Shown: one piece after another, positions 1-64,000 of the stretch
Layout: each line of letters starts with the position of its first letter
How positions within the stretch are numbered: position 1 is the stretch's first letter
IMG/VR virus record: IMGVR_UViG_3300033145_003233
Coordinates: 1-64,000 of that record
DNA length: 64,000 bases
Strand: one strand, 5' to 3'
Program-made: the position numbers and the translations under genes
The notes under the pieces: generated by a model
Databases searched by the model: none
The model's input: the letters and a program-made list of their open reading frames with translations, nothing else
Told to the model about the DNA's origin: nothing

Positions 1-1293
1 ACAAATAACATTTGTAGGTGTTCCACCTGGAGTATCTAGACTACATAAAATAATATTACCTTCAGGAGCATCTTCCTGACAATAAGCTTTCTTACCATAT
101 GCAGAAACACCTGAAGTTCCTGACGAACCACTGCTACCAGAAGAACCACTACTACCAGATGTGCCAGAAGAACCTGATGTTCCACTACTACCTGAAGACC
201 CACTACTACCTGAAGAACCTGAGCTACCTGACGTTCCGCTACTACCTGAACTTCCAGAAGAACCACTACTACCTGACGAACCAGATGTTCCACTACTTCC
301 AGAGCTGCCTGACGAACCTGAGCTTCCGCTCGCTCCTTGTGCTCCTGACGAACCTGAACTTCCTGATGAACCTGAACTTCCTGAACTACCAGAGGTTCCA
401 CTACTCCCAGATGTGCCTGACGAACCACTACTACCAGAACTTCCACTACTACCCGATGTCCCCGAAGAACCTGAAGAACCGCTATCACCCTGCGCCCCTG
501 AAGAACCACTGCTGCCAGAGGAACCTGAAGAGCCTGAAGAACCGCTATCACCCTGCGCCCCAGAAGAACCACTACTGCCCGAAGAACCTGATGAACCGCT
601 ACTGCCCGATGTTCCTGAACTACCCGAAGAACCCGAACTTCCACTATCTCCTGCTGCCCCAGAAGAACCACTACTTCCCGATGAACCAGAGCTTCCACTA
701 CTACCAGAAGTTCCTGATGTACCTCCCCCACCGCCACCTGCTGAGATAGCAGTATCTGCATAATCTCCCACATACACATAGCAAGTAATTTTAAGACTAG
801 TTACACTAGCAAGTTCTCCAGAGCCAGGAACATGAGTAGTTTGAAGCATAACTATTCCAGCATAATAATCTACATCCCAAACCCCTGTAGTAGGACTAAT
901 TTCAGCATTATTCTGATCATATAATCTTGCCTGATATCCATATGAAGGAGCAGCAGTCGTAGAATGAGGAACATCTGTAGGAGCTATCCATGGTTTAATA
1001 AACACTCCTCCATCGCTCAAATACCAAGCCTCGCCATTACTACCACCTATTTCTGTCAAAGTAGCATGAACATATCTTTTCACAGAAGTAATGCTAGGAC
1101 TACCAGCTAATCCAACAGCCGTAGCTTCATCTACAGCATAATCTACAGTATCAGCCCATACATCACTTGTTCTTAATGAATGCGCAGATTTATACAATGC
1201 CTCATAGTTAGCCTGATTAGCCTCAGTATTAGTCTTGCTAAACGCATGAGCATAAGCTTTAGCTCTTTTAAATGCATCACTAGGTGTTGCCAT
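1..1293 (-). CDS. Virion fibre/structural protein with long Gly-Ser-Ser repeat tract; runs off the left edge (3' partial)
   Basis: Missed by the ORF track. ATG at 1293 (MATPSDAFKRAKAYAH...), open to position 1. About 210 codons of G-S/T-S triplets, then the AYCQEDAPEGNIILCSLDTPGG module shared with the upstream fibre gene. Confidence 0.85.
   Translation of the reverse strand, partial: MATPSDAFKRAKAYAHAFSKTNTEANQANYEALYKSAHSLRTSDVWADTVDYAVDEATAVGLAGSPSITSVKRYVHATLTEIGGSNGEAWYLSDGGVFIKPWIAPTDVPHSTTAAPSYGYQARLYDQNNAEISPTTGVWDVDYYAGIVMLQTTHVPGSGELASVTSLKITCYVYVGDYADTAISAGGGGGGTSGTSGSSGSSGSSGSSGSSGAAGDSGSSGSSGSSGTSGSSGSSGSSGSSGSSGAQGDSGSSGSSGSSGSSGSSGAQGDSGSSGSSGTSGSSGSSGSSGSSGTSGSSGTSGSSGSSGSSGSSGSSGAQGASGSSGSSGSSGSSGTSGSSGSSGSSGSSGSSGTSGSSGSSGSSGSSGSSGTSGSSGTSGSSGSSGSSGSSGTSGVSAYGKKAYCQEDAPEGNIILCSLDTPGGTPTNVIC
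107..735 (-). repeat. In-frame 9-bp-unit repeat coding (Gly-Ser/Thr-Ser)n
   Basis: Degenerate ccactacta/cctgaagaa units, Gly every third codon on the minus strand. Confidence 0.9.
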
Positions 1294-1466
1294 TATTTAC
1301 TCTCTAACTCACTTTCTGTATTATCTAAATAATTTTGTATAGCAACCCTCAATCTATTTAAATCATTTCTAGAAAAACAATATCCATCACTTTTTTCTTC
1401 TCTCTTAACAATCAACCAATGTTTATCAGACATGTCTGATTGTTTTATTTCAAATTGATAAATCAT
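1293..1466 (-). CDS. Small hypothetical protein, 57 aa (MIYQFEIKQSDMSDKHW...), between the two fibre genes
   Basis: Hand-translated; fills the gap, and its stop overlaps the next start (TAATG). Confidence 0.55.
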   Translation of the reverse strand: MIYQFEIKQSDMSDKHWLIVKREEKSDGYCFSRNDLNRLRVAIQNYLDNTESELESK

Positions 1467-1472
1467 AATATT

Positions 1473-4400
1473 TTAACTCCAAGTAGTAATTTCTATTTTA
1501 GCCATTTCTACACTGCTCGCATCGTGCATCGTAATCTTTAACCATATTCCCCATCCTGGCCCAGTTCCAACAGCAGTAAAACCTCCTGTTCCAAGGGTAA
1601 AATCTAAACTAGGCATAGTTGTCCCAGGATTAACCCTACATCCGTCTCCATTATTTAAAGCTCCCCCTCCATATAATTCGTTACAATTATACCAATCAGT
1701 TCCATCTAAACTAATTTCTATAATAACATCATCATCTGTTAAATTTTGTTCTGTAACTCCAGTAATATTAAATGTACCATTAGAATGAGCAGTCCCATTA
1801 TGCCACATCCCCCTATAAAAATATCTGTCATTTGCGAGAGAAGAATAATCTGGTTGACTACCAGAACTAGGTTCATAAGCTCCATAATTTACAGATGGAT
1901 AAAATAATTTTGTTCCCTCCCCCACTTGTAACCCCTGACCATCATCAGCAGAAGCTAAGCTAGCTGTGCTATCCCAAGGAGTAGATAAATCATCCTCTAA
2001 TCTCTCATCTTCACTTGTAAAATCTTCCACAATCGCCGTAGAATTATCATTATAAGTATCTATGATAATGGAAGCATTAGCAGAATTAGTATTAGCTCCA
2101 TATCCACTCCAATCCCGAGTATCTGCATATATATTTGCTGTAGTCGTCATAGTATATAGATTAGAACTGCTGATAGTTAAAGCAGCATTAGAATAAGAAG
2201 CATTAACATTATTATAAACATTCGTCCAACTTGTTAAATCTCCTCCAGTTATACTATCAGTAGATATTCCATACTCAGTACATACTAATCTAGCAAAAGT
2301 AGAAAGATAAGTATCTGAATTCATATAATCTAAATCAGCAATAGCCCCTGTAAAAGTGCTACCAGTATCATAATAATAAACGCCTGACTTACGCAAAATG
2401 ACAGGAGTATTCTCTGCTATAGTTACTCCAGATATTGCTTGAGCATTAGGCTCAAGGTCATAAAAAATATTATTTTGTGTATATGTTTGATCCCCATCTC
2501 CAGCATCATGATGGATAATCTCAACACTAAATCTGCCCGATTGTAAAGTATCAAGTATAGTGTCAATATTAAACGTCACTGTTATAATCCCCTTATATTG
2601 ATCAGTATCTGCTGCCCAACTAGTTACTTCTATTTGAATATTGTCTACTGTGACATCAGTATTCCCTGTAATAGCAGCAGTAGTATGAGTTGCTAAAGTA
2701 CTTACTCCATCAGCATCATATACATTAACTTCTATAGTCGTTGTAGAATTATCTTTAAAACTACATGTATTAGAATTAGAACTATAAACACAACTAGCGA
2801 CAGAAGCCCTGATAGCACTTACTGTATCTCCTCCCGACCAGCTTCCTATATTAAAAGGATTACCTTCACCAGTCGGAGCCGCCACAAGTCTGCTAGTTAC
2901 ATTCTTATCATCCACTCTACAATCATTCGTTCCATTATTATCATCAAAATTAGAGACATAAGATGGAGGAGGAACATACACATTTACTTCCCCACTTACA
3001 CAATCTTTTGCCTGAACTGTAGCTCCTTTAAAATTGATAGTAGTTACATTTCCACAAATTAAACTGCCCTCATCTTCTACATTTAAAGACCATCCTCCAA
3101 AATCATGCCCATGTAAGTCATCAGCATTATTAGAAGGGCCACCAACCAATCCCCAATATTGATCTGTATTTAAATGATAATATTCCCCAACCTCTCCTCC
3201 TTGAATACCCACTAGCTCACTATGATCTATAGTAGTATTAATCCATACCGAACCACTCCATTTTAAATATTCATTTGTTTGAAGGTCTATAAGAGAGACA
3301 TCATATAAATCTGACATATTTAAATAACTAGAAGTAAGATCGAATATAGTTGTGCAATAATAATTACCTCCTATTTCTACAATTGTTATTTCATCTCCAT
3401 CATATAGACGAGGGGTTGCCGCATTTAAATCTTCATCTACTGAAGGGTTACTTCCGACAATCAAACAAATAACATTTGCTGGAGTACCGTCTGGAGTATC
3501 TAAATTACATAAAATAACATTTCCTTCAGAAGCATCTTCCTGACAATAAGCTTTTCTACCAGAACCTGAACCGGAAGTGCCGGAACTACCAGCTGAACCA
3601 GAGCTACCTGAACTACCTGATGAACCTGAGCTACCCGAAGTTCCACTACTTCCTGAGCTACCAGAAGTTCCTGAGCTTCCTGAGCTACCACTACTACCTG
3701 ATGTACCGGAGCTACCACTACTACCTGATGAACCTGAGCTACCACTACTACCTGATGTACCGGAGCTACCACTACTACCTGATGTACCGGAGCTACCACT
3801 ACTACCTGATGTACCGGAGCTACCAGCCTCTCCTCCTCCAAACGGAACTCCATTTCCCCAGTATTCATCACAAACAGAAGGATTTCCTAAAACACTAGGA
3901 TTAGCAGGAGGAGTATCATTCCTAAAATATAATAGTCCATTATCAGTATCTAAAAAACTAAATCCTTCTAGTTCATCTATATAATCACAAAGTTCGTTAA
4001 CAGGGCCTTGTACGTCTACACTAAATGAAACACCATCTTGACCTGAGCTACCGGAGCTACCACTACTACCTGAGCTACCACTACTACCTGAGCTACCAGA
4101 GCTACCACTGCTACCTGATGTCCCTGCCGAAGGAATACTAAATATTGTCGTACAATAGTAAACGCTATTTATTTCTACAACTGTAATTTTATCACCATCA
4201 AACAAACGAGGTATAGCATTATTTAAATCTTCATCTACTGAAGGATTGTTACCTGCTATAAAACAAATAACATTTATAAGTGTTCCACCTGGAGTATCTA
4301 GACTACATAAAATAATATTACCTTCAGAAGCATCTTCCTGACAATAAGCCACAGTGCCGATGCCGCTGCCCGTACCCGAAGTCCCAGAAGAACCAGCACT

Positions 4401-5039
4401 TCCCGATGTCCCACTACTGCCAGCACTTCCACCAGCACCTGTCCCTGAATGAACGTGACAACAATCAGCATTACTACCATCAAGTAATTTTCTAAAATTA
4501 ACTATTATGAAAGGGTCTTCATCATCTATATGTTCTAAAAGAGTGTGTGCTTCATCGTGAGCTTTAGTAACAGTATCCTCAATTGTAGCTCCATCAGAAG
4601 ATACATCTGATAATTGATTAATGCTTCCATCTTTTCTTACATACTCATCTATCTCCAAACCATTAATAGCATTATCTATTCCGGTTTGTAATTCAGAATC
4701 TGTTATAAGAGTAGAATGAGTATGTAAACTATCTGCATCAGAGGAAGGTCCTATCGTTAGAATATCTAATCCGCTATGAGTATGAACCTCTAAAGCCCTA
4801 TCATCATGAGTATGCATATACCCAGTAGTAGATATTCTAGGAGGATCTGTTCCTACTCCAACTAGAAGATTTCTATAAACATCAGAAGCAGCCAACCTCT
4901 CAGGAGTGGTGTAGTCTAATGCTTCAATTGTTTCTCCTGGTTGTATCCACGACATCCCCGGTATATCAAAAATTCTTAATCTAACCGGAGAAACATTGGT
5001 TATTTCCCAAGATTCTCTCGGATGCTGAATGTCCGCCAT
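1473..5039 (-). CDS. Tail fibre-like virion protein, 1188 aa, with GSS repeats, HxH motifs and a twice-repeated ~70-aa module
   Basis: Three G-S-S tracts; HTH/HVH/HGH motifs typical of trimeric metal-binding fibre shafts; beta-rich C-terminal half. Confidence 0.75.
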   Translation of the reverse strand: MADIQHPRESWEITNVSPVRLRIFDIPGMSWIQPGETIEALDYTTPERLAASDVYRNLLVGVGTDPPRISTTGYMHTHDDRALEVHTHSGLDILTIGPSSDADSLHTHSTLITDSELQTGIDNAINGLEIDEYVRKDGSINQLSDVSSDGATIEDTVTKAHDEAHTLLEHIDDEDPFIIVNFRKLLDGSNADCCHVHSGTGAGGSAGSSGTSGSAGSSGTSGTGSGIGTVAYCQEDASEGNIILCSLDTPGGTLINVICFIAGNNPSVDEDLNNAIPRLFDGDKITVVEINSVYYCTTIFSIPSAGTSGSSGSSGSSGSSGSSGSSGSSGSSGQDGVSFSVDVQGPVNELCDYIDELEGFSFLDTDNGLLYFRNDTPPANPSVLGNPSVCDEYWGNGVPFGGGEAGSSGTSGSSGSSGTSGSSGSSGTSGSSGSSGSSGSSGSSGTSGSSGSSGSSGTSGSSGSSGTSGSSGSSGSSGSSGSAGSSGTSGSGSGRKAYCQEDASEGNVILCNLDTPDGTPANVICLIVGSNPSVDEDLNAATPRLYDGDEITIVEIGGNYYCTTIFDLTSSYLNMSDLYDVSLIDLQTNEYLKWSGSVWINTTIDHSELVGIQGGEVGEYYHLNTDQYWGLVGGPSNNADDLHGHDFGGWSLNVEDEGSLICGNVTTINFKGATVQAKDCVSGEVNVYVPPPSYVSNFDDNNGTNDCRVDDKNVTSRLVAAPTGEGNPFNIGSWSGGDTVSAIRASVASCVYSSNSNTCSFKDNSTTTIEVNVYDADGVSTLATHTTAAITGNTDVTVDNIQIEVTSWAADTDQYKGIITVTFNIDTILDTLQSGRFSVEIIHHDAGDGDQTYTQNNIFYDLEPNAQAISGVTIAENTPVILRKSGVYYYDTGSTFTGAIADLDYMNSDTYLSTFARLVCTEYGISTDSITGGDLTSWTNVYNNVNASYSNAALTISSSNLYTMTTTANIYADTRDWSGYGANTNSANASIIIDTYNDNSTAIVEDFTSEDERLEDDLSTPWDSTASLASADDGQGLQVGEGTKLFYPSVNYGAYEPSSGSQPDYSSLANDRYFYRGMWHNGTAHSNGTFNITGVTEQNLTDDDVIIEISLDGTDWYNCNELYGGGALNNGDGCRVNPGTTMPSLDFTLGTGGFTAVGTGPGWGIWLKITMHDASSVEMAKIEITTWS
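3570..3826 (-). repeat. In-frame (Gly-Ser/Thr-Ser)n tract; shorter tracts at about 4040-4125 and 4370-4440
   Basis: Tandem ctgatgtaccggagctaccactactac units within the 1188-aa ORF. Confidence 0.9.
4263..4349. repeat. 87-bp segment nearly identical to 1-87; third, more diverged copy at about 3464-3552
   Basis: Direct comparison: 3 mismatches in 87 nt between 1-87 and 4263-4349. Confidence 0.9.
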
Positions 5040-5112
5040 ATTTAAATTCTCTTATACATCTTAAGTTATCAGGTAATTAATTAATTTTCAGGTACTTAGT
5101 TATATCCTTTTT

Positions 5113-5139
5113 AATTCTATCTAAAATGGCTAAAACCTT
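5113..5139 (-). promoter_or_regulatory. Putative phage-sigma (late) promoter AAGGTTTT-N11-ATAGAATT upstream of the fibre operon
   Basis: 15-mer AATGGCTAAAACCTT (5125-5139) is identical to 37832-37846, also upstream of an operon start. Confidence 0.55.
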
Positions 5140-5162
5140 GTTTTTTCTAGGTTTGAAACAGG

Positions 5163-5193
5163 ATAAAAAAAACCGTGACTATGAATCACGGTT
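5163..5193 (-). terminator. Intrinsic terminator
   Basis: AACCGTGA/TCACGGTT stem followed by a T-run on the minus strand. Confidence 0.7.
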
Positions 5194-5270
5194 AGTAGAT
5201 AAATAAAAGACTCTTTCTTTCGAATATATTAAACTCGTTCAGTTATATAAATTTTCTAGTCTTCGTTCTA
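5165..5270 (-). ncRNA. Candidate ~105-nt small RNA between a TATAAT box and a terminator
   Basis: No ORF; TATAAT at 5273-5278; nested pairings GTAGA/TCTAC and AAGACT/AGTCTT. Confidence 0.3.
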
Positions 5271-5355
5271 CCTATTATACATTCAAAATAAAATGAAAAA
5301 TCCCTCTCTTTTTATTTAAAAATATATAAAAAAAATGTCTTTAAATAGCCATAAA

Positions 5356-5592
5356 TTATTGCCAATTTATACCAAGATCCATTACTACTTGCCTGATAGT
5401 TCTGGGATCAGTATCACCCCTATTATTGCCAAGAGGAACAGCAACACTTCTTCCACTAGGACCAACCCATATTTCATGAGATCCCTTCCCAGGTCTAACA
5501 AATTTAGCTCCTAGGCTCTTTAATTTTTTAATAACCTTTCTAATATTATAAACAGGAAGGCCTGCATAAAGATATTTTTTATACCAGTTCAT
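5356..5592 (-). CDS. hicA: HicA/YcfA-family mRNA interferase-like protein with MNWYKK leader
   Basis: KKLKSLGAKFVRPGKGSHEIWVGPSGRSVAVP matches the HicA GKGSH signature; no hicB nearby. Confidence 0.8.
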   Translation of the reverse strand: MNWYKKYLYAGLPVYNIRKVIKKLKSLGAKFVRPGKGSHEIWVGPSGRSVAVPLGNNRGDTDPRTIRQVVMDLGINWQ

Positions 5593-5595
5593 ATT

Positions 5596-5814
5596 CTAAG
5601 CCATAGAAGGTGTTAATAACTCTGTATTTTGCCATTTTTTATTTTCAGGAGTGCCAAAATTCATAAATCTCTCTATTAATTCTTTTTGCACTTCACTAGG
5701 ATGGGGCCTTCTTCCCAACTTCTTTTCTAATTGCCTAGTAACTTCTTTCCAAGTTCCATAGGAGAAATCAGCCCAATCAGCAGTTTTTATTATTATTCTA
5801 CTATACCAATTCAT
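5596..5814 (-). CDS. Hypothetical protein with MNWY leader
   Basis: MNWYSRIIIKTA start; in operon with hicA. Confidence 0.75.
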   Translation of the reverse strand: MNWYSRIIIKTADWADFSYGTWKEVTRQLEKKLGRRPHPSEVQKELIERFMNFGTPENKKWQNTELLTPSMA

Positions 5815-5865
5815 ATAATAATAATATTTCTACATTTTTTGACTTTTTCCTTTTTTTTTGGACAT

Positions 5866-5898
5866 AAAAAATAGCAGGACTATTACTAGTCCTGCTAT
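5866..5898 (-). terminator. Intrinsic terminator after the vWA gene
   Basis: Perfect 12-bp stem ATAGCAGGACTA/TAGTCCTGCTAT, 4-nt loop, T-run. Confidence 0.8.
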
Positions 5899-5947
5899 TC
5901 GGCCTACTGCACAACCCGTTTCCGAGTTCGAATCCCGCGTGCGAATT

Positions 5948-6586
5948 TTATGTCTTATCTTTATCCATAGCGGCTGTTCTGTCATCATCGGTGTAAGAAG
6001 CACTTCCTTTAGCCATATAGCATGTTGCATAACTTTTAACAGCACTCTTCATGCCCCGTACTCCTCCGGCAGAAGCTGCAAAATCAAGAGAATCACAAAC
6101 AGCAACTCCGAGACCACCGCCATCTTTAATAGCATCGCTATTGGCCCCGATAAAGGTAAATCCCCATCTGTTTTTCGTCTTCTTTTCTTCGATTAATTCG
6201 AAGACCTTATCTTTGGTGAATTCCCTACTTGAATTTTCCTCACCATCAGTAACGATAACAAACAAGACTCTTTCAGGTCTTTCATCCTCTTCTGCCGCAT
6301 CAAACTTTTCAGAGACGGCATTAATTGTTCTTCCGATCGCATCGAGCAGGGCCGTTGAGCCTCTGGGTTTTAACTCTATTTCGGAAACATCTGCAATAGG
6401 TGTGTCGCTGAAAACTTCTTCATACTGACTGTCAAAACGCACGAAAGTGACTAACATCTCTCCCTTATGCGTCTCTTTTTGATCCTTCAAAACTTCTTTT
6501 ATTGCTCCCGACATATCAGAAGCAATAGTGGACATCGACCCTGATCTATCCACGATAAAAACTAATTTTGCTAAACCTTGTTTCAT
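5948..6586 (-). CDS. von Willebrand factor A (vWA) domain protein
   Basis: MIDAS motifs DRSGSM, GSTALLDA, IVTDGEEN; strong AAGGAG Shine-Dalgarno. Confidence 0.9.
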   Translation of the reverse strand: MKQGLAKLVFIVDRSGSMSTIASDMSGAIKEVLKDQKETHKGEMLVTFVRFDSQYEEVFSDTPIADVSEIELKPRGSTALLDAIGRTINAVSEKFDAAEEDERPERVLFVIVTDGEENSSREFTKDKVFELIEEKKTKNRWGFTFIGANSDAIKDGGGLGVAVCDSLDFAASAGGVRGMKSAVKSYATCYMAKGSASYTDDDRTAAMDKDKT

Positions 6587-6672
6587 TTCAAATCTCCTTT
6601 ACTAACTCTAACTCTATACTAACACTAACTTTACATTAAAAACCATTCCACACGAATGGTCAATCTTTCCCT

Positions 6673-6700
6673 ATTATACCATAAATTTTTCACTTTTCAA
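6673..6700 (-). promoter_or_regulatory. sigma70-like promoter TTGAAA-AGTGA-N-TG-n-TATAAT (16-bp spacer)
   Basis: Same architecture at 6791-6818, 7755-7782 and 45496-45523. Confidence 0.7.
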
Positions 6701-6701
6701 G

Positions 6702-6740
6702 AAAAAAATAAAAAGGCAGAACCCAACGAATCCTGCCTTT
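6702..6740 (-). terminator. Intrinsic terminator
   Basis: AAAGGCAG/CTGCCTTT stem plus T-rich tail. Confidence 0.7.
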
Positions 6741-6788
6741 CTTCCCCGCCTCCATGTCCCCCCAGAAAACATATCTTCATTCTCCATG
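6702..6788 (-). ncRNA. Candidate GGA-rich small RNA (possible CsrA/RsmA sponge) or 29-aa micro-ORF
   Basis: Bounded by the promoter at 6791-6818 and the terminator at 6702-6740; ACATGGAG twice plus 3 more GGA. Confidence 0.35.
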
Positions 6789-6790
6789 TT

Positions 6791-6818
6791 ATTATACCAT
6801 TATTTTTTCACTTTACAA
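6791..6818 (-). promoter_or_regulatory. sigma70-like promoter TTGTAA-AGTGA...TGG-TATAAT
   Basis: Near-copy of the 6673-6700 promoter. Confidence 0.7.
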
Positions 6819-7568
6819 GTTTATTTTTAAAATATTTGACATTTCATTATAAAACCTGATATCATATTTATTCATTTGTCTTAATAACTTACGAACTTTT
6901 TTATCTTTCCATCCAACTCTAGGCTTATTCTTCGAAACATTACTCCTTTTTAGAGATTTTTTCTTCCATCCTAATTTATCACTTAATTTCTTAAAATCAT
7001 TAACATAATTCTCTTGAAAACCTACAAAATAATAATTATTCAAAAGATTGTACTTTGCTGCTTCATAAAATTTCTCCATTTCATCTTCAGAATATTTCTT
7101 TTTCCTTGAAGTGTAAATATATGTATATTTTATTCCTGGCACTCTAATAATATTAGAAAGATCTTCTAATCCCGATAGCATCTTTACCATTACATTACAA
7201 TGCATATCATTTTTTAAAACATAGCTCAAAAAAGAAATTATATTCCCCCTAGCTTTCTTTATCCATAATTCTCTGCGATAAGAGGTATTTGTAGTAAAAA
7301 TAGTTTTATTAAAAAAAGATTTCCATCTTGATATAGGATTTCTTAAAAAAGTAATATATTTAATATCTTTGGTATCTGGAAAATATTTATGACACCCATA
7401 AGCCACATGCCCTACAGCAAATTTATATTTGTCTGGATAAGAAGGAGGAGGATCACTGTATTCTTTCCTATGAAACCTTGTAACGGTTCTCTTTCTGCGA
7501 TATTCTTTATAAGAATATTCTATTAAAGCCCTACCACCTGTCCTCGGTATATGTGTGAAAATTATCAT
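6813..7568 (-). CDS. Sulfotransferase family (Sulfotransfer_2-like) protein
   Basis: 5'-PSB-like IFTHIPRTGG and 3'-PB-like FLRNPISRWKS motifs; terminal DIRFY motif. Confidence 0.75.
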   Translation of the reverse strand: MIIFTHIPRTGGRALIEYSYKEYRRKRTVTRFHRKEYSDPPPSYPDKYKFAVGHVAYGCHKYFPDTKDIKYITFLRNPISRWKSFFNKTIFTTNTSYRRELWIKKARGNIISFLSYVLKNDMHCNVMVKMLSGLEDLSNIIRVPGIKYTYIYTSRKKKYSEDEMEKFYEAAKYNLLNNYYFVGFQENYVNDFKKLSDKLGWKKKSLKRSNVSKNKPRVGWKDKKVRKLLRQMNKYDIRFYNEMSNILKINL

Positions 7569-7581
7569 AAAGACCTTTTAA

Positions 7582-7629
7582 ATAGTTACCATACAACTAT
7601 GAGAATTAAAAGATTTGTATGGTAACTAT
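7582..7629. repeat. Perfect 15-bp inverted repeat with 18-nt spacer in the sulfotransferase leader
   Basis: ATAGTTACCATACAA (7582-7596) / TTGTATGGTAACTAT (7615-7629). Confidence 0.85.
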
Positions 7630-7637
7630 ATATCGAC

Positions 7638-7668
7638 AAAAAAAGAGCAGAACCTAAATCCTGCTCTT
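7638..7668 (-). terminator. Intrinsic terminator
   Basis: AAGAGCAG/CTGCTCTT stem plus T7. Confidence 0.75.
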
Positions 7669-7748
7669 AGGGCCATAGTTGAATAAAAATTCAACTTGCC
7701 TCCACCAGATAGGTTAAGCCTATCACTCTATGAGTGTATTGGTATACA
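7638..7748 (-). ncRNA. Candidate ~110-nt multi-hairpin small RNA
   Basis: Promoter at 7755-7782; hairpins CACTC/GAGTG, GATAGG/CCTATC and AGTTGAAT/ATTCAACT, then terminator. Confidence 0.4.
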
Positions 7749-7754
7749 TACTAT

Positions 7755-7782
7755 ATTATATCATATTCTTTTCACTTTTCAA
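7755..7782 (-). promoter_or_regulatory. sigma70-like promoter TTGAAA-AGTGA...TGA-TATAAT
   Basis: Third copy of the AGTGA promoter class. Confidence 0.7.
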
Positions 7783-7997
7783 TATAATTCTCCCATCTTA
7801 ATTAACTCTTCTGCTCTCTTGTCTTTTATACTTGGCCCCATTCTATATAGACGCTCCCCCCACCTTTTCTTCCTCTTTGCCTCTCTCTTCTTCTCTTGCC
7901 TCTTATGATCTGCAAATATTTTAGAAACCCTTTTAGGATTGAATAAGGCAACAAAAGCTGTTAATATACAAGTAATAAATAATCTTATTCTCTTCAT
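7779..7997 (-). CDS. Small basic protein with N-terminal hydrophobic segment (likely start MKRIRLF, 72 aa)
   Basis: Start reassigned because the upstream extension overlaps the 8026 gene; GCCGATAT box at 8004-8011; ends KRAEELIKMGELY like the LAGLIDADG gene. Confidence 0.65.
   Translation of the reverse strand: MKRIRLFITCILTAFVALFNPKRVSKIFADHKRQEKKREAKRKKRWGERLYRMGPSIKDKRAEELIKMGELY
7783..7820. repeat. 38-bp direct repeat (copy 1); copy 2 at 9786-9823; partial copies at 9344-9372 and about 9020-9050
   Basis: TATAA(T/C)TCTCCCATCTTAATTAACTCTTCTGCTCTCTT, 1 mismatch between the full copies. Confidence 0.9.
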
Positions 7998-8025
7998 ATC
8001 TTTATATCGGCAAAAAAGAAAAAGA

Positions 8026-8652
8026 CTAAATAGTTGTTCCTTGAGGAACCTCATCAGGAAATGTGTGATTGTCAATGATTTGCTTATATTTGTTATAAAC
8101 ATTAAAAGCTCTTTCGCTGCTTTCACCTCCTATCCTTCTAGAATTATGATTCAACATAGCAATAGCTTTATCTCTAGTCGAACAATTTAACAACATCCCC
8201 TCAAAACCTCCCATATCTTCAATCCTTTGTTTCATCTTTATAGAATGTTCTTGAACTAATTCTGGATGGTCTATAAATTTCTTTCGAGCAGCTTCTGATC
8301 GCCCTCTCCATTGATCTAATAAATTTAATCTCTCTAAAGCTTTAAACACTGTTGTAAGATTAGTTCCATATTGTTTAGTTATCTGTTGAGCAGTCATGCC
8401 TTTTCCCCTAGGAGGTAAAAGATAAAGACTTGCAAGATATTCATCCTTTTTTCTCCTGTATTCTACAAGATCCCTCCATTGATACTTCTTGTTTAATCTT
8501 TCGATAGTATGACTATTTACTCCAAACATCTTCGCTATACTTAAAAAAGACTTGCCTTGATTTACTAATCTCTCCATTTCTGCCAATTCTTTACTACTCC
8601 ATCCTCTTGGAGCAGCAAATGCTATCTTTAATTGCTTTTTATACCAATTCAT
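8026..8652 (-). CDS. Double HTH protein with MNWYKK leader
   Basis: SFLSIAKMFGVNSHTIERL and MTAQQITKQYGTNLTTVFKAL HTH-like segments. Confidence 0.7.
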   Translation of the reverse strand: MNWYKKQLKIAFAAPRGWSSKELAEMERLVNQGKSFLSIAKMFGVNSHTIERLNKKYQWRDLVEYRRKKDEYLASLYLLPPRGKGMTAQQITKQYGTNLTTVFKALERLNLLDQWRGRSEAARKKFIDHPELVQEHSIKMKQRIEDMGGFEGMLLNCSTRDKAIAMLNHNSRRIGGESSERAFNVYNKYKQIIDNHTFPDEVPQGTTI

Positions 8653-9022
8653 AATTTTTTTTAATATAATTTAATATATAATACTGAGGAAAATTCGGAA
8701 ACATTCTCCAATATTTACTTATTAATTTCATATTCACTTCTTTCTCTTTGGATTTTATAAAATCTATAACATGATCTATCCTATGATCATTTTCGCTTCT
8801 ATCCTCTACCTCAGGATATAAAATTGATGCCTTCTCTTGATAACTCATCTCATCAGGAGGCCTACCAAAATCCTTAGCTTTATAGTCCATATAATCTTCT
8901 TTCACAAATGGAGGATCATCACTATGAAAATAATCATATAATTGCTGATGAGTTTCAGGCATGCGCCTTTTCTTCTCTACTGACCATTCTTGAGATTCGA
9001 TAATTCGATTATACCAATTCAT
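8639..9022 (-). CDS. Hypothetical protein with MNWY leader (start reassigned to 9022)
   Basis: MNWYNRIIESQ start matches the leader family. Confidence 0.7.
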   Translation of the reverse strand: MNWYNRIIESQEWSVEKKRRMPETHQQLYDYFHSDDPPFVKEDYMDYKAKDFGRPPDEMSYQEKASILYPEVEDRSENDHRIDHVIDFIKSKEKEVNMKLISKYWRMFPNFPQYYILNYIKKNYELV

Positions 9023-9064
9023 ACTAATATAATTCACCAATTTTTATCAAATTCCTGCAATGGT

Positions 9065-9346
9065 TTATTTTATGGGTATCAACCCATGCTTACTGATATG
9101 CTCTCTATTATCTTCTATGTATTTTTCTAACTCTTGATCAGTTTGATAGATGCCAGGATCATTTTGAAAGTCTGATTTATTCTCAGACATATATTTAAGA
9201 ACGAAAACATAACTACAAATTTCACATGACAAAACTCTTAAAAACTTCCTCTTTTGACATTCCTTATCATCTACTACTCCATCAAAATGCTTGATATGCT
9301 CATCTATACTTCTATCCATCTCTTCCCACATTTCTTCCAGACCCAT
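9065..9346 (-). CDS. Hypothetical protein
   Basis: Start sits directly after a junction repeat carrying a GGGAG SD. Confidence 0.7.
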   Translation of the reverse strand: MGLEEMWEEMDRSIDEHIKHFDGVVDDKECQKRKFLRVLSCEICSYVFVLKYMSENKSDFQNDPGIYQTDQELEKYIEDNREHISKHGLIPIK

Positions 9347-9368
9347 TAGTATAATTCTCCCATCTTAA

Positions 9369-9782
9369 TTAATCTAAAATGTTCTTAACTGCTATCACCT
9401 CATCTTTATATCGGTCTTCATATGTTCCAATCATATGTTCCATAAATTCATAAACTAATCCCATAAAACGATGGGTTTTTTCAAATTTATCTACAATGCT
9501 ATTGGATGGGAAGGCCTCTACCCAATCACAAGGATATGTTGTCTCGTCAGTTAACTTATATACTGTTATTGTATACATAGACTGCTGGAATTGTAAAAAA
9601 TCACTTTTAGTGATAAAAGGAAAAACCTTTATAGCTAAAAAAGCGTCAACCTCTTCTTCCTCAACCCCATCTGGATATTCTAATGAAGCAGCTATATCCA
9701 TCCCTCCTCTTCCAAAAATATATATTAATTCTATTTTTTTACCAACTAATCTTGAATAATATTTACCTATTTCTAATTTCAT
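9369..9782 (-). CDS. Hypothetical protein
   Basis: Start coupled (TAATG) to the homing endonuclease stop within the junction repeat. Confidence 0.7.
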   Translation of the reverse strand: MKLEIGKYYSRLVGKKIELIYIFGRGGMDIAASLEYPDGVEEEEVDAFLAIKVFPFITKSDFLQFQQSMYTITVYKLTDETTYPCDWVEAFPSNSIVDKFEKTHRFMGLVYEFMEHMIGTYEDRYKDEVIAVKNILD

Positions 9783-10549
9783 TAGTATAACTCTCCCATC
9801 TTAATTAACTCTTCTGCTCTCTTTATATGTATCGGTAAAAACCTAGGACGGCCACGATCACTTAATCGATAGGTCTTAATCTTGCCAATCTTTACAAGAT
9901 GACTGAGACGATTGTAAGAAACTCCTAACTCCTTGCTAACTTCTTTCATTCTCTTACTCTCAAATCTCCAACTAGGAAGATCGAATTTATAGTCGTAACA
10001 TTTGACTGGACTAGTTCTACCTATGTAGTTGAAAAAGGCAGGGATGCCACGAGCTTTGATAAAGACTCTGTTACAGTCATCTCTATGAGCTTTTATTCCC
10101 ACTTTTCTAATTTTCTCTGCTAAAAATTCAACCTCTTCCGGCAAAAAACCATCTGTTGCAAAACGGACCATTATTCTTTTGCCCTTATCGGGTTGAGTAA
10201 CTGACCCATCCCCTAAATACCACATCATAACTGAAGTAGGCGTAATTTCCACATCCTTAGGAACAGATTTATATCTTTTACCATCTTTATATCTATACCA
10301 TCTCAAACACTGCTTAAAGAAATAAGAATGATACATCGTTCTTCCTGCAAAAACATATCCTTGCTTCATATTCGCAGAATTATATTTTGATACAGAAGCA
10401 TTATAATCCTTGAAAGGACTCATCAGATACTCACAGAACTCCTTATACTGCAAACTACAAGTAGCTCTAGCTACATCTCTTTTTAATCTTTTATCAACAG
10501 ATAAACAGCCATCTCCTAATAAAAAACCATCTATATATTCATTACTCAT
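9782..10549 (-). mobile_element. Free-standing LAGLIDADG homing endonuclease with C-terminal HTH
   Basis: Two motifs YIDGFLLGDG and MWYLGDGS, plus FATDGF; directly downstream of the capsid gene terminator. Confidence 0.85.
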
Positions 10550-10585
10550 AAATCACCCCTAAATATCATTTTAACTAATGGGTAT

Positions 10586-10616
10586 AAAAAGAGTGGGCTA
10601 TAAAAACCCACTCTTT
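10586..10616 (-). terminator. Intrinsic terminator after the major capsid gene
   Basis: AAAGAGTGGG/CCCACTCTTT 10-bp stem plus T-run. Confidence 0.8.
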
Positions 10617-10647
10617 AAATTTTAACTAAATGCTCTTAATTCAAAGA

Positions 10648-11520
10648 TTAAGATGCATTGGCATCCGTCATATTAATCCTGCTGATAGCATAGTTATTTA
10701 CCACTACGATACCAACTTCCTCGTATATGACCCAGCCGAGCCTTAATTTCTTTGGATCGTCAGCAGGCAGAACTGTGATGTCCTGTCTGATTGGAAAAGC
10801 CCCTACTGTTTCAGGGCTAGCAACGATAAGAACTGTCGTGCTGCTCATTCTTGAAGATACGTGAATATCGGCTGTCCACAAGTGACCATATAGGCCAGTT
10901 GTTATAATTTCACGCTGAGTTGCTTCATCAAAGAAGTCCTTACCAAATGTACGAATGCTAGCATATTGGAAAGCATGCGTAACTATTTTAGCGGCAACAA
11001 GGTCATGCTGCTCTATCTGCTTAAAAGCCTCATTCAAAGCTGCAACAGTCAGAGTTCCATAGTTTGTAATGGTCTGAGCTGCTGTGCAGGCAGTCAATAA
11101 AGCGTTAAAGATATTGCTATCCTCTTCTTTTTGTATAGCTTCTTTAGCTTTAATCTGGGCACGGTCTACAATGTAGAACCTTCTTGCCTTGATCTCACTA
11201 AGTCTTACTGTTGGGTTAGCGGCGATCTCGAATGTAGGTACGAGAACCTCTTCACCCTCTTGAATCTGATCAGGTACAGCACCTCTACGAGATACTACCC
11301 ATGCTATTGCAGCAACGTCTCTCTCATAACGAGCAAGAGCGCCCTGTGGTAGTTCATCAACCATGAGAAGTTTTCTTCCAACTGCTTGATATTCCAACGC
11401 CCTACGAATAGGTTCTACCATTGCTTGAGCAAGGGCAGTTCTGCCTTCATCTGTTTCCAGAGCCTGAGCAATGACCATCTCTTTCTCTGAATCTGTTAAA
11501 CCATTTTTATCAAAAGCCAT
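10648..11520 (-). CDS. Major capsid protein (HK97 fold, compact ~290 aa)
   Basis: ALAQAMVEPIRRALEYQAVGRKLLMVDELPQG and GWVIYEEVG motifs recalled from phage G-like capsid proteins; strong SD; last gene of protease-decoration-MCP order; own terminator. Confidence 0.85.
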   Translation of the reverse strand: MAFDKNGLTDSEKEMVIAQALETDEGRTALAQAMVEPIRRALEYQAVGRKLLMVDELPQGALARYERDVAAIAWVVSRRGAVPDQIQEGEEVLVPTFEIAANPTVRLSEIKARRFYIVDRAQIKAKEAIQKEEDSNIFNALLTACTAAQTITNYGTLTVAALNEAFKQIEQHDLVAAKIVTHAFQYASIRTFGKDFFDEATQREIITTGLYGHLWTADIHVSSRMSSTTVLIVASPETVGAFPIRQDITVLPADDPKKLRLGWVIYEEVGIVVVNNYAISRINMTDANAS

Positions 11521-11602
11521 TTTATCTCTCCTTTATCTATTCTTAGGTATTATTCAAAGACAATCCTAAGATATAGCATAATATTAACACTATTTCTTTT
11601 TT

Positions 11603-12166
11603 TTATAATCTTAGAATCACTGGGATATAATCACCCAATGTCATACTTCCAGCTTCCACATCTGTGCCAGGAACACCACTATCATAGGCTGTCACTGGGC
11701 CAACTGCTATTGCACAAATATCATCACTATCTACTGTTGTACTTACTCCATCATCCCACTCGCCATTTGTTGAGTCGCTAATACCTAGAGTAGTTCCAGG
11801 GATGATTCCAGCAGGGGCATCAAATAAATCTGTGGTGATCCAGAATTTACCACCACCGTTATAAACAGTGATTTTCTGAGAAGCTACTGTCTCGTTATAA
11901 AAATCAGAAACTCTATTCTCTGTATAACGAGTTCCAGCACCATCAGCACCTATTACTACCTGAGCAGAATAAGCTGTTGTTTGTCCTTCTTGTGCCAAAG
12001 CTGAATCACCTGCAATACCTATTGCAGTAACTTTAGGGCTTGCTGTACCAGTTGGAGCCGCTACTGCCTGACCTGCTGCATTAAGAGTAACGATCATACC
12101 AGCTGTGATATTTCCACTTAGCGGATACATATCCGCGATTACATGATATTCAACTATAAGAGCCAT
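11603..12166 (-). CDS. Probable capsid decoration (cement) protein
   Basis: 187-aa Gly/Ala/Thr-rich beta protein immediately upstream of MCP; G(M/I)(I/A)V...IGIAGD pattern. Confidence 0.65.
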   Translation of the reverse strand: MALIVEYHVIADMYPLSGNITAGMIVTLNAAGQAVAAPTGTASPKVTAIGIAGDSALAQEGQTTAYSAQVVIGADGAGTRYTENRVSDFYNETVASQKITVYNGGGKFWITTDLFDAPAGIIPGTTLGISDSTNGEWDDGVSTTVDSDDICAIAVGPVTAYDSGVPGTDVEAGSMTLGDYIPVILRL

Positions 12167-12199
12167 AATATCACTCCTTTACTTTACAAAATTATTATT

Positions 12200-15100
12200 T
12201 TACTTTCCGTAAGTTTTTCTCAATTGAGTTAAGGTATTATCATCAGCTTCCTGATTCTGTTTCCCTAAGGTGAACATAGATGACAACTTACTACTTAACT
12301 CATCCTGATTATTTCTTACGCTACTTGCCTCATTTATTTGAACGGATTGAGACAATTTTCCGTCTGAAACAGTGTTGAGTCCTTTTTCGCCTGCAAAAAT
12401 GGCTTTCTCAAAATCTTTAATTTGTTCAGCCTTATAGGATTTTAATTCATCTATTTTCATTTGTAATTCTGAAGCTTCAATTCTTTTAGTTTGAAGCATT
12501 CTTCCTGCTACCCTATAAGCCTCGGACTCCGAATCGCTTTTAGCGATTACCGTACCTTTATCTTTTGTAGTTTTTTCACTATCTAACTCTTCCTTACCCT
12601 GTTGGGCATTACCCGTAAACACTTCAGGGTGATCTTTAGGAGAGTCAGGTTTTGAACCTATTGTTTCACTTTCATGCCCCATCATTCCACTATCGCTTTT
12701 AATATCGGATTCATTAATTTCTTCTGCTTTAAATTTTTCTTCTTTTCCGATTGTGCTATCACCTGAAAACGGTTGGATATCTTTATCTTTAGCGACTGGT
12801 TCTTTTGGAGCTAATTTCTTTGCAATTCTTTCTGCCAAACTTGAAATTCCGTCTTTTGAGGAACCGAATCCTCTCATATGGTAAAGGTCTTTATCAACAG
12901 AAGCTAATTCTGTTTTGCCTTGACCTTGATCTCCACCAGTAAATCTTGAATCACCACCACTTAATCCTACTTCCTTCTCATGACCCATCGTACCATCGTC
13001 TGATGGGATAACTGGTAGAGGCTTATCCTGTGGATTTAAGTCAGAAGGCTCTTGACCCATTGTTGCATTATCTCTTGGTACGCTTGGTTTTCCTGCTGAA
13101 GGAATAGTCTCGCCCTCATGACCCATCTTGCCGCCTTCAGGTCCTTCTGTATATTGGCCTATATCTTTTGAGTCTTGGGCTGTTTCCTGAGAGATTTCTT
13201 TCTCTCCAGCTTGCTTATTTAAAACATTAATAACACTAGATAAATCCATCATAGGTTTACCCACTTTTCCAATTGAATTATTAGCAACTAAATCTTCTTT
13301 AGGATCTTTTTCTGCCCCTGCCGTAACAGGTCTTCCATCAACTTTAATCTCTACATTCGATGTTTGTTGTGGAATTCCTTTATTATTTTGCATATCATTT
13401 TGCATATCATTTTCAAATGGGGCTACTCCTGGAGTTGCGGGTTTCATATTTCCGCCGCCCATTGGTTGATCTTGAAGATTCATTGAACCAGGATCGACTG
13501 CTTTCATTTCTCCTCCACCCATAGGATCAGCAGGTTTCATTTCTCCCCCGCCCATTCCAGGCATAGATGGCTTAGTCTCATCTAATTCTCCTGGAGCTAT
13601 TGACTCATCAATACCTTCTGCCATTGGATCTCCCATTGGATCTCCCATTGGATCTCCTTCGATACCTTCTGCCATTGGATCTCCCTCAATACCCTCTTCT
13701 CCTATACCTCCACCTTCAGCTACTTCTATAGCCTGTCCAAGTTGTTCTACTATTTCTGATGGAAGTTCCAGAGTCACTGTCCCTCCTATATCTCCACCAC
13801 CTTCTTCTGCAAACGGATCAATTTCGTCGCCCATTCCTTCTTCTTCTACAGGAGCATCACTAACAATATCTTCTCCTGCCATCTCATCTGCTAAGAAATC
13901 TTCTCCATCAGCAACAGCTATTTTCAAAGAAGCACAAATTTCTGCTGACTGTCTTAACCCATGACCTGAACGAACCTGATGAGTGATACAATCTTCATCC
14001 CCATCAGTATCAGACCAACTATCTGCTAACTTTACAGATATATTAGATGTATAAATATCTGCCTTCTTTAATCTATTACATACAGACTCAGCAAGTGGCT
14101 TGCCTTCATCTGGACCACTTAAACAAAGGGCATTCTGACCAAATCTTCGTGAAAGTTTTTCTATACAAGATTCTATTGGGAAGCTATCTCCATAACCACC
14201 ATATGCTAATTTATAATCATCAATAACAGAACCTTCTTTACTTGCAGTCTTAATTGATTTTAATTTTCCTGCCTGTTTTAATTTAAGAATAGTATCTACT
14301 TGATCTTTAAGCTCTAACTTATCAAAATCACCTATCTTCATATCCATACTTGAAAGAGCCTTAACAAATCTTTGCTTTGCCCTATTACATGATGGGCAAA
14401 TGGCATTAGCTACCTTTGGTTCCCATTCCCACTGCCCATACACTTGCTTACCATCTTTTGAAACCATATAAGATACTTTATATTTCGTTCCTGTATCTAA
14501 ACAGATATAAGAACCTTCCCCCACCTTAACTGTATTAGGTTTTCCTGTTGCGGGGCTAATCGAACCTATTTTTATATCATTAGAAGAGGCTTTCTTTACC
14601 ACTTCTGGAGTTAATTTCATAACTGTAGCGAATTTAGGAATTCTCCAATTATTTACAGAAGCGGCTGATGGAATTTCTCCCATTTCGGCCTCTTGTCCCA
14701 TTCCCATTTCAGGTTCTGTTGGCATCTCAAAACCTTCTCCTTCAAAACCTTCCTCTGCTGCTCCTAATTCTTCTTCTTCGCTTGGGGTTGTCCCCTGCCA
14801 TTTTGTGACATTGACTTCTACTTTATATGTCATTTCCGAAGAACAATTATTACATTTTCCTTTTCCACCTATAATATCAACATCATCACTTCCACAAGCA
14901 GGGCAAATAGACCCAGGAGGAAGTGGCTCAAGAGTATCTTCTAATCCGCCTTCTTCTCCGAATCCACCTTCTTCGCTAAGATTTTCCATTGGAGGTGTTT
15001 CCATAGCCGGTGCTTGTGGCATACTAGCTCCAGCTCCTGGGCCTTGACCCATTCCACCTTGACCACCCATTTCTCCGCCCATCATTTGAGCTTTCTTTTG

Positions 15101-17806
15101 GATTTCTGTTTTAGCAGCAGATACTTTAATATCTTTTTCACTAGACTGACAAGCTTCCATTCCTCCGCCGCCTGCTGGTGCTCCGCCGCCATATCCCATA
15201 TCCTTAGTTTCCTCTTCTCCGTTTAAGTCGGCATCAATATCTTCTACAGGGCCTTCGATAACATCTCCAATATCATCCGGGCATATCTCTTCCTCTGCCC
15301 CAGCACCATCTTGAATATCAATAATAAGACCACCATCTCCAGAAACTTCCACCTTAATAACAGCGGCTGCTACCGATTCATCGTCAATCATTTCTTGTGC
15401 AAACTTTTTAACTCCAGCAACAAAAGCTTCCTTGTCAGTAATAGGAACTCCTATATCTTCCATGGTAGCTTTAATTTGGTATCTTCCATCTTCAGGCTTA
15501 TCAAGAGCTTTAATAGCAGAATTAAGAGCATCTGCTTTAGTAATAAAATCTCCCTGTACCAAACTATTTAACTTACTTTTTGCTAAAGCATCAACTTTAT
15601 CCATAGTAGTTATATCATTAACTATATGGTTAATAGTATCAAAGAGATCTTCTGCCTTCATACCTGTTTGAGCATTATCTGCCGTTGAAAGAACCAAAGC
15701 ATCTACAGTAGATACACTATTTTGAGAAGCAGTTTTATTAAAATAAGCTGCATTAGCAGCTATCATATTTCTATTCTCTTTCTTTTGAGGTAGAGAATTA
15801 ATAATAGAAAGAAAAGCAACCTTCGTTTTCATGCTGGCATTATCACTAATAAGAGAAGAAATCTTCTTAACTTCTTCTGGAGACTTGCGATATTTAGCAA
15901 TAACATCGGCCACTATGTTTGTAGCAGTCTTAACAAGAGACAAAGAGTAATCCTTATTTGCCCATCGTTTCAAGCCATCTGTCATAGAAATATTTCTTAG
16001 CTGATCTTCTGTAATGGTTTCTAAATTACCTATAAACTTATGCTTAGTAAGAAGTTCTCTAATTTGAGCTTGTGTAATATATTCGGTATAATCTTCTGCT
16101 AAATCTCCAGCTATATCTCTGCTAAAATCATCCCATTGTTTTTCAGTAATAACATCAGGATACTCATTAAAGTGAATAACAGCATCGCCTAATGCACTTT
16201 CGGTTTTCAACTGATCTTCTGTAATGGTTTCGTATGTACCTTTGCGAACCTGTGGGCTTTCGCTAGTCGTATCATTAGATCTTTCCGACCCACCAACCTG
16301 TTCTTTGCTTTCGGTAATACCTTCATACACTTCTCCCGTCCTAGGATGAAGCTGTTCTTCTTCTTTCATAAGTTGTTTCTCTGTTATTACTTCCAGATTA
16401 TCAGCACCGGCTGCTGTTTTTATATTCTTATCATTAGTAGCCATTTTTGCTCCTATATCTAATTGATTATTAATATTTTTATTTAACCTATTATTTAAAT
16501 CACACATACTCTGAACTAGAGAATTGATCTTATTACTTAACTTTTCATTTATTTCGGAAAAATCCTCTTTATTTTTTGAAGATTTTTTAGGCATAGTCAG
16601 ACTTCCAAGCCCTCCCAGGTCAGAAGTTTGAGCACCAGGAGCTTCTCCTCCTCCACCTTGTGGTGGCATTTGTTGTGGCATTACTGGGTCAGGGAATTGT
16701 TCTGTAGGAATAGGAGATTCACTATCGGCTGTTATTTCGGGAGAAGGTAATGCCCCATAACCCATTTCAACTAGTTCATCAAAGATACCTTGGACATCAG
16801 CCATAGCTTTTACTAAATCGCTAACATATTCCATAGAAACATTTTCTTTTTGCTGTAGCATACTTTTTACAACATTTTCCATTTCATTCATGCTACTTTT
16901 AAGGGAATCTAACTCTTTTACTCCTCCCAACTTAGCAAGAATTTTACTATCATCAGTATCAAGATATGACTCTTTAAGAAGCCTATTAACATTTTTTGAA
17001 AGCGATGCTACTTTCTTCTCAAGATTTGGAACATTAAGAACACACCTAACCCCACAAATATCACAAGCAGGATTAACTACAAAACTATTTTCTATAAATT
17101 TTAAACCATAATTGTGCTCAAAAATCGCTTGTTCTGCATGTTTAAGCATTTCAGGATTATCTGAGGAGCTTCCGCACAAGGGGCATTTTTCTTCTTTATC
17201 TGTAGGGCTATTATGATAAGCGCATCTTATATCTCCACTATACTTTCTATTTTTCCTATTAGAGACATGAGAGCAATAGTCCTCTGCTGTATTAGCTTTA
17301 TTATGACAAACAGAACAAAGACTTGATTCTACTGAGCATCCCATTGATGTCCCTGTAATATATCCTTCTTCAAGACCTCTTGCCAAACGTGGATAGGCAA
17401 CTTTATCTACCCTACCAATAATATAAATTCCACCTTCTTTTTTATCGTACCACGAATGAACACATTCTCCCCTTGCTTTTTCTACATCATCATTTTGATG
17501 ATTAGTAAACAAGGGAACTCCCACAAATGACTCTGTAGCAGTTTTAAGTTCTTTCTCGCTAAAAGAATCTCCATTATCATTTGGTTCATCTTTTTTAATA
17601 GCAAAGATTTTTATATATAAATGATCTGGATGTTCTTTAGTAGCTTCTTTAAGATCAAATCCACCCAAATCTTCACCCTCTATATCAACAGAAGCTGTTT
17701 TTATTTGATTGGGCAAATTATAAATATCCCATCCTTCTCCTTCTGGCCTGTTTAATGCCTTAATAGGACATTTATAAGAAAAAGTTGCTCTTTTATACAT
17801 TGCCAT
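12200..17806 (-). CDS. Prohead maturation protease fused to a very large scaffold/core region (1868 aa)
   Basis: N-terminal PNDNGDSF, LFTNHQ and GTSMG (His/Ser pair of HK97/assemblin-type proteases); several CxxC ribbons; acidic Gly/Met-rich linkers; ITExQ repeats. Confidence 0.8.
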   Translation of the reverse strand: MAMYKRATFSYKCPIKALNRPEGEGWDIYNLPNQIKTASVDIEGEDLGGFDLKEATKEHPDHLYIKIFAIKKDEPNDNGDSFSEKELKTATESFVGVPLFTNHQNDDVEKARGECVHSWYDKKEGGIYIIGRVDKVAYPRLARGLEEGYITGTSMGCSVESSLCSVCHNKANTAEDYCSHVSNRKNRKYSGDIRCAYHNSPTDKEEKCPLCGSSSDNPEMLKHAEQAIFEHNYGLKFIENSFVVNPACDICGVRCVLNVPNLEKKVASLSKNVNRLLKESYLDTDDSKILAKLGGVKELDSLKSSMNEMENVVKSMLQQKENVSMEYVSDLVKAMADVQGIFDELVEMGYGALPSPEITADSESPIPTEQFPDPVMPQQMPPQGGGGEAPGAQTSDLGGLGSLTMPKKSSKNKEDFSEINEKLSNKINSLVQSMCDLNNRLNKNINNQLDIGAKMATNDKNIKTAAGADNLEVITEKQLMKEEEQLHPRTGEVYEGITESKEQVGGSERSNDTTSESPQVRKGTYETITEDQLKTESALGDAVIHFNEYPDVITEKQWDDFSRDIAGDLAEDYTEYITQAQIRELLTKHKFIGNLETITEDQLRNISMTDGLKRWANKDYSLSLVKTATNIVADVIAKYRKSPEEVKKISSLISDNASMKTKVAFLSIINSLPQKKENRNMIAANAAYFNKTASQNSVSTVDALVLSTADNAQTGMKAEDLFDTINHIVNDITTMDKVDALAKSKLNSLVQGDFITKADALNSAIKALDKPEDGRYQIKATMEDIGVPITDKEAFVAGVKKFAQEMIDDESVAAAVIKVEVSGDGGLIIDIQDGAGAEEEICPDDIGDVIEGPVEDIDADLNGEEETKDMGYGGGAPAGGGGMEACQSSEKDIKVSAAKTEIQKKAQMMGGEMGGQGGMGQGPGAGASMPQAPAMETPPMENLSEEGGFGEEGGLEDTLEPLPPGSICPACGSDDVDIIGGKGKCNNCSSEMTYKVEVNVTKWQGTTPSEEEELGAAEEGFEGEGFEMPTEPEMGMGQEAEMGEIPSAASVNNWRIPKFATVMKLTPEVVKKASSNDIKIGSISPATGKPNTVKVGEGSYICLDTGTKYKVSYMVSKDGKQVYGQWEWEPKVANAICPSCNRAKQRFVKALSSMDMKIGDFDKLELKDQVDTILKLKQAGKLKSIKTASKEGSVIDDYKLAYGGYGDSFPIESCIEKLSRRFGQNALCLSGPDEGKPLAESVCNRLKKADIYTSNISVKLADSWSDTDGDEDCITHQVRSGHGLRQSAEICASLKIAVADGEDFLADEMAGEDIVSDAPVEEEGMGDEIDPFAEEGGGDIGGTVTLELPSEIVEQLGQAIEVAEGGGIGEEGIEGDPMAEGIEGDPMGDPMGDPMAEGIDESIAPGELDETKPSMPGMGGGEMKPADPMGGGEMKAVDPGSMNLQDQPMGGGNMKPATPGVAPFENDMQNDMQNNKGIPQQTSNVEIKVDGRPVTAGAEKDPKEDLVANNSIGKVGKPMMDLSSVINVLNKQAGEKEISQETAQDSKDIGQYTEGPEGGKMGHEGETIPSAGKPSVPRDNATMGQEPSDLNPQDKPLPVIPSDDGTMGHEKEVGLSGGDSRFTGGDQGQGKTELASVDKDLYHMRGFGSSKDGISSLAERIAKKLAPKEPVAKDKDIQPFSGDSTIGKEEKFKAEEINESDIKSDSGMMGHESETIGSKPDSPKDHPEVFTGNAQQGKEELDSEKTTKDKGTVIAKSDSESEAYRVAGRMLQTKRIEASELQMKIDELKSYKAEQIKDFEKAIFAGEKGLNTVSDGKLSQSVQINEASSVRNNQDELSSKLSSMFTLGKQNQEADDNTLTQLRKTYGK

Positions 17807-17819
17807 AATTATTATTCCC

Positions 17820-18107
17820 TTATATAACTCTGTTAGTATGCAAACTAGGCATAGTTTTTAATTGTCTATCTTGTTCTCCAGAAGAGATGCCTCTACTTTC
17901 TAATTCTTTTCTATAAACTGATGCTTGATCAAAGTATTTACCTTCATTAACACTTATTCGAGATGCTTCAATAGCATCTTTTAAAGCTCCTAATAAAGAT
18001 CCTGTATCCATTTGTTTTGCCTTCTCTTCTTCTCGTTGAAAATCTACCTTAAATGGATCGTACCCTTCAAAAGTATTTGCATATTTTTTAGTAATAATTC
18101 TTTTCAT
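17820..18107 (-). CDS. Hypothetical head-region protein
   Basis: MKRIITKKYA N-terminus carries the K-x-A motif. Confidence 0.7.
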   Translation of the reverse strand: MKRIITKKYANTFEGYDPFKVDFQREEEKAKQMDTGSLLGALKDAIEASRISVNEGKYFDQASVYRKELESRGISSGEQDRQLKTMPSLHTNRVI

Positions 18108-18203
18108 TTATAATTTTGCCCCACAAGTAGGACATGTGCTCTTACTAGATGAAAAACAACTCCCACAACGAGAGCAGCAAACTGTATTCTTTTCTTCTTC
18201 CAT
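18108..18203 (-). CDS. Zn-ribbon microprotein (MEEEKNTVCCSRCG...CPTCGAKL); may start at 18266
   Basis: Hand-translated; two CxxCG knuckles; stop abuts the next ATG. Confidence 0.55.
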   Translation of the reverse strand: MEEEKNTVCCSRCGSCFSSSKSTCPTCGAKL

Positions 18204-18328
18204 TTGTTCTTTTCTTATTCCAAATGTGTATTTTCTATTATTTTTTTGGCCACATTTTAAAAACATATTCTGTTCTCCTACTTATAGACATTATATATTT
18301 GCAATATAAATAAAAAAATCCTCTATAT

Positions 18329-18544
18329 TTATATATAGATACGCTGAGCAGCAAATCGTCCTAACCCTATTTTTGACCCCTTAACAAAGATAGATATTGG
18401 GCCATTAAGAAATCCCTTAGAAATGATTTGAATTTTAGAACCTGGAATAATCCCCATTGAGATTAAACAATAAGAAAGACTGCCGTTCCCACCTATTCTG
18501 GAAACAACTCCTTTCTGGCCCTCCTCCATTTCAGCTAAACTCAA
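18329..18544 (-). CDS. feoA: FeoA-domain protein
   Basis: LAEMEEGQKGVVSRI...LISMGIIPGSKIQII...GPISIFVKGSKIGLG...AQRIYI is a full FeoA pattern. Confidence 0.85.
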   Translation of the reverse strand: MSLAEMEEGQKGVVSRIGGNGSLSYCLISMGIIPGSKIQIISKGFLNGPISIFVKGSKIGLGRFAAQRIYI

Positions 18545-18548
18545 TTCC

Positions 18549-18965
18549 TTATCCCTTAACGTGTCTTGGTATTTCTATGGCTGCTAACTGATCAACTGAA
18601 TATTTAGGGGCACCTTTCGGAAATGGTATCCCCCATTTTTCAGAAGTATGACTTAAAGCTGCTACAGATGTAGTAAAATATTCTCCGCTAGGAGCATAAA
18701 CTTTTTTTGTTGGATCATCAGGTAATTTTTTTATTCCAGCAAAAAACATTTTCTTTCCTTCTTTGGTTAACGAAGGTCCCATAATTACAAAATAATCTGA
18801 ATCAGTTGTATAATCATGTCCTTCCCATCTTATATATGACAAAGGCCCTATGTCTTTATCAAATCTCTCTTTTAGCCTTTTAGACCTCTCATGATAAGCT
18901 GGTTCCCATTTAATTCCTCTATCTTTGATTCTTTTTCTACCAGCATATTTTAATATATTAGTCAT
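18549..18965 (-). CDS. Hypothetical protein downstream of portal
   Basis: Overlaps portal stop; MTNILKYAG. Confidence 0.75.
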   Translation of the reverse strand: MTNILKYAGRKRIKDRGIKWEPAYHERSKRLKERFDKDIGPLSYIRWEGHDYTTDSDYFVIMGPSLTKEGKKMFFAGIKKLPDDPTKKVYAPSGEYFTTSVAALSHTSEKWGIPFPKGAPKYSVDQLAAIEIPRHVKG

Positions 18966-21243
18966 TAGCTACATTCCCTATACATAAAATCTGACCATGT
19001 GGAATAGATGTTCTATTACATCCTATCTTGCCCTTCGAAAGACAAGCCTCGTATTGAGGATTATTCCCATTTATAGAAGCATACTTGATAAATTCTTTAT
19101 CTTCACTCGCTGCCTTATGGTTTCTTGCTGCTTCAGATATATGTTTAAAAACAGTATCAGATACAGTATCCATATTTTCATTAATAGCTTCTTCATTAAA
19201 TCTCAAAATTCTCCATCCAACATTCGCCAACTTCTGATCTCTATTTAAATCTCTTTGTTGAAAATCCTCTCTTTCATGCCAAATAGCTCCATCAATCTCT
19301 ACCCCAACTCCTATCCTAGGATAGGCGAAATCAATAGAATAAGGCCTCCCTTCCCCTGGAACCTTGATTTGATACTGAGCATATAATTCATAAGGTTGTT
19401 TCAAAGAAGTTAAAACCTTAAACATCTTTTGCTCTAACTTTGTTAATTTTATCATTTTAGGAGGTGGACCTTGTTCTTCTTCTTGTTGTTGCTGACTTTG
19501 TGATCCTCTTTTTCCTATCTTAGGCAAAGGAGTTTCAGCAGAAGCGGCCATACCCATACCGCCACCCATACCACCGCCCATACCTCCACCCATGCCGCCT
19601 CCCATGCCGCCTCCCATGCCGCCGCCCATATCTCCTCCTGCTCCAGGCATGCCTCCCATGCCTTCTCCTCCCATATCCGCTGGCATACCGCCCATACCTG
19701 CGCCCATGCCCATCGTCCCTAAATTACCAGCCTGATCTCCACCAGCAACCATACCGCTAGCAGATGCCATTATCTGCTCCTGTCTTATTTTCTCTACCTC
19801 AGAATCATAATCTAAATCTAATTCATCTAAAATTGTCTCAGCAGAAACCAGACCTTTATCATAACATTGTAACAATGTCTGTATTCTGTTGGTTTTATCT
19901 CTAAGTTGTAAATCATTCCATATTAATTCAGGATAAAGATAAACAACCTTTCCCATTTCTTTTGATTCTTTTTCATCTATAAATCCCTGCATCATAGCAA
20001 GAGGTAAAAAGACATTTTTCTCTACCCATAATTTTAATTTATTTCTCCAGTTGTCTAATCTTCTGATAAGAACCTCTACACCAACCTGAGCACTTGTATA
20101 ACCAGCCATTTCTCCATTTAGAATTGCCTGATTCAACATTAAACCATCTAAAATTTCTTTCCCGACTTGCTCTAACTCTTGTGTTATATTATGAATCTTA
20201 CCTGTAGCTCCATACCACTCATAATCAAAAGCATGATGAGTAACAATTGTAAGATTAGGATCATTAGCAACAGCAGACAATTGATTCTGAACATCTTGCA
20301 AATCATTATCTGTAGCAGGACGATCTTTATCACCTATTTTAACAACTCTAACCGGAAGAATCAATCTCTCAGCAACAATCCAGTTGGCAGTCATAATTTT
20401 AGTTTTATATGCTAAAACAGTAAATAATCTCTGAAGCATAGAAGTGCCATAAGTTCCATAATCGCTTGCATTATGCTTTAAATGACTGATACACCTATCT
20501 GATAATGGAACAGGCTGACCAGTAGCAACTAGGTCGACTAGAGATTGTGGCAAACTATCATAAATACTTCTGGGTTCTTTTCTCTGTACAATCAATTTTA
20601 ATTCTTCATCAGGCATTAAATAATATTCAGGATTATTAGCAATAGGATTATCTCTTACTTCTATATAATCAGGATTCATTAATTTTATGGTTTTAAATTT
20701 ACCATCCGGATGATTGCATTTCTCTCCCTTTTCATCCCTACCTCTACCCCCGCAATGAGGACAATCAATTTCTGTAAATGGGAAAACATCTCCCAATAAA
20801 AAATATTCATGACTAACGCTATTTAATTTATCTGTAAGATCTAAAGTCTTTACCATATCTTCGAAAAATTTTAGTATCTTTCTAGACTTACATTCTAATT
20901 TAAAACCATTCATACTAAAATTAGCATAAAAATCTACTCCTGCTGCCACCTTAGGTTCATTCATATAGTAGAACCTAGCCCATTGCATAATCTCTCTTCT
21001 TCTACTAGCAATCTGCCAGTTTTGAGGAGTATGTAAAGGACTAAAGAACATAGGTTGCGTCCATGCAACACTAGCTCCAGCTCCAGCGTATTGAGCATTT
21101 TTAGTAATAGGAAAATTAGCAGTTACGGATGACGCATATTTTTTATTAGCTCTTGGTCCACTTGATGAATTATAAGCTCCAGAAGCCGCCACCATTCTTT
21201 GTTTGTTTTTAGGTGAATTATCTGATACAATGAATTTAGCCAT
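18958..21243 (-). CDS. Portal protein with Gly-Met linker and C-terminal DUF559 (Vsr-like) nuclease domain
   Basis: Portal-like core (NPDYI; HLKHNA...YGTSML; LILPVRVVKIG) in head-module position; IDFAYP..GVEIDGAIWH...RDQKLANVGWRILRF is a DUF559 signature. Confidence 0.78.
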   Translation of the reverse strand: MAKFIVSDNSPKNKQRMVAASGAYNSSSGPRANKKYASSVTANFPITKNAQYAGAGASVAWTQPMFFSPLHTPQNWQIASRRREIMQWARFYYMNEPKVAAGVDFYANFSMNGFKLECKSRKILKFFEDMVKTLDLTDKLNSVSHEYFLLGDVFPFTEIDCPHCGGRGRDEKGEKCNHPDGKFKTIKLMNPDYIEVRDNPIANNPEYYLMPDEELKLIVQRKEPRSIYDSLPQSLVDLVATGQPVPLSDRCISHLKHNASDYGTYGTSMLQRLFTVLAYKTKIMTANWIVAERLILPVRVVKIGDKDRPATDNDLQDVQNQLSAVANDPNLTIVTHHAFDYEWYGATGKIHNITQELEQVGKEILDGLMLNQAILNGEMAGYTSAQVGVEVLIRRLDNWRNKLKLWVEKNVFLPLAMMQGFIDEKESKEMGKVVYLYPELIWNDLQLRDKTNRIQTLLQCYDKGLVSAETILDELDLDYDSEVEKIRQEQIMASASGMVAGGDQAGNLGTMGMGAGMGGMPADMGGEGMGGMPGAGGDMGGGMGGGMGGGMGGGMGGGMGGGMGMAASAETPLPKIGKRGSQSQQQQEEEQGPPPKMIKLTKLEQKMFKVLTSLKQPYELYAQYQIKVPGEGRPYSIDFAYPRIGVGVEIDGAIWHEREDFQQRDLNRDQKLANVGWRILRFNEEAINENMDTVSDTVFKHISEAARNHKAASEDKEFIKYASINGNNPQYEACLSKGKIGCNRTSIPHGQILCIGNVAND

Positions 21244-21260
21244 TTTTTATCCTATGAATT

Positions 21261-21941
21261 TTAACCATCTATTTCTAGGTCTCGACAAGATTTCATTACT
21301 TCTTCTTTTCTATCGACAAAATGACGCATAAATCTTTTTGGTTCTAAACATTGATTAAATGGATCTGAAACAAAAACATCTTTTGCTGTTGAGTCATCTT
21401 GCTCAGCATTGTCTTTATCTTTTTTCTTTCTTTTTAAAGAATCTTTGCTTTGAGCAGCCCTAGAAAGATATGGATTTACAAATACATCTCGATTTGTTCC
21501 AAATGGAGATGGAGATTCTCCCTTATCTGGAACTTTTCTCTGATATGGTTTTCCTTTAGAGATTTGAGTCTGTCCACAATTATGACAAACTTTTTCTTTT
21601 TCATTCAATGCTGAGCCGCACCATTTACAAGTAGTAATAGGTTGAACTGGATCAGGATCTCCAGGATATTTGATAGGTTTAAGACCTAATTCCTTCATAT
21701 CTTTAAGTTGAGCAAAAGTAGCAAGACCATGCTTATGTCTGATTTGATTAATTTCTTTTTTAAGTTTATCTAGAACTTCAGGAGAAACATTGTTTTGTTG
21801 TGCTGATGATTCTAAACTACCCATCATAAAATTATATTTTGCAACATCATCGCCTATTGAAAGAAATGGGCCAATCCAATCCCATAGATTAGCATATCTG
21901 ATTAGCTTTTTTTTTTGGCCTCTGCTTGTTTGCCCTTGCAA
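21261..21941 (-). CDS. Hypothetical protein with Zn ribbon
   Basis: CKWCG...CHNCG. Confidence 0.7.
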   Translation of the reverse strand: MQGQTSRGQKKKLIRYANLWDWIGPFLSIGDDVAKYNFMMGSLESSAQQNNVSPEVLDKLKKEINQIRHKHGLATFAQLKDMKELGLKPIKYPGDPDPVQPITTCKWCGSALNEKEKVCHNCGQTQISKGKPYQRKVPDKGESPSPFGTNRDVFVNPYLSRAAQSKDSLKRKKKDKDNAEQDDSTAKDVFVSDPFNQCLEPKRFMRHFVDRKEEVMKSCRDLEIDG

Positions 21942-23266
21942 AAATGAGAATGCCTAGGAGACCACTGTTCTCCACAATGGTCGCATATTCTTTTTCCCGA
22001 TCTATCTATACTAGTCCCAGGTAACTTGTCTGGCATGTATTTTTTATTTTCTTCCGCTTGAGCCTCTTTCCAGTTAAAAGGTTTTGTCTTATCAACTAAT
22101 GGGCTACCAGGAATATCTCCTTTTGACCTTGCCGTTTGCAAGCGAGCCTCTGTGTTCCCATATTCTGGGAGAATTGGTTTTCTAAGTTGTCCAGGTTTTA
22201 ATTGATAATTACTAGTTTCTGGAATATTCTTATCTACTTCAAATCTCTTTTGAATATAGCCGCCTACCCAATTACCACTAGCATCTCTATATGAACGATA
22301 ATATTTATCCATAACATTTTCACGCCATATAGTTTCATAATCTATATTCCAAACATCATCTACAACAAGGCCAAAGCCCTTGTTTCTCTCAACTATATGC
22401 CAATCAGAAACAGGTTGGTGTAAAAATGGATCTATTCTTGATTGTTCTGGTCCCCATAAGATAGCATTATCCAAAGATTTGTGTTGTGCTGTTTTTTTAA
22501 GATTAAATTTTTTCTTTTTATTTTTATTAGCAGTTTTCTTTGCTATTTTTTTTAATATATTTTCTACATCTCCGAATTCATTTAATCGAGCAGGGATACC
22601 CTGTTCTTCTTCTGCTTTTAAACTTCCTGGTAAAGTATCAAAAATTTGACCTGCTATTCTTTCAATAGCTCTTGAATCACCCATAGGATCTGATACTGCA
22701 CTATAAAAAGTTTCTACCAGCTCTTTAGAAGTATCTGCCCTTCCTGAGCCATCATCATGTTGAGCGATAAGTTGTTGTGCCCCTCTTAAATCTACCTCAC
22801 TAGTTAGCCATTTTTGCACATCTGCTCCGTTAGAAAATTTTCTTTCTCCAGTATCATCCATCATCGCCCTTTGATCACCCATCATTTCAGAACTATCATT
22901 TAATCCCATTGGGTCCATAGGGAAAGGAGCTTCCTGAGCCTTTTTTAAATTAAAAGGTTTAGTCATTTTACTTTCCTTTTTAGCTGTCTTAATATTAGAC
23001 GGTTTTGTTTCTTGTAGAACTTGACTCAATTGATCTTCAGCATTCTCCATTGTTTGAGCTGGAGCTACCGCATCTTCTACTTGTGTAGAGTTGGCCCATT
23101 TATCATATTCTGCCATAACCCCCATCGCCCCTCCTAATTGAGCAACCATATCTGCCATAGTAGAAACATTGGGATCATTCTTATAAAGAGTATTCCACAG
23201 ATATTTAGCGGCTATCGGATTAACCCCAGTAGGAATAGACATCATATCCATATCCATTGTATTCAT
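21902..23266 (-). CDS. Hypothetical head-associated protein, K-x-A motif rich
   Basis: IKTAK, FNLKKAQ, FNLKKTAQ and FNWKEAQ; terminal Zn ribbon. Confidence 0.8.
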   Translation of the reverse strand: MNTMDMDMMSIPTGVNPIAAKYLWNTLYKNDPNVSTMADMVAQLGGAMGVMAEYDKWANSTQVEDAVAPAQTMENAEDQLSQVLQETKPSNIKTAKKESKMTKPFNLKKAQEAPFPMDPMGLNDSSEMMGDQRAMMDDTGERKFSNGADVQKWLTSEVDLRGAQQLIAQHDDGSGRADTSKELVETFYSAVSDPMGDSRAIERIAGQIFDTLPGSLKAEEEQGIPARLNEFGDVENILKKIAKKTANKNKKKKFNLKKTAQHKSLDNAILWGPEQSRIDPFLHQPVSDWHIVERNKGFGLVVDDVWNIDYETIWRENVMDKYYRSYRDASGNWVGGYIQKRFEVDKNIPETSNYQLKPGQLRKPILPEYGNTEARLQTARSKGDIPGSPLVDKTKPFNWKEAQAEENKKYMPDKLPGTSIDRSGKRICDHCGEQWSPRHSHFCKGKQAEAKKKS

Positions 23267-23307
23267 AAAACTTTGTGCTTTTTTTATTTTAAGATTAAAA
23301 ATTATTA

Positions 23308-23979
23308 TTACTCCGGCTTCTTTGTTAATTGGTCAAAATAACCAGCTATTAAATCTTTAGAAGAAAGAGATTTCCCTCCACCTCTCCAAGAATCATCTTT
23401 TTGACCTTTTCTATTCTGAACATCTTCTGAAACTTTTTCTCCCTCTGTTTTATCTGCTACTCTAGCAAAATCTTTTGTATCAAATATGCTCATATTATTT
23501 ACAGGATTTTTATAATTACTCCCCGCATAATATCCTTGAGGAGAAACTGAAGAACCCTTAGTTTGATCTGTGCCTGACAGTTTTTCTACCATATCTGCCA
23601 TTCTTTTCTGTTCTGCTTCTCTTTTATTAGTAGCAATCTGTTCTTTCTCTTGAATAGTTTTTGTTTTATTGTCTATTTCTTGAGACAATCTTGCAGTTTT
23701 ATCACTATCCCACAAAGTATTAGAAGTTTCGCTTTTAATATATTTTGTTGGGCCTCCCTTATCAGTAATCTCTCCCGTAACGGCAGAGCTAATATGGTGA
23801 GATGTCATAAGCCCGTTATCTTTATTATTCAACTTTTTTGCTTTTTGCTCTTCCATCACTTGCTCTATTGTTTTTTCTGGCTTAGCTTCTGATTGTTTAG
23901 CAGGTTCGGGAGAACCTTCTCCCTCTGTAAACTTAATTTTATGTTGATCTGACATTCTTTGAAGCATATTATTCTCCAA
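23308..23979 (-). CDS. Hypothetical protein
   Basis: Long ORF in operon. Confidence 0.75.
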   Translation of the reverse strand: MENNMLQRMSDQHKIKFTEGEGSPEPAKQSEAKPEKTIEQVMEEQKAKKLNNKDNGLMTSHHISSAVTGEITDKGGPTKYIKSETSNTLWDSDKTARLSQEIDNKTKTIQEKEQIATNKREAEQKRMADMVEKLSGTDQTKGSSVSPQGYYAGSNYKNPVNNMSIFDTKDFARVADKTEGEKVSEDVQNRKGQKDDSWRGGGKSLSSKDLIAGYFDQLTKKPE

Positions 23980-24727
23980 TCGCTTTCTTTAGTTCACTAA
24001 CTATTTTGTCCTTCTGCTCTTTTATCATCTCTCTATGGGTAAAAGCTCTAACTACTGGCTTCTTTTCTTCTATCCCACCGCTGCTACTGCCGCCTCCTGG
24101 TTGGCCTCCTTTATCTGGCCTGCCATATACTTGATCAAGACTATCTCTACTCATTTCTAAATCCTCAGGGCCAGCCAGATTAGCAGAAGTAAATTTAATA
24201 GTCCACTTCCCTCCAGCACGATCTGCTCCATTAAAATTAAGCCCAAAGGTTTGATTTACTTCATGAGCTATTTCTTTAAGCTCTTCATTCTCGATAGTAT
24301 CAGTAAAGCCTTTTTCATCAGGATATTTTTTATCAGGAAGAACCACTTCAATATCTTTAACTCCTTCAGGAGACACAGATTCTTTTACAAATTCTGTCTT
24401 AAATTCTTGTAACCTACGACCAGGATAGCCGTAATTTTGAAGTTTCTCAAAAATATAAGAAGTTAGGGTTTTTCTTCCTTTTTCTTTAGAAGATAGTTGT
24501 TCTTCTTCTCCTGGAGTGAGACTAACATCATCATTAACGCCAGTCCCAACATCATTGGTAACATCTTCTTCCATAGCTTGCCCAGTCTCCAGAGACTGTT
24601 CAGGACCCGCAGAACGAGGACCTGCACCTTCTTCTGCAACAGAAGGAACACCATACCCTCCCGATAATGGGTTAGGATAATTTTGAGCGACCATTACACG
24701 CGCCTTGCCGCTTGGAACAATAGACAT
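23969..24727 (-). CDS. Hypothetical acidic protein
   Basis: Long ORF in operon, overlapping the next start. Confidence 0.75.
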   Translation of the reverse strand: MSIVPSGKARVMVAQNYPNPLSGGYGVPSVAEEGAGPRSAGPEQSLETGQAMEEDVTNDVGTGVNDDVSLTPGEEEQLSSKEKGRKTLTSYIFEKLQNYGYPGRRLQEFKTEFVKESVSPEGVKDIEVVLPDKKYPDEKGFTDTIENEELKEIAHEVNQTFGLNFNGADRAGGKWTIKFTSANLAGPEDLEMSRDSLDQVYGRPDKGGQPGGGSSSGGIEEKKPVVRAFTHREMIKEQKDKIVSELKKAIGE

Positions 24728-24762
24728 AACATCAACTCCATTATTAAAGTATTATTTTATGA

Positions 24763-25557
24763 TTATTTGTCAGAAACAAGAGCGTTTACGTAATCATCAC
24801 CAAAAAGTTGTCTCCAATAAGTTGTTAAGAAAGACTTATTCTTTGAGTCAAGATTAGCGAATCTTACGAATTGTGTCTTTTTAGAAGCTTCTTTATCATC
24901 TTCACCATCACTGCAATCTTTTGTGTCATCTTTTTTGCCGTCTTTTTTGCCTTTAATTTTATCTTGCACAGCTTGTGGAAGATCCTCTAAAGCAGCTTCC
25001 TTAATCTCTTCATCATCATCATCCTTGTCCTTCTTAGCTTCCTTAGTCTCTTCTTCATCATCATCCTTCTTAGCTTCTTTGGTCTCTTCTTCGTCATCAT
25101 CTTTCTTAGCTTCCTTCTTCTCTTCTTCTTCATCGTCATCTTTACACTTTTCACAACCCGCTACCTTAACATCTCCCTTGGTTGATCCACCTTTTTCTTC
25201 CTTAGAAGGAGTCTTTGGATCATTAGTAAACTTTTCCGAACCCTCTGCCTTTGGTTGACCTGAATCTTGAGCCTCATCCGGCTCATCGGTCTTAGCTTTA
25301 GCAGATTTGCCTTCATCTTTACCTTCTTTTTTAGCACTTGGACCTGCTTTAGGCATAGTCGTTGACTCTCCTGTTTGATGTAAAGGTTCGACATCGAGCT
25401 GACCACTAGAATCGGCCTCTTCTTGCTCTGCCGCAACTTTTACGTTCTTTTCTTCTACAGCAGCAGTTTTAATTTGATGTTCTTCTCTATACTGCTTTAC
25501 AAAATCCTCAAAACGTGGAGCTTTGCCTGTCTTGATTTTATTAGTGATAAACTGCAT
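24763..25557 (-). CDS. Highly charged scaffold/core-like protein with (KKDDDEEETKEA)n repeats
   Basis: 36-nt tandem units at about 25010-25140; multiple K-T/V/E-A motifs; AGGAG SD. Confidence 0.75.
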   Translation of the reverse strand: MQFITNKIKTGKAPRFEDFVKQYREEHQIKTAAVEEKNVKVAAEQEEADSSGQLDVEPLHQTGESTTMPKAGPSAKKEGKDEGKSAKAKTDEPDEAQDSGQPKAEGSEKFTNDPKTPSKEEKGGSTKGDVKVAGCEKCKDDDEEEEKKEAKKDDDEEETKEAKKDDDEEETKEAKKDKDDDDEEIKEAALEDLPQAVQDKIKGKKDGKKDDTKDCSDGEDDKEASKKTQFVRFANLDSKNKSFLTTYWRQLFGDDYVNALVSDK

Positions 25558-25642
25558 TATATCATTCTCCTTTTAAATATTCTTAATCTTAAAATTTTAC
25601 ACCTTTATAATTTGCACTTAATTTATAAAAAAACCTTTATTT

Positions 25643-27538
25643 TTATTTATATTTAGATATACCAGCTCCCTGACCCCTACCTCTAATAGTATTAACTAGA
25701 GTGCTAAGATATTTATACATCTCTGGATCTGCCACTAATAATTCCAAATCTGCTGTCTTATCCCCTGTTAATTTATATTTAGCAATAGATTCTTCTGGAG
25801 TTGATTGTAAACTTTGAGCACTATCTTGACCGAACTCTCCCGCTTCCGCTGGAGCAGATACTTGGCCTTCTCCCCCCATATCAACAGATGGTCTATCTGA
25901 GTCAGGAATATTATAAACTGAATTCATAGCCATATTAACACCATTAAGAACTTTTACCGCATTATCATAAATACCCTGATAAGTAATCCCTCCTTGTCCC
26001 CAAGCCGCATTGCTTTGATTCACTACTTCCTGTAAATTACTAATAGCCGGTTGAAGAATTTGTTGAGTTCTTGGATTTTCTTGAGAAATAAGACCCCCCA
26101 TCCAAGTAAGCATCTCCCCTGCTTCACTAACAATATCCTGATATTCTGTGTAAACGTTTCTTTGTAAATCGTTTGTAACTTGTGCAGTTTGAACTTGTCT
26201 GGTAGATCTAACATTTTTTTGAATCAAATTAACTAATCTATTAGCCCTATTAGCTAAATTCTGCAACTTCTTAATCAAAGTTCCTTTTCTAGCAACTAAA
26301 TTACCTACCCAGTTAGATATACCCTTTCCGACATCCTTCACTGTGTCCCATAACCCAGCTTCTTTTAATAAACCTATAGAAATATCTGCTAGCTTATCTC
26401 CAAGTTCTGTATATCCATTTTCTTTTAGAGATTCTGCTAAATTTGTTAAATTAGCCGAACTTTCTACAATTAAATCTGTATGTTTTTTTGATTCTTCTTC
26501 TATAGTAGCATAAATAGCTTGTGGAGTTGTAAGCCCTTCTTTCACTCTTCCTTCTATTTTCGTAATAAAGAGTTTATTCCACCCTTTTTCTTCTTTTTCG
26601 CTTAATTTAATTTTTTTCTTTTCTTTTGTGGCATATTTTTCCCATCCACTCTTGTCGTTATTAATGGAATTTTTATATTCTTCCCAGCATTCCATCCATA
26701 CTTCTTGTGCAGGAGTTTCTGGCTTAGTGGTTCTTTTGCTTCTATAACAATTATCCCAGCATCTCCTGTTTCTTAGCCAATATCCTTGGACTCCGACATA
26801 TTGTGCTATTTTTAAATTAGCCAATGCTCTATGAGCATCTTTAACTACCTCTGCTGATTTTTTCATCCCGTTCTTTTGTAATTTATCTATTGCAAAATCT
26901 AATTCTTTATTTATTATCATGGCTTTTATCCCTTTTCCGGATTGTGGCATAACTCTCATTCTTTCTCTAAATTCTTTCCCTGGAAATATATAATTAACAA
27001 TATTAGGAACTATAAAAGCCCTAATATGTCTCACAGATCTATCAAAAGTAACTAGGATTAAATTGCCATTCTTGGCAGGATACATATAATGGGGTTCAAT
27101 TATCCTTGTTATTGATGCCCCAGTTCCTAATCCTATTTCTCTTTTTAGCTTTCTGCCTCCTCGACTTTTTGTTCTTCCCTGAGTTATATAATTAATTCTT
27201 ACTACTTTATTATTATCAATAGCCCACTTCATTGCTTCTTCTGTACTTCCAAACTCAGGAAGTCTTTCATCTGTAATCTCTGGTTCTTCATATGGTTCCT
27301 CAACAACAGGAGCTTCTTCAAAATTATCGGCTAAATATTCACCTACATTTTCATCACCTATTTCTACAACAGGGACTTCTCCCCTTTCTAATGCATCATA
27401 ATCAATAGCATCTACATCCTTGGACATATAGTTTTTATAATCGCTAATGGTGTCATCGCCAAAAAAATCATACAACTCATCAAAGTTGGTTCCTTCCACA
27501 AAACTAGCGATACTCAATGCTGTATTAATAATTCTCAT
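25643..27538 (-). CDS. Multidomain protein with WYL-like domain and Cys/Trp-rich central motif
   Basis: AIDNNKVVRINY...RIIEPHY...LVTFDRSVRHIRAFIVPNI resembles WYL; GYWLRNRRCWDNCYR...WMECW. Confidence 0.65.
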   Translation of the reverse strand: MRIINTALSIASFVEGTNFDELYDFFGDDTISDYKNYMSKDVDAIDYDALERGEVPVVEIGDENVGEYLADNFEEAPVVEEPYEEPEITDERLPEFGSTEEAMKWAIDNNKVVRINYITQGRTKSRGGRKLKREIGLGTGASITRIIEPHYMYPAKNGNLILVTFDRSVRHIRAFIVPNIVNYIFPGKEFRERMRVMPQSGKGIKAMIINKELDFAIDKLQKNGMKKSAEVVKDAHRALANLKIAQYVGVQGYWLRNRRCWDNCYRSKRTTKPETPAQEVWMECWEEYKNSINNDKSGWEKYATKEKKKIKLSEKEEKGWNKLFITKIEGRVKEGLTTPQAIYATIEEESKKHTDLIVESSANLTNLAESLKENGYTELGDKLADISIGLLKEAGLWDTVKDVGKGISNWVGNLVARKGTLIKKLQNLANRANRLVNLIQKNVRSTRQVQTAQVTNDLQRNVYTEYQDIVSEAGEMLTWMGGLISQENPRTQQILQPAISNLQEVVNQSNAAWGQGGITYQGIYDNAVKVLNGVNMAMNSVYNIPDSDRPSVDMGGEGQVSAPAEAGEFGQDSAQSLQSTPEESIAKYKLTGDKTADLELLVADPEMYKYLSTLVNTIRGRGQGAGISKYK

Positions 27539-27584
27539 TAACTCATTCTTTTATATTTATAAAAAACAGCCAAATTCCTTGATT

Positions 27585-27944
27585 TTATTTTTCCTTTATA
27601 ATTTTGTCCAATCTAGACAGTTCTATAGGAGAGATATTAAAACCATCTAAGTCCCCTATAGGAATTGGCTCAAAATCTATTTCTACTTCTTCCATTAAAA
27701 ACTGAGAATATTCTGCACGGAACTTCTCCTCTTCTTCGTCCTTAACCTTGTACCCATCTTTATCATTCCCTACTCCATATTTCTTGACTAAATCAGTTCG
27801 TGATTTTTCTATCATTACTAATTCTTTAGAACAAGCGCTCATAAGTCTGGACAACCGATATGATGTTTTAACCGGCAATTCTAACGTAATTAATTTCGAC
27901 ATGTTCTTTCCTATAGCTCTAATTTCAGCTAATGTAAACTTCAT
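27585..27944 (-). CDS. Conserved phage protein (DUF1617-like)
   Basis: LPVKTSYRLSR...LVKKYG...EEVEIDF pattern. Confidence 0.55.
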   Translation of the reverse strand: MKFTLAEIRAIGKNMSKLITLELPVKTSYRLSRLMSACSKELVMIEKSRTDLVKKYGVGNDKDGYKVKDEEEEKFRAEYSQFLMEEVEIDFEPIPIGDLDGFNISPIELSRLDKIIKEK

Positions 27945-27961
27945 ATTTAACTCCTTATTTC

Positions 27962-28330
27962 TTAATCTACAAATTTTACAAGAGTCGTATAATCTTCTTG
28001 TATTATCTCTATTTTAGCACCTATTTCTATATCGTTATTTTTAAAGAAATCATAATTAGCTTCTATAGCAATTTCACAATCAGTATCACTTGAAACAGAT
28101 ATATCTGAACAAGGACTTATATATGAAATCTTTACAATTTCTTTTTCTGAAGAAACAAAAGCTATAGCTAATGGCATAAAAGTATTAACTCCCCAGAACT
28201 TTAGGTTGTGAGGTCTTTTAAATTTAAAAAGCATACCATCATCTTCTCCCAACTTCTTTCTAAACATCAAACCTCTTTGGTGTTGGAAGGGAGTTTCTGC
28301 TATCTCAACTTTTAAATAATGTTTTACCAT
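27962..28330 (-). CDS. DUF192 family protein
   Basis: VEIAETP...RGLMFRKKL..DDGMLFKF...FW..NT.MPLAIAFV. Confidence 0.9.
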   Translation of the reverse strand: MVKHYLKVEIAETPFQHQRGLMFRKKLGEDDGMLFKFKRPHNLKFWGVNTFMPLAIAFVSSEKEIVKISYISPCSDISVSSDTDCEIAIEANYDFFKNNDIEIGAKIEIIQEDYTTLVKFVD

Positions 28331-28331
28331 A

Positions 28332-28622
28332 TTACCAAGGACCCCAATGTTCTGCTCTAATCATTGCTATTGATGCTTCCTCCCAGTTATATTTTTTTTG
28401 AACCTTAGCTCTCATCATCCCATAATAAAGTTCTTGAGAAAATCTTTTATCCCAAACAGGATCATAAACCTCATTCCCCTCTTCAATCCAAGCATGAGGG
28501 TTATCAAAATCCTTACCAGTAAACCTAGCTCCATTAATAGTTCCATGAACCAAAGTAGAATTTTGATTATCCATAACGTATCGACCAGACAAGAGATAAC
28601 AATCTCCCAGTCTATCCTCCAT
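28332..28622 (-). CDS. Small protein with possible transglutaminase/papain-like Cys-His-Asp triad
   Basis: GDCY...HAWIE...YDP ordering. Confidence 0.45.
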   Translation of the reverse strand: MEDRLGDCYLLSGRYVMDNQNSTLVHGTINGARFTGKDFDNPHAWIEEGNEVYDPVWDKRFSQELYYGMMRAKVQKKYNWEEASIAMIRAEHWGPW

Positions 28623-28663
28623 ACCTTGTTCTATATATTTCTTGCTTATTATCTTTTTTATTT

Positions 28664-29098
28664 TTATATCCTATAATCAAAGCTTCTTCTCTCACAACTA
28701 TACAAAAAATCATCAGCCTCATTTGACGGAACATCAAATTCAATTCCGTCATATTCATAACCAACTATACTAACAGAACTATTATTATAGTTAGAATAAT
28801 TATCAAACCATCTTTCTACTTCTTTTCGATTAGAAATAGTTTTAACTCTATTATAATTAATAATCTCTAAATCTTCTGCTTTAGGCAACATCCTATAAGT
28901 ACTTTTTATGCCCCTTTTATTTCTTTCTTCTTCTCCCATTGTTACAAGATACTCATCTTCTCTATACTCAAAACCTAGCTTGCCTCCGCGGAGAACTTGC
29001 ATTTCTTGTTTTACAGTATCGTACCAGCTTAGTTCTCTTTGGATATTTTCCTTAACTGGTTCTGATTTAATTCTAAACAATACGGTTATTATCGGCAT
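28664..29098 (-). CDS. Hypothetical protein
   Basis: ORF in operon. Confidence 0.7.
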   Translation of the reverse strand: MPIITVLFRIKSEPVKENIQRELSWYDTVKQEMQVLRGGKLGFEYREDEYLVTMGEEERNKRGIKSTYRMLPKAEDLEIINYNRVKTISNRKEVERWFDNYSNYNNSSVSIVGYEYDGIEFDVPSNEADDFLYSCERRSFDYRI

Positions 29099-29108
29099 AT
29101 TATTTCTC

Positions 29109-29525
29109 TTAAAATCTGTCCCACCAACTAGAAGCTACTTTGTGTCGTTTCGCGGTTTTCACTCCTTTAGAATTATTCAATGCTATATTATAGTCTATAC
29201 TAACCCCATCATCTTCAAATATAGATCTATCATCTCCTAAAATCATTACCCTAATAACTTTTTCACCCTTGTCAGTAATTGTTAGGTTATCTCCTATAGC
29301 TTGAATCAATCCAGCATCTTTCATTCTTCTAACTTCTTCCTGTCCCAAAGTCGCTGGTTTTTTAAATGTTTTTTCTTTTTGTTTTGAACCTGTTCTCCAT
29401 ATATTATATAAAGATTTAGCAGCAATGGGATCTACGTAGTCTGGGCTTTTTAATATCTTCTCTCTAAACTCTGGCATTATCCTAATAAGATTATCCCATA
29501 TTGAAGACTGACTATTTTTTATCAT
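29109..29525 (-). CDS. Hypothetical protein (possible winged helix)
   Basis: MKDAGLIQ...LTITDKGEKVI wHTH-like wing. Confidence 0.7.
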   Translation of the reverse strand: MIKNSQSSIWDNLIRIMPEFREKILKSPDYVDPIAAKSLYNIWRTGSKQKEKTFKKPATLGQEEVRRMKDAGLIQAIGDNLTITDKGEKVIRVMILGDDRSIFEDDGVSIDYNIALNNSKGVKTAKRHKVASSWWDRF

Positions 29526-29536
29526 TATAATTTTCC

Positions 29537-29818
29537 TTATGCTGTAGTTTCTATGAAATCAAATTCTTTAATCGCCCCCTTAAGAGTAGGCTTACATTGA
29601 TACGCTCTATGAGTATTACAAACATACCAAGTTTTACCATTTACTACTGCCTTCCATACGGCAGGAGTGGATTCTCCATTGGGACCATGATGCCAAACCG
29701 CACCAGCTTCCATAACTTTTTTTCTTTCTTCATCTGTTAATGTTCTTCTATTCTTCTTTAAGGTCTTCATTTCAGGGCCTTTACTTCTAGCATATTTTGT
29801 TGTTTCAATCGTTTTCAT
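29537..29818 (-). CDS. Hypothetical protein
   Basis: MKTIETTKYA start. Confidence 0.7.
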   Translation of the reverse strand: MKTIETTKYARSKGPEMKTLKKNRRTLTDEERKKVMEAGAVWHHGPNGESTPAVWKAVVNGKTWYVCNTHRAYQCKPTLKGAIKEFDFIETTA

Positions 29819-30071
29819 ATTTTTTCACAATTTTCAAAACTTTTCTAGCCTCTTCTCTATCAGATTCTTTTTCCTCTTCTGGTAAATCTTTATAATCAGT
29901 TTCAAGTTGTCTTTTCCACCTATCTACCAACTCCTTAGAAATCGTTTCTCCCCCATCTTCATTTGATGTTGTCTTACTAAATAAATACTTCATCCATCCA
30001 GACCAAGCTTTATGAGCAAAGTCAGCATGCTCTTCAATTCTTTTCTTCTTATTTGAAAAAACTAATTTCAT
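29805..30071 (-). CDS. Hypothetical protein
   Basis: HKAWSGW...RWKRQ...YKDLPEEEKESDR, a common phage motif. Confidence 0.75.
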   Translation of the reverse strand: MKLVFSNKKKRIEEHADFAHKAWSGWMKYLFSKTTSNEDGGETISKELVDRWKRQLETDYKDLPEEEKESDREEARKVLKIVKKYEND

Positions 30072-30072
30072 T

Positions 30073-30321
30073 TTAACTTTTCATTTTAGATCTTTGTCTT
30101 GGAGCCAAATGCTTAAATGCAGGATTCGCAAAAGTCTCAACATTACTATTCTCTATTACCCCATGAACTATCTCATTATGGCATTCTCTACATTGTCCTT
30201 TAATAGGCCCCTTACATACAGGGCAATCGTGAATAGGATTTGCTTCTTCACAAGAATTACAAAATGTCATTCCTTGATTTTGAAACATCTCTCTATATTT
30301 TCCTGATTGTATAATTTTCAT
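30073..30321 (-). CDS. Cys-rich microprotein
   Basis: Three CxxC pairs. Confidence 0.65.
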   Translation of the reverse strand: MKIIQSGKYREMFQNQGMTFCNSCEEANPIHDCPVCKGPIKGQCRECHNEIVHGVIENSNVETFANPAFKHLAPRQRSKMKS

Positions 30322-31091
30322 TATCTACTCAATAGACTCCTACTTGGATATGGATCATTATAAGCCCTATCAAACCAACTAAACGGTTCATTACGAACCT
30401 CACGCCAATAATGCCCCTCACCAACTCGACCATCATTATTATAATTTTCTAAACCCTTCCTATATCTTCTTTGCTCTTGCTTCCCTTTTGTTCTTTGGTC
30501 TAGAGCCTTGTCCCATGGAAAAATTCTTTCTTCCATAGGCAAGTCTAAATGTGCCCAAGGACCCGAAATCCCTTTTGCGGTTTTAACATCGCATTGAGAA
30601 ATTCTTTTCCTACCCATTGCAGTAAAACCCAGCAACCTAGATATATATAGTAATTTACAGATTGTTCTATTAATCCAATCTATAGAAATTTTATAATCAG
30701 GCACTTTATAAATTTGTTTCTTATTAAAGCTCTTTATGTCTCTAGTAAGAGAAAAAGAAATGACATTATAATATTTTGATTTTTCAGACCCCTCAAAACA
30801 TAATAAAAATTTAGAAAGGTCCTTCAGAGAAAAAACAAAAAGATTCATCATATTGTCATCTAATAATTCTTCTGTAGGAATATCTCCCTGAAGCAATTCT
30901 ATCATCTCGTCCCATAGCAATAAGAGAATCTTTTTTTGTTTTTTTATAATTCCTTTTATCTCTCTAATTGTCATGATAACTCCCTGTACCCTGCTCCCTC
31001 CATCATCGTCATAAATTTCGCATTTCTTATTATCTATTAGACGGATGCCATAATAATCCAATTCTTTACACAATAAACTCCAGGTGTCCAT
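30321..31091 (-). CDS. Hypothetical protein
   Basis: ORF in operon. Confidence 0.75.
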   Translation of the reverse strand: MDTWSLLCKELDYYGIRLIDNKKCEIYDDDGGSRVQGVIMTIREIKGIIKKQKKILLLLWDEMIELLQGDIPTEELLDDNMMNLFVFSLKDLSKFLLCFEGSEKSKYYNVISFSLTRDIKSFNKKQIYKVPDYKISIDWINRTICKLLYISRLLGFTAMGRKRISQCDVKTAKGISGPWAHLDLPMEERIFPWDKALDQRTKGKQEQRRYRKGLENYNNDGRVGEGHYWREVRNEPFSWFDRAYNDPYPSRSLLSR

Positions 31092-31111
31092 TTTTGAAAC
31101 ACACCTCTACT

Positions 31112-32002
31112 TTATTTTTCTCTTAATCTTTCTTGCTCCTGTTCTTTGTCAACAAAACCCACTTCACCAGGGACGTGTAAAGAATCTATCATATGCTGTA
31201 ACTCATCAGAAGCTTTCTTTTTCACATTACCCCTGCTATCTAATTCTATAACGGCATCAGCAGCCGTCAACGGCGGCCTAGCTTCTCCAACAGGATGTAT
31301 TGTCTTAACTTTCTTTTTTTTGAGGTGTTTATCCTTTTTTTTACTAGTTTTCTTCTGGCTTTTTTTTCTAGTTGTTTTTTTCTTCTTTTTCTTAGATTTT
31401 TTCTTTTTGGTCTTTTTATCAACAAAATCCACATCTTTTTCTTCTTTTTCTTCATCTATCTTAACAAGCTTAGGTGCTTTAGGAACTTTTTGAGCTTTTT
31501 TGGTTTTTTTAGTTTTAAAATCCCACACTACTGGTTCAACATCAATATCTTCTCCACTTTTAACCTTCTTGTCTTTTATCTCAACAACCTCAACTTTCTT
31601 TGATTTAGGACTCTTTCTTTTTTTCTTCATAGAGCTTTTCTTTTTAGAAGAAGGTGTCTTATCATAAATAATATTAATAAAATTATTCTTCTTAGCTGCC
31701 TGCATGGGGATAGATTCAGCTTTATCCCGATCAACTGGCAATGTTGCTCGTGGACGGAGGACAAGATCCCCCAGTACCAAAACCTGATCCGTTTTATTAA
31801 CAATCACGACCCTAGAAGAAGCCTTTTTCTTTTTATAATTAGGATCTGTTGACTTTAAAAGGCCCTGTTCAATTGCCCTTCTAATATCAGGAGCATATAA
31901 ATCATTTCCACAAATGGATACTGTCATTCCGGCACTAAGAGCTTTTTTTAAAGTATGTAAAACACAACTTCCCTCAAAATTTTCTGGAACTTTAAAAATC
32001 AT
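31112..32002 (-). CDS. Lys-rich basic protein (start reassigned to MIFKV)
   Basis: AAGGAG SD before 32002; poly-Lys tracts KKKSKKKKKKTTRKKSQKK. Confidence 0.75.
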   Translation of the reverse strand: MIFKVPENFEGSCVLHTLKKALSAGMTVSICGNDLYAPDIRRAIEQGLLKSTDPNYKKKKASSRVVIVNKTDQVLVLGDLVLRPRATLPVDRDKAESIPMQAAKKNNFINIIYDKTPSSKKKSSMKKKRKSPKSKKVEVVEIKDKKVKSGEDIDVEPVVWDFKTKKTKKAQKVPKAPKLVKIDEEKEEKDVDFVDKKTKKKKSKKKKKKTTRKKSQKKTSKKKDKHLKKKKVKTIHPVGEARPPLTAADAVIELDSRGNVKKKASDELQHMIDSLHVPGEVGFVDKEQEQERLREK

Positions 32003-32093
32003 CAGTTTCTCCTTTAAAATCAATATCTATATCTATTTATTCTATAATAGTTTATCGGAAAAAAATGCCTCAAAGATTAAAGAAATGAGGTTC

Positions 32094-32522
32094 TTATAAC
32101 TTTAGACCCCTGATGGTGGTGTCTTTTTTAATTCTCTTAAAGATATTCCCTTTTTGCATATTATGAGGCCCAACATCTACATTATCTAATATCTTTGACA
32201 CATCCCTTATGGGAAGTTTATCTACTTCTGACACAAATCTCTCATCATTTGCACCCTCTCCTGTAGGAGGATCTTGATCCATTAAAACATTTTCTCCCGG
32301 CAACTGACCATGTATCCTTTCATATTCTGTCTCATTCTCATCTTCAATACGACTAATATTCTTTGGATACCCAGGCCTTTTATGCCCTCCAAATTCTGGC
32401 TTAGCATTAACTAATGAACGAGGGTCTTTTTTGTGATTTGATGACGAAGGACGACGGCCTTCGTTGTATTCTTCCATTATAGGAATTCCTCGATTCCAAG
32501 AATTTTTAAACCAGTTACTCAT
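32094..32522 (-). CDS. Hypothetical protein with MSNWFK leader
   Basis: Leader-family variant. Confidence 0.7.
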   Translation of the reverse strand: MSNWFKNSWNRGIPIMEEYNEGRRPSSSNHKKDPRSLVNAKPEFGGHKRPGYPKNISRIEDENETEYERIHGQLPGENVLMDQDPPTGEGANDERFVSEVDKLPIRDVSKILDNVDVGPHNMQKGNIFKRIKKDTTIRGLKL

Positions 32523-32525
32523 TAT

Positions 32526-32750
32526 TTAGATAACCCGTTGGTAAGGAGCTACATTCTGTGAATTTATCCTTATGCCATGAACATCTACACTAGATGCCGC
32601 TTGCGTAAGTAACTCTTGAGCAACCATTTTTTCTTGCTCTTTGTCCTCTTGTTCTTCAATAAATATATCTCCTTCTATAGAAAAAGAGTATCTTGAAGAT
32701 TGACGTTGCTTATTAAACCAATTTTGAGCCTTTTTAAACCAATTAGCCAC
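32526..32750 (-). CDS. Hypothetical protein with tandem NWFK leader (GTG start, MANWFKKAQNWFNKQ)
   Basis: Start reassigned to GTG overlapping the upstream stop. Confidence 0.65.
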   Translation of the reverse strand: MANWFKKAQNWFNKQRQSSRYSFSIEGDIFIEEQEDKEQEKMVAQELLTQAASSVDVHGIRINSQNVAPYQRVI

Positions 32751-33564
32751 CCATATCTCCTTCAGGATAATTAGCTTTTGCTTCTTCACAGCTTTTGAAA
32801 TTATCAATAGGAGTCCCATCATGCTCACAAACCTGTATTAATCCATCTGGCCCTTTCTTAAAAACCGGGTCTGGACTTGAAGAAACAGGATGTTCTAAAG
32901 ATCTTCTTATTGGAGGAACCATATTTTGAGATAATAATCTTAACTTTCCTGCCGTGATATCTATTACCTGTTGTTTTTCATCGTCATTAAGATCTCTATT
33001 AGTCTTAGCTGCTATAGCATAAATATGAAATAACATAGCATCTGCATCTTTAAGAGATGCCATTACCATTTTATCTATACTCTTCCCTTTAAAACGATCA
33101 GGATGATTTTGCAATTGGCTTGAAGATGATGGAATATTATTTTTTACTTTTGTCTTCTTGCCCTCCATTTGCACCCCAACATATTTATCCCAAAATACTG
33201 TATCTCTTTTAGAATTATCTTCTGCCTTCTTATAGTCTTTTAGCTTTTCTTGATTTAGTTCTTCTGACTTCGCATTAATAGGAGTAACACCTTCAGTCTT
33301 CTCTCCGAAAGCCACAGTCTTATCATCCATATCTGCCTCCGTAATAGCTACAACCGCTTCATTTTTCCTGGCAGCATTAAGTTGCTGATTAAATGGGACA
33401 GTATTGTCCTTATCTTTTGTCGGCAAACTTAAATTAATATTTTTTTCAACTACTCCCTGAGACTCATTAGACAAACCCATGCTTTTTCTATTATCTTCTA
33501 GCATTTTGTCATTTATGGCATAATCAGACGAACTAGCCTTTTTGCTTAAATTAAATTTTTCCAT
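32743..33564 (-). CDS. Hypothetical head-associated protein
   Basis: MEKFNLSKKASS start; preceded by AAGGTTTT promoter motif at 33613-33621. Confidence 0.75.
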   Translation of the reverse strand: MEKFNLSKKASSSDYAINDKMLEDNRKSMGLSNESQGVVEKNINLSLPTKDKDNTVPFNQQLNAARKNEAVVAITEADMDDKTVAFGEKTEGVTPINAKSEELNQEKLKDYKKAEDNSKRDTVFWDKYVGVQMEGKKTKVKNNIPSSSSQLQNHPDRFKGKSIDKMVMASLKDADAMLFHIYAIAAKTNRDLNDDEKQQVIDITAGKLRLLSQNMVPPIRRSLEHPVSSSPDPVFKKGPDGLIQVCEHDGTPIDNFKSCEEAKANYPEGDMGG

Positions 33565-33638
33565 TACATAGCCCTCTTATCACAGAATATATTATATCTA
33601 TATTTATATTTTAAAAACCTTAAATCCTTTTATTTTAT

Positions 33639-35537
33639 TTAACGCTTATACATCGGCCAACTTGCCCTTTTCTCCAATTGAGCAGCAACTCTCTTTCCAG
33701 AACCGACTCCATACACTCCACCCTGCATATTTCTCCACACAACATTATTCCCTGATGGGTTCCCCAATGATGCTAATCTTATACTAGGCAATCTACTTAT
33801 TTGTTTTTCTATAGCCACATATGTTGCCCCTGCCAGACAATCCACTATGTCATCACTTTTGGCCCCATCACCCTCTGTCTTTGGAAGAACCTTAAAACCA
33901 GTAGGAGTAAACTTCCTCTGTAATTCTATCATTTCATTATATAAAAGATGCTCATAAGGAATAAACAGCTTCTTCATATTAATCATATTTTCTAACTCTT
34001 TATAAATCTTGAATTTATACTGACCTGTAAATCTAGTTTCCTTATTCGGAATGCCTGCTTTTCTTAGTTTTAAAATACTTTCCTGACTAGCCCACTGATC
34101 ATATGTCACTATACCTATATGAAATTTATGTTTCAACCCAATCACATATGAAATAACTTCACTGGGATCAATCGGAGCATGAATAGGTTGCCAATATTTT
34201 ATATGATCTACAACAATCCTAAAGTCGGCCTTCTTGGTTTTAAGGTTCATATAAAATTCTTTATGCAAAACTACCAAAGCATAATTATGGCTTGATGTAG
34301 CAGGATCTAAATGAATAAAATAAACCTTACCAGGAGATCCCATCGGAACATTTCTTAAATTATGACCTGTAAACAGCGGCTTTATTTGATCCTCTGTAAA
34401 GAAGCTTTCTAAGCCTGTGCCACTAAATTCAGCACCAAATTCCATATTAAATTCAGTTTCAGACATAGCATTATTCTCTGTCCTTAAAGATTCCCTTGTG
34501 TGATAAGGATTAACACCCCATGTCGATACCCTCATCGCCAACCTATTAGGAACATTCCCTGCTGTCTTAAATAAATCATAAAATTTGCCTTCTTTAGCCC
34601 TCGGAGAAGAAATACTAATTGTTTTTCCATCATAAATTCTATTTGTAATAATCCTTTGCTTATGCTCATTAAGAACATAATTACCATTCTCATCTTTTTC
34701 ATAATCTTTTCTAACATATGTCTGGATAGTAGGAGTAAGAGCCGCATAAATTCTATCTCCAGATGAAGACCCTCCCGTTGATTTATATGAAGCCACCTCA
34801 TCAAGAATAAGGACAATACACCCCATTCCCAAAAGAGAGTCAGAGTTACTATGTCCAACCAAAATACCTATTGACCCTTTTTTAATAGGTAAACCTTTTG
34901 CTTTAAACTCCTTATTATCTTCTTTATCTTTAGGAGTTAAAAGATAAATAGCTCCTGCTCCTATTCCGTCTTTAACATATTTATCTTTAAAATATTCGCT
35001 ATGAAATAATTTTTCTCTTATTTCTAAAAATGCGATATTAGCCTGTGATTTGGAATTAGCTACCGTTAATATATTAATAGTATTAGCAGAAGACAACTCG
35101 TACATAGCATAAGGATCTCCACCAGGACACTCCAAAAGCTTCATCGCCTCATATAGAGCGATAATACTAACTATAAAATCTTTCCCTGACCTTCTTCCCC
35201 ACACCAACACCAACTCTCTAAACAAAGAGTCTCCATGATATTTATCTAGAACATTCCCATTATCATCATTATCTAATCCTAAATCTTTCAACATTTCTAA
35301 TTCTAAATCTGTTAACTCGAGATCCTCATTACCAACAGTTCCTCTATAGAATGCTTTTAACATAATTTTTTGCATTGGAAATAAATTAATCGGATTAGAA
35401 GGATGAACTGGAAGACCCAACCACTCCTCAGCCTCTACAAAAGTAACAATGTCTGGTATCTCTACCTCTTTTTTAAAATCTATCTCTAATTGAAGATCAT
35501 CAATTAAATCTCCAACTAATTGTTTATTTTTTGCCAT
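33639..35537 (-). CDS. terL: Terminase large subunit
   Basis: Walker A GRRSGKD, Walker B ILDEVA, coupling ISSP, RNase H-like HLDPATS and DDIVDCLAG. Confidence 0.92.
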   Translation of the reverse strand: MAKNKQLVGDLIDDLQLEIDFKKEVEIPDIVTFVEAEEWLGLPVHPSNPINLFPMQKIMLKAFYRGTVGNEDLELTDLELEMLKDLGLDNDDNGNVLDKYHGDSLFRELVLVWGRRSGKDFIVSIIALYEAMKLLECPGGDPYAMYELSSANTINILTVANSKSQANIAFLEIREKLFHSEYFKDKYVKDGIGAGAIYLLTPKDKEDNKEFKAKGLPIKKGSIGILVGHSNSDSLLGMGCIVLILDEVASYKSTGGSSSGDRIYAALTPTIQTYVRKDYEKDENGNYVLNEHKQRIITNRIYDGKTISISSPRAKEGKFYDLFKTAGNVPNRLAMRVSTWGVNPYHTRESLRTENNAMSETEFNMEFGAEFSGTGLESFFTEDQIKPLFTGHNLRNVPMGSPGKVYFIHLDPATSSHNYALVVLHKEFYMNLKTKKADFRIVVDHIKYWQPIHAPIDPSEVISYVIGLKHKFHIGIVTYDQWASQESILKLRKAGIPNKETRFTGQYKFKIYKELENMINMKKLFIPYEHLLYNEMIELQRKFTPTGFKVLPKTEGDGAKSDDIVDCLAGATYVAIEKQISRLPSIRLASLGNPSGNNVVWRNMQGGVYGVGSGKRVAAQLEKRASWPMYKR

Positions 35538-35547
35538 ATTTTAATCC

Positions 35548-35925
35548 TTATGATACATTATCTATATTTGCTGCATCAATGGGATACCCCACTATCTCTG
35601 ATATTTCTGCAAAAACAGGCAAGACTTGAGTGTTATTGACACTAAGAAAATCATTAATAGAGCCATAACTATTATATATATATTCTTGCAGTTTAAATAC
35701 AAAAACCAACATAAACTCTACCTTCTCCGAGTGCCTTGACGAAAGAACATTCGAAGTTGTAGATATTTGTGCTTCTAACTTCTCTTTATTTATATTTTCG
35801 GTATTAATTTCAGAACTATTTAAATCTGTATTCATTTTATTTATATAATAAATAATATCAGTTCCTCTGCTCTGAGCATTATTCACAAAATCCGTTATTA
35901 TTTTATATAAAGCTGCTGTAATCAT
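35548..35925 (-). CDS. Hypothetical protein
   Basis: ORF between TIGR03790-like gene and terL. Confidence 0.7.
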   Translation of the reverse strand: MITAALYKIITDFVNNAQSRGTDIIYYINKMNTDLNSSEINTENINKEKLEAQISTTSNVLSSRHSEKVEFMLVFVFKLQEYIYNSYGSINDFLSVNNTQVLPVFAEISEIVGYPIDAANIDNVS

Positions 35926-37809
35926 TTAACTATAAATTATCTCAGTATATTCTCTTGAATTATATTCTTCTGTAGTTTCTATATTATATTGATTAACTCT
36001 AAAATAATACGTCTCTCCTCTTATTAAATATTCATCTAAACCAATTAAAGAATCTTGCCTGCTTTCATATCTAACTCTCCTCCCAATATAACTGGAAGAA
36101 ACGCCACTAAAAGTTACAGGAACAAAATTTCCCTTCTCCTTCTCATATGTCCAATTTCTTATTGCAAAACTATCCTTATTAATAAGAATATTATTAAAAT
36201 TTTCATCATCAGAAATTACCAGTCTAAAATGATAATTAACAAAATTATTACTATCATCATCCTGAACAACAAACTCGAACTGCCACCAACCCTCATCTAA
36301 TAAATTAGCTTCTTCTATAATAGCTTCTCCGCTAATAGATGACAAAATTCTACTAACCTTAAAACCCTGATCCCCTAAATAATCATTAACATTAGGAGCA
36401 AGAGTATCAGAACCAGTATAAAAATAATTATGTTTCGGGAAGTCAAAAAAAGTGTCAACAAGAGGTTTTAATTGTGATTGCCATTCTTCTTGATTATTAT
36501 TCATATATAAATTATTAGCGGGATATAATAATAAAGGCAAATCATAATCATTATCAGTAGAAATAGATGGATCTCCTCCTATATCTAACATTGTCAAATC
36601 AACAAAACTATTAACTATCCCCCTTAATTCATTTTCTTTCTTATATAAATGAGCAGCAGATATTGCTAAATCTTTAGACATCATCTCCCAAACAGTATGA
36701 TTCCCTATCTCGTCTTCATCTGGGACTTCTGAAGATGGAAAAGAACAATATGTTAAGGGATCTCCTATTAACGTCATAGTCCAATCTAAATAAGGAAGGC
36801 TAAACAAATATGCCTCTCCTATAGTAGCCCCTCTAAGCAAAGCATAAAAGAAAGCACTTGAATCTAAAAAACCACCAATAGTAGGATTAGACATGGCCCC
36901 TGCTGCTGTTGAATACCCCGCACTCATAGCTAAGTAAGGCCATCTCTTACCATTTTCATCTCTAAGAACCTCTGCTCCATCATAATCGGCATTATAAAAA
37001 AATACTCTCAAAGCATTACTTTGTTGAAAAAATGTAGTTGTTGCCCTATCAGAAAACCAAGACCACACAAAAGAATCATTCTCAACAAATGGTATCGCTA
37101 CATCAATATAAGGGTCCATATAAGTAGTAGACCAACTATCTAAATTTAATGAAGGCAACAAATTATTTTTAAAATCTAAAATAGAATCTTCATATGCTTC
37201 TGCTCCCGCCGCAGCCCTATCTGAATATGGATCTATATAAAAAGTTCCATTAGCAAATAACTGTGTATTTAATTTTTCCGCATTGTCTAGATATTCTTTT
37301 GCCAGTTGTATATTAGGAGCATCTATCCTAGAACATATTAAAGCATGGTCAGTATCAGAAGAATCAAATCTCTGAAAAACAGAGCGATTATATAATTTAT
37401 TACTTACTTGTTTGTTAAAGGTAGAGCTACGCCTAGAGATACGAGAAGTAGAAGATATAATATCATAACCACTACGAAACCCTCCCGGAATATTATACCC
37501 TAAAACGATTCCCCATATGTTCCTATCTCCAAGTTCCGCTGAGCTATTAAAAGCATCATTAATAGGATTTAAAAGTTGAGTATTAAAAACTGCTTCTGAC
37601 GACAGAATCTCAGAATCATCTGTAAATCTAATACCAAGAAGTTGTCCATTTATCTCCCATTCAATACCTCCTGTTTCTCCTGTGCTTCCAGAAGGATTGA
37701 GAGTCGTTGTGTCCATGTTATGTTTGGTAGCATAGTAGGCAGCAAAATCCGCACTATCTAAATCACCTAGCTCATAGACAACTATAAAATTATCTTTTGT
37801 TATAGCCAT
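35926..37809 (-). CDS. TIGR03790-like protein with C-terminal FN3-like tail
   Basis: IVVY...SADFAAYY; IVLGYNIP; SRIDAP; GAMSNP; GATIGEA.L.SLPYLDW....IGDPL. Confidence 0.7.
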   Translation of the reverse strand: MAITKDNFIVVYELGDLDSADFAAYYATKHNMDTTTLNPSGSTGETGGIEWEINGQLLGIRFTDDSEILSSEAVFNTQLLNPINDAFNSSAELGDRNIWGIVLGYNIPGGFRSGYDIISSTSRISRRSSTFNKQVSNKLYNRSVFQRFDSSDTDHALICSRIDAPNIQLAKEYLDNAEKLNTQLFANGTFYIDPYSDRAAAGAEAYEDSILDFKNNLLPSLNLDSWSTTYMDPYIDVAIPFVENDSFVWSWFSDRATTTFFQQSNALRVFFYNADYDGAEVLRDENGKRWPYLAMSAGYSTAAGAMSNPTIGGFLDSSAFFYALLRGATIGEAYLFSLPYLDWTMTLIGDPLTYCSFPSSEVPDEDEIGNHTVWEMMSKDLAISAAHLYKKENELRGIVNSFVDLTMLDIGGDPSISTDNDYDLPLLLYPANNLYMNNNQEEWQSQLKPLVDTFFDFPKHNYFYTGSDTLAPNVNDYLGDQGFKVSRILSSISGEAIIEEANLLDEGWWQFEFVVQDDDSNNFVNYHFRLVISDDENFNNILINKDSFAIRNWTYEKEKGNFVPVTFSGVSSSYIGRRVRYESRQDSLIGLDEYLIRGETYYFRVNQYNIETTEEYNSREYTEIIYS

Positions 37810-37819
37810 ATCCTTATAT

Positions 37820-37846
37820 AGTTCGTAAAATAATGGCTAAAACCTT
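37820..37846 (-). promoter_or_regulatory. Putative phage-sigma promoter AAGGTTTT-N11-TACGAACT
   Basis: Shares the 15-mer with 5125-5139; 10 nt upstream of the ATG at 37809. Confidence 0.55.
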
Positions 37847-37858
37847 TATAAAGAGCAC

Positions 37859-37892
37859 AAAAAAAAGAGTAGGACTTCTAATCCTACTCTTT
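37859..37892 (-). terminator. Intrinsic terminator after dut
   Basis: AAAGAGTAGGA/TCCTACTCTTT stem plus T-run. Confidence 0.8.
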
Positions 37893-37944
37893 CGGTCCGG
37901 GTTCGAATCCCATTGTTTTTACAATACTCGAACCAATTTATTTT

Positions 37945-38451
37945 TTAATTCCCTGTACTCCCAAACCTTCCTTCTCCCCTATCTGTTTCATCTAGCTCTT
38001 CCACTATCTGAAATATCGACCTATAAGCTTTAGATAGTTTAACTTGACAAATTCTTTGATCGGGAGTAACAATATGAACTGTCTCTTTATTATTAACAAA
38101 AATAACCATTAATTCTCCCCTATAATCACTATCTAGAATACCTGGAGAGTTTCTTATAGATATTTGTTCTTTGGCAGACTGACCACTTCTTGGGCTTATT
38201 CTTAATTCAAAACCATCTGGAATAGAAAAAGCTATTCCTGTAGGAATTATTTTTTGGGAATGAGGAGGAACCCTAAATACCTGATCTTTCTGCAATAAGG
38301 GATACATATCAAAAGCTACTGCTCCTTTTGTATGATATTTAGGAACTATAGCATTAGGATGTAATTTTTTAACTTTTACAATTCTGTTAATAGAAATTTC
38401 TTTTTCTATTTCTGATATTCTTTTCTCTAGTTCTTTAATTTTTTCTTCCAT
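37945..38451 (-). CDS. dut: Trimeric dUTP pyrophosphatase
   Basis: Motifs PRSG, PGILDSDYRGE, RICQ and RGEGRFGSTG. Confidence 0.95.
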   Translation of the reverse strand: MEEKIKELEKRISEIEKEISINRIVKVKKLHPNAIVPKYHTKGAVAFDMYPLLQKDQVFRVPPHSQKIIPTGIAFSIPDGFELRISPRSGQSAKEQISIRNSPGILDSDYRGELMVIFVNNKETVHIVTPDQRICQVKLSKAYRSIFQIVEELDETDRGEGRFGSTGN

Positions 38452-38466
38452 TTTTATACAGCCTCT

Positions 38467-39315
38467 TTATATAAATTTTTTCTCACATTTAGGACAACCA
38501 TCTTGGATGTCAGGAGCATAATCTTCTCCATAATCACACGGAATAGGTCTATCAAAACTATACCAACAATGATTACAAGTATATTGCTTGCCTCCCCTCA
38601 TGCGTTTTTTAGTTTGCCAATAATATGTTTCGCAATTTTTACAAGTTCTACAATAATAGGAACCTATATCCCCACACATAGAAACTAGTCTTCCTCCTAT
38701 CTTTTTCTCCCTTTCTAAAACATATTCCATAAATTCGTCAGTAGCACAATAATAAGAATTAATATGCCTCACCTTATAGACATAGCATTCTGGGTCAGAA
38801 AGTCCAAATCTCTTTCCATTATCAATAGGTTTATTAGTATAATAAGCCATGAAGGTAAGAACCACAGGAACTCCCTGATTAGTCCACGATTTAACGGCAG
38901 CATTTATCAGGCTCAGATTAGTATTGGAAACTCTTAATCTTACAAACATTAAGTTGTCAGTAATCTCTTCATTATGAAAAGCATGAAAGCTTTTTTCTTC
39001 TTCCTTATTCGCTGTAAAAACGACTGGCCCTGGAAAATCAAAATTAGGAATAGAAGTATTAAAAAATCTTTCAGGATAGATTGCTGTTTTTTCAACTACT
39101 AATTTCTTTTGAAAATTAGAATCATGCCCAGAGTTCACTCTCATTATCCCATCTCCCACCTCTTCTGCTGTAGGCATATGTTCTTTTTCTGGATCAACAT
39201 AGAAAGCATCTGGTCTATTATAAAAACACTGATTACAGTTTAAAGGGCATGACCCTTTTTGAGGTTTACAATCATACAGATTGCTTCCTTCTTGTTTTGG
39301 ATTTCTTATCGTCAT
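38467..39315 (-). CDS. Radical SAM-like protein with C-terminal Zn fingers
   Basis: CPLNCNQCFY = CxxxCxxC; RVNSGHD. Confidence 0.55.
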   Translation of the reverse strand: MTIRNPKQEGSNLYDCKPQKGSCPLNCNQCFYNRPDAFYVDPEKEHMPTAEEVGDGIMRVNSGHDSNFQKKLVVEKTAIYPERFFNTSIPNFDFPGPVVFTANKEEEKSFHAFHNEEITDNLMFVRLRVSNTNLSLINAAVKSWTNQGVPVVLTFMAYYTNKPIDNGKRFGLSDPECYVYKVRHINSYYCATDEFMEYVLEREKKIGGRLVSMCGDIGSYYCRTCKNCETYYWQTKKRMRGGKQYTCNHCWYSFDRPIPCDYGEDYAPDIQDGCPKCEKKFI

Positions 39316-39326
39316 TTTCTCCCTCT

Positions 39327-40055
39327 CTAATTATTGTTAGCAACTAATTTACATAACTTAATGAAATAATCTTGGGAATGAATATTCTTCATTTTGTTAA
39401 TATGCTTATGAACCCATTGGACATTGCCCTTCATGTATCCTCTTGTATTGTCAACGCGATCAAGGGAAGCAGTGCATTCCCTTGCTAGTTCTTCTTTTCT
39501 ACTTCTTAACCCTAAATCCAAATTTATTCCGCTTAAAGCACATTTTCTATTTTGTTTTTCAAATAATTTCCACAAATATTTTTTCGTAACTCTAAAACTT
39601 AACTTTCTTCTACTAGCATTAAATTCGAATTTATGAAACAGCCCTCCCGACAAATCTTTATAGCCCTTATAACATGGGTGGTCTTGCCCCACAGGGTTCT
39701 GAAGACAACCACACGATCTATGACTTCCATATTTGAGAGTATGGCTAGTTAATACAATCTCTTTTCCACAATCGCATGAACAACGCCAATAATAACTCCT
39801 TTGACCCCTCTTAGCTCTTTCAAGAACGGTTAAATTACCATATCTTTCACCTATTTTAATATGATCATAAACACAACCACAACTTTGTAAATTATGTTTC
39901 CTAATCACATCAGATCGAAAAACTTTTGTTTCTCCACAATCGCATTCGCAATCCCAATAAGTCCCAGCCCTACTATATTTCTTGGACCTAGATGTCACAA
40001 CTAACTTTCCAAATCTTTTACCTGTTAAATCAATCAATCTCGAACCATTTTTCAT
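39327..40055 (-). mobile_element. HNH-type homing endonuclease with duplicated DLTGKRFGKL..YWxCxCDCG domains
   Basis: Two GxRxGxL/WxCxCDCG repeats; C-terminal SLDRVDNTRGYMKGNVQWVHKHINKMK; downstream of nrdJ. Confidence 0.85.
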
Positions 40056-40142
40056 AAATATTCCCTTTCAATATAAATGTTATTTACATCTATATTGAAA
40101 GAAATAATAAAAAATCCTTCTTGTTTTTCTGAAAATGTAAAC

Positions 40143-42593
40143 TTAGCACCTCGCCCAGCCGCAGCTTTTGCATGCTACGCAACCTTGTTCTCTAATTAAT
40201 TCTCCACCACATTCTTTACAAACTTCTCCATGTATTTTTGTATCATCAGGAATATATTTTTTCAACACTCTGCTCAATGCCTTAGCAAAACTCATCAAAT
40301 CTCCCTTAACCTTCTCTAACTGATGAACCACGAAGCTAACATCACAACCATGTCTGAGAGAAGCAGATATAAGCCTCGTAATAGCTTCTTGATCTTCATC
40401 TATATGGATTGAAATATCCTCTTGAACAACTTCCCCATTTTCCTCTAGTAAAGAATATTTGCCCCTCTTAATTTTTTTAACAACTCCATATCTAAGAGAT
40501 TTTTTAATGTTCCCATTTTTTCCAGCAAAAATTTCATAAGGATCATCTCCAAGCAATCCGATTATTACAAAATATGAATCTCCCCTAGATATTGTATGAT
40601 AAATATCTACTGGTAATATTTTAGGCCGTTTAGAAGCATTCGTTTTCTTTATAGCAAATTCTCCCTCTTCCTTAGTGTTGTCAACCATCACTCCACTTCT
40701 GCAACCCTTACGATAAACTGTAACTCCTTTACATCCTTCCTTCCAAGCTGCCTCATAAATCTTTGCAACTTCTTCTACTTTTATATCTTGAGGGACATTT
40801 AAAGTGCTAGAAATAGAATGGTCTATATTTTTATTGGCAATAGCTTGCAGCTTAACTCGATTAATCCAATCTATATCATAAGCACAACTGTCATTCCATG
40901 GAGATTTTGTGATATCTGTCTCCCCTGTAATTTCCATCCATTCCTTTACTTTAGGATGTAATATTTCAAATTCTTGCCAACAGTCTCCATTAGCATCTAT
41001 AACATCAATTCTAGTATCTTTATCATTAACATTAATTTTTTTTCTTCTTTTATAACTAATTTGATAACATGGTTCTATCCCAGAAGTGGTCTGGGTAAGA
41101 ATAGAAACTGAACCTGCTGGAGCAGAAGTTAAACAAGATATATTTCTTCTTCCATATTTATTCATCTCACGATACAACTCAGGGTCATCATCTTTTATCC
41201 TTAATAAAAATGGATTGTCTTTTTCTAATTTAGAATCCCACACCTCGAATGGACCTAGCTCTTTAGCCATCTCAACAGAAGATTTATAACAAGCTAATTT
41301 TAATGTTTTAAAAATATCATCTACAACACCTAAACTTTTTTTAGAGCCATATCTGATATTTAGTGCCGCCAAAGTATCTCCCAATGCTGTTGTCCCAGTT
41401 CCAGTTCTTCTTCCCCTAGCACAAATTTTCTTCATATTTTTCCACAAATCCAATTCCGTTCTTTTTATATTTAGAGGTTCAGGATCATTTTTTAATTTTT
41501 TAATTATCCTTTCTATCATTTCCACCTCAATATCAACAAGGTCATCCATAAACCTTTGAGCTATCATTGCATCTGCCCTAAACATGTCAAAATCGAAATA
41601 AGCCTCCTTAGTAAAAGGTTCCCTTACATACCCATAAAGATTAAGCAATAATAAACGACAAGAATCGTATGGGCATAAGGGAATCTCTCCACATGGATTA
41701 GTTGAAGTGGTCTTATAGCCGAACTCTTGATAACAATCAGCTGGGCTTTCTCTAATTATATTATCCCAGAAAAGAAGTCCAGGCTCTGCTGTAGCATGAG
41801 CACTTTTAATAATTTCCATCCATACTTCTTTAGCGTCTACCATTGTAGAAATTTGTTTTTCTCCATCTTTAGCATCTACAGGAAATCTTTGCTCATATTT
41901 TTTTCCCTTTTTTACAGCGTCCAAAAATTCATCTGTCAATCTAATTGAGATATTAGCTCCTGTTATATCATCTGGATTTCTTTTAGACCTAGCAAAATGA
42001 ATCACCTCAGGATGATGAATAGAGATTGTAAGCATTAACGCCCCTCTACGTCCCGATTGCCCCACTTCCCTAATAGAATTACTATATCTTTCCATGAAGG
42101 GAATAATACCAGTACTAGTTCTAGCAGCATTTGTAGTAGCACTTCCATTAGGTCTTAAATTAGAAATATCTGTTCCTACTCCACCTCTCCTTTTAGATAT
42201 TTGTAGAATATGCTCGTCTTCTCTACAAATGCCTCCATAAGAATCAACTGGAGAAGGAATTACATAACAATTTGAAATAGTAACATATTGATAAGGATTC
42301 CCTATCCCTGACATAGGAGATCCTTGCGGAATAATTCTTTTGAAGTCTTTTAGATATTCTATTATTTCTTCGTAAGAAAGGGGCTTTTTGAATTTGTTTT
42401 TTTCTATACGGTGTATCTCAGAAGCAATCCTACGAAACATATCTTCTGGAGTTTGTTCTAACAATTGTTGTTGTTTATTTTTTAAAGCGTATTTATCTAA
42501 AAATACTCTTGCTGAAATTTCTTCCCCTTTGAAATATTCCATGCTCTTTTTTAAAGCATCAGAATACTCGTACACTTCCCCACCCTCTGTCAT
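40143..42593 (-). CDS. nrdJ: Class II (adenosylcobalamin-dependent) ribonucleotide reductase
   Basis: SNC, RRGA, NPCGEIPL, SAPAGS..SGIEP, GCKGVTVYR; C-terminal Zn ribbon. Confidence 0.92.
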   Translation of the reverse strand: MTEGGEVYEYSDALKKSMEYFKGEEISARVFLDKYALKNKQQQLLEQTPEDMFRRIASEIHRIEKNKFKKPLSYEEIIEYLKDFKRIIPQGSPMSGIGNPYQYVTISNCYVIPSPVDSYGGICREDEHILQISKRRGGVGTDISNLRPNGSATTNAARTSTGIIPFMERYSNSIREVGQSGRRGALMLTISIHHPEVIHFARSKRNPDDITGANISIRLTDEFLDAVKKGKKYEQRFPVDAKDGEKQISTMVDAKEVWMEIIKSAHATAEPGLLFWDNIIRESPADCYQEFGYKTTSTNPCGEIPLCPYDSCRLLLLNLYGYVREPFTKEAYFDFDMFRADAMIAQRFMDDLVDIEVEMIERIIKKLKNDPEPLNIKRTELDLWKNMKKICARGRRTGTGTTALGDTLAALNIRYGSKKSLGVVDDIFKTLKLACYKSSVEMAKELGPFEVWDSKLEKDNPFLLRIKDDDPELYREMNKYGRRNISCLTSAPAGSVSILTQTTSGIEPCYQISYKRRKKINVNDKDTRIDVIDANGDCWQEFEILHPKVKEWMEITGETDITKSPWNDSCAYDIDWINRVKLQAIANKNIDHSISSTLNVPQDIKVEEVAKIYEAAWKEGCKGVTVYRKGCRSGVMVDNTKEEGEFAIKKTNASKRPKILPVDIYHTISRGDSYFVIIGLLGDDPYEIFAGKNGNIKKSLRYGVVKKIKRGKYSLLEENGEVVQEDISIHIDEDQEAITRLISASLRHGCDVSFVVHQLEKVKGDLMSFAKALSRVLKKYIPDDTKIHGEVCKECGGELIREQGCVACKSCGWARC

Positions 42594-42665
42594 TTAAAAT
42601 CCCCACTAAAAATTTTATTATTAATATCTGAATATTATAAGAAGCGTTCTATCACTTTTCAAACA

Positions 42666-43376
42666 TTATAATAAAATTCCTTCTAATTCTTCCCTCGTAT
42701 ATTTTTTTTCTCCACACATCTCTATAGCCTCTTCTAAGGTATGTTTCGGAAAAACTTTATTATTTGAGCAATTGATAATTGTCTTATTTTTACTGTTATC
42801 TCTTATAAATTTCAGACCCTTAACACAGGCAGGAAGGGTATGTGGCCTGTGCATAGCATTATTTCCATAAAAATCTGTCTCTTTCTTCTTCCCATATTTA
42901 CAGTCCATCCCCACCAAAACGATAGGATTGCATCTTAAGGTATAAGCAAATTGGTATGTAATAGTTCCACTACTCCCCCTGCCATAAAGAACGGTAGTAT
43001 TAGGGGGTAAACGAGGTTCTCTCCCTCCTAGTTTAAATGAATAAAACCCCCCTTGAGTTTCAGATCCTTCTCTACAATATTTTATCGCCCTGGTCTTAAG
43101 AACCTTCTTTTTTTCCTGTAACCACAATGCTAAATCTTGCCATATCAAAATAGTCGGATCGTATTTAAAAAAAATTCTATTCATCCCTATTGTGAAATAA
43201 TCATTCAACAAGGATAAATTAACATTATTAAGAGAAGGAGCATTCCCGAGTAAAAAAACGGGAATGTCCTTCATTTTACCTGTCCAATTTAAAGGATTTA
43301 AAGGCTTAACTCTTGCTCTTCGTTGCTTAGTCCTTATATTCCTTCTCATCCAACTTGGCCTATAAACTTTTCCCAT
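42666..43376 (-). CDS. Maf/DUF115 (MptE-like fold) glycosyltransferase-like protein
   Basis: LLGNAPSLN...TIGMNRI...SGTITYQFAY..RCNPIVLVGMDC. Confidence 0.65.
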   Translation of the reverse strand: MGKVYRPSWMRRNIRTKQRRARVKPLNPLNWTGKMKDIPVFLLGNAPSLNNVNLSLLNDYFTIGMNRIFFKYDPTILIWQDLALWLQEKKKVLKTRAIKYCREGSETQGGFYSFKLGGREPRLPPNTTVLYGRGSSGTITYQFAYTLRCNPIVLVGMDCKYGKKKETDFYGNNAMHRPHTLPACVKGLKFIRDNSKNKTIINCSNNKVFPKHTLEEAIEMCGEKKYTREELEGILL

Positions 43377-43918
43377 GAAGATGGAATCTTCAACTTAGGG
43401 TCGAATAACAACTGCTTATCGCTTGGTTTTCCAGGTTTCTTAATCAACTTTAGACCAGCTTCCTGAGGAGTTTTATTTCCTTTAGCTCTATTAAGATCTC
43501 TTGAACAAACAACCATATTCTCCCAAGAATTCTTTCCTCCTCTTGAACGAGGAACAACATGGTCAATGTCCGCATTTTTATGATTAACCTGTTTACCAGT
43601 ATATTGACATTGATATCCATCCCTGATATAAAGATTTCTCTTAGTTAATCTTAGAGATTTTCTATGCACCTTATCATAATTTAGTAGAACGACCACCTCT
43701 GGAATCTTTATATCACCCTGAGTAGTCGTTATGCCTTCTTCTTCCTCTGCTACGGGCAAAGAGGCCCATTTCTCCCAATTATGAATAGAATAGTCGCTGG
43801 GCAGCACTATAGATGCCTTGTCTGCAAAGATTAATTTGAGACATCTTTTTACAGAGGCTACTCTAATTGGAATCCACATTTTGTTAAGAACCAACACTGG
43901 TTTTGCCAAAGAAGACAT
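43346..43918 (-). CDS. HNH endonuclease (HNH_5 type)
   Basis: VLVLN...RDGYQCQY...IDHVVPRSRGG..SWENMV....N..KGNKTP. Confidence 0.92.
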   Translation of the reverse strand: MSSLAKPVLVLNKMWIPIRVASVKRCLKLIFADKASIVLPSDYSIHNWEKWASLPVAEEEEGITTTQGDIKIPEVVVLLNYDKVHRKSLRLTKRNLYIRDGYQCQYTGKQVNHKNADIDHVVPRSRGGKNSWENMVVCSRDLNRAKGNKTPQEAGLKLIKKPGKPSDKQLLFDPKLKIPSSWEKFIGQVG

Positions 43919-43920
43919 AA

Positions 43921-44421
43921 TTACTCCTTTTTCAATAAAGACACTTCATTTATAAACTCTTCATTCTCATCAATAATTTTTAACTCAATTTTTTCTTTAA
44001 ACTTATAACAAGCTTCCATTGTAGCTCTAGCTACACTTTTTTTATCAAGACCTCCTGGTTCAATGCCAAGGCCACATATAGTTGCTGTCTCTATATTATC
44101 GGCAACTATAGCACTCAAAGTATTATCTAATGCTCTCTCTACTATATAAATAGAACTGAAATCACTTTGTAATCTTTTTATTACAGCATGATAAATTCTT
44201 TTAAGTCCTCTTCGATTTAACCTACCTGATCCTGTACAAAAACATTCTCCTAATTCTATTTCATTATCTAAAGCAAAAGCCCTTGCTTCTTTAGAAATAC
44301 CAGTTAGCCCATCTTTTACAATCTTAGCTGCTCTGCCTCTCCCCATCACCCCCATTGCATTAGCTGGTATAATAAGAGCTTCGGACTTAGGATAGCAGAT
44401 ATTTCCCAATATTATTTTCAT
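43921..44421 (-). CDS. Macro domain protein (ADP-ribose binding/hydrolase), divergent
   Basis: ALIIPAN..GVMGRG.A; GEC.CTGSG.L; IYHAV; CGLGIEPGG. Confidence 0.8.
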   Translation of the reverse strand: MKIILGNICYPKSEALIIPANAMGVMGRGRAAKIVKDGLTGISKEARAFALDNEIELGECFCTGSGRLNRRGLKRIYHAVIKRLQSDFSSIYIVERALDNTLSAIVADNIETATICGLGIEPGGLDKKSVARATMEACYKFKEKIELKIIDENEEFINEVSLLKKE

Positions 44422-44613
44422 TTTACACTATTTCTCACTTTTTGTCAACTTTTTTCTACTTTTTTTGAAATATTTTTATTTTTTACTTCTTTTTTTTGTC
44501 TAGCAACGTACAATGAATCAATAGTATTGATAGTATCGATAGGTACATACTATAACTATCTACTAGTACCTGGATATTATTATAAATAATAATATACACG
44601 TCCATCTCTTTTT

Positions 44614-45459
44614 TTAAAATAAAGGATCATTGTTATTACACCTCTCTATGTACCCTGAAATGTCTTTTCCAAAGAAAACAGGGTTTCTCTCTATTTTATC
44701 CCTTAATCTGGGAAGAATAGCTGTATGGAGTTGGCTTATCCTAGATTCTGACATGTTTAGTTTTCTAGCAATATCTTCCATTGTTAGATTTTCATAATAA
44801 TAGTAATATATAATCTTTTGCTCCATTCTTGTAAAGCTCTTACTCATTAACTTGTTGAGAAATTCCTTTCTTAGTAAAGTACTATCAGGAGTCTTTGTTT
44901 TTTTATCTTCTATATCTCCCAAAGAATCCTGCTTGAAATTCTCCTGCTTTTCCTTACCACAAATATCTGATCCCTCTAAACTGATAAAGCTTATTGGTTT
45001 ATACTTTTTGATATTTTTAAGATATTCTGTTTGATTTATACCTAATTTTTCCACAACTTCATAATCTGTAACTTTCCCTCCTTTAGTATTTTCCATCTCG
45101 GACTTCATTTTTTCAAGAAGATTATTATTAATCCTTACACTTCTTGGTATAATATCTTCTTTTCTGATACCATCTATCATAGAACCTCCTATCCTACGAT
45201 TAGCATAAGTAGGGAAATCTACTCCAGCATCTAGACAAAATCTATCTATAGCCGAATATAGACCATCTATTCCTAAACTAGTAAGTTCTTCTGGTAGGAC
45301 TTTCCACCTTAAATTCTTTGCAAATTTATAAGATATTTTTTGAACTAATGGGTAATATATCTCTATTAATTCGTTTTTAAGGTTCCCTTTTTTCTTTTCA
45401 TTTTTTTCTTTTTTAAATCTGATCCACAAATCCAAGTTGTGTATTTTCTGCTTTTCCAT
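44614..45459 (-). CDS. RNA polymerase sigma factor, FliA/WhiG (sigma28)-like
   Basis: Region 2 EL..LG..GL..AIDRF....F.TYA..RI.G.MID.IRK; region 4 LTMEDIA..LNMSESRISQLH. Confidence 0.9.
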   Translation of the reverse strand: MEKQKIHNLDLWIRFKKEKNEKKKGNLKNELIEIYYPLVQKISYKFAKNLRWKVLPEELTSLGIDGLYSAIDRFCLDAGVDFPTYANRRIGGSMIDGIRKEDIIPRSVRINNNLLEKMKSEMENTKGGKVTDYEVVEKLGINQTEYLKNIKKYKPISFISLEGSDICGKEKQENFKQDSLGDIEDKKTKTPDSTLLRKEFLNKLMSKSFTRMEQKIIYYYYYENLTMEDIARKLNMSESRISQLHTAILPRLRDKIERNPVFFGKDISGYIERCNNNDPLF

Positions 45460-45495
45460 ACTCTCCCCTTCCTCTTAGATATGAAAGCATATCTA

Positions 45496-45523
45496 TTTTT
45501 AACAAATTTCTCTCACTTTTCAA
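45496..45523 (-). promoter_or_regulatory. AGTGA-class sigma70-like promoter for the sigma gene
   Basis: TTGAAA-AGTGA...TGT-TAAAAA with 16-bp spacer. Confidence 0.5.
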
Positions 45524-45531
45524 CAATTTTC

Positions 45532-45560
45532 TTGACAAAACCCCTGAAATAGAGTATAAT
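45532..45560 (+). promoter_or_regulatory. Consensus sigma70 early promoter TTGACA-N17-TATAAT
   Basis: Perfect -35 (45532-45537) and -10 (45555-45560) upstream of pncB. Confidence 0.88.
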
Positions 45561-45641
45561 TCTAGAATTAATTTTCCAGACAACTGTTTTTTTGTAGCAA
45601 AAGTATAATTAAACCTTGTTTTTTCTTTGATTGGAGTTTAA

Positions 45642-46994
45642 ATGAAGAGAATTATCAATAGCATATTAGATAACGATTTATACAAATTTACCATGCAACA
45701 AGCGGCCCTTGAGTTGTTTCCTAATGCAGAAGTTACATACGCATTTAAAAATAGGGGAGATCAAAGATTCACTCCTGAATTTATAACAGAACTCAAAAGC
45801 CAAATATCTAGAATGATTGATATTAAGTTAACCCCTGATGAATACTTTTGGTTAAAAAACAATATATCCTTCTATAAACCTCAATATCTGGAATATTTAG
45901 CAAATTACAGATTTAATCCAGGAGAAGTAGACGTTATTTTAAATGATAATAATGATTTAGTTCTAAATATCAGTGGGAAATGGCATACTACAATCCTATG
46001 GGAAGTTCCTCTGATCGCTCTGATTAGTGAATTATATTTCAAGATGATAGATACAGAGTGGAAAGGGGAAACAATTATGCAGAGAAAATGTTTCCCAGAT
46101 GACTGGTATGGAGATTTGGGTCTTACATGGGAAGATGCCCCAAAGAGATGGGACAAAACAGATCAAAGGGAAAATGCCTTTATAAAAATAAGAGAGATGC
46201 AAAAAAATCAATGTGGTTTCGCTGATTTCGGAACTCGCAGAAGAAGAAGCTTTGAGAACCAAGACAAAATAATTAAAGCTTTCATGGATTTTCAGAAAGG
46301 AATACAAGATAGAATTGTTCTTCCTGATGAGATAGATGAATTCAAACCTTCTCCAGATAATGGGTTCCCATTCGTTGGAACTAGCAATCTTTATTTTGCT
46401 ATGAAGTATGGATTAAAACCCATAGGAACTATGGCCCACGAATGGATTATGGCAATGGCTATTTTGGAAGGATTATACAACTCTAATTACTATGCCCTTC
46501 AAAACTGGGTAAGAGTTTATAACTCTGATTTAGGAATCGCCCTTACAGATACTTATGGTCTACAAACTTTTCTCCGCAATTTTAATATTAGATTAGCAAA
46601 ATTATATGACGGAGTAAGGCATGACAGTGGATGTCCCTTTAATTTCGCAGACGCGATTATTTCTTATTACAATAGTCTCAATATAGATCCAACTTCTAAG
46701 ACTATTGTATTTAGCGATGGTTTAAATATAGAAAATGCCATCCAAATTAAAAAACATTGTACTGACAAATGGGATAAACCAAGAATTAAATGTTCCTTCG
46801 GCATTGGAACACATTTGACAAACGATCTTGATGGGAGCAAGGCTCTTAATATCGTGATTAAACTATTTTCTTGTGAAGGAATCCCTGTCGTAAAATTAAG
46901 CGATGTAGAAGGTAAGGTAATGGGAGATCCTGATGCTGTAAGAGTAGCCAAGTGGATGTTCCAAAAAAGACCCTTAGATTGGAAACATAGATAA
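45642..46994 (+). CDS. pncB: Nicotinate phosphoribosyltransferase
   Basis: LDNDLYKFTMQQ, DFGTRRR, GTSN, GTMAHEW, LTDTYG, GVRHDSG, VFSDGL, FGIGT, KLSD. Confidence 0.95.
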   Translation: MKRIINSILDNDLYKFTMQQAALELFPNAEVTYAFKNRGDQRFTPEFITELKSQISRMIDIKLTPDEYFWLKNNISFYKPQYLEYLANYRFNPGEVDVILNDNNDLVLNISGKWHTTILWEVPLIALISELYFKMIDTEWKGETIMQRKCFPDDWYGDLGLTWEDAPKRWDKTDQRENAFIKIREMQKNQCGFADFGTRRRRSFENQDKIIKAFMDFQKGIQDRIVLPDEIDEFKPSPDNGFPFVGTSNLYFAMKYGLKPIGTMAHEWIMAMAILEGLYNSNYYALQNWVRVYNSDLGIALTDTYGLQTFLRNFNIRLAKLYDGVRHDSGCPFNFADAIISYYNSLNIDPTSKTIVFSDGLNIENAIQIKKHCTDKWDKPRIKCSFGIGTHLTNDLDGSKALNIVIKLFSCEGIPVVKLSDVEGKVMGDPDAVRVAKWMFQKRPLDWKHR

Positions 46995-47041
46995 TGATTA
47001 AAGAAACTTTAGAACAGATATTTAAAAGGAGAAATAAAACA

Positions 47042-47350
47042 ATGAGCCTAATGAAAAAAATCATAATAGCAGCAGTGACCCTAATAATTATATTGTCTGT
47101 TATTTCACTTGCCCCTAAATCAGAAAAACCTGCTCCATATTTTCAAAATGGAGAGATAGTAGTCCACACTCTGAGCGGAAGAAAGGGGCAAATTATTGAT
47201 AATGCTTATCAATATAATAGGAAGTCAGAGTGTTGGAGAGTTAGTGCTAAAATGGTAGACCCTGATCAAAAAGGTTCTGTCCTCCTTGGAAAAATAACTG
47301 GAATGATAACTGAAAATTTTAATGAATTTGAATTGAGAAAAGAAGAATAG
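47042..47350 (+). CDS. Membrane-anchored or exported small protein
   Basis: AAGGAG SD; KKIIIAAVTLIIILSVISLA hydrophobic N-terminus. Confidence 0.7.
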   Translation: MSLMKKIIIAAVTLIIILSVISLAPKSEKPAPYFQNGEIVVHTLSGRKGQIIDNAYQYNRKSECWRVSAKMVDPDQKGSVLLGKITGMITENFNEFELRKEE

Positions 47351-47351
47351 A

Positions 47352-47564
47352 ATGAAAAATCCAGAAGAACATTATACAAAACATGGCTTTAAAGACCATG
47401 CAGTAAATCTTGCTAATTTAGAAAAAAGCACTGGCTTTTTTACAAATAATGCAGACGACCTAGAGCTAGAAGATCACCCAGACCTTCTTGATGCCCTATG
47501 GATGGTAGAAGAGTGGGCCAGAAAAGAAATGGAAAAAATAGAACTCAAATATTTAGATACTTAA
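47352..47564 (+). CDS. Hypothetical protein
   Basis: Tightly packed operon ORF. Confidence 0.7.
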   Translation: MKNPEEHYTKHGFKDHAVNLANLEKSTGFFTNNADDLELEDHPDLLDALWMVEEWARKEMEKIELKYLDT

Positions 47565-47577
47565 AGAAAAAACAACC

Positions 47578-47799
47578 ATGGCAAAAGAAGATATAGAAAA
47601 GCATCTTAACCAACCAAAGATAGAAGCCGTTTGTCCTAAATGTGGATGGACAGCTAATGTTCCTACAAGATTGGTTGGGAATGAATGGCCAATTGATGAT
47701 GTTAAGTGTAGTAAATGTTTCAAAGAACGACTTACATTTGTGAATCTTGTGCCTAAAAATGTAATAGATCAAATATCCTGTTATCATAAAAGAAATTAG
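47578..47799 (+). CDS. Zn-finger microprotein
   Basis: CPKCG...CSKC. Confidence 0.7.
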   Translation: MAKEDIEKHLNQPKIEAVCPKCGWTANVPTRLVGNEWPIDDVKCSKCFKERLTFVNLVPKNVIDQISCYHKRN

Positions 47800-47808
47800 G
47801 AGACAACT

Positions 47809-48042
47809 ATGCCAAAAACAACAAGAGCAAGAACAATATATAATTCTAAATGTCTATGTTGCAGTGATATGCAACATGAGATGGTTAAAATTGGTCAGAT
47901 GACTTTTTGTCCAAAGTGTTTTAAAAAAGAGTTTGTTGACACTGGGGCATATAATATTAAAACTCATGAAGTCTTATATAACAGCCCTGCTTATCAGGAT
48001 TGGTTTGAATCATATAAAAAGTATATAGTCAGGATTAGTTAG
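47809..48042 (+). CDS. Zn-finger microprotein
   Basis: CLCC...CPKC; AGGAG SD. Confidence 0.7.
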   Translation: MPKTTRARTIYNSKCLCCSDMQHEMVKIGQMTFCPKCFKKEFVDTGAYNIKTHEVLYNSPAYQDWFESYKKYIVRIS

Positions 48043-48048
48043 GAAATT

Positions 48049-48327
48049 ATGAAATGCCTGAAATGTGGATATTGCTGTGATTTTTCAGATGTAGTTATTG
48101 TAGATGATCCCTCGAAAGGAATATCTACAGATAATTTAACTATAAAAAAAACTGGAGAACGATGCCCACACTTAAGAGGCGATAAGCCAGGAAAATTTTC
48201 TTGTGCTATTCATGATTATCCATGGTATGAAGAAACTCCTTGTTTCTCTCATGGTCAAATAGAAAGAAATATTAATGATAAATGTAGAATGGGAGTTCAT
48301 ATATTAAAGGAAAAAAAACATGCTTAA
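48049..48327 (+). CDS. CxxCxxCC (YkgJ/FliB-like) Cys-cluster protein
   Basis: CLKCGYCC...CPHL...CAIH....C. Confidence 0.7.
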   Translation: MKCLKCGYCCDFSDVVIVDDPSKGISTDNLTIKKTGERCPHLRGDKPGKFSCAIHDYPWYEETPCFSHGQIERNINDKCRMGVHILKEKKHA

Positions 48328-48946
48328 AAATATAATATTAAAACCTTGTCCAGGTGGATGCGAATGTAAGCCTATTTACAAAGACTTCCAAAGCATAGGT
48401 GAAGGAAGATTTATTATGTGTCCAGGTTGTGAATGGACTGGCCCTACATGTGGCACAGAAGCCGAAGCAGCCTCTATGTGGAACAAAAGATGTAGTGTTT
48501 TTCAATCTAAAGAAGCACTGATATATGCTTTAGCAAGAATAGAAAATTGCTGGACACATCACCAAGATGGATCTGATTTGAGAAAAACTCATAGTTCTCA
48601 TCTTTTTAGTTTGATTTTTAACGACTTAAAATGGGCAATAACAGATGATCCTGATTTTCAATGGAGCCGCATGTTCTTAGAAGGAGAAGAAGAAGAAATA
48701 AAATACCTCTTCGAAAAAGATTATAGCTTCGCACAAACTCTAAAAAGAATAAAAAAAGTAGAAGTAAAAGCTCAAAGTAATATAAATGATGATTTACTCA
48801 ATGCTTGTCAAGATATGGCATCTATCCTCAATGGTTTACATCTTGGAACAATGATTGACAATGGCGACAAGGTTGATAGAATACGAGAAGTTGAAGACAA
48901 TGCAAGGGATATAATTGCAAGGGCAAAGGCAGATAAAAAAACATGA
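48320..48946 (+). CDS. Lar (restriction alleviation)-like Zn finger fused to unknown domains
   Basis: LKPCP..C...IMCPGC..TGP....AEAASMWNKR. Confidence 0.6.
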   Translation: MLKNIILKPCPGGCECKPIYKDFQSIGEGRFIMCPGCEWTGPTCGTEAEAASMWNKRCSVFQSKEALIYALARIENCWTHHQDGSDLRKTHSSHLFSLIFNDLKWAITDDPDFQWSRMFLEGEEEEIKYLFEKDYSFAQTLKRIKKVEVKAQSNINDDLLNACQDMASILNGLHLGTMIDNGDKVDRIREVEDNARDIIARAKADKKT

Positions 48947-49092
48947 ATATAATGTGTGCTGCCTGTAAGCACAAATTTAAAATTACTACAGAAGAATTTC
49001 CAACATGGAATGAAACTTGTATTAAATGTAAATCAAGAATGATATTGAGAATAATTGATAAAGAGTATTTTGAACATGAAAAAAATGAGTGA
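48943..49092 (+). CDS. Zn-ribbon microprotein, 49 aa
   Basis: Hand-translated MNIMCAACK...CIKCK; ATGA overlap with the upstream gene. Confidence 0.55.
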   Translation: MNIMCAACKHKFKITTEEFPTWNETCIKCKSRMILRIIDKEYFEHEKNE

Positions 49093-49531
49093 ATTAAAAA
49101 AAGCTTTGAGAGCAGAGTTGAGACATTGGGAAAGGCTCAGAGATGGAGAGTTTAAATTCCATATCATAGGGGACAGAACCGAACCTCTCCAAAGACCATT
49201 ATGTAAATATCAACATAAGGTAAGAGGGGAAATGCCCCGGCATGTAAAGGACGCTATCAAAGAGCTTTGGTCTAAGTTGGAAGAACATGAAATAGAACAT
49301 AATATTAGATATGTAAAATGTCTTAACTGCCCTCTATGTAATCCTGATGGAAGAGGAGTGGGAGGAGCTACTAGTGAATGTTGTTGTCATGAATATAATA
49401 CACTTGAATGCTGTTATTTAAAATTAGATGAGCATAATGAATATAGCAAAGATTACTGGGTTCATTTGTGTAATGGATTAATTATTGAAATCAAAGAAGA
49501 ATTAAGACAATTAGATAGAGATAAAAAATGA
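49085..49531 (+). CDS. Cys-rich hypothetical protein
   Basis: Start reassigned to MSELKK. Confidence 0.7.
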   Translation: MSELKKALRAELRHWERLRDGEFKFHIIGDRTEPLQRPLCKYQHKVRGEMPRHVKDAIKELWSKLEEHEIEHNIRYVKCLNCPLCNPDGRGVGGATSECCCHEYNTLECCYLKLDEHNEYSKDYWVHLCNGLIIEIKEELRQLDRDKK

Positions 49532-49806
49532 AAGTTAAACAAACCATTCCAGTTCTTAGTAGTATCTCAGTAGTCATAGAGGAAATTAAATATAAAAACA
49601 CTCTTTGCACGATAGAAGTTACTTGTAATCTCTATGATTATAATGATGATGAACCAACATGGAGTTGTACTACTGCTTCCTGTAAAGAACCTTATTTTAT
49701 TATGGGTAGTAGTTTTTGGGCAGAAGAGTTTGGAAAAAGACAAGCAAATAGAATTGTAAAACTATGCAATCAATCAGTAAAAACTTATTTGAAAGAAAAT
49801 ATATAA
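49528..49806 (+). CDS. Hypothetical protein
   Basis: Coupled overlaps on both sides. Confidence 0.65.
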   Translation: MKVKQTIPVLSSISVVIEEIKYKNTLCTIEVTCNLYDYNDDEPTWSCTTASCKEPYFIMGSSFWAEEFGKRQANRIVKLCNQSVKTYLKENI

Positions 49807-50351
49807 TGGAACACAAAATAGATGATATGGAGATGTTAAGTGGTCTTGAATCCCATGGTGGAGGCGGAATTTTTAAAGGTTTTGTTTTTGTAAAGTCTAA
49901 AAAATATGATGCCTTATCAAAAGAAACAAAAACTCATATATCTTTCGAAGCCTCTGATTACTTGCAGATAATTCAAAATAAGATCGAGATGGAATGGGCT
50001 AAGGTCCATGAAGCTAAAGAACGCAATGACCATGTAACTGAGTTAACTGAGATATTTAAGTCGGCAGGGTTTAATGTTATCCACGTTGAGGCAATAGATA
50101 GCCAATATTGTAGCAAAGCTTGTTGCTATAAATGGCCTTGGGTTATTGTCACCACCCAAAAAGGTCGTATTAAACTTGGGTGGAGAAAAAGAGTAATAAA
50201 TCTGGACTGGTCAGAATCAGATATCAAAGCTATTGGTATGGAATTATTTAAGGGTGAAAACGTTACAACTGGAGAACATTATATACATTGCTGGGGTAAA
50301 GACAAGGCAATTGAATATTTAAAAAAGCTTAACTCTGTTATCTCTATTTGA
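49806..50351 (+). CDS. Hypothetical protein
   Basis: TAATG coupling; WPWVIVTTQKGRIKLGWRKRVINLDW. Confidence 0.7.
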   Translation: MEHKIDDMEMLSGLESHGGGGIFKGFVFVKSKKYDALSKETKTHISFEASDYLQIIQNKIEMEWAKVHEAKERNDHVTELTEIFKSAGFNVIHVEAIDSQYCSKACCYKWPWVIVTTQKGRIKLGWRKRVINLDWSESDIKAIGMELFKGENVTTGEHYIHCWGKDKAIEYLKKLNSVISI

Positions 50352-50363
50352 AGGGATGCTAGG

Positions 50364-51524
50364 ATGAAGAAGATACTAATAACAGGCGGACCAGTTCCTG
50401 CTTATTTAGATGATGTTAAAATCATCACTAATAAGTTCAAAGGTGGACTTATGGCTAATTTAGCAGAGATGTTTTATGATCAGCCTGATTTATTCCCGGA
50501 TGTAGATATTACTTATCTCACCTATAAAGGATCAAAAATCCCATATTTAGGTGGAGATAAAAAAATAAACCGTGTTGTCTACCACGATGGGATATTTGAT
50601 TATAAAGATAAAGTTTTAGCATTATCTCCTGAAATGGATGCAGTTATTCTAGGGGCCGCTGTCGCTAATCTTATCCCGCGAAATAGAATCGAAGGGAAAT
50701 TTCCCAGTCATAATTATAAACCAGGGGATGTTATTGAACTCTATTTTACTATCGCTCCAAGAATAATAGATGAAGTTAAAAAAGTTGCTCCTAAAACTCA
50801 TCTGTTTGGATTTAAACTACTTTCAGGAGCAGACTACGAAGAACTAATTAGTGCGGCATATGGAGTTCTGTTAGAATCAAGAGCCACAGCCGTATTCGCT
50901 AACGATGCTATGGATCTAATGCAGAAATATGCTGTAACTAAAGAAAGAGCAGTCCATCCTATCACCAATGGACAAGTTCCTCAATGGATATGGGAAGCAA
51001 TACACGAAGAATACTATCAAACAGAATTTAAAGATCTTCCTAATATTTATAATGCCTATAGCAACATAACATACGTTCAAAAAATGATAGAAATTATAAA
51101 GTACTATAGAAAGGATTTTGTAGAAGTAGAAAATCAAATCCTTCTAGGAACCGTTGCTGTAAGAGAAAATGATGGGTTCTTAACAACGAGAAGGAAAAAA
51201 GGTTTGAATCTATTTTCTATTGACCCTATCCGTGATGTTGTATATGTGGAGAAAGTAGATCATAAGAAAAGAATAGTTTATACGTGGGACAATAAAAAGG
51301 CAACTCTAAATGCTCCATTATTAGCTCGCATTTTTGAGGTAAGGGAAGATGTTGATTATATTGTTCATCACCATCACCAAAGAAAAGATTTGCCGACAAA
51401 AAAATATGCGACCCCAGGAACAAAAGAAGATAGTAATAGAAGGGTAAAACAACACCCATCATTTAATATTAAAAAACATGGTTGTATTTTGTCTTTTAAT
51501 AGAGAAGGAAATTTAATAAAATGA
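50364..51524 (+). CDS. CoaB (phosphopantothenoylcysteine synthetase)-like domain fused to a class II aldolase/adducin-like domain
   Basis: ILITGGP....LDDVKIITNK.KG; ILGAAVAN; LFGFKL; C-terminal LLARIF...DYIVHHHH...KHGCI. Confidence 0.7.
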   Translation: MKKILITGGPVPAYLDDVKIITNKFKGGLMANLAEMFYDQPDLFPDVDITYLTYKGSKIPYLGGDKKINRVVYHDGIFDYKDKVLALSPEMDAVILGAAVANLIPRNRIEGKFPSHNYKPGDVIELYFTIAPRIIDEVKKVAPKTHLFGFKLLSGADYEELISAAYGVLLESRATAVFANDAMDLMQKYAVTKERAVHPITNGQVPQWIWEAIHEEYYQTEFKDLPNIYNAYSNITYVQKMIEIIKYYRKDFVEVENQILLGTVAVRENDGFLTTRRKKGLNLFSIDPIRDVVYVEKVDHKKRIVYTWDNKKATLNAPLLARIFEVREDVDYIVHHHHQRKDLPTKKYATPGTKEDSNRRVKQHPSFNIKKHGCILSFNREGNLIK

Positions 51525-52219
51525 AACATCCCTATCCGAAAATAGAAAGATATAAAATTCTTTATGCTCGATTTCTTCAGGGAGATAGAAGCAAACAATT
51601 AATGGATCTTGCCGGAGATTTCAAAGATAAAGTTTTTCTAGATATTTGTTGCGGAGAGGGGTTGTTAACACTAGAAGCAATAAAAAGACAAGCTAAATTA
51701 GCTCTTGCTGTTGATTCTAATCCTCAAATGTGGGGGAAAAGATTAGATAAGATAGATAAAGTTTTTACATTTTCTCAAAAGATAGAAGCTGCCCTAGTCT
51801 CTATAAAAGAAGGGGCAAATCGATGGAGGCAATATCCAAGAATAGATATAGCGATATGCCAACAAGGAATTAATTACTGGCTTGATGAAGAAGTGGCAGT
51901 TAGGATGGCCAATGTCATGAATGACAAAGGGGTTTTTATTTTTAATACTTTTAATGAGAAACCTTCAAACTCCCTTAAAATAGAAAAATATAATCTTAAT
52001 AATAAAAACTATATTGAAATAACATGGAGATCTCCAAATATATCAACGTGTGATATTCAGCATGTACAAATATGTGAGGGTTATCCTTCTCATACAACTC
52101 AATTTATGTGGCTGAGCGATGAATATATTAGATGTTGTCTTCAAAAATATTTTGATATAGAATTAATTAAAGACGGAAAAACAAGTATTTATAAATGCAC
52201 GAGAAAGGAAAAAATATAA
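51521..52219 (+). CDS. Class I SAM-dependent methyltransferase
   Basis: FLDICCGEG, AVDS, DIAIC, GVFIFNT. Confidence 0.85.
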   Translation: MKHPYPKIERYKILYARFLQGDRSKQLMDLAGDFKDKVFLDICCGEGLLTLEAIKRQAKLALAVDSNPQMWGKRLDKIDKVFTFSQKIEAALVSIKEGANRWRQYPRIDIAICQQGINYWLDEEVAVRMANVMNDKGVFIFNTFNEKPSNSLKIEKYNLNNKNYIEITWRSPNISTCDIQHVQICEGYPSHTTQFMWLSDEYIRCCLQKYFDIELIKDGKTSIYKCTRKEKI

Positions 52220-52479
52220 TGGCAAAATTAAGCCACAAAGAAATAGTAGAAAAGATTCAACAATGGCAAAACTGCCCATTTGTTCATGAATTAACATGTA
52301 GAGATAGTAATTGTGATGGTATTTTAATCCCTAAGATTTCTGATGCAACTCATCTTTCTGTATACTTAAAATGTCCTAAATGCTCTTATACCCAAAGTCA
52401 TGTCCCAGAAATGGTATTTCATACAAATTTTGAAGCAATAGAAAAACTTTTAGATACTCTTAAAGGAGAAGCCGAATGA
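52219..52479 (+). CDS. Zn-finger microprotein
   Basis: HELTCRDSNC...CPKC. Confidence 0.7.
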   Translation: MAKLSHKEIVEKIQQWQNCPFVHELTCRDSNCDGILIPKISDATHLSVYLKCPKCSYTQSHVPEMVFHTNFEAIEKLLDTLKGEAE

Positions 52480-53252
52480 ACTGTCAAGCAGAAATCGATC
52501 ACATAGCAAAATGGATAAAAGATTATCAAAAAAATAGCGGATGTAAGGGGTATATCTGTGGAATTAGTGGGGGCATAGACTCAGCCGTTTGTCTGGCCCT
52601 CTTAAAAAGAAAAATTCCCAATAAGAATATTATAGCGGTAGCACTACCTTGTAATAGTAATGAAAGTAGTTTAATAGATGCTCAAAAATTAGTAGATAAT
52701 TTGAACATCAAACTAGAAATTATTGATTTAAGAAATAGTTTTAATTCTATTATAGATAATTTAGAGACGATAAATCATAAAAATGAAGAAATTAGCAATT
52801 TAGTCAGAGGGAATATAGCGGCCCGTTTAAGGATGGTGCAACTATATTCAATAGCAAATCTACATAATTACCTTGTATTAGGAACGTCAAACAAAAGTGA
52901 GATATTGGTTGGTTACGGGACCAAATTTGGGGATTTGGGAATTGACATTGATCCTCTTGGAGATTATTACAAAACAGAGATTTATGAGATAGCAAAATTA
53001 ATGCCAGAAATTCCACAAAGTATTATAGACAAAGCTCCAAGTGCCGATCTTTTCGAAGGACAAAAAGATCAAGATGATCTTTATTTCGACTACCCAACGC
53101 TTGATAAAATTTTACAAAGATGGAAGACTGATTGTGAAAAATATATCAATTATAATGATGGGATAACAAAAGAAGATTTTGAAAAAGTTTCATTGATGAT
53201 TAAAAAAGCCGGACATAAGAACAACATGCCCCCTATGTGCCCAAGATCGTAA
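52476..53252 (+). CDS. nadE: NH3-dependent NAD+ synthetase
   Basis: GISGGIDSAV, GNIAARLRM..LY, GTSNKSE..VGYGTKFGD, YKTEIY, KAPSADL. Confidence 0.95.
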   Translation: MNCQAEIDHIAKWIKDYQKNSGCKGYICGISGGIDSAVCLALLKRKIPNKNIIAVALPCNSNESSLIDAQKLVDNLNIKLEIIDLRNSFNSIIDNLETINHKNEEISNLVRGNIAARLRMVQLYSIANLHNYLVLGTSNKSEILVGYGTKFGDLGIDIDPLGDYYKTEIYEIAKLMPEIPQSIIDKAPSADLFEGQKDQDDLYFDYPTLDKILQRWKTDCEKYINYNDGITKEDFEKVSLMIKKAGHKNNMPPMCPRS

Positions 53253-53333
53253 CCTTAAGATACTCATTTGTCTATTTTAATCTTGCAACTTTAGCAAAAT
53301 AATTAATTAAAAAATATCAAAGAAAGGACAAAA

Positions 53334-53759
53334 ATGAAAAAAACAATAATTTTAATATATTTAATAATGATTTTTTGTAATGGATGTTCAAAAAGAAATA
53401 TGCGTGATAATTATGATGGTAAAATTACTGTCGATGTAAATAAAAAATATGATATTGTCTATAGCAGATTATTAGAGCATACCTATAATACGAAAAGTCT
53501 AAATAATTTATATGACGATAGTAAAATCGAGCATGTATTATTTAATGATACTAAAAAAGGCTATATTAGGCATTCTTATAATAACTTACTTGGGATAGAG
53601 TATTGTCTAACTTTAATAGATATACTCGGGATATCAGACAAAAAAACTAATATTACTTTATTCTATACCTATTTTTATCTTTTTGATAAACATTTAGATA
53701 AAAAAAGATTTTTACAAGATGTTGGGACATTGTTCCAAAATTATACCGTAATAGAATAA
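53334..53759 (+). CDS. Putative lipoprotein
   Basis: MKK-hydrophobic-CNGC signal peptide II-like N-terminus. Confidence 0.55.
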   Translation: MKKTIILIYLIMIFCNGCSKRNMRDNYDGKITVDVNKKYDIVYSRLLEHTYNTKSLNNLYDDSKIEHVLFNDTKKGYIRHSYNNLLGIEYCLTLIDILGISDKKTNITLFYTYFYLFDKHLDKKRFLQDVGTLFQNYTVIE

Positions 53760-53782
53760 AAGCAAGATATAAAAACGAACCC

Positions 53783-54700
53783 CTACATATCTGAAGTTAT
53801 AGTTTTTTTGTTAAGAAACTCATTTAATTGTTGTTTATTATTGTTTCTTTTCCCATACGTTTTATGAAAACCGTTATGGCATTCTTGACATAATACCCTC
53901 CCATTAGAAACCTTTGTTCTTAATTTTTTATTATCAGCATATCCTCGAATATGATGTGCATTTATTTTTTTATATTTGTTGTTCTTATCTTTTTTATTTT
54001 TACATTTTTGACAAATATAATTATCTCTTTTATATACTTTTTTTCTCCACTCTTCGTATCCTGGGAGCTTTCTATTAAGAATTCTGTCTTCATTAGTTAG
54101 ATTCGAATTATAATTATAATTATTTTTTCCTGTCGTTCTTTCTACCCCACATTTATTACATCTATGACCATTTTTAAAATGATAAAACTTTGTTGTACTA
54201 ATATTTTTGCAACTACATTTATATTTTATTTTAGTACGAGAATTTATATATCCTTTTTCTAATAATTCACAATCTTGCTCTTTAAAATAATTATAAACAT
54301 ATTCGAAAGTAAATTTTTCGCTACCTCCACATTTTGTACACCTTTCTCCTAATTTAAAATTAGCAAGACGTATTCCACTAATATTCCCGCACTTGCACCT
54401 ATATCTCATTTTAGTGTGAGAATTTATATATTTTTTTTCTAATAACTCACAGCCTTGTTTCTTAAAATAACTATAAACATATTGAAAAGAAAATTGTCTA
54501 TCTTTTCTTAATTGTTTATTGGCACAGTTTTGACATCTTCTTCCTTGCTTAAAATTATCAAAATTTATTTTATTTATATTTCCACATTCACATCTATATT
54601 TCATTTTAACTTTACAATTTTTATACTCTTTCTCCAACAGCTTGCATCCATGCTCTTTAAAATATTGTTCAACATATTCATAAGCCAATTTCTTACCCAT
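53783..54700 (-). mobile_element. HNH homing endonuclease with three tandem Zn-ribbon repeats (start MGKKLAY)
   Basis: 3x (YEYV..YF...GCELL...Y.N...KM.Y.C.CG...RC..C) plus WRKKVYKRD...AHHI...NG..LC..CH..FH. Confidence 0.85.
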
Positions 54701-54912
54701 TTTCTCTCCAATAAAAAAAGAGTAAAGTCTAATCCTAAACTCCGATAAAGGAAAAGACAATACTCTTTATATTATATAATCTATATTTTTACTAAAATAC
54801 TTTAATTCGGAGTTTAAGTATTCTAATCATTATATATTCTATATTTTATCTTATATCCCTTTTTTATTATTATTAAAATGTCGATATAATAATATACTTA
54901 AAATAAACAGAT

Positions 54913-55407
54913 ATGGGGTATAAAATGAAAAAATATGAAAAACAAAATAAAGCGACAATAGCATTAGCTAAAAAGTTAAATATTGATAATATTGAAGATA
55001 AATTATTTTATACAAGTTATGGGAGAGTTACAGATAGAGAGGAAAAATATGATATAAAAAGAATAAGTGAAAAAAATGCAAAAACTTATATTGTTTATTT
55101 TTTCTATGATTTATGTTATGATGGTGTTAGTGAAATTCTAAGAATATTTTGTTGTTATAATAATGAGCACAAGGTTGCTATTCTATTAAAAGGAGCAAGT
55201 GATTTTATTGTTTCAGTGGAAAGGGTGGAAGAATTTCTTGAAGAATATAAGAATGCTATTATAAAAAAGAAGAAAGAATTATTTTATAAATATTATCCTA
55301 TGGAGAATAGACTTCCCATAGACAACGAAGAAGAATTTATTTTGGTAGAAAATAATAGGGATGAAGATGACGATTACACTTTTGAAGTCAAACTTGATAT
55401 GATATAA
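54913..55407 (+). CDS. Hypothetical protein
   Basis: Isolated plus-strand ORF. Confidence 0.6.
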   Translation: MGYKMKKYEKQNKATIALAKKLNIDNIEDKLFYTSYGRVTDREEKYDIKRISEKNAKTYIVYFFYDLCYDGVSEILRIFCCYNNEHKVAILLKGASDFIVSVERVEEFLEEYKNAIIKKKKELFYKYYPMENRLPIDNEEEFILVENNRDEDDDYTFEVKLDMI

Positions 55408-55427
55408 CGACCCTCCTCCTCGATGTT

Positions 55428-57880
55428 CTAGATTATAAGTTCTTCTACTAGTGTCCCATTGACAACTATTTGAAGACTTCCTTCTTCCGCTATATATTCT
55501 ATATAAACATCTTCATCTTCTCCCTCAATAGAAGAACTGCTGGAGCTTACAGAGCTGCTTGAGCTTACGGAACTACTTGAGCTACTCACAGATGAGCTAC
55601 TTGAACTTACCGAGCTACTTGAACTTGAAACTGATGAACTACTAACAGATGAACTGCTCGAACTTGAAACAGACGAACTGCTTACTAAACTACTACTTGA
55701 GCTTATAGAACTAGAGCTTACAGAACTAGAGCTTACAGAACTAGAGCTACTGCTAACCGAAGAACTACTAACTGAACTACTGCTTGAGCTTATAGAACTA
55801 GAGCTTACAGAACTAGAGCTACTACTAACCGAAGAACTACTAACGGAAGAACTGCTTGAACTTATTGAGCTACTAGAGCTGCTATCTTCTGCTACACTAC
55901 TACTACTTGAACTTACTGAACTACTTGAACTTGAAACCGAAGAACTACTAACAGATGAGCTGCTTGAGCTTACTGAACTACTTGAGCTTGAAACTGATGA
56001 GCTACTAACAGATGAGCTGCTTGAACTTACTGAACTACTTGAGCTTGAAACTGATGAGCTACTAACAGATGAGCTACTTGAACTTACTGAACTACTTGAG
56101 CTTGAAACTGATGAGCTACTAACAGATGAGCTACTTGAGCTTACTGAACTACTTGAGCTTGAAACTGATGAGCTACTAACAGATGAGCTACTTGAGCTTA
56201 CTGAACTACTTGAGCTTGAAACTGAAGAACTACTAACTGAACTACTGCTAGAGCTTACAGAACTAGAGCTTACAGAACTAGAGCTGCTACTAACCGAAGA
56301 ACTACTAACTGAAGAACTGCTTGAGCTTATTGAACTACTAGAGCTGCTATCTTCTGCTGCGCTACTGACCGAAGAACTACTTACTGAACTGCTGCTAGAA
56401 CTTACCGAACTACTTAAGCTTGAAACTGACGAACTACTTACTGAACTGCTGCTAGAACTTACCGAACTACTTGAGCTTGAAACTGATGAGCTACTTACTG
56501 AACTAGAGCTTGAACTTATAGAGCTAGAACTTACAGAACTAGAGCTTACAGAACTAGAGCTGCTACTAACCGAAGAACTACTAACTGAAGAACTGCTTGA
56601 GCTTATTGAACTACTAGAGCTGCTATCTTCTGCTGCGCTACTGAAGAACTGCTTACTGAACTACTTGAACTACTAATTGATGAGCTACTTACAGAGCTGC
56701 TAGAACTTGAAACTGACGAACTGCTTACTGAACTACTAGAACTTGAAACTGACGAACTGCTTACTGACGAACTGCTTGAGCTTACTGAACTACTTGAACT
56801 TGAAACTGACGAACTGCTTACTGAGCTACTAGAACTTGAAACTGACGAGCTGCTTACCGAACTACTGCTTGAACTTACTGAGCTACTTGAGCTTGAGACT
56901 GATGAACTGCTAACAGATGAACTGCTAGAGCTTACTGAACTACTTGAGCTTGAGACTGATGAACTACTTATAGAAGAACTTGAGCTTGAGACTGATGAAC
57001 TACTTACAGAAGAACTTGAGCTTGAGACTGATGAACTACTTACAGAAGAACTTGAGCTTGAGACTGATGAACTACTTATAGAAGAACTTGAGCTTGAGAC
57101 TGATGAACTACTTACTGATGAACTGCTAGAACTTACTGAACTACTGCTGACAGATGAGCTACTAGAACTTACTGAACTACTAGAGCTTGAAATTGATGAA
57201 CTGCTTGATGATCCCTCCGGCAATATTTCAAGAAGATGACCACAATTTTCGTCACTAAAACCACCAGCCCAGTCAATTATTATTGAATCAGGTGCCCCGC
57301 CTATTTTATCTCCGACATAGAAACTTTCATCTTGAGAAGTAGAACCTCCTCCAGTCTCACCATTAGCGATTTGAAAAAATCCAGCACCTCCTGTAGTAAC
57401 AGGAGATCCATCTGCTCCATAAGCACAAGCCACTGCAAATAATGTACTTCCTGTTGTTGCCGAGCCAGATGGCAGAACAGTTGTTGTTGTAAGACTATTA
57501 TTTACATCTTCACTGAGAAAATTAGTAGCATCGGCTACTGAGCTATTAATCGTTCCAAGATAATTAACTGCCGTGGAATGAGTATGGGCATCAGTAGTTT
57601 GTGTAAAAGTAATATTAGCGATTCCGGGAGAGGGATTAACTCGCCCATAAGTAGTGATTTTTTTATCTCCGCCACTAGAAGTGTCATTTGTAGTAGCATC
57701 AATAATAGAAAGAGTCTCAGTTGTATTCCCTGCAGGTGCAATACTAATACTCTCATTAGCATCCTGAGTAACAGTGACAACAAGGAGAGTCGTCCCTTCA
57801 TCAACCTCATGCACATAAGTTATCTCACTTGCATTATCGGTCAATGTATATGTTGTATATTGTCCTCTAGTTATTGCCAT
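55428..57880 (-). CDS. Giant poly-Ser virion/adhesin-like protein interrupted by one frameshift near 56642 (about 818 codons if restored)
   Basis: ORF 56603-57880 drifts out of frame. The Ser frame continues without stops in the segments checked to ...SIEGEDEDVYIEYIAEEGSLQIVVNGTLVEELII* at 55428. Confidence 0.75.
55530..57211 (-). repeat. About 560-codon low-complexity (S4-7-V/I)n tract with three S-A/V-A-E-D punctuation units
   Basis: Hierarchical gagctact/gaactact repeats; AED units near 55885, 56350 and 56628. Confidence 0.92.
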
Positions 57881-57981
57881 TAATCACCTTTTTGATTATT
57901 TGCTCCAAACATATACTAGTTATATTTGAAATGGTAAAAACCTCTAAAACAATGAGGGAAGGGGGTGTTTTCTTCTTTAAT

Positions 57982-58482
57982 CTATATGATTTTATCTACA
58001 ATAGACTTTAGAAATTCTTTTTCTTTATCATTATAGCTAAATCTATCTTGATTCTTCTCAAGAGAGGCAAAGATATTTCCATCAGTATGTCTCTTAGTGG
58101 CTGCAATCCAATCTGCTGTCATTTCTAGCTTGTCAAGATGTGATAGCCCTTGATATCCATCTTTATAATATTCTGGATGATGACTATTTTTGCTATAATG
58201 TAGGGTGATACATGGTTTAATACATTTTAACATCTCTCTATATTCATCTGTCCCATAAGTTATTGTTTTTAATTTAAAAGCAACTTTTGCAAAATATTTT
58301 GCTTCTGCCCAAAAAAATTTATCAAGATCATGTACCAAACCTCTTTTAAACAATGCCCATTTATCTGGATGTTTAATTTTAAAATTAATTTTTATGATGT
58401 AATAAAAAACCCATAATTTATGCCGAGATACCTGAACGTGTCCCCAAAAATATCCTGCCCAAAAAACAATTAACTTCTTCAC
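57982..58482 (-). CDS. HD-superfamily DUF5662-like protein
   Basis: H..SRHK..V; GLVHDLDKF; HY..NSHHPEY; EM.ADW. Confidence 0.75.
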   Translation of the reverse strand: MKKLIVFWAGYFWGHVQVSRHKLWVFYYIIKINFKIKHPDKWALFKRGLVHDLDKFFWAEAKYFAKVAFKLKTITYGTDEYREMLKCIKPCITLHYSKNSHHPEYYKDGYQGLSHLDKLEMTADWIAATKRHTDGNIFASLEKNQDRFSYNDKEKEFLKSIVDKII

Positions 58483-58484
58483 CC

Positions 58485-58850
58485 TTATTTTTCTTTCAAA
58501 TTATTATCGATGTATATATCATGTTCTTTATCTATAGCATTAAGAAATTCTATCATAGACCATGTAAATCCCATTGCAGTAAATCCGCTGAAAGGCCAGA
58601 AAAAATAAGGACAACCCAATAAGGTAGAAACAATACAAATAACTATATCAGCTACTAAAGCTCCCCAGAAAGAAGTGCAAGTGGTACAAAAAAGCATTTG
58701 TGGAAGTTTATAATGTATCTTTCTTAAAAAGAATTGTATTCTTATCCTAAACGGTCTTACAGGCCAATCTTTCCCTTTTTCAACGAAGGTAACAGCAAGA
58801 CCAAAAGATAGCAAAACAGACATAACTAGACATATAAAAAAATTAAACAT
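58485..58850 (-). CDS. Membrane protein (DUF1360-like)
   Basis: Three hydrophobic segments; LFCTTCTSFW. Confidence 0.6.
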   Translation of the reverse strand: MFNFFICLVMSVLLSFGLAVTFVEKGKDWPVRPFRIRIQFFLRKIHYKLPQMLFCTTCTSFWGALVADIVICIVSTLLGCPYFFWPFSGFTAMGFTWSMIEFLNAIDKEHDIYIDNNLKEK

Positions 58851-58870
58851 ACTAATATATCGTCTTTTTG

Positions 58871-58899
58871 CAGGATTTAGTAAAATATCTCCAAATATA
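58871..58899 (+). promoter_or_regulatory. Putative phage-sigma promoter CAGGATTT-N12-CCAAATAT, giving a near-leaderless mRNA
   Basis: Matches the RAGGWTTT class; ATG 7 nt after the -10 box; no SD. Confidence 0.5.
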
Positions 58900-58905
58900 T
58901 AACTT

Positions 58906-59280
58906 ATGAATTGGTATAAAAGATCACAATTATCTACTGTAGATGTTATAGAAGATCATAATAAGGATTATTTAGAGATAGGACATGATTATTATCGTGG
59001 CAAAAACCCCCCTCCTAATAAACCTAATTATCTTTGGATGTTTCATAATGGAGAAATATTATATGAAGAAGAAACCTCTGAACGGTCGAACCATGGAATG
59101 GTAGAAGAATGGAAAATTCTAAGCGGAGATATATTTAGTGGTAGATTTGAATCTGCTACAGGTTCGTTAAGTATTAGTAGACCTCAAACTGGGGTGAGAG
59201 AATATCTTCCCATTCCTAAATCTATACTGTATAAATTATATCAAAAATTTCCTGGAATAAAACAAGTTTATATTTTTTAA
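58906..59280 (+). CDS. MNWY-leader protein; paralog of the C-terminal domain of the next gene
   Basis: IGH, NYLW, GRFES.TG.LS..RP and KLYQKF.GIKQ shared. Confidence 0.85.
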   Translation: MNWYKRSQLSTVDVIEDHNKDYLEIGHDYYRGKNPPPNKPNYLWMFHNGEILYEEETSERSNHGMVEEWKILSGDIFSGRFESATGSLSISRPQTGVREYLPIPKSILYKLYQKFPGIKQVYIF

Positions 59281-59284
59281 AATT

Positions 59285-61426
59285 ATGAGTTGGTATAAAA
59301 AAGCACAATTAAGTAAAAAACTTCTTAAAAACATTGAGAAGAAGAAGCAAATTTCTCTTCAAAAAGGATGGACTCCTGAAGAGGTAAATTGGGTTGCGGA
59401 TATATCAACCAAACTTAATGACCCATCTTATTTTCTATGGTTATTGGAGCAAACCAGAAATGGCAGTGCTAACATACAAACTAGAGAAGATGATAAAAAA
59501 ATATTTGAAGCATTGGAGAAATTTGATGAACTTAAAAAGAAAAAACTTATTTCAGAAGATATTAATAAATTCAAAACATTTGCTGATTTATATGAAGTAG
59601 TTAAAGACTTTTTAGAACAACAGGGTCGATCTTATATGCAAGATGTCGGATCAATGGGAGGGGCAAAACTTCTTTATAACGAGAATAATATATCTGTCAT
59701 TGAAGTAAGAAACTCTAAAGCTGGTCAAGAATTATTCCGAGATTCAGGGTGGTGTGTAAAAGAGCCTGAACAATTTGACCATTATGGCCCTCCTTTCTAT
59801 CTATTTAGAAAATACAACGAGAACTATGCCTTGTTCCATGCAAAATATGGAGACTTTAAAGACGTAGCAGATAAATCAATGAGAATGAGAGAAACAATTC
59901 CATTGCTTCCATCTTTTAATTTTTTATTTCAATCAGAAATAATTGATCCAAAGAAGCAGAGATTAGGAGATATAAGAGTTATTCCTGAAATTATGCAACA
60001 AAAAGAAACAACAAATAAACTTTGCGAAATTGGAGATATGCAAGCTTTAGACAATGTTATAAGTAGCGACTTAGAATATTCCAATCTTATTGAAAAATTT
60101 AATTTAACACCTGAAATAGTAGATTTGGTAAAGAATAACTTTTTAAAAACACGGGGAAAACTGTCAAAACCTGAAGAAATTAATGATTTTTATCACAGTA
60201 TTCCTGTCTATTTAGATCAAGCAGGAATTTTACCGACAGAGCAAGAAAAATCAATTGTTAGTGGTGCTATGGATATTAGTATAGATAGAGATTCTTATGA
60301 GATGCTTGAAAAAGGGTATTTAGATCTCAACTACCCTTCAAAAATAGTTAGAAACCTAGAGACTATAAATAATTTATACAGGAAATTACACAAATCACTA
60401 AAAACCGACAAAATAAAAAGAGAAGCTGTTCGATGGAATAAAATGATAATAAAAAGCGCCCCCGAAGCTATTGAATTATGGGCTATGCTTCCTGAGGAAT
60501 TAAAAAGAGAATGCCTTCCAGAAGCTCAAAAAGGGGCGGCAGATGAAATTCGCCGTGATCCTAAACTATATTATGATCCTGAACAACAAAAACAAATCCC
60601 ACCGGAATTAATAACAGAAAATCTTAAAAATGCTTCTTATAGAGGAGTTTTACAACTACTTCCAAAAAAACCTTATCTATCATGGGAACAAAAGATTCCT
60701 CCAGAATTTCGCACTGACGACTTTGACAATATCCTTTATGAAGCCCGCATTAAAGGAGTTCCCACTAAATTTTCTTCATGGGAAGATATGGACGAGATAT
60801 TTAAAACAAAAGAGTTATGGAATAAATTTTACTCTTTAGCTTTAAATAGTATTCAAAACAGTTATAGCCCTTCAATTATTAGTCGCATACCAGATGAGTT
60901 TAAAACAGAAGAATTGATTGCTCTTTATTACCAACATCATTCTGAACAAGCACAAGATTATCTTCCTGCTAAGATTATGCAGCAACAAAAAGAATTATTA
61001 GAACAACAACTTCAAAATAAAGTAAACACCCCTGAGCAAGTAGATCCTCTACAATCCGAACACAAAACCAATTGGTATAAAAAATCTCAATTATCAACTA
61101 TAGACGTGCCGGAAAATCACAATAGAACCTACATGGATATAGGGCATGAGGGGCTTGATGATGAAAATCCTAATTATTTATGGGTTTTATATGATGGAGA
61201 AATATTATCTGAACAAGAGGACCCTGGTCTTCCACAACATCCTGATTTGTGGCCTAACATAAATTTTGGAAAAGTATTTTGTGGGAGATTTGAATCTTCT
61301 ACAGGAGCGCTAAGCGTTCATAGACCGCTTGATAATGCCATGGTGAGGAATAGACCTGTCCCAAAATCAATACTATTTAAATTATATCAAAAATTTCAAG
61401 GAATAAAACAAATTTACACCTTTTAA
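59285..61426 (+). CDS. MSWYKKAQ-leader multidomain protein (PcfJ-like WC domain, helical repeats, fused internal NWYKK module)
   Basis: SGWCV motif; IP.EF.T repeats; internal TNWYKKSQ at about 61067. Confidence 0.8.
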   Translation: MSWYKKAQLSKKLLKNIEKKKQISLQKGWTPEEVNWVADISTKLNDPSYFLWLLEQTRNGSANIQTREDDKKIFEALEKFDELKKKKLISEDINKFKTFADLYEVVKDFLEQQGRSYMQDVGSMGGAKLLYNENNISVIEVRNSKAGQELFRDSGWCVKEPEQFDHYGPPFYLFRKYNENYALFHAKYGDFKDVADKSMRMRETIPLLPSFNFLFQSEIIDPKKQRLGDIRVIPEIMQQKETTNKLCEIGDMQALDNVISSDLEYSNLIEKFNLTPEIVDLVKNNFLKTRGKLSKPEEINDFYHSIPVYLDQAGILPTEQEKSIVSGAMDISIDRDSYEMLEKGYLDLNYPSKIVRNLETINNLYRKLHKSLKTDKIKREAVRWNKMIIKSAPEAIELWAMLPEELKRECLPEAQKGAADEIRRDPKLYYDPEQQKQIPPELITENLKNASYRGVLQLLPKKPYLSWEQKIPPEFRTDDFDNILYEARIKGVPTKFSSWEDMDEIFKTKELWNKFYSLALNSIQNSYSPSIISRIPDEFKTEELIALYYQHHSEQAQDYLPAKIMQQQKELLEQQLQNKVNTPEQVDPLQSEHKTNWYKKSQLSTIDVPENHNRTYMDIGHEGLDDENPNYLWVLYDGEILSEQEDPGLPQHPDLWPNINFGKVFCGRFESSTGALSVHRPLDNAMVRNRPVPKSILFKLYQKFQGIKQIYTF

Positions 61427-61431
61427 AAATT

Positions 61432-61974
61432 ATGAATTGGTACAAAAAAGCAAATAGCTATATAGCTTATTATGGAACTCCTACAGATTTTCAAAATTTC
61501 TCTTATGAATTTCTTGGAACTAACGGAACTGCCGAGGGCTTTGGTTTTTATTTTACTAGTAATAAAAGTATTGCTGAAGGATATGCTGATGGAGGGATAT
61601 TAAAAAAAGCTATTCTTGATATTAAAAAACCCCTAAATTTTGTAAGGCTTAGTATCTCTAAGCAAAACCTAGCTGTGTTTTTAAGAGCATTAGATCCTAC
61701 AGGTGAAGGATATCTGTCAAATTGGGGGGAATCTAGCTACGAAGGATATCAACAAGTTTTAAATACAGCTATTGAAGGAGAGTTTTCAGGGTCAGATAAT
61801 GATGTAGATTTAATATCAGGAATCATACAAGCTCAAGGAGGGGATGCTGAATCTATATATAAAGTATTAAAACAAACATTGGGATATGATGGAATTGTTG
61901 TTAATCGTCCATCATGGGGAGGAAATCAAGTTATATATGTAGTATTTGACAACTCCCAGATTAGGGAGATATAA
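61432..61974 (+). CDS. ADP-ribosyltransferase-like (ART-PolyVal type) protein with MNWYKK leader
   Basis: AY(Y/H)GT..DF..F...G.GFYFT.....A.GY; YDGIVV; YVVFDNSQI. Confidence 0.7.
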   Translation: MNWYKKANSYIAYYGTPTDFQNFSYEFLGTNGTAEGFGFYFTSNKSIAEGYADGGILKKAILDIKKPLNFVRLSISKQNLAVFLRALDPTGEGYLSNWGESSYEGYQQVLNTAIEGEFSGSDNDVDLISGIIQAQGGDAESIYKVLKQTLGYDGIVVNRPSWGGNQVIYVVFDNSQIREI

Positions 61975-62508
61975 ATGAATTGGTATAAAAAAACAGTTGA
62001 AAGTGAAAAGAATCATAGTATAATAGTTGCTATGAAAAAAGAATTTGTAATAATGCGTGGTCTTCCTGGCTCAGGTAAAAGCACCCTAGCTAAGCAATTA
62101 GCAGGAACAAATGGTCAAATATTCTCTGCTGATGATTTCTTTATGGACACAGATGGAAACTATAATTTTGACCCTTCTAAATTAGGACAAGCTCATGAGT
62201 GGAATTATAATAGAATCAGAGAGGCTATCAGCGCAGGGGCCTCCCCTGTTATCCTGGACAATACAAATGTTGCACAATGGGAGTTAAGGAAATTAAAACC
62301 TCTCATAGAACATGCTACATTAAGAGGATACAAGTCAAGAATAGAAGAACCTCAAACTCCTTGGGCAATGGACCCAGAAGAACTTGCGAAAAGAAACACT
62401 CACGGAGTTCCTCAAGAAGCTATTGAAGGAAAACTTAGAAAATGGGTTAAAGATCCCACAATAGAAGATATCCAAAGCAATTTTGGCATTCCTCAATCTC
62501 CCCAATAA
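61975..62508 (+). CDS. P-loop (N4BP2/AAA_33-like) polynucleotide kinase with MNWYKK leader
   Basis: IMRGLPGSGKSTLA, SADDFF, AHEWN, ILDNTN, RNTHGVP. Confidence 0.85.
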   Translation: MNWYKKTVESEKNHSIIVAMKKEFVIMRGLPGSGKSTLAKQLAGTNGQIFSADDFFMDTDGNYNFDPSKLGQAHEWNYNRIREAISAGASPVILDNTNVAQWELRKLKPLIEHATLRGYKSRIEEPQTPWAMDPEELAKRNTHGVPQEAIEGKLRKWVKDPTIEDIQSNFGIPQSPQ

Positions 62509-62565
62509 AAATGGGGAGAAAACCCTTGCAGGCCTTCCCCCCACAGAGTAGTGGAATCAGGGGGG

Positions 62566-63180
62566 TTATTTACATTTTATCGCGTTAGCAAATAAATCTT
62601 TTATTTTAACTTCTTCCATTTTATACCATCCGGTTGGCATATCATTAAAATATTGATTTATATATTGTTTATAAGAATTGAACCAGTTCTTTCTGTTTTT
62701 TTCTGATGTTTTGTTTATTTTTTTTCGGCTAATTCCAGTCAAATATGTTGCATAGTCTTCTGCTTCTTTGTTTACATTATCAGAATCATTCTTATTGCAG
62801 GAAGCAGGCCCCCAATGAAGCAACTTTCTATCTGAAGAAATGGCCCAACAGTCTACATTATATTTAGACAATTCTAAAAATTTCTTACTAAATTTTATAG
62901 CTTGAGGATCATAACCTTGATTTTCTAAATTCTCGTCAGAACGACTTTCTTTAACTATTACATCATTTATAGCTATTAAGTCGCCAGAATTGAATTGAGT
63001 TTTAACTAAAACATCTATATCTCTAATTCTAAAATCTGAATTATCAATATTCTCAGCATAAGATCCCCAGAGATAAAGATCTTTAACTCCCTTTACTTTT
63101 CTAAAATCTTCTAACGCCCCTGATATGTGGGGCTTTATATCTTTTATCTTAGGCATACACTTTTCGTACCAAGAACTCAA
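62566..63180 (-). CDS. Pol-beta-type nucleotidyltransferase domain protein
   Basis: LYLWGSYA...RDIDVLV (GS plus DxD), third Asp VDCW; MSSWYEK leader variant. Confidence 0.7.
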   Translation of the reverse strand: MSSWYEKCMPKIKDIKPHISGALEDFRKVKGVKDLYLWGSYAENIDNSDFRIRDIDVLVKTQFNSGDLIAINDVIVKESRSDENLENQGYDPQAIKFSKKFLELSKYNVDCWAISSDRKLLHWGPASCNKNDSDNVNKEAEDYATYLTGISRKKINKTSEKNRKNWFNSYKQYINQYFNDMPTGWYKMEEVKIKDLFANAIKCK

Positions 63181-63321
63181 TATTAATCTCCTCGTAACTT
63201 TATTAATGTTTTTTATTTCAAGTATATTTATTATATTCCTTTTTTTGTCTTTCCGCTTAATGAAAAAAAGAGGTTTTTCCGATATATAAAAATATATAAA
63301 AGGGGTTTTAAAGTATAAAGA

Positions 63322-64000
63322 ATGAAAAAAATATTTTTAATTCTGTTATTGTTATCGTTAATAACTGCTGCTTGGGCAGGAACAAGAAGAACTAGGGAAC
63401 AAGAGTACCTGAAAGGGTCGTTCACTATAGAAGAAGGTATGTCTTTTTCCAGAAATTTTCGGGCTTGTGATGTAGATGGAGATCCCTTAATAATAGAAAT
63501 AGATGACTTGCCTCCAGGAGCAACTTTATCAGATGCCATACCTTTAATCTGGGACCCTGATCCCAATCATTGTAATAATGAATCAGATCCAAACTATTGC
63601 ATGACCTGTTTCTCTGGTTCTGTAAATACTAGTTGGTATATTTCAACTTTTGACTGGACCCCCGATTATACTCAAGCAGGATTCTATCAACTACATCTTC
63701 ATGTAATGGACGATCAGGGAGGAGATGATTGGGTGATGTATGAGATAACTGTTACCAATGTAGATCAAGGGCCTGGAACAAGAAGACCAAGAGAAGACGA
63801 ATATTTAGCAGCCACGATAAATGTATCAGAAGGAGAACTTGTTTCTGCTACTATCAGAACTTGTGATGTAGATGGAGACCCGATACAAATAGAAGTAGAA
63901 GATTTGCCTGCTGGGGCAATCTTGTCAGATGCCATTGAAATAGTCCCATCTCCTGATCCAAATGTGTGTGACGAAGATCCCAACAATATGGAAGCATGCC
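63322..64000 (+). CDS. Secreted protein with tandem Ig/cadherin-like repeats; runs off the right edge
   Basis: Missed by the ORF track. Signal peptide MKKIFLILLLLSLITAAWA; two repeats GTRR.RE.EYL...CDVDGDP..IE..DLP.GA.LSDAI; WTPDYTQAG.Y. Confidence 0.8.
   Translation, partial: MKKIFLILLLLSLITAAWAGTRRTREQEYLKGSFTIEEGMSFSRNFRACDVDGDPLIIEIDDLPPGATLSDAIPLIWDPDPNHCNNESDPNYCMTCFSGSVNTSWYISTFDWTPDYTQAGFYQLHLHVMDDQGGDDWVMYEITVTNVDQGPGTRRPREDEYLAATINVSEGELVSATIRTCDVDGDPIQIEVEDLPAGAILSDAIEIVPSPDPNVCDEDPNNMEAC

Follow-up and report, generated by a model that had tools for sequence, protein, structure and literature searches.

A short N-terminal leader shared by unrelated proteins of phage-G-like megaphages as a candidate capsid-targeting signal

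With encapsulins, a short linear cargo peptide is enough to bring unrelated enzymes inside an HK97-fold shell. Such cargo peptides are as a rule C-terminal and attach to the shell itself, neither proteolysis nor DNA packaging follows, and their sequences are unlike that of the peptide described here. The internal proteins of bacteriophage T4 are diverse, fast-evolving defence proteins that have only a capsid targeting sequence (CTS) in common (PMC3012670). In phage 80alpha, an N-terminal motif is common to the capsid and scaffold proteins and recurs on some phage proteins without homology to each other; it serves as a processing/folding signal and not for packaging, and the N-terminal sequence of the scaffold is essential for assembly (PMC5744158). 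The polyvalent (MuF-linked) proteins have been proposed to be pre-made injected effectors (PMC7824862). In phiKZ-like giants such as SPN3US, many head-internal proteins are reported to be loaded into a giant head, where the prohead protease trims them (PMC5694885, PMC7411985). The propeptides of these phages are longer, dissimilar and end in a short cleavage motif, and they share no extreme-N-terminal heptapeptide of the kind reported below.

The stretch of DNA analyzed here, referred to as the window, comprises the first 64,000 nt of a 548-kb IMG/VR contig from an uncultivated clade related to Bacillus phage G. Its major capsid protein (MCP) and its portal protein are 55% and 32% identical, respectively, to those of phage G, and the gene order (portal, small genes, protease, decoration protein, MCP) is the same. 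Judged by sequence, the phage belongs with the phage-G-like megaphages (Donellivirus relatives). In a first-pass annotation, a common leader had been listed for about eleven otherwise unrelated proteins, and all of these leaders were found in place (Table 1). An N-terminus of the type M-(x)-[NS]-W-[YF] is present in 10 window ORFs, while about 0.2 would be expected, and one further copy lies inside a 713-aa protein. When only ORFs of at least 60 aa are counted, [NS]W[YF] occurs at residues 2-5 in nine of them, compared with 0.17 expected from the rate of this motif inside ORFs (Poisson P ~2e-13). When the residues of the window ORFs were shuffled, this count averaged 0.036 per shuffle and never exceeded 1. 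The shared leader, hereafter the tag, is thus real and beyond chance. It is a short peptide with the consensus M-N-W-[YF]-K-[KR]-[AS]-[QKNT] and is carried by about 12-15% of the window genes. The ORF starting at 63180 is a weak variant only, just as the first-pass annotation had graded it. A scan of the window for tRNAs and Rfam families returned none.

Table 1 Tagged genes, head genes and promoter-like elements in the window
Feature	Coordinates	Strand	Remarks
Tagged protein MNWYKKY..., 78 aa	5356..5592	-	HicA-toxin-like body, PF07927, E 2e-9, residues 18-75
Tagged protein MNWYSRI..., 72 aa	5596..5814	-	Without family match
Tagged protein MNWYKKQLKIA..., 208 aa	8026..8652	-	HTH DNA-binding body
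Tagged protein MNWYNRI..., 127 aa	8639..9022	-	Opens a probably leaderless operon
Promoter-like element AGGAATTT, ~20 nt spacer, TTATATT	9030..9060	-	Ends 3 nt before ATG at 9022
Major capsid protein	10648..11520	-	Identity given relative to phage G gp27 (55%)
Prohead protease-scaffold, 1868 aa	12200..17806	-	gp21-like fold at residues ~50-250, fused to giant acidic scaffold-like region
Second tag type MKRIITKKYA..., 95 aa	17820..18107	-	Between portal and protease
Second tag type MKTIETTKYA..., 93 aa	29537..29818	-	
Second tag type, weaker, MKIIQSGKY..., 82 aa	30073..30321	-	
Tagged protein MSNWFKN..., 142 aa	32094..32522	-	Charged, low complexity; head module, adjoins TerL
Tagged protein ANWFKKAQNWFNK..., 74 aa	32526..32750	-	Start codon GTG, not ATG
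Phage sigma-70-family factor	44614..45459	-	Candidate reader of AGGATTT promoters
Promoter-like element AGGATTT, 17 nt spacer, TATA	58872..58899	+	Ends 6 nt before ATG at 58906
Tagged protein MNWYKRSQLSTVDV... (MNWYKR start), 124 aa	58906..59280	+	Recurrent body
Tagged protein MSWYKKAQL..., 713 aa	59285..61426	+	Two-module fusion
Internal tag copy NWYKKSQ (NWYKKSQLSTIDV)	61070..61090	+	Residue ~603 of 713-aa ORF, module junction
Tagged ADP-ribosyltransferase MNWYKKAN...	61432..61974	+	PF18760 (ART-PolyVal), E 8e-15, match begins at residue 11
Tagged AAA_33/zeta-like kinase MNWYKKT...	61975..62508	+	Residues 1-20 low-confidence appendage
Weak variant SSWYEK, TTG start	62566..63180	-	Membership doubtful

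Most tagged proteins are single-domain proteins of 50-270 aa. Their bodies are mutually unrelated, as had been claimed, and comprise a HicA, a HTH/homing-endonuclease-type DNA-binding domain, an ART-PolyVal domain and an AAA_33 kinase, while several have no match. The HicA_toxin profile (PF07927) scores 37.9 bits on ORF 5356-5592, against a curated cut-off of 27. In the model of the kinase, pLDDT is ~50-57 for the tag and ~97 for the body. Orthologues of the HTH protein in related phages retain MNWY[KN][KR]. The tag is also kept in orthologues of the two genes next to TerL, with the N-termini MGNWFKK and MSNWYKT for the 142-aa protein and MPNWF and MANWF for the 74-aa protein. The 713-aa protein is regarded as a two-module fusion because its internal tag copy is followed by a C-terminal copy of the 124-aa body: its last ~118 aa are homologous to ORF 58906-59280. 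This body is also free-standing at two other loci (L032 and L073), and the internal tag is kept as MNWYKKAQ in a distant orthologue (L068). A PDB sequence search with the 124-aa body gave nothing useful, and tblastn with it against cultured phages gave no match. Pfam searches of the tagged proteins from the window and from IMG/VR revealed no MuF domain. DNA before 59285 and 61432 that might have passed for conserved regulatory sequence is really the coding 3' ends of two homologous domains.

Forty-four tagged IMG/VR proteins carry unrelated Pfam domains (AAA_33/zeta, 2H/Acb1, GNAT, ART-PolyVal, UvrD, lysozyme/SLT and NTase). Some tagged proteins are membrane-like, with hydrophobic segments after the tag, and others are HTH proteins or 1200-aa helicases. 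In one kinase family, 60 members have the MNWY-type tag (tag A), 13 tag B, 8 tag C and 17 none, and the tree of the kinase bodies contains at least 25 tag switches. The ART homologue of Brevibacillus phage Jenst is without this tag. The claim that the tag is modular is supported by these observations. Tagged genes were found in at least 119 IMG/VR loci as opposed to some five convincing cases in 596 Gb of cellular genomes, and the tag is phage- and clade-specific and nearly absent from the latter. In 1.33 Mb of sequence surrounding MCP genes of the clade, no other non-orthologous N-terminal tripeptide is as common, and arrays of up to seven tagged genes in a row adjoin the MCP gene. A blastn search with a 30-mer of the tag against 50,697 records of cultured phages yielded scattered chance matches only. 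A search of the literature for the motif letters found no paper printing MNWY or the phage G motif in a phage context; the matches concerned dengue and plants.

Phage G has its own version of the tag, M-K-R-L-I-K-K-[AS], at the start of gp5, 9, 10, 13, 17, 20, 38, 56 and 57, and the corresponding regular expression gives nine N-terminal matches versus one internal match. The ART/PARP-like gp53 has a related start (MKRLVKA). The tagged phage G proteins have nothing else in common and are all encoded between TerL and a point just downstream of the MCP gene. The first 50 kb of phage G contain no MNWY, and few phage-G-type tags were found near MCP genes of the clade. The window itself also contains a second tag type, and the 95-aa protein bearing it is the positional counterpart of phage G gp17, which is itself tagged. 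As far as can be judged from sequence comparison, the MNWY leader is best explained as one of several dialects of a general signal, M-x-Φ-Φ-K-[KRT]-[AS], of phage-G-like megaphages, of which the prohead protease-scaffold would itself bear a version at its N-terminus.

Among proteins without the tag, the best match to it is the N-terminus of the prohead protease-scaffold, which reads MAMYKRAT in the window. A position-specific scoring matrix of the tag (positions 4-9) was applied to 2175 other ORF N-termini, and protease-scaffold orthologues (such as MAMYKRATFS and MAMYKKATFS) took the first four places and the majority of the first nine. Note that this likeness covers only ~5 residues. The protein matches a PHROG of head maturation proteases and has a conserved His and the Ser of a G-T-S-M-G motif. 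The best PDB fold for an AF2 model of its N-domain is T4 gp21 (5jbl, probability 0.96, TM 0.47 on the target). A PDB sequence search with this domain gave nothing useful, and Pfam had no match for the protease-scaffold, the MCP and most head-module proteins. The motif Φ-K-[KTR]-A-[STQ], a regular expression framed after the data had been seen, occurs at 6 sites in the window protease-scaffold and at 9 in all window ORFs. In 70 protease-scaffold orthologues this post hoc motif is present at 115 sites, compared with 6.9 +/- 2.7 in shuffles (~16-fold), and its density is 7-fold lower in other ORFs. K5, K36 and A38 are nearly invariant and K-x-A-G stands right after the protease domain, all in disordered segments; the window protein also has five ITE[KDA]Q[LI]-type repeats. 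The tag itself contains Φ-K-x-A-[STQ], the motif that flanks the protease domain. Proteases of the gp21 fold classically cleave after Glu. No consistent [LI]-x-E site of the T4 type follows the tags in the window.

The statement that most tagged genes lack a Shine-Dalgarno (SD) sequence proved correct, with 8 of the 10 being without one compared with ~40% of other genes. This can be explained by operon structure. The first genes of tagged operons start 3-6 nt downstream of a TATA-like box, so that the mRNAs are probably leaderless, and later genes start 3-5 nt past the previous stop or overlap it. An AGGATTT...TATA promoter-like element was found upstream of 20% of the tag-A genes, 14% of the MCP genes and 3% of other ORFs. 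Because tag-A and MCP genes have this element in common, co-expression of tagged genes with head genes is probable, the promoter evidence being modest.

Several features of the system recall T4. As with the T4 CTS, a short N-terminal peptide is the sole feature common to unrelated proteins of one phage, a gp21-fold prohead protease and a scaffold core are present, an ADP-ribosyltransferase is among the tagged proteins as it is in the CTS set (IPI-III, Alt), and the tagged genes form variable arrays. Unlike the CTS, the megaphage tag is without a terminal L/I-x-E, exists in several dialects and has internal copies in fused modules; far more genes carry it, and protease and giant scaffold form a single protein. 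Given how distant the window phage is from T4, the tag and the CTS are not expected to be homologous. When the 80alpha pattern is taken as the yardstick, the protease-scaffold N-terminus matches the tag well and the MCP (M-A-F-D-K-N-G in the window, M-[AS]-Φ-x-K-x-small throughout the clade) only loosely. The 80alpha motif is shared with ribosomal protein L27, is cut by the host protease Prp and occurs on structural proteins only, whereas the megaphage tag is a different motif found on dozens of enzymes. The domains on the tagged proteins (ART-PolyVal, zeta-like kinases, GNAT, nucleotide-signal phosphoesterases, helicases and lysozymes) are like those of the polyvalent proteins. In the megaphages, however, they are mostly encoded by separate small genes, each tagged, and not by one giant MuF- or portal-anchored polypeptide. 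The fusions with an internal tag at 59285-61426 and in P0107 look intermediate.

At the sequence level, the link between tag and capsid made in the first-pass annotation appears partly supported, because the tag resembles the protease-scaffold N-terminus, because its motif is enriched in the protease-scaffold, because tagged genes lie in head modules and because tagged genes and the MCP gene have a promoter type in common. The reading that accounts best for the tag, and which we hold at about even odds, is that of a putative capsid-targeting and processing signal for megaphage proteins, analogous to the T4 CTS. Tagged proteins would be produced alongside the head proteins, and the tag would dock on the assembling scaffold/protease core or on the inner shell, with the result that the tagged proteins become enclosed in the prohead. 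The gp21-fold maturation protease may then cut off the tag and cut at internal copies in fused multi-module proteins, and the enzymes would stay inside the head until delivered to the host along with the DNA. Putative cargo of this kind would be the ADP-ribosyltransferase, kinases, the HicA-type RNase, Acb1-like phosphoesterases, acetyltransferases, helicases and lysozymes. Membrane-like proteins, HTH proteins and the 1200-aa helicases are less obvious cargo. The large share of tagged genes would mean a very large cargo set, which counts against packaging. A bolder version of the capsid reading, which we put forward tentatively and hold to be more probably wrong than right, is a programmable capsid address label of 7-8 residues with at least three dialects (MNWYKKAQ, MKIIKTAKY, MKRLIKKAS), either co-existing or specific to a clade, and possibly a fourth (SF+xWLEN). 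It would send more than 10% of the proteins to the head core, where the gp21-fold protease would clip them at K-x-A for injection as a takeover and counter-defence arsenal that would include anti-CBASS-like phosphoesterases, and the internally labelled fusions would act as polyproteins to be processed into separate effectors.

In principle, the tag could also act without any packaging, as a processing or folding propeptide that is removed by a dedicated phage or host protease or recognized by a common chaperone and that coordinates maturation or keeps toxic enzymes inactive. The 80alpha motif provides a precedent (PMC5744158), and such a role would fit the motif common to the N-termini of the protease-scaffold and, loosely, of the MCP, the position of the K-x-A sites in disordered linkers and that of the internal copies at module junctions. 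The tag of the ART runs right up to the first conserved strand, such that its removal could activate the enzyme. However, the only protease to emerge from the analysis is that of the prohead, which is normally active inside proheads, the tagged genes cluster in head modules, and it is not explained why dozens of accessory enzymes should need such a motif. We consider a propeptide unlikely. A docking peptide for another hub, be it a host machine (ribosome, RNA polymerase or membrane) or a phage-made compartment, would agree with the modularity of the tag, with its presence on enzymes that modify host macromolecules and with the hydrophobic segments after the tag in some proteins, and the several dialects could follow a co-evolving receptor. 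No candidate hub was identified, and the likeness to the protease-scaffold N-terminus and the enrichment in the scaffold are left unexplained. We consider this reading about as unlikely as a propeptide.

Being short, flexible and basic-hydrophobic, the strictly N-terminal tag resembles published classes of N-terminal ClpX recognition signals. It might be a degron for host or phage proteases of the ClpXP/Lon type, giving toxic takeover enzymes a short, timed life. Many of the bodies are indeed potentially toxic enzymes, and phage G encodes ClpP/ClpX, which have been reported in particle proteomics. On the other hand, the window contains no ClpX or ClpP gene, the tagged genes reside in late-looking head modules, the motif is also present at the N-terminus of the protease-scaffold and repeated inside it, and a reader of N-termini would have no access to the conserved internal copies between modules. 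We give a degron little credence.

Far less probable is an RNA or DNA element, either an enhancer of translation initiation on genes that are SD-less, leaderless or coupled, or a recombination cassette for the shuffling of bodies. The frequent lack of an SD, the leaderless look of first genes and the frequent swapping of tags on the kinase tree would be in line with it, and the first-pass annotation had conceded that conservation at the nucleotide level only would point this way. Instead, synonymous sites vary freely, like the genomic background, while the peptide is conserved. In an unbiased set, N is encoded by AAT 15 times and by AAC 14 times, and K5 by AAA 12 times and by AAG 10 times; on these counts and on the codon statistics of a pattern-forced set, an element at the DNA/RNA level was rejected. 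Substitutions are conservative (Y/F, K/R, N/S), the DNA upstream of tagged genes is unrelated between genes, genes with good SDs are tagged too, and the in-ORF copy at 61070 (...K-T-N-W-Y-K-K) has no start codon. Selection on the tag acts at the peptide level, and the nucleic acid reading is largely refuted. That the pattern arose by chance, or from a paralogous family that diverged outside the N-terminus, has nothing in its favor beyond the shortness of the motif and is refuted by the Poisson statistics, by bodies of different Pfam families and folds and by bodies of the same type that occur both tagged and untagged.

If the tag is a degron or a processing motif instead of a capsid label, a peptide on more than 10% of the genes of a phage, with dialects that switch on one enzyme family, would constitute an undescribed layer of megaphage proteome organization. 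If the capsid label is true, it would supply a rule to predict virion-delivered effectors among the hundreds of megaphage genes of no known function, the injected proteome of uncultivated megaphages would become readable from sequence, and the stocking of very large heads with enzymes would be explained. The tag would then also offer engineers a minimal peptide with which foreign proteins could be brought into large shells of the HK97 type. Phage G is in culture and has its own version of the tag, which makes the idea testable there.

The leaders that the first-pass annotation had listed, and had read as a putative capsid-cargo targeting system, were all found in the window. Seven ORFs start with M-N-W-Y and one with M-S-W-Y-K-K, two ORFs in the head module begin with M-S-N-W-F and (GTG)-A-N-W-F-K-K-A-Q-N-W-F, and the start S-S-W-Y-E-K at 63180 is a weak variant. 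An internal copy, N-W-Y-K-K-S-Q, lies at residue ~603 of a 713-aa ORF (59285-61426). At the rate at which the tripeptide occurs internally, 0.17 N-terminal hits would be expected against the nine found (P ~2e-13), and residue-shuffled window ORFs gave at most one. The bodies following this tag (tag A) are indeed unrelated: they comprise a HicA toxin, an HTH DNA-binding domain, an ART-PolyVal domain, an AAA_33 kinase and several without a match. It also holds that most tagged genes lack a Shine-Dalgarno sequence (eight of ten versus ~40% of the other genes). This is due to operon layout: the first genes of tagged operons start 3-6 nt past a TATA-like box, so that their mRNAs are probably leaderless, and later genes begin a few bases from the preceding stop.

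The window (G+C ~33%) comes from a phage genome; a match at 100% identity of the major capsid protein (MCP) shows it to be the first 64 kb of the 547,943 bp of IMGVR_UViG_3300033145_003233. Compared with phage G, identity is 55% between the MCP and the major head protein and 32% between the two portals. The same MCP was found, at 70-100% identity, on at least 121 IMG/VR contigs, the longest of 548 kb; this, together with the homology to phage G, places the genome among the uncultivated megaphages of a large phage-G-related clade. Other genes encode a dUTPase, an HNH endonuclease and a macro domain, an NAPRTase and an NAD synthase; together with the tagged ADP-ribosyltransferase, the last three look like an NAD+/ADP-ribose toolkit for NAD+ replenishment and ADP-ribose removal. 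The portal has a C-terminal extension of ~150 residues, and its residues 585-726 match PHROGs labelled HNH endonuclease or unknown. Two adjacent small genes share nearly identical upstream 25 nt (…taattaagatgggaga[a/g]ttatacta ATG), which looks like a local duplication of the 5' region; a LAGLIDADG-type endonuclease gene adjoins both them and the MCP gene. Complex tandem repeats (periods: 15, 36, 57, 72 and 171 nt) occupy ~1.1 kb within the one long stretch in which no gene was called. The minus strand of the repeats contains fragments of Ser-rich low-complexity ORFs, and scans for tRNAs and Rfam families gave no match there.

Coordinates of genes, repeats and promoter-like elements in the window
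Feature	Position	Strand	Remark
Collagen-like tail fibre	1473-5039
Small genes with near-identical upstreams	9065-9346; 9369-9782
AGGATTT element	9060-9030	-	tagged operon at 9022
LAGLIDADG-type endonuclease	9782-10549
MCP	10648-11520		290 aa
Protease-scaffold	12200-17806	-	1868 aa
AGGATTT element	18322-18294	-	operon start 18266
Portal	18958-21243		761 aa
AGGATTT element	25636-25604	-	operon start 25557
AGGATTT element	27579-27552	-	operon start 27538
Tagged genes near terminase	32094-32522; 32526-32750
AGGATTT element	33628-33588	-	operon start 33564
Large terminase	33639-35537
AGGATTT element	37845-37815	-	operon start 37809
AGGATTT element	40118-40091	-	operon start 40055
Ribonucleotide reductase	40143-42593
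NAD+/ADP-ribose genes	43921-44421; 45642-46994; 52476-53252; 61432-61974		macro domain, NAPRTase, NAD synthase, tagged ART
Sigma factor	44614-45459
Tandem repeats	55533-56594		~1.1 kb
AGGATTT element	58872-58899	+	tagged operon at 58906
Tagged AAA_33 kinase	61975-62508		long leader

When IMG/VR was scanned for the back-translated hexapeptide, at least 119 loci matched; among the matches listed, 48 distinct full-length proteins carry the motif at the ORF start and extend the consensus to M-N-W-Y-K-K-[AS]-[QKNT]. An unbiased set, for which no nucleotides were prescribed, was drawn from 1.33 Mb flanking the MCP genes in 80 relatives; outside the window it contains 29 distinct M-N-W-[YF] starts. 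The first three residues (M-N-W) never vary, the fourth is Y except for two F, and positions 5-6 drift between K, R, N, T and H. The first-pass annotation had named conservation at the nucleotide level only as an outcome that would speak against its reading and point to a translation-initiation or recombination element. Codon choice proved free in this set (Asn, AAT 15 and AAC 14; Tyr, TAT 23 and TAC 4; Lys5, AAA 12 and AAG 10) and the DNA upstream of tagged genes shows no relation from gene to gene. Selection thus acts on the tag peptide, so that the first-pass reading is not refuted on this count, and a nucleic-acid-level element is largely excluded.

The tag is modular. On other contigs, 44 tagged proteins contain AAA_33/zeta-toxin-like kinase, 2H/Acb1-like phosphoesterase, GNAT, ART-PolyVal, UvrD helicase, lysozyme/SLT, poly(A)-polymerase-type nucleotidyltransferase and HTH domains, and the ART homologue of Brevibacillus phage Jenst is without the tag. 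Among the 119 closest homologues of the tagged kinase with a classifiable N-terminus (43-100% identity), 60 start with tag A, 13 with a second tag (M-K-x-I-x-T-x-x-Y-K-x-A-Q, or M-K-I-I-K-T-A) and eight with a third (S-F-basic-x-W-L-E-N); 17 have no extension, three are fusions with the tag between two domains, and 18 fall elsewhere. The first two types have a [YW]-K-x-[AS]-Q core in common, immediately ahead of the kinase's first strand. The tree of kinase bodies requires at least 25 changes of tag class, as compared with 35.6 for shuffled labels; there is some phylogenetic signal, yet exchange is frequent. In the AlphaFold model, pLDDT is ~97 for the body and ~50-57 for residues 1-20, and the tag is thus predicted to be a flexible appendage. 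The third extension, x-S/T-F-basic-x-W-L-E-N (homologues P0062, P0072, P0078, P0079, P0080, P0088, P0091 and P0106), may be another dialect, from other phages. In long-leader kinases (that of the window, P0003, P0005, P0007, P0008, P0010, P0012 and others) a Met is conserved directly before the body (…A-M-K-K-E-F…), at the position of the first residue of untagged homologues; it may be left over from an N-terminal extension or serve as a second start that yields an untagged isoform. Internal tags occur in ORF 59285-61426, its distant orthologue in the related locus L068 and the kinase homologue P0107, which all resemble either polyproteins or tagged modules joined by gene fusion.

Searching 596 Gb of bacterial and archaeal genomes with a longer tag pattern gave 14 loci, ~5 of which look genuine; these reside on short MAG contigs and may be phage themselves. 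The same pattern gave 35 hits among the matches listed for the viral sample. In the MCP neighbourhoods of the clade, N-W-Y is the commonest N-terminal tripeptide behind one orthologous family, and tagged genes form arrays, with seven consecutive genes converging on the MCP gene in L023/L212. The two tagged genes near the terminase gene of the window lie just downstream of it, and their orthologues keep M-x-N-W-[FY]. The second tag type, M-K-I-[IL]-[KR]-T-A-x-Y, occurs in 16 of 80 related loci; its locations include L242 and L251. In the window it is found at 29537-29818, at 30073-30321, in weaker form at 18549-18965 and on a small gene between portal and protease (17820-18107), with forms including MKRIITKKYA and MKTIETTKYA. 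In other clade members it is also found in the variable region that follows the MCP gene, on four consecutive genes in L159 (12084-14400).

Several operons are preceded by a phage-specific promoter-like element in which AGGATTT is followed after ~17-20 nt by a TATA-like box. The distance from its end to the ATG is often 3-13 nt, so that the respective mRNAs are probably leaderless. The divergent region 45460-45641 has a canonical TTGACA/TATAAT pair, from which the element is distinct. Among relatives it precedes 20% of tag-A genes, 14% of MCP genes and 3% of other ORFs, which suggests that tagged genes may be co-expressed with head genes. The sigma factor could be its reader.

M-N-W-Y is absent from the first 50 kb of Bacillus phage G (NC_023719.1, 1-50000). 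In this region gp5, 9, 10, 13, 17, 20, 38, 56 and 57 instead carry the N-terminus M-(K/S)-(K)-R-[LI]-(x)-K-K-[AS…], a regular expression that matches nine times N-terminally versus once internally in 14,340 residues; the start of gp53, M-K-R-L-V-K-A, is related. The tagged proteins have nothing in common beyond the tag: gp5 has a LysM domain, and gp53 shows a weak PARP/ART likeness directly after the tag. Their genes span from the terminase gene to the region just past the MCP gene, with gp17 and gp20 flanking the protease gene, and the positional counterpart of gp17 is the window gene 17820-18107 (M-K-R-I-I-T-K-K-Y-A). The tag types align ungapped as M-x-Φ-Φ-K-[KRT]-[AS], a pattern written post hoc that fits 2.3% of ORF starts in the relatives' loci versus 0.06% of internal methionines.

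A similar motif recurs in the protease-scaffold, which is encoded between portal and MCP. Over the first ~250 residues it matches a PHROG head-maturation protease and has a conserved His and the serine of G-T-S-M-G; a model of this domain, of moderate confidence, is most like the T4 prohead protease gp21, the only high-probability PDB match (0.96). Beyond this domain, ~1600 residues form an acidic, repetitive, scaffold-like region. The protein starts with M-A-M-Y-K-R-A-T and its 70 orthologues with M-[AS]-Φ-x-K-[KRT]-A-[ST]. Scoring 2175 further ORF N-termini from the relatives' loci with a position matrix of tag positions 4-9, with M-N-W left out, ranked protease-scaffold orthologues in the first four places and in most of the first nine. 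Sites of the type Φ-K-[KTR]-A-[STQ] number nine in all window ORFs, six in the protease-scaffold, two in tags and one in a 454-aa protein adjoining the portal; the 70 orthologues hold 115 such sites versus 6.9 ± 2.7 after shuffling, seven times the density in other ORFs. The most conserved residues outside the catalytic core (K5, K36, A38 in …I-K-T-A-S…, and K-x-A-G just past the protease domain) all lie in segments disordered in the model. Φ-K-x-A sites are therefore probable candidates for recognition or cleavage by the maturation protease. The looser pattern M-[AS]-Φ-x-K-x-small at the MCP N-terminus is given little weight. Residues ~490-620 of the protease-scaffold also carry five repeats of the type I-T-E-[KDA]-Q-[LI] (six in the L023 orthologue), which may bind the capsid or be cleaved as gp21-type (I-x-E) sites. 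I-T-E-x-Q-L would fit the classical gp21-type site, and the maturation protease could thus have either candidate cleavage motif. About a third of the aligned orthologues (L138, L142, L144, L146, L147, L150, L151, L156, L163, L164, L174 and L177) have an insertion directly after G-T-S-M-G that starts at Cys, in some with LAGLIDADG-like GYI blocks, and looks like an intein; the window copy is uninterrupted. The core x-K-K-A-small, present in the tag and at the start of the protease-scaffold, resembles the conserved basic N-terminus of the bacterial ribosomal protein bL27, which may be coincidence; the bL27 precursor motif is what 80alpha capsid proteins mimic.

The best-supported reading, to which we give an even chance, is that of a putative capsid-targeting and processing tag working like the T4 capsid targeting sequence. 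The latter is the sole feature common to diverse T-even internal proteins (PMC3012670), whereas the megaphage tag appears to fall outside this family both by sequence and by cleavage-site type. The tagged proteins carry the same enzyme repertoire as polyvalent injected proteins (PMC7824862), and the internal-tag fusions would be halfway to such proteins. The closest cautionary precedent is 80alpha, in which a host protease cuts an N-terminal motif common to capsid and scaffold proteins whose role seems to be folding or assembly, not packaging (PMC5744158); the megaphage tag may likewise be a shared N-terminal processing or folding motif. It may also be a docking peptide for some other hub, or a degron. 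The literature searched held no mention of the tag motif in a phage context. N-terminal targeting or processing tags on phage proteins are a known kind, of which the megaphage variant appears undescribed. Cultured phage G allows the idea of capsid targeting to be tested experimentally at once. What appears new is the tag's sequence, its dialects, its presence on ~12-15% of the window genes and its spread over a large clade of uncultivated megaphages.

What the first reader, a model, noticed from the sequence alone, without database searches (positions are those of the whole stretch)
7783..9823. Gene-cassette array with repeated junctions downstream of the capsid gene and its homing endonuclease
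Seen: a 38-bp repeat (1 mismatch) encodes the same C-terminus KRAEELIKMGELY* in two unrelated genes (LAGLIDADG and the 7779 gene). A 29-bp copy precedes the 9346 start, and a decayed copy (LIKIGELY*) precedes the 9022 start. The repeat supplies stop, GGGAG SD and often the coupled ATG. Inference: new genes were inserted repeatedly at one site with target duplication, giving a plug-in array that can expand or excise between repeats, possibly driven by endonuclease breaks.
Basis: partly seen in the sequence, partly recalled or inferred. Interest (0 to 1): 0.63.

Follow-up and report, generated by a model that had tools for sequence, protein, structure and literature searches.

The report
Homing-endonuclease tail reused as cassette junction
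In a 548-kb phage, the last 8-20 codons of a homing-endonuclease gene next to the capsid gene recur as a stop, ribosome-site and start junction between small accessory genes, and related phages gain, lose and reorder whole genes exactly at these junctions.

Summary
The repeats are real. There are four copies, all on the minus strand of this one locus, and none elsewhere in the 548-kb genome. They are not a neutral target duplication. The repeat is the conserved native 3' end of an I-SceI-like LAGLIDADG-HTH homing endonuclease gene (HEG): 55 of 120 homologues end in GELY. This "J" junction has TAA in all three frames, a GGAG Shine-Dalgarno and an ATG overlapping the stop. HEG-tail remnants of 8 to about 27 codons lie downstream of the HEG in 10 of 46 non-redundant related loci, always on the HEG strand, and usually abut the next start codon. 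The same cargo families sit between J copies in different orders. A close relative (L178) shares only the J-o93-J block with the window. Homology starts at J copy B and ends at a second 14-nt repeat, the MNWY gene start. The 7779 gene is a 53-aa family member that reads through into an HEG remnant. The genome has no integrase or resolvase, but it has a RecA/UvsX-like gene. The best reading is that HEG-tail footprints are kept as translation-initiation junctions and serve as short portable homology for cassette shuffling, as T4 PeSLs do. A role for endonuclease cleavage is untested.

The parts
10648..11520 (-). Major capsid protein gene, the conserved left anchor of the locus
   Evidence: phrog_2522 major head protein, E 1.2e-64. 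80 related loci were fetched with it, at 70-96% aa identity.
10587..10616 (-). Terminator-like hairpin plus T-run just after the capsid stop
   Evidence: Read directly from the sequence. An equivalent hairpin follows the capsid stop in all 7 relatives aligned. The scan missed it because its loop is 9 nt.
9782..10549 (-). LAGLIDADG-HTH homing endonuclease gene (255 aa, I-SceI-like), intact
   Evidence: PF03161 E 2.8e-12 and a weak MerR/HTH_17 match at residues 200-248. phrog_11023 E 2.5e-24. The profile matches I-SceI structures at E 1e-7 to 3e-9. Both GDG motifs (D13, D114) are invariant in 28 homologues. The gene is present after the capsid gene in 17 full-length plus 4 fragmentary of 80 relatives.
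9780..9823 (-). J copy A: the native HEG 3' end (KRAEELIKMGELY*), with GGAG and an ATG overlapping the stop that starts o137
   Evidence: The same C-terminus is conserved across the HEG family.
9369..9782 (-). o137, cassette gene of unknown function
   Evidence: No Pfam or PHROG hit. One homologue (61% identity) on L177, also preceded by an HEG tail with TAATG and ending in a degenerate J-like tail. Absent from the other fetched loci.
9344..9372 (-). J copy B, 29 nt and non-coding in the HEG frame. It supplies the o137 stop (a TAA inside the TTAATTAA start of J), GGAG, and the o93 ATG
   Evidence: It is the left edge of nucleotide homology with L178: 27/29 in J against 45% upstream.
9065..9346 (-). 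o93, cassette gene of unknown function
   Evidence: Six homologues at 60-84% identity. In L178, L179 and L180 it follows a methylase N-half gene plus an HEG remnant. In L181 and L182 it sits in a context without J.
9022..9050 (-). J copy C (LIKIGELY*), a remnant of a different HEG allele, directly before the o127 ATG
   Evidence: It differs from the other copies at 7 sites, all third codon positions. LIKIGELY is a natural tail of other family members. The o93-stop to gene-start stretch that holds this copy is 56/60 identical in L178.
9009..9022 (-). MNWY start repeat, copy 1 (14 nt, ATGAATTGGTATAA), the start of o127
   Evidence: It is the right edge of homology with L178.
8639..9022 (-). o127 (MNWYNR..., 127 aa), unknown function. 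It is an indel relative to L178, bounded by the two MNWY repeats
   Evidence: No family or Atlas lead.
8639..8652 (-). MNWY start repeat, copy 2: the start of o208, which also encodes the last codons and stop of o127 in another frame
8026..8652 (-). o208 (MNWYKK..., two HTH motifs), family F4
   Evidence: HTH_23 E 2.9e-6. PHROG hits match only the DNA-binding parts of HNH endonucleases and invertases. Paralogue arrays follow the HEG in L010. Homologues occur in L004, L006, L115 and L178.
7998..8017 (-). Left part of a roughly 60-nt HEG 3' remnant (codons for FLPI.IK) that follows the o208 stop
   Evidence: Aligns with the uninterrupted remnant after the F4 gene in L178 and with the window's own HEG end.
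7779..7997 (-). o72 (family F8, small protein with a hydrophobic N-terminus), inserted inside the HEG remnant and reading through into it
   Evidence: Homologues in L101 (64% identity) and L129 are 53 aa and end ...RM*, with a short J right after.
7779..7820 (-). J copy D: right part of the HEG remnant (KRAEELIKMGELY*), now the C-terminus of o72. Its stop overlaps the next promoter
7755..7782 (-). Promoter-like site (TTGAAA, 16 nt, TGnTATAAT) that closes the array
   Evidence: 11 of 12 consensus positions with an extended -10. The same motif occurs at least 12 times in the genome, all on the minus strand. It abuts the HEG stop in L004, L007 and L009.

Best explanation
Shown: a free-standing I-SceI-like LAGLIDADG-HTH homing endonuclease gene sits just after the major capsid gene in a clade of very large phages. 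Its last eight codons (LIKxGELY, then stop) have a strongly conserved DNA sequence. That sequence carries TAA in all three frames, a GGAG Shine-Dalgarno and an ATG overlapping the stop, so it is also the translation-initiation region of whatever gene follows. I call it J. Inferred: when an endonuclease copy is displaced or deleted, its J end (8 to about 27 codons) survives because the downstream gene needs it. These footprints then act as short portable homology. Unequal or Campbell-type homologous recombination between J copies, within a genome or between co-infecting relatives, adds, removes and reorders the small genes between them. It would use the phage's own RecA/UvsX-type machinery. Any inserted ORF is terminated by J and the next gene is restarted, so insertions are tolerated in any frame. 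The window holds one intact HEG and three footprints bounding o137, o93 and the o127-o208-o72 block. A second short repeat, the 14-nt MNWY gene start, works in the same way for o127. Speculative: cleavage by the endonuclease near the capsid gene may raise the local recombination rate.
For: J is the native HEG end: 55 of 120 homologues end in GELY, and G252, E253, L254 and Y255 are invariant in 28 aligned homologues. It is specific and oriented: 43 unique J hits in 1.96 Mb of related loci, all on the HEG strand, against 1 in a shuffle, and only 4 in the 548-kb genome, all here. Footprints recur: 10 of 46 non-redundant HEG-bearing loci with at least 1.5 kb downstream have J remnants downstream and none upstream. 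Some remnants carry in-frame stops or frameshifts, in L115, L123 and L178. Remnants differ from the resident HEG tail in L004, L008 and window copy C, whose 7 differences are all at third codon positions. This means they diverged while coding. The junction function fits: 14 of 20 remnants have the ATG at the TAATG overlap. GGAG lies upstream of 25% of long ORFs against 5% of random positions. J is unstructured as RNA. Cassette behaviour: families F9, F8, F16, F2 and F17 sit between J copies in different orders in different loci. Window and L178 share only the block from J(B) through o93 and copy C, with edges at J(B) and the MNWY repeat: 45%, 93%, 86%, 93% and 47% identity across the five segments. 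L178 and L179 have the methylase N-half gene, then J, then o93, where the window has HEG, J, o137, J, o93. Machinery: a RecA-like gene at E 1.4e-43, and no RecT, ERF, tyrosine or serine recombinase in the genome.
Against: No recombination event was observed. No sequencing runs could be listed, so junction-spanning or circular reads were not sought. Cargo proteins are as diverged between loci (37-79% identity) as the HEGs are, so the rearrangements are old and could be rare illegitimate events sorted by selection. J copies within a genome are only weakly more alike than copies between genomes (permutation p = 0.03), which argues against frequent gene conversion. Stretches of 23-60 nt are short for RecA-type recombination. 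The near-identity of copies A, B and D (1-3 differences) is also what a recent in-situ duplication would give.
Confidence: 0.6

Rival explanations
1. Passive footprints only. Successive invasion, decay and replacement of homing-endonuclease copies (the HEG life cycle) left 3' stubs. The stubs are kept because they carry the next gene's ribosome site. Genes between them arrived by unrelated illegitimate events, and J plays no part in recombination.
For: Remnant lengths vary from 8 to about 27 codons and the alleles differ. Some remnants carry stops or frameshifts. Cargo divergence is old. Within-genome homogenisation is weak. J remnants also occur in loci without the HEG, L006 and L022.
Against: The same cargo families are J-flanked on both sides in different neighbourhoods: F9 in three loci, and o93 in the window and L178. 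Homology blocks between relatives end exactly at J or MNWY repeats. Left edges of many remnants cluster at the first base of the 8-codon unit. Copies A, B and D in the window, and two copies in L100, are nearly or fully identical, although the genes they flank are diverged or unique.
Confidence: 0.25
2. Site-specific insertion. J, or a site overlapping it, is recognised and cut by an enzyme: this LAGLIDADG protein, its C-terminal HTH domain, or the F4 HTH proteins. Cassettes are captured there with duplication of the site, so the HEG acts as the integrase of a phage cassette array.
For: J is 27-29 bp, a plausible size for a LAGLIDADG site, and starts with an 8-bp palindrome. All copies share the HEG's orientation and lie within 3 kb downstream of it. 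The window's copies A, B and D are near-identical. HTH-only F4 proteins accompany the arrays in the window, L004, L010, L115 and L178.
Against: An enzyme that cut its own gene's 3' end would cut every genome that carries it. Duplication lengths are not fixed (23, 28, 38 and about 60 nt). Remnants are often a different allele from the resident tail. There are no inverted repeats and no hairpin. The genome has no transposase, integrase or resolvase.
Confidence: 0.1
3. Chance or convergence: an AT-rich ribosome-site consensus that happens to recur.
For: GGAG-type sites are common upstream of genes in this genome.
Against: Shuffles give 0 matches for the 38-mer. Only these four places in 548 kb match at 5 mismatches or fewer. 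Longer remnants continue into recognisable HEG codons, FLPIHIKRAEEL.
Confidence: 0.02

Closest known systems
PeSL regulatory cassettes of T4-type phages (Arbiol et al. 2010, PMC2839356; Comeau et al. 2014, PMC4122927)
   Same: Both are short conserved regulatory motifs that flank small non-essential ORFan genes in hyperplastic regions. In both, insertions, deletions and replacements between close relatives have their edges in the motif. In the PeSL papers, recombination between copies is proposed, and shown via mini-circles, as the shuffling mechanism. No dedicated recombinase is involved.
   Different: A PeSL is a promoter plus a stem-loop terminator, so it works at the level of transcription. 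J is the coding 3' end of a homing-endonuclease gene plus a Shine-Dalgarno and an overlapping start, so it works at the level of translation, and it has no stem-loop. J is confined to one locus next to the capsid gene rather than spread over the genome. PeSL-like promoter-plus-hairpin units do lie just beyond the array, at 7643-7782 and 6641-6818.
Free-standing homing endonuclease genes at boundaries of genetic exchange (Barth, Dunham and Seed 2023, PMC10448857), and SegB-driven segmental amplification (PMC13096335)
   Same: The HEG sits next to an essential, conserved gene (the capsid gene). Its distribution among relatives is patchy. Its neighbourhood is a hot spot of gene turnover.
   Different: Those papers describe HEGs bracketing large islands that move by co-conversion, or amplification of segments. 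Here the reusable element is the HEG's own 3' stub, which persists after the enzyme gene is gone and bounds single small genes.
Integron gene-cassette arrays
   Same: Both are co-oriented arrays of small, promoterless genes of varied function separated by a recurring junction, and content varies between relatives.
   Different: There is no IntI or any tyrosine or serine recombinase in the genome. J has no attC-like imperfect palindrome or hairpin. The junction is derived from a coding sequence.
HEG life-cycle footprints (invasion, degeneration, loss; established from fungal and organellar HEGs)
   Same: Truncated and stop-containing HEG remnants sit at the homing locus, and the remnant and resident copies are of different alleles.
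   Different: The footprints here are trimmed to a functional unit (stop, SD, start), are kept upstream of many different genes, and mark the edges of exchanged units.

Membership tests
LAGLIDADG homing endonuclease (I-SceI-like, PF03161) | Two LAGLIDADG motifs with conserved acidic residues in one chain | tested here: met
   PF03161 E 2.8e-12 over residues 5-155. G12-D13-G14 and G113-D114-G115 are invariant in 28 homologues. The profile matches I-SceI chains.
LAGLIDADG homing endonuclease (I-SceI-like, PF03161) | Sporadic presence or absence at a fixed locus among close relatives | tested here: met
   Found directly after the capsid gene in 17 full-length plus 4 fragmentary of 80 capsid-related loci. 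It is absent from several loci with 90-94% identical capsid (L005, L006, L011, L012).
LAGLIDADG homing endonuclease (I-SceI-like, PF03161) | Site-specific double-strand cleavage of the HEG-free allele | not testable with these tools
   The intergenic alignment of HEG-bearing and HEG-free relatives was too diverged to locate an insertion point.
Integron | Adjacent IntI tyrosine recombinase | tested here: not met
   No PF00589 match in the 548-kb genome, while all 14 control genomes matched.
Integron | attC sites that fold as imperfect hairpins | tested here: not met
   The four J copies with flanks fold at 0 to -8 kcal/mol, with z-scores from -1.4 to +1.1.
PeSL-type shuffling cassette | The motif is a sigma-70-like promoter plus a stem-loop terminator | tested here: not met
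   J holds no strong promoter match and no stem-loop; only a weak 9-of-12 site overlaps copy C. The separate units at 7643-7782 and 6641-6818 do have this form.
PeSL-type shuffling cassette | Indels and replacements between close relatives have their edges in the motif | tested here: met
   The window and L178 homology block ends at J(B) and at the MNWY repeat. L178 and L179 have a different left neighbour of o93. The o72 gene is inserted inside the remnant.
PeSL-type shuffling cassette | Excised mini-circles formed by recombination between copies | not testable with these tools
   No sequencing run was listed for this stretch.
Transposon insertion with target-site duplication | Fixed-length short duplication, terminal inverted repeats and a transposase | tested here: not met
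   Repeat lengths are 23, 28, 38 and about 60 nt. The only transposase-related Pfam matches in the array are sub-threshold, HTH-only hits on o208 (TnsD, HTH_Tnp_ISL3), with no catalytic domain. The genome has no serine or tyrosine recombinase.
Translationally coupled gene junction | Stop-start overlap with an SD at a suitable distance | tested here: met
   The TAATG overlap is at 9782 and 9346, with GGAG 10 nt upstream. 14 of 20 remnants in relatives keep the ATG at the overlap. Expression itself was not tested.

The most novel reading that the evidence does not exclude
The endonuclease, or its C-terminal HTH domain, actively uses J. On this reading the system is a recombinase-free, endonuclease-driven cassette-capture device: breaks or binding at J-like junctions recruit and fix new accessory genes beside the capsid gene. 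It would be a phage counterpart of the integron built from a selfish gene's own tail.
Probability: 0.12. Interest if true: 0.85.

Novelty: new variant of a known kind. Interest (0 to 1): 0.6.

Why it matters
Hypervariable ORFan islands are where phages keep host-takeover and counter-defence genes, and how genes get into them is known in detail only for T4-type PeSLs. This locus suggests a second route. A selfish endonuclease gene leaves behind a stub that terminates translation in any frame and restarts it. That stub becomes a standard connector for new genes, and the pattern holds across dozens of uncultured large phages. If confirmed, it links homing-endonuclease turnover directly to accessory-gene gain. 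It also gives a searchable signature, the J motif, for finding such islands. Finally, it offers a compact natural adaptor (three-frame stop, RBS and start) for operon design.

Tried and rejected
- Sequencing runs for 7400-10700: none was listed, so read laying was not used and joints between 7820 and 9823 could not be sought.
- The exact 23-mer of J in viral contigs gave 0 hits.
- o137 in viral contigs gave no relative.
- tRNA and Rfam scans of 5-12 kb found nothing.
- The J copies show no stable or shared RNA fold, so attC-like and PeSL-like hairpins were rejected.
- The Atlas look-alike search gave no usable function lead for o137 or o127.
- Aligning the capsid-to-next-gene spacers of HEG-bearing and HEG-free relatives to map the insertion site failed because they are too diverged.
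- Concerted evolution of J within genomes is only weak (p = 0.03), so frequent gene conversion is not claimed.
- Cargo proteins are not more similar between loci than the HEGs are, so there is no evidence for recent horizontal jumps.
- The HEG profile in genome contigs gave one weak partial hit and no host clue.
- A RecT, ERF, integrase or resolvase in the genome: none found.
- The large representative protein search, structure prediction and complex prediction were not run, because no claim here rests on them.
- No alternative genetic code was used.
Full report
**Setting**

The window is the first 64 kb of a 547,943-bp virus record that CheckV rates as complete. All genes in the finding lie on the minus strand. 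In reading order they are:
- major capsid gene, 11520 to 10648
- a hairpin with a T-run, about 10616 to 10587
- LAGLIDADG endonuclease gene (HEG), 10549 to 9782
- o137, 9782 to 9369
- o93, 9346 to 9065
- o127, 9022 to 8639
- o208, 8652 to 8026
- o72, 7997 to 7779
- a strong promoter-like site, 7782 to 7755

Pfam and PHROG identify the capsid protein (E 1.2e-64) and the endonuclease (PF03161 E 2.8e-12; phrog_11023 E 2.5e-24). The endonuclease also has a weak MerR/HTH_17-type helix-turn-helix match at residues 200-248. o208 matches only HTH motifs. o137, o93 and o127 match nothing.

**Observation**

The 38-nt repeat (7783-7820 and 9786-9823, 1 mismatch) never appears in shuffles. A 23-mer is exact at 9350-9372. 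In register, the four copies all end a frame that reads LIK[M/I]GELY followed by a stop. I call the common unit J:
- It begins with the 8-bp palindrome TTAATTAA.
- Four variable bases follow.
- Then comes GGAGAATTATAY.
- It ends with TAATG.

Across the genome only these four places match J at 5 or fewer mismatches out of 25 specified positions, and noise begins at 6 mismatches.

**What the repeat is**

The endonuclease has at least 199 homologues at E below 1e-10, the best non-self at 74% identity. Their C-termini read ...GRPRFLPxHIxxxxxLIKxGELY, and 55 of the 120 listed end in GELY. G252, E253, L254 and Y255 are invariant in a 28-sequence alignment. The repeat is therefore the native, conserved 3' end of the endonuclease gene, and the other copies derive from such genes.

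Copy C (9022-9050) differs from the others at 7 sites. All 7 are third codon positions, and the stop changes from TAA to TAG. Given the frame, the chance of that is about (1/3)^7. LIKIGELY is the natural tail of several family members. Copy C therefore diverged while it was coding and comes from a different allele. It is not in-situ decay.

**J as a junction**

- The TTAATTAA at the start of J gives TAA in two frames, and the HEG stop gives it in the third.
- o137 actually stops on one of the palindrome's TAA codons.
- GGAG lies 10 nt before an ATG that overlaps the stop.
- GGAG occurs upstream of 25% of ORFs of 150 aa or more, against 5% of random positions.
- J with its flanks has no stable RNA fold.

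**Relatives**

Eighty loci fetched with the capsid protein show that the HEG is present right after the capsid gene in about a quarter of them. The DNA further downstream is hypervariable. With 80 more loci fetched by an HEG profile, I found 43 unique J matches in 1.96 Mb. All are on the HEG strand, and a shuffle gave 1.

Ten of 46 non-redundant HEG-bearing loci with at least 1.5 kb downstream carry J remnants downstream of the HEG, and none carries one upstream. The remnants range from 8 codons to 17-27 codons of recognisable HEG sequence (FLPIHI...). Some have in-frame stops (L115, L123) or a 2-nt deletion (L178). Fourteen of 20 remnants have the next gene's ATG at the overlap position. In L004 and L008 the remnant is a different allele from the resident tail.

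**Cassettes**

Clustering of the downstream ORFs gives the following picture:
- F9 (119 aa) is flanked by J on both sides in L008, L100 and L123, with different neighbours in each.
- F16 follows a J in L100 and precedes one in L144.
- F2, the N-terminal half of an N6/N4 methylase, is followed by long remnants in L104, L106, L115, L178, L179 and L006.
- F8 is the family of o72.

o93 has six homologues, whose contexts were read:
- In L178 (84% identity) the order is F2, J, o93, a copy-C-type J, an MNWY/F4 gene, a roughly 60-nt HEG remnant, then an F17 gene.
- In L179 and L180 the order is F2, a 27-codon remnant, o93.

The only o137 homologue lies on L177, directly behind an HEG tail.

Nucleotide identity between the window and L178 runs as follows:

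| Segment (window coordinates) | Identity |
|---|---|
| Upstream of J(B), 9373-9420 | 19/42 (45%) |
| J(B), 9344-9372 | 27/29 (93%) |
| o93 coding, 9068-9343 | 228/264 (86%) |
| o93 stop to MNWY start, 9008-9067 | 56/60 (93%) |
| After the MNWY start, 8950-9007 | 27/58 (47%) |

The edges of the shared block therefore fall in J and in the 14-nt MNWY start. o127 is an indel bounded by two copies of that 14-mer (9009-9022 and 8639-8652). The second copy also encodes the last codons and stop of o127 in another frame.

**Copy D and the 7779 gene**

In L178 the F4 gene is followed by an uninterrupted remnant that matches the last 60 nt or so of the window's own HEG. In the window the same remnant is split. 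Its left 20 nt lie at 7998-8017, then comes o72, then the right part at 7779-7820. F8 homologues in L101 and L129 are 53 aa, end ...RM, and are followed by a short J. The shared C-terminus therefore arises because o72 reads through into the remnant. The remnant's stop overlaps a promoter motif that directly follows the HEG stop in L004, L007 and L009.

**Mechanism**

The genome encodes a RecA/UvsX-like protein (E 1.4e-43) but no RecT, ERF, tyrosine or serine recombinase. I favour, at about 0.6, the following model. HEG turnover leaves J footprints. Selection keeps them because they are the translation-initiation region of the next gene. Homologous recombination between J copies, and between MNWY starts, then shuffles the genes between them.

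The part that is shown: the identity of J, its recurrence, its orientation, cassette order that varies between loci, and exchange edges that lie in the repeats. The part that is inferred: recombination at J, rather than selection sorting rare illegitimate joins. Three results keep the passive-footprint rival alive at about 0.25:
- Cargo proteins are as diverged between loci as the HEGs are.
- Within-genome similarity of J copies is only slightly raised, p = 0.03.
- No reads were available.

Site-specific capture by the endonuclease is possible but disfavoured, at about 0.1.

**Comparison with known systems**

The closest analogue is the PeSL system of T4-type phages, in which promoter plus stem-loop units flank ORFans and recombine, producing mini-circles (PMC2839356, PMC4122927). 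The locus also fits the reports that HEGs sit beside essential genes at boundaries of exchange (PMC10448857) and can drive segmental amplification (PMC13096335). It is not an integron and not a transposon insertion. What is new here is the nature of the connector: the coding tail of a selfish gene reused as a three-frame stop, RBS and start.

**Limits**

Most relatives are short metagenomic contigs. The functions of all the cassette genes are unknown, and nothing here was observed to be expressed.

Noticed in passing
window 5592, 5814, 8652, 9022 (minus strand); 58906, 59285, 61432, 61975 (plus strand); genome 114891, 116937, 117563, 122138, 288218: Thirteen ORFs of unrelated sequence begin M[N/S]WY[K/N/R/S], mostly MNWYKK. 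One is a HicA-like toxin and another is an 809-aa protein. Several families in relatives (F4, F11, F18, F21) begin the same way. By my own rough estimate, about 0.02 such ORFs are expected by chance. The motif could be a shared N-terminal signal, for example virion targeting as with the T4 capsid-targeting sequence, or a portable 5' recombination junction. The 14-nt start also carries stops in the other two frames.
   Followed up: partly
window 7643-7782, 6710-6818, 6641-6700 (minus strand): There are three PeSL-like units: a promoter (TTGAAAAGTGAAA ... TGnTATAAT) followed 10-90 nt later by a GC-rich hairpin with a T-run, with no ORF between. The promoter motif occurs at least 12 times genome-wide, always on the minus strand. 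The units could make short RNAs or act as shuffling motifs. There was no Rfam or tRNA match.
   Followed up: partly
L070 8677-10777; L079 and L080 8739-10762; L077 10001-11258: In several relatives the capsid gene matches in two pieces. They are separated by about 1.1-1.2 kb near codon 33 in L070, L079 and L080, and by about 350 nt near codon 50 in L077. This suggests introns or other insertions inside the capsid gene.
   Followed up: no
genome 508529-508624 (outside the window): A 32-residue match (62% identity) to capsid residues 8-39 lies far from the capsid gene.
   Followed up: no
L115 6765-7958, L104 1270-2463, L006 11071-12906: The commonest gene after the HEG (family F2, 397 aa) matches only the first half of the N6/N4 DNA methylase profile (positions 2-107 of 221) and stops there. 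In seven of the fetched loci an HEG remnant follows it. In L006 it is fused to a LAGLIDADG_3 domain. It may be a methylase gene split by endonuclease insertion.
   Followed up: partly
L010 11801-14545: Three tandem paralogues of the o208 HTH family, each starting MNWY, directly follow the HEG. PHROG matches are to the DNA-binding parts of HNH endonucleases and invertases only.
   Followed up: no
window 1473-5039 and 55500-57250: A 1188-aa fibre-like protein has long Gly-Ser-Ser/Gly-Thr-Ser 9-nt repeats, also seen at 98-750. A separate 57-nt tandem repeat array lies at 55.8-57.2 kb.
   Followed up: no

What the first reader, a model, noticed from the sequence alone, without database searches (positions are those of the whole stretch)
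12200..33564. Pervasive K-x-A motif marks probable maturation cleavage sites across the head module
Seen: IKTAS (x2), NKTAS, IKTAA, KKAQ and KKAS in the protease; KKYAS, KNAQ and IKYAS in portal; FNLKKAQ, FNLKKTAQ and FNWKEAQ in the 454-aa protein; KTAA, KVAA and KEA (x5) in the 264-aa protein; LKIAQ and LKEAG in the WYL protein; FNLSKKAS, TKKYA, TKYA and LKYA near small-protein N-termini. Known: assemblin-fold proteases cut after Ala (V/L-x-A|S in herpesviruses); T4 gp21 and phiKZ gp175 process many head proteins at short consensus sites. Inference: specificity K-x-A|(S/Q/A/G), also releasing MNWY cargo. A second leader type, FN(L/W)xKKAQ, recurs.
Basis: partly seen in the sequence, partly recalled or inferred. 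Interest (0 to 1): 0.7.

Follow-up and report, generated by a model that had tools for sequence, protein, structure and literature searches.

The report
Conserved K-x-A head-protein processing motif
A giant phage related to Bacillus phage G carries a short Lys-x-Ala motif, conserved and enriched only in its head-assembly proteins and on the N-terminal leaders of likely injected enzymes; it is most likely the still-unmeasured cutting site of the phage's capsid-maturation protease.

Summary
The window is the start of a 548-kb megaphage whose capsid protein is 55% identical to that of Bacillus phage G. K-x-A-[SQAG] occurs 32 times in ORFs of 12200-33564 against 11 expected by shuffling (z 6.5). 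The rest of the window and of the genome is flat, and control patterns are flat.

In 20-32 relatives the K and A of about 17-20 sites are nearly invariant, while the middle residue and the flanks vary.

The enrichment replicates in several independent sets:
- phage G (25 observed, 6.1 expected);
- two 55-59% GC jumbo phages, where K.A is the top-ranked residue pair;
- 105 metagenomic giant protease fusion proteins (3,122 observed, 1,502 expected).

The 1868-aa protein starts with a protease domain whose model best matches herpesvirus assemblin and T4 gp21. It has invariant His103 and Ser154, and conserved K-x-A sites bracket the domain.

MNWYKKAQ leaders and the internal FNLKKTAQ-type motifs are one two-part signal: an aromatic-Asn-hydrophobic element followed by K-x-A. 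It heads unrelated enzymes, including an ADP-ribosyltransferase, a HicA-like protein, a kinase and an Acb1-like protein.

Best reading: protease cleavage at [K/R]-x-[A/S] followed by [S/Q/A/G], plus a T4-CTS-like capsid-targeting leader. No cleavage has been measured. Several listed sites are not conserved.

The parts
12200..17806 (-). 1868-aa giant head protein: N-terminal leader, protease domain, then about 1600 aa of linker, Zn-ribbon and coiled-coil regions. It holds 28 K.A (11.8 expected) and 10 K.A[SQAG].
   Evidence: 105 metagenomic homologues of at least 1000 aa all have a K.A excess.
17015..17692 (-). Protease domain (aa 39-264). Invariant His103 (17498-17500) and Ser154 in GTSMG (17345-17347).
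   Evidence: PHROG head maturation protease, E 2.4e-10. AF2 model pLDDT 65.7. Best structural matches are herpesvirus proteases (Z 7.3, 7.1) and T4 gp21 (Z 6.3). Invariant columns.
17783..17794 (-). Site K5-R-A7-T at the extreme N-terminus of the giant protein (MAMYKRAT).
   Evidence: K5 is invariant in 21 sequences including phage G gp19 (VKIAG). 106 of 146 family representatives have K.[AGS] within the first 12 aa.
17690..17701 (-). Site IKTA|S (aa 36-39), just upstream of the protease fold in a predicted disordered leader.
   Evidence: K 0.95, A 1.00, P1' Ser in 18 of 20 relatives. Phage G gp19 has VKTAA here. pLDDT below 50 for aa 1-43.
17003..17014 (-). Site KKVA|S (aa 265-268) at the C-terminal edge of the protease domain; candidate release site.
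   Evidence: K 0.80, A 0.85. Phage G gp19 has EKVAS and LKIAS at the same edge.
16409..16420 (-). Site IKTA|A (aa 463-466) in the giant protein.
   Evidence: K 0.95, A 1.00, flank identity 0.37.
15725..15736 (-). Site FNKTA|S (aa 691-694) in the giant protein.
   Evidence: K 0.75, A 0.90, flank identity 0.35.
15086..15097 (-). Site QKKA|Q (aa 904-907) in the giant protein.
   Evidence: A 0.95, P1' Gln in 18 of 20.
14240..14251 (-). Site IKTA|S (aa 1186-1189) in the giant protein.
   Evidence: K 0.90, A 0.90.
13205..13216 (-). Site NKQA|G (aa 1531-1534), the last conserved site. It leaves a 335-aa C-terminal piece that ends in a coiled-coil-like segment next to the decoration and capsid genes.
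   Evidence: K 0.75, A 0.90.
18958..21243 (-). Portal protein, 761 aa, with a C-terminal DUF559/Vsr-like endonuclease domain.
   Evidence: PHROG portal E 1.8e-43; Pfam DUF559.
21091..21102 (-). Portal N-terminal site ITKNA|Q (aa 48-51). A variable leader of about 45 aa lies upstream and conserved sequence downstream.
   Evidence: P(I/L)T(K/R)x(A/S)Q..G in nearly all relatives; phage G gp14 has QRKMAS at the aligned place.
21902..23266 (-). 454-aa portal-adjacent head protein with three FN(L/W)-K-x-A-Q motifs.
22934..22945 (-). Motif FNLKKA|Q (aa 105-111; the coordinates cover K-x-A-Q).
   Evidence: Conserved in 28 relatives among highly variable, indel-rich flanks. Lies within a region of pLDDT mostly below 50 (aa 62-139).
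22484..22495 (-). Motif FNLKKTA|QHK (aa 254-263).
   Evidence: K, A and Q are 100% conserved in 28 relatives.
22058..22069 (-). Motif KPFNWKEA|Q (aa 395-403). In many relatives it is followed by only 5-10 residues before the stop.
24763..25557 (-). 264-aa acidic, Lys-rich internal-protein candidate. The conserved site is QIKTA|A at aa 30-33 (25459-25470); the KEA repeats lie downstream.
   Evidence: K 0.96, A 1.00 at site 30; the other sites are poorly conserved.
25643..27538 (-). 631-aa head-module protein with conserved LKIA|Q (aa 243; 26801-26812) and LKEA|G (aa 392; 26354-26365).
   Evidence: Site 243: K 0.85, A 0.89, Q 0.93. Site 392: K 0.85, A 0.74. No WYL hit.
18549..18965 (-). 138-aa protein with leader MTNILKYA|GRKR (site at 18939-18950).
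   Evidence: In 29 relatives a leader of variable length, often containing FNL, always ends in K-x-(A/S) immediately before the conserved GRKRIKDRGI.
17820..18107 (-). 95-aa protein with leader MKRIITKKYA|N (site at 18075-18086).
   Evidence: MKIIK(T/S)K(K/R)(Y/F)A(N/D)TF is conserved in 4 of the 5 listed relatives.
29537..29818 (-). 93-aa protein with leader MKTIETTKYA|R (site at 29786-29797).
   Evidence: No homologues among the fetched loci.
32743..33564 (-). 273-aa protein downstream of the large terminase, with leader MEKFNLSKKA|S (site at 33532-33543).
   Evidence: The one relative with an intact N-terminus starts MAKEKFNL.
10648..11520 (-). Major capsid protein (290 aa). It has no K.A[SQAG] site and is probably not a substrate.
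   Evidence: PHROG major head protein E 1.2e-64. 55% identical to phage G gp27. 1 K.A vs 1.6 expected.
5356..5814 (-). Two MNWY-leader genes: a 78-aa HicA-toxin-like protein (5356-5592) and a 72-aa protein starting MNWYSRIIIKTA|D (5596-5814).
8026..9022 (-). Two MNWY-leader genes: a 208-aa HTH protein starting MNWYKKQLKIA|F (8026-8652) and a 127-aa protein starting MNWYNR (8639-9022).
58906..62508 (+). Four tandem genes with M(N/S)WY leaders: 124 aa; 713 aa (MSWYKKA|Q); 180-aa ART-PolyVal ADP-ribosyltransferase (MNWYKKA|N); 177-aa AAA_33 P-loop kinase.

Best explanation
K-x-A is most likely the recognition and cleavage motif of this megaphage's capsid-maturation (prohead) serine protease. That protease is the N-terminal domain (about aa 39-264) of the 1868-aa protein encoded between the portal and capsid genes.

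Inferred specificity, in protease subsite notation: P4 is hydrophobic or Thr, P3 is Lys (Arg tolerated), P2 is free (Thr, Val, Glu and Lys are common), P1 is Ala (Ser tolerated), and P1' is Gln, Ser, Ala or Gly. The cut is placed after Ala.

Inferred course of events. Inside the assembled prohead the enzyme frees itself at the sites that bracket its fold (aa 5-7, 36-38 and 265-267). It chops the rest of its own polyprotein into pieces of about 200-340 aa. It trims an N-terminal leader of about 50 aa from the portal. It cuts the portal-adjacent 454-aa protein and the 264-aa and 631-aa proteins, and it removes short N-terminal leaders from small head proteins.

A subset of sites carries an upstream aromatic-Asn-hydrophobic element (FNL, FNW, YNL, or MNWY at a protein's start). 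This two-part signal probably works like the T4 capsid-targeting sequence: the upstream part docks the protein into the prohead core and the K-x-A part lets the protease release it. Unrelated enzymes that bear the MNWY leader would then be packaged cargo delivered with the DNA. These include an ADP-ribosyltransferase, a HicA-like protein, a kinase and HTH proteins, and in relatives an Acb1-like phosphoesterase, a helicase, a nucleotidyltransferase and a transglycosylase.

Shown: the enrichment, conservation and placement of the motif, and the family-wide replication. The protease fold assignment is moderately supported. Inferred: cleavage itself, the scissile bond, targeting and packaging.
For: 1. 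Enrichment is specific to the head module: 32 vs 11.0 (z 6.5), with flat controls. K.A ranks second in an unbiased pair scan. Only the two head-module bins are enriched across 548 kb.

2. Purifying selection on K and A with a free middle residue and diverged flanks. The clearest cases are the 454-aa protein site 258 (K, A and Q all 100%) and giant-protein sites 36, 463 and 1186.

3. Replication:
- 38 related loci show a 2.5-4.4-fold excess in nearly all.
- Phage G gp2-gp21 has 25 vs 6.1 (z 7.9) although only the capsid, protease and portal proteins are BLAST-detectable homologues.
- In Tunturi_5 (59% GC) and LR745208 (55% GC), K.A is the top-ranked pair upstream of the capsid gene but ranks 63rd and 401st downstream.
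- 105 giant protease fusions from 50%-identity clusters have 3,122 vs 1,502; every protein has a ratio above 1, and controls are 0.98-1.06.
- In Rizal, K.A and R.A are both moderately enriched.

4. Enzyme. PHROG head maturation protease. The model's best matches are herpesvirus proteases and T4 gp21. His103 and Ser154 are invariant, and inteins are inserted right after GTSMG in eight relatives.

5. Site placement. Sites bracket the protease fold and are conserved in phage G gp19. N-terminal sites lie in predicted disorder. Variable leaders end in K-x-A/S immediately before conserved mature sequence in the 138-aa family and the portal. All three sites of the 454-aa protein lie outside its two confidently folded segments; those at aa 108 and 258 are in regions of mostly below-50 pLDDT.

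6. The alternating P3/P1 pattern with a hydrophobic P4 and a Ser-type P1' matches measured prohead proteases: SPN3US gp245 cuts after A-x-E with Val at P4 and Ser at P1' (PMC10052503).

7. Leaders. 9 of 16 MNW[YFH] leaders carry K.A within 17 aa, against 37 of 762 other ORFs (p 3e-8). The two-part pattern occurs 14 times vs 3.0 expected genome-wide. MNWYKKA genes occur in 26 IMG/VR stretches. At least five of those contigs are among the portal-relative contigs, and 4 of 5 further large contigs tested also encode this protease family. The leader is conserved as protein, not as DNA. The T4 CTS is likewise 10 aa, with targeting residues upstream and processing residues at positions 8 and 10 (PMC9026906).
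Against: - No experimental N-terminus, peptide or cleavage assay exists for this phage, and none could be found for phage G (the 2020 phage G structure paper is not held).
- The protease model has modest confidence (pLDDT 65.7) and structural Z scores are at most 7.3. No Pfam peptidase family matches.
- Sites are not preferentially in indel-rich alignment regions: gap fraction 0.311 around sites vs 0.313 at random positions.
- K.A at aa 88 and 135 is conserved inside the folded protease, so not every conserved K.A can be a cut site.
- 7 of 16 MNW[YFH] leaders have no K.A nearby.
- The C-terminal FNWKEA motif would release only a 5-10-aa tail, which fits a docking motif better than a processing site.
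- One 329-kb contig with an MNWYKKA gene shows no match to the protease.
- The capsid protein has too few expected K.A sites to test for avoidance.
Confidence: 0.68

Rival explanations
1. K-x-A, with or without the FNL/NWY element, is a docking or targeting peptide that binds the capsid interior, scaffold, portal or protease without being cut. This would be analogous to encapsulin cargo-loading peptides or the C-terminal capsid-binding tail of scaffolding proteins.
For: In many relatives the third motif of the 454-aa protein sits 5-10 residues from the C-terminus. The motif is a conserved linear peptide, in most modelled cases in a region of low model confidence. MNWY occurs without a nearby K.A in 7 of 16 leaders. 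All evidence of selection is equally compatible with binding.
Against: The sites bracket the protease fold and densely populate the protease's own polyprotein (28 in 1868 aa), which is typical of self-processing. The alternating conserved positions with a free middle residue and a small residue followed by Ser/Gln match measured protease logos. Variable leaders end exactly at the motif before conserved mature sequence.
Confidence: 0.15
2. The motif marks proteolysis, but with a different scissile bond or enzyme. Examples are a cut after the Lys (as HK97 gp4 cuts after Lys103; from my own knowledge of HK97), or cutting by a host or second phage protease rather than the giant protein's domain.
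For: Sequence alone cannot place the scissile bond. The Lys is as conserved as the Ala. The published phage G annotation lists several further proteases, including ClpP/ClpX homologues.
Against: All measured assemblin-type prohead proteases read P3 and P1 with a free P2 and cut after the second conserved residue (herpesvirus V/L-x-A|S from established knowledge). The dipeptide Ala-Ser is itself enriched 1.56-fold in the polyprotein family. The motif co-occurs with this protease family across genomes of 29-59% GC.
Confidence: 0.1
3. The excess is a by-product of composition or secondary structure (Lys/Ala-rich helices, coiled coils, low-complexity repeats) or of the reader's post hoc choice of pattern.
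For: Head proteins here are Lys-rich. Three KEA instances sit in a tandem acidic repeat. About a third of the instances are not conserved. The P1' set was chosen after seeing the data.
Against: Shuffles keep each protein's composition. Neighbouring patterns (KA, K..A, A.K, K.S, K.G, E.A) are flat or depleted. K.A emerges from unbiased scans in four independent lineages. Site-specific conservation is far above that of other Lys and Ala residues.
Confidence: 0.04
4. The MNWYKK gene starts reflect a DNA-level element (promoter, ribosome-loading sequence or recombination microhomology for cassette shuffling) rather than a protein signal.
For: The genes occur in tandem cassette-like arrays. The sequence TGGTATAAA within the leader codons resembles an extended -10 promoter element (reading of the sequence).
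Against: In 58 instances the upstream 30 bases are not conserved and synonymous positions vary freely: AAC 27 vs AAT 31, TAT 49 vs TAC 9, and all four Ala codons are used. The same peptide motif occurs internally in the 454-aa protein.
Confidence: 0.03

Closest known systems
Herpesvirus assemblin (MEROPS S21): protease fused to scaffold, self-cleaving at release and maturation sites (V/L/I)-x-A|S
   Same: Best structural matches of the protease model (Z 7.3 and 7.1). Protease at the N-terminus of a long assembly polyprotein. Inferred P1 Ala and P1' Ser. Conserved P3 with a free P2. A candidate release site directly after the protease fold (aa 265-268).
   Different: P3 is Lys/Arg instead of Val/Leu/Ile, and Gln is as common as Ser at P1'. 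The polyprotein is about three times longer, with 8-10 conserved sites. There is no detectable sequence similarity (no Pfam S21 hit). No conserved site lies near the C-terminus that would act as a maturation site. The herpesvirus site rule is from established knowledge and was not tested here.
T4 gp21, phiKZ gp175 and SPN3US gp245 prohead proteases, which process many head and ejection proteins at (L/I or A/S/G)-x-E
   Same: The same kind of system: one head protease and a three-residue P3-x-P1 motif, repeated within propeptides of many head proteins, the portal and the enzyme itself. Hydrophobic P4 and Ser at P1' (PMC10052503). T4 gp21 is a structural match (Z 6.3).
   Different: P1 is a small neutral residue (Ala) rather than Glu, and P3 is basic. 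The major capsid protein seems not to be a substrate. The protease is fused to a giant polyprotein in this clade (it stands alone in phage G).
T4 capsid targeting sequence (CTS) of internal proteins IPI-III and Alt
   Same: A leader of 7-17 residues shared by otherwise unrelated proteins. An upstream part and a downstream protease motif at the P3 and P1 positions; in T4 the targeting residues are 4 and 7 and the processing residues 8 and 10 (PMC9026906). The cargo includes an ADP-ribosyltransferase, as Alt is in T4.
   Different: The sequence is different (MNWYKKA-type). Packaging and injection are untested. The same element also occurs internally and near a C-terminus in a structural protein. 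Some leaders lack the K-x-A part.
Polyvalent proteins of phages and conjugative elements (Iyer et al. 2017, PMC5512222)
   Same: Shared domain vocabulary (ART-PolyVal) and the shared prediction that such effectors travel in the capsid and enter the host with the DNA.
   Different: Here the effector-type domains are mostly separate small genes, each with its own leader, not fused into one multidomain protein. No MuF or metallopeptidase domain was detected.
Bacillus phage G head module (gp14 portal, gp19 protease, gp27 capsid protein)
   Same: Capsid protein 55% identical, portal 32% and protease 36%. The same K-x-A excess, and the same sites around the protease fold and at the portal N-terminus.
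   Different: The phage G protease is a separate 300-aa protein. No MNWYK gene starts were found in phage G; its leaders are of the MKRLISKTA type.

Membership tests
Assemblin-fold capsid maturation serine proteases (herpesvirus S21, T4 gp21 S77, HK97 gp4 S78) | Characteristic fold shared with solved members | tested here: met
   AF2 model mb4b7b32ec4d1 (pLDDT 65.7). The top 38 Foldseek hits are all herpesvirus proteases, at probabilities of 0.87-1.00. The second look gives VZV protease Z 7.3, PRV protease Z 7.1 and T4 gp21 Z 6.3, and the top 25 rows are all from this family. The Z values are middling, so this is moderate rather than strong support.
Assemblin-fold capsid maturation serine proteases (herpesvirus S21, T4 gp21 S77, HK97 gp4 S78) | Conserved catalytic His and Ser | tested here: inconclusive
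   His103 is invariant and Ser154 (GTSMG) nearly invariant in 21 sequences including phage G gp19. Inteins are inserted right after GTSMG in eight relatives, as is typical of active sites. Superposition of these residues onto the catalytic residues of a solved structure was not done.
Assemblin-fold capsid maturation serine proteases (herpesvirus S21, T4 gp21 S77, HK97 gp4 S78) | Match to a curated sequence family of these peptidases | tested here: not met
   No Pfam peptidase family matches, even at E up to 10. The profile search of solved structures gave only spurious hits. Only PHROG phrog_18299 'head maturation protease' (E 2.4e-10) and phrog_2774 (E 3.7e-26) match.
Assemblin-fold capsid maturation serine proteases (herpesvirus S21, T4 gp21 S77, HK97 gp4 S78) | Gene lies in the head module between the portal and major capsid genes | tested here: met
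   The order on the - strand is portal, small ORFs, giant protease protein, 187-aa protein, capsid protein. The same order holds in phage G, Rizal and Tunturi_5.
Assemblin-fold capsid maturation serine proteases (herpesvirus S21, T4 gp21 S77, HK97 gp4 S78) | Proteolytic activity on head proteins | not testable with these tools
   Needs a biochemical assay or virion proteomics.
Prohead-protease cleavage motifs of the P3-x-P1 type | Two conserved positions separated by one free position | tested here: met
   Conservation of K and A against the variable middle residue. Logo from 320 site instances.
Prohead-protease cleavage motifs of the P3-x-P1 type | Sites confined to head or internal proteins and repeated within them | tested here: met
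Prohead-protease cleavage motifs of the P3-x-P1 type | Sites flank the protease itself (self-processing) | tested here: met
   K5-x-A7, K36-x-A38 and K265-x-A267 are conserved in relatives and in phage G gp19. This shows placement only, not cleavage.
Prohead-protease cleavage motifs of the P3-x-P1 type | Mature termini mapped at the motif | not testable with these tools
   No peptide-level data are held.
T4-type capsid targeting sequences | Short N-terminal leader shared by unrelated proteins | tested here: met
   15 leaders matching M[NS]W[YF], plus one MNWH, in the genome; 58 distinct gene starts across the genome and the fetched loci. They sit on HicA, ART-PolyVal, AAA_33, HTH, SLT, UvrD, PolyA_pol and Acb1-like domains.
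T4-type capsid targeting sequences | Leader ends in the head protease's motif | tested here: inconclusive
   9 of 16 leaders have K.A within 17 aa, against 4.9% of other ORFs; 7 do not.
T4-type capsid targeting sequences | Leader is sufficient for packaging into the head and is removed there | not testable with these tools
   Needs reporter fusions and virion analysis.
Polyvalent proteins (Iyer et al. 2017) | Several effector-type domains fused in one polypeptide | tested here: not met
   MNWY-leader proteins are mostly single-domain. The giant protein has no recognised effector domain.

The most novel reading that the evidence does not exclude
The two-part peptide (aromatic-Asn-hydrophobic, then K-x-A) is a portable 'pack into the capsid, then release' tag used across a large, almost wholly uncultured family of megaphages. 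On this reading the injected protein arsenal of these phages (ADP-ribosyltransferases, HicA-like RNases, Acb1-like anti-CBASS enzymes, kinases, helicases, transglycosylases) can be read directly from genome sequence. The protease would have an Ala|Ser-type specificity closer to herpesvirus assemblin than to any characterised phage enzyme.
Probability: 0.4. Interest if true: 0.8.

Novelty: new variant of a known kind. Interest (0 to 1): 0.66.

Why it matters
Proteolytic head maturation and capsid-targeting leaders are well studied in T4 and the phiKZ-like phages. Nothing comparable is described for phage G and the metagenomic megaphages.

The protease family is large: 3,416 cluster representatives at 50% identity, mostly giant fusion proteins. 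A sequence rule for its cut sites would have several uses:
- It would define the mature virion proteins of these phages.
- It would explain why the protease sits at the head of a 1,800-2,700-aa polyprotein.
- It would give a sequence-only way to list the proteins these phages probably inject with their DNA, including anti-defence candidates.

The prediction can be tested at once, because phage G is in culture and phage G virion mass-spectrometry datasets have been published.

An inferred Ala|Ser preference with a basic P3 would also be a new specificity among phage prohead proteases. It resembles the herpesvirus enzyme, which bears on the shared ancestry of the two groups.

Tried and rejected
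- Complex prediction of the protease domain (aa 39-264) with the 27-residue peptide around FNLKKTAQ of the 454-aa protein returned 'no answer' (score 0.13, mark 0.32). It is evidence neither for nor against.
- A profile search of solved structures with the protease alignment gave only spurious hits. Pfam found no peptidase family.
It was repeated with the window and fetched loci only.
- The fold search of the 454-aa protein model found nothing (best E 1.0), so a MuF/SPP1 gp7-like identity is unconfirmed.
- Natural gene fission at K-x-A sites among close relatives: all intact homologues are fused, so there is no test. Only phage G has a separate protease, and its boundaries agree.
- Are sites preferentially in indel-rich alignment regions? 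No difference (0.311 vs 0.313, p 0.51).
- Motif avoidance in the capsid protein: too few expected sites to test.
- Literature searches found no published cleavage motif for phage G or its relatives and no mention of an MNWY leader. The 2020 phage G capsid paper is not held, and the 2025 phage G multi-omics paper has no held supplements.
- A DNA-level origin of the motif was rejected, as was a compositional artefact.
- Bxz1-like mycobacteriophage Rizal gave only a moderate K.A and R.A excess (ranks 16 and 12 of 1,372). Extension of the rule to that group is left open.

Full report
**What the window is.** The window is the first 64 kb of a 547,943-bp IMG/VR virus record. Genes from 36 to about 45.5 kb lie on the - strand. 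PHROG profiles identify four head genes:
- a major capsid protein (10648-11520, E 1.2e-64);
- a portal (18958-21243, E 1.8e-43), which also carries a C-terminal DUF559 endonuclease domain;
- a large terminase (33639-35537);
- a head-maturation-protease match (E 2.4e-10), with a stronger match to an unannotated family (phrog_2774, E 3.7e-26), in aa 57-200 of an 1868-aa protein (12200-17806).

The capsid protein is 55% identical to gp27 of Bacillus phage G. This is therefore a phage-G-like megaphage.

**Check of the observation.** All listed motif instances are present. Shuffling residues within each protein gives 11.0 expected K.A[SQAG] in ORFs of 12200-33564, against 32 observed (z 6.5). Outside that range the count is 10 against 9.8. 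K.A alone is 79 against 43.9. Six related control patterns are flat.

A scan of all 400 residue pairs at gaps 0-3 ranks K.A second in the head ORFs, behind a Met-Gly low-complexity signal. Along the whole genome only the 12-24 kb and 24-36 kb bins stand out (z 4.6 and 4.5); the rest totals 139 against about 131. Codon choice at the sites follows general usage.

**Conservation.** A portal-based scan fetched 38 related loci with 58-80% portal identity. Nearly all show a 2.5-4.4-fold excess.

In alignments of 20-32 homologues, K and A are nearly invariant while the middle residue varies and flank identity is only 16-50%. The conserved sites are:
- giant protein: 5, 36, 265, 463, 691, 904, 1186, 1531;
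- 454-aa protein: 108, 258, 400;
- 264-aa protein: 30;
- 631-aa protein: 243, 392;
- 138-aa protein: 6;
- portal: 48, 98, 720.

At K.A[SQAG] sites, 64% of the lysines are conserved in at least 70% of homologues, against 16% of other lysines. For alanine the figures are 54% against 21% (p about 1e-6 to 1e-7). About a third of the instances are not conserved, which matches the chance expectation.

The logo from 320 instances is: P4 Ile/Thr/Val/Leu, P3 Lys, P2 Thr/Glu/Val/Lys, P1 Ala, P1' Gln 35%, Ser 30%, Ala 10%, Gly 8%. A better local alignment of the portal N-terminus shows P(I/L)T(K/R)x(A/S)Q..G in almost every relative, after a variable leader of about 45 residues; phage G has QRKMAS at the aligned position. 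Arg at P3 and Ser at P1 are therefore tolerated.

**Independent replication.**
- Phage G shares only the capsid, protease and portal proteins with the window at BLAST level. Its gp2-gp21 nevertheless hold 25 K.A[SQAG] against 6.1 expected (z 7.9), while the next 30 kb hold 11 against 7.5.
- Two far more distant jumbo phages of 55-59% GC are Tunturiibacter phage Tunturi_5 and the uncultured LR745208. In both, K.A is the top-ranked pair in ORFs upstream of the capsid gene (58 vs 35.4 and 74 vs 41.4) and ranks 63rd and 401st downstream. Ser, Ala and Gly are favoured after the Ala.
- A profile search of 1.84 billion cluster representatives found 3,416 relatives of the protease domain, most of the best ones 1,500-2,700 aa long. 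In the 105 that are at least 1,000 aa, K.A is 3,122 against 1,502 expected. Every protein has a ratio above 1. Only the Cys-x-x-Cys pattern of zinc ribbons scores higher. Controls are KA 1.06, K..A 0.98 and A.K 1.04. R.A is at 1.51 and the dipeptide Ala-Ser at 1.56.
- Mycobacteriophage Rizal (Bxz1 type) has the same gene order, with a 1,370-aa protease fusion, but only moderate K.A and R.A excess.

**The enzyme and where the sites sit.** The alignment of the first 290 residues with 19 relatives and phage G gp19 shows invariant His103 and nearly invariant Ser154 in a GTSMG motif.

The AlphaFold model (pLDDT 65.7; residues 1-43 disordered) matches herpesvirus proteases best, and T4 gp21 next (Foldseek probabilities 0.87-1.00 for the top 38 hits; second-look Z 7.3, 7.1 and 6.3). 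The top 25 second-look rows are all from this family. No Pfam peptidase family matches. Membership therefore rests on fold, PHROG profile, conserved residues and gene position, at moderate confidence.

Conserved K-x-A sites bracket the fold: K5-x-A7 and K36-x-A38 upstream, K265-x-A267 downstream. Phage G gp19 has VKIAG, VKTAA, EKVAS and LKIAS at the corresponding places. Of 146 family representatives that start with Met, 106 have K.[AGS] within the first 12 residues.

The conserved sites would divide the giant protein into a leader, a protease of about 229 aa, and six pieces of roughly 200-345 aa.

In the 138-aa family the leader varies in length and sequence, often contains FNL, and always ends in K-x-A/S directly before the conserved GRKRIKDRGI. 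In the 454-aa protein the three motifs lie outside the two confidently folded segments. Those at aa 108 and 258 fall in regions of mostly below-50 pLDDT; the third, at aa 400, sits in a stretch of middling confidence.

**The leaders.** The genome has 15 ORFs starting M(N/S)W(Y/F), plus one MNWH. Nine of these 16 have K.A within 17 residues, against 37 of 762 other ORFs (odds ratio 25, p 3e-8).

FNLKKTAQ in the 454-aa protein aligns position for position with MNWYKKAQ. FNLKKAQ and FNWKEAQ are one residue shorter. YNLPNQIKTAS in the giant protein and FNLSKKAS in the 273-aa protein fit the same two-part pattern. Genome-wide that pattern occurs 14 times against 3.0 expected.

MNWYKKA gene starts occur in 26 stretches of IMG/VR, mostly on contigs of 45-500 kb, often in tandem arrays. 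At least five of those contigs are among the portal-relative contigs. Of five further large contigs tested, four encode the protease family.

Upstream DNA is not conserved and synonymous sites vary, so the constraint is on the peptide.

The proteins behind the leaders are unrelated to one another:
- in the window: HicA-toxin-like, ART-PolyVal ADP-ribosyltransferase, AAA_33 kinase and HTH proteins;
- in this genome or in relatives: an SLT transglycosylase, a UvrD-type helicase, a nucleotidyltransferase, a 2H/Acb1-like phosphoesterase and DUF5661.

Such domains are typical of proteins predicted to be packaged and injected (PMC5512222).

The closest worked-out precedent is the 10-residue T4 capsid targeting sequence. 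Its upstream residues target the protein and its residues 8 and 10 direct processing by gp21 (PMC9026906).

**Mechanism proposed.** The head protease recognises [K/R]-x-[A/S] and cuts before [S/Q/A/G]. It processes itself, its polyprotein, the portal leader and several internal proteins inside the prohead. The aromatic-Asn-hydrophobic element upstream acts as a docking or targeting part.

The alternating conserved P3 and P1, the hydrophobic P4 and the Ser-type P1' parallel the measured SPN3US gp245 logo, A-x-E with Val at P4 and Ser at P1' (PMC10052503). They also parallel the herpesvirus V/L-x-A|S rule (established knowledge).

What is shown is the motif's selection, distribution and placement; the protease fold assignment is moderately supported. 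Cleavage, the scissile bond, targeting and packaging are inferences.

**Weak points.**
- No proteomic termini are available.
- The protease model is of modest quality.
- A protease-peptide complex prediction gave no answer.
- Sites are not enriched in indel-rich alignment regions.
- K.A at aa 88 and 135 is conserved inside the fold.
- Seven of the 16 MNWY-type leaders lack K.A.
- The C-terminal FNWKEA motif of the 454-aa family would release only a tiny tail. This keeps a pure docking role alive as the main rival.

This is a new variant of a known kind of system: a prohead-protease motif plus a capsid-targeting-type leader, with a new specificity. It lies in a group for which no cleavage motif could be found in the papers held.

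Noticed in passing
L013:13163-15262 (also L016, L034, L009, L021, L020, L017, L040): Eight relatives carry an intein inserted directly after the protease's GTSMG motif, at the putative catalytic Ser. In L013 it matches Pfam Hint, Intein_splicing and LAGLIDADG_3. The window's copy is intein-free.
   Followed up: partly
window 9782-10549 (-): A free-standing LAGLIDADG homing endonuclease gene lies immediately downstream of the major capsid gene (Pfam LAGLIDADG_2, E 2.8e-12).
   Followed up: no
window 18958-19500 (-), portal aa about 585-726: The portal protein carries a C-terminal DUF559/Vsr-like endonuclease domain, followed by two K-x-A sites (aa 710, 720). Portal matches span about 1.2 to 2.6 kb of DNA among relatives, so insertions may come and go there.
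   Followed up: no
window 18329-18544 (-): A 71-aa FeoA-domain ORF (Pfam E 2.1e-17) sits between the portal and protease genes, an odd passenger in a head module. Only one related locus has it.
   Followed up: no
window 5356-5592 (-): A HicA-toxin-like mRNA interferase domain carries an MNWYKK leader, in the late-gene block downstream of the capsid gene. No HicB-like partner was looked for.
   Followed up: no
L064:33-554 and L066:40-561: In two relatives (their capsid-module contigs are L008 and L039) an MNWYKKAK leader heads a 2H-phosphoesterase/Acb1-like (anti-CBASS) protein. This suggests that anti-defence enzymes may be pre-packaged.
   Followed up: partly
window 13300-13900 (-), giant protein aa about 1300-1500: Met/Gly/Pro-rich low-complexity repeats (GDPM and PMGGGEMK units) make Met-Gly the most enriched dipeptide in the head ORFs. 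Met-Gly is also enriched across the 105 giant homologues (ratio 2.14).
   Followed up: no
window 1473-5039 (-): A 1188-aa protein with collagen triple-helix repeats (Pfam Collagen, E 7.9e-14), probably a fibre.
   Followed up: no
window 5948-7568 (-): A VWA-domain protein (5948-6586) and a sulfotransferase-like protein (6813-7568) lie among the MNWY-leader genes downstream of the capsid gene.
   Followed up: no
G000:C1:508523-508624 (outside the window): A second short match to the N-terminus of the capsid protein (59% identity over 34 residues, in a 75-aa open frame) lies about 500 kb from the real gene.
   Followed up: no
window about 44000-48000: GC skew flips sign and gene orientation switches from - to + at about 45.5 kb, marking a divergent transcription boundary.
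   Followed up: no
It is probably a protease-scaffold polyprotein.
   Followed up: partly
window 23969-24727 (-): The 252-aa head-module protein family has a conserved N-terminus, M.IVPSGK.R.MVAQ. It ends in Val-Ala-Gln without a Lys at P3, and may be a variant site or an unrelated motif.
   Followed up: no
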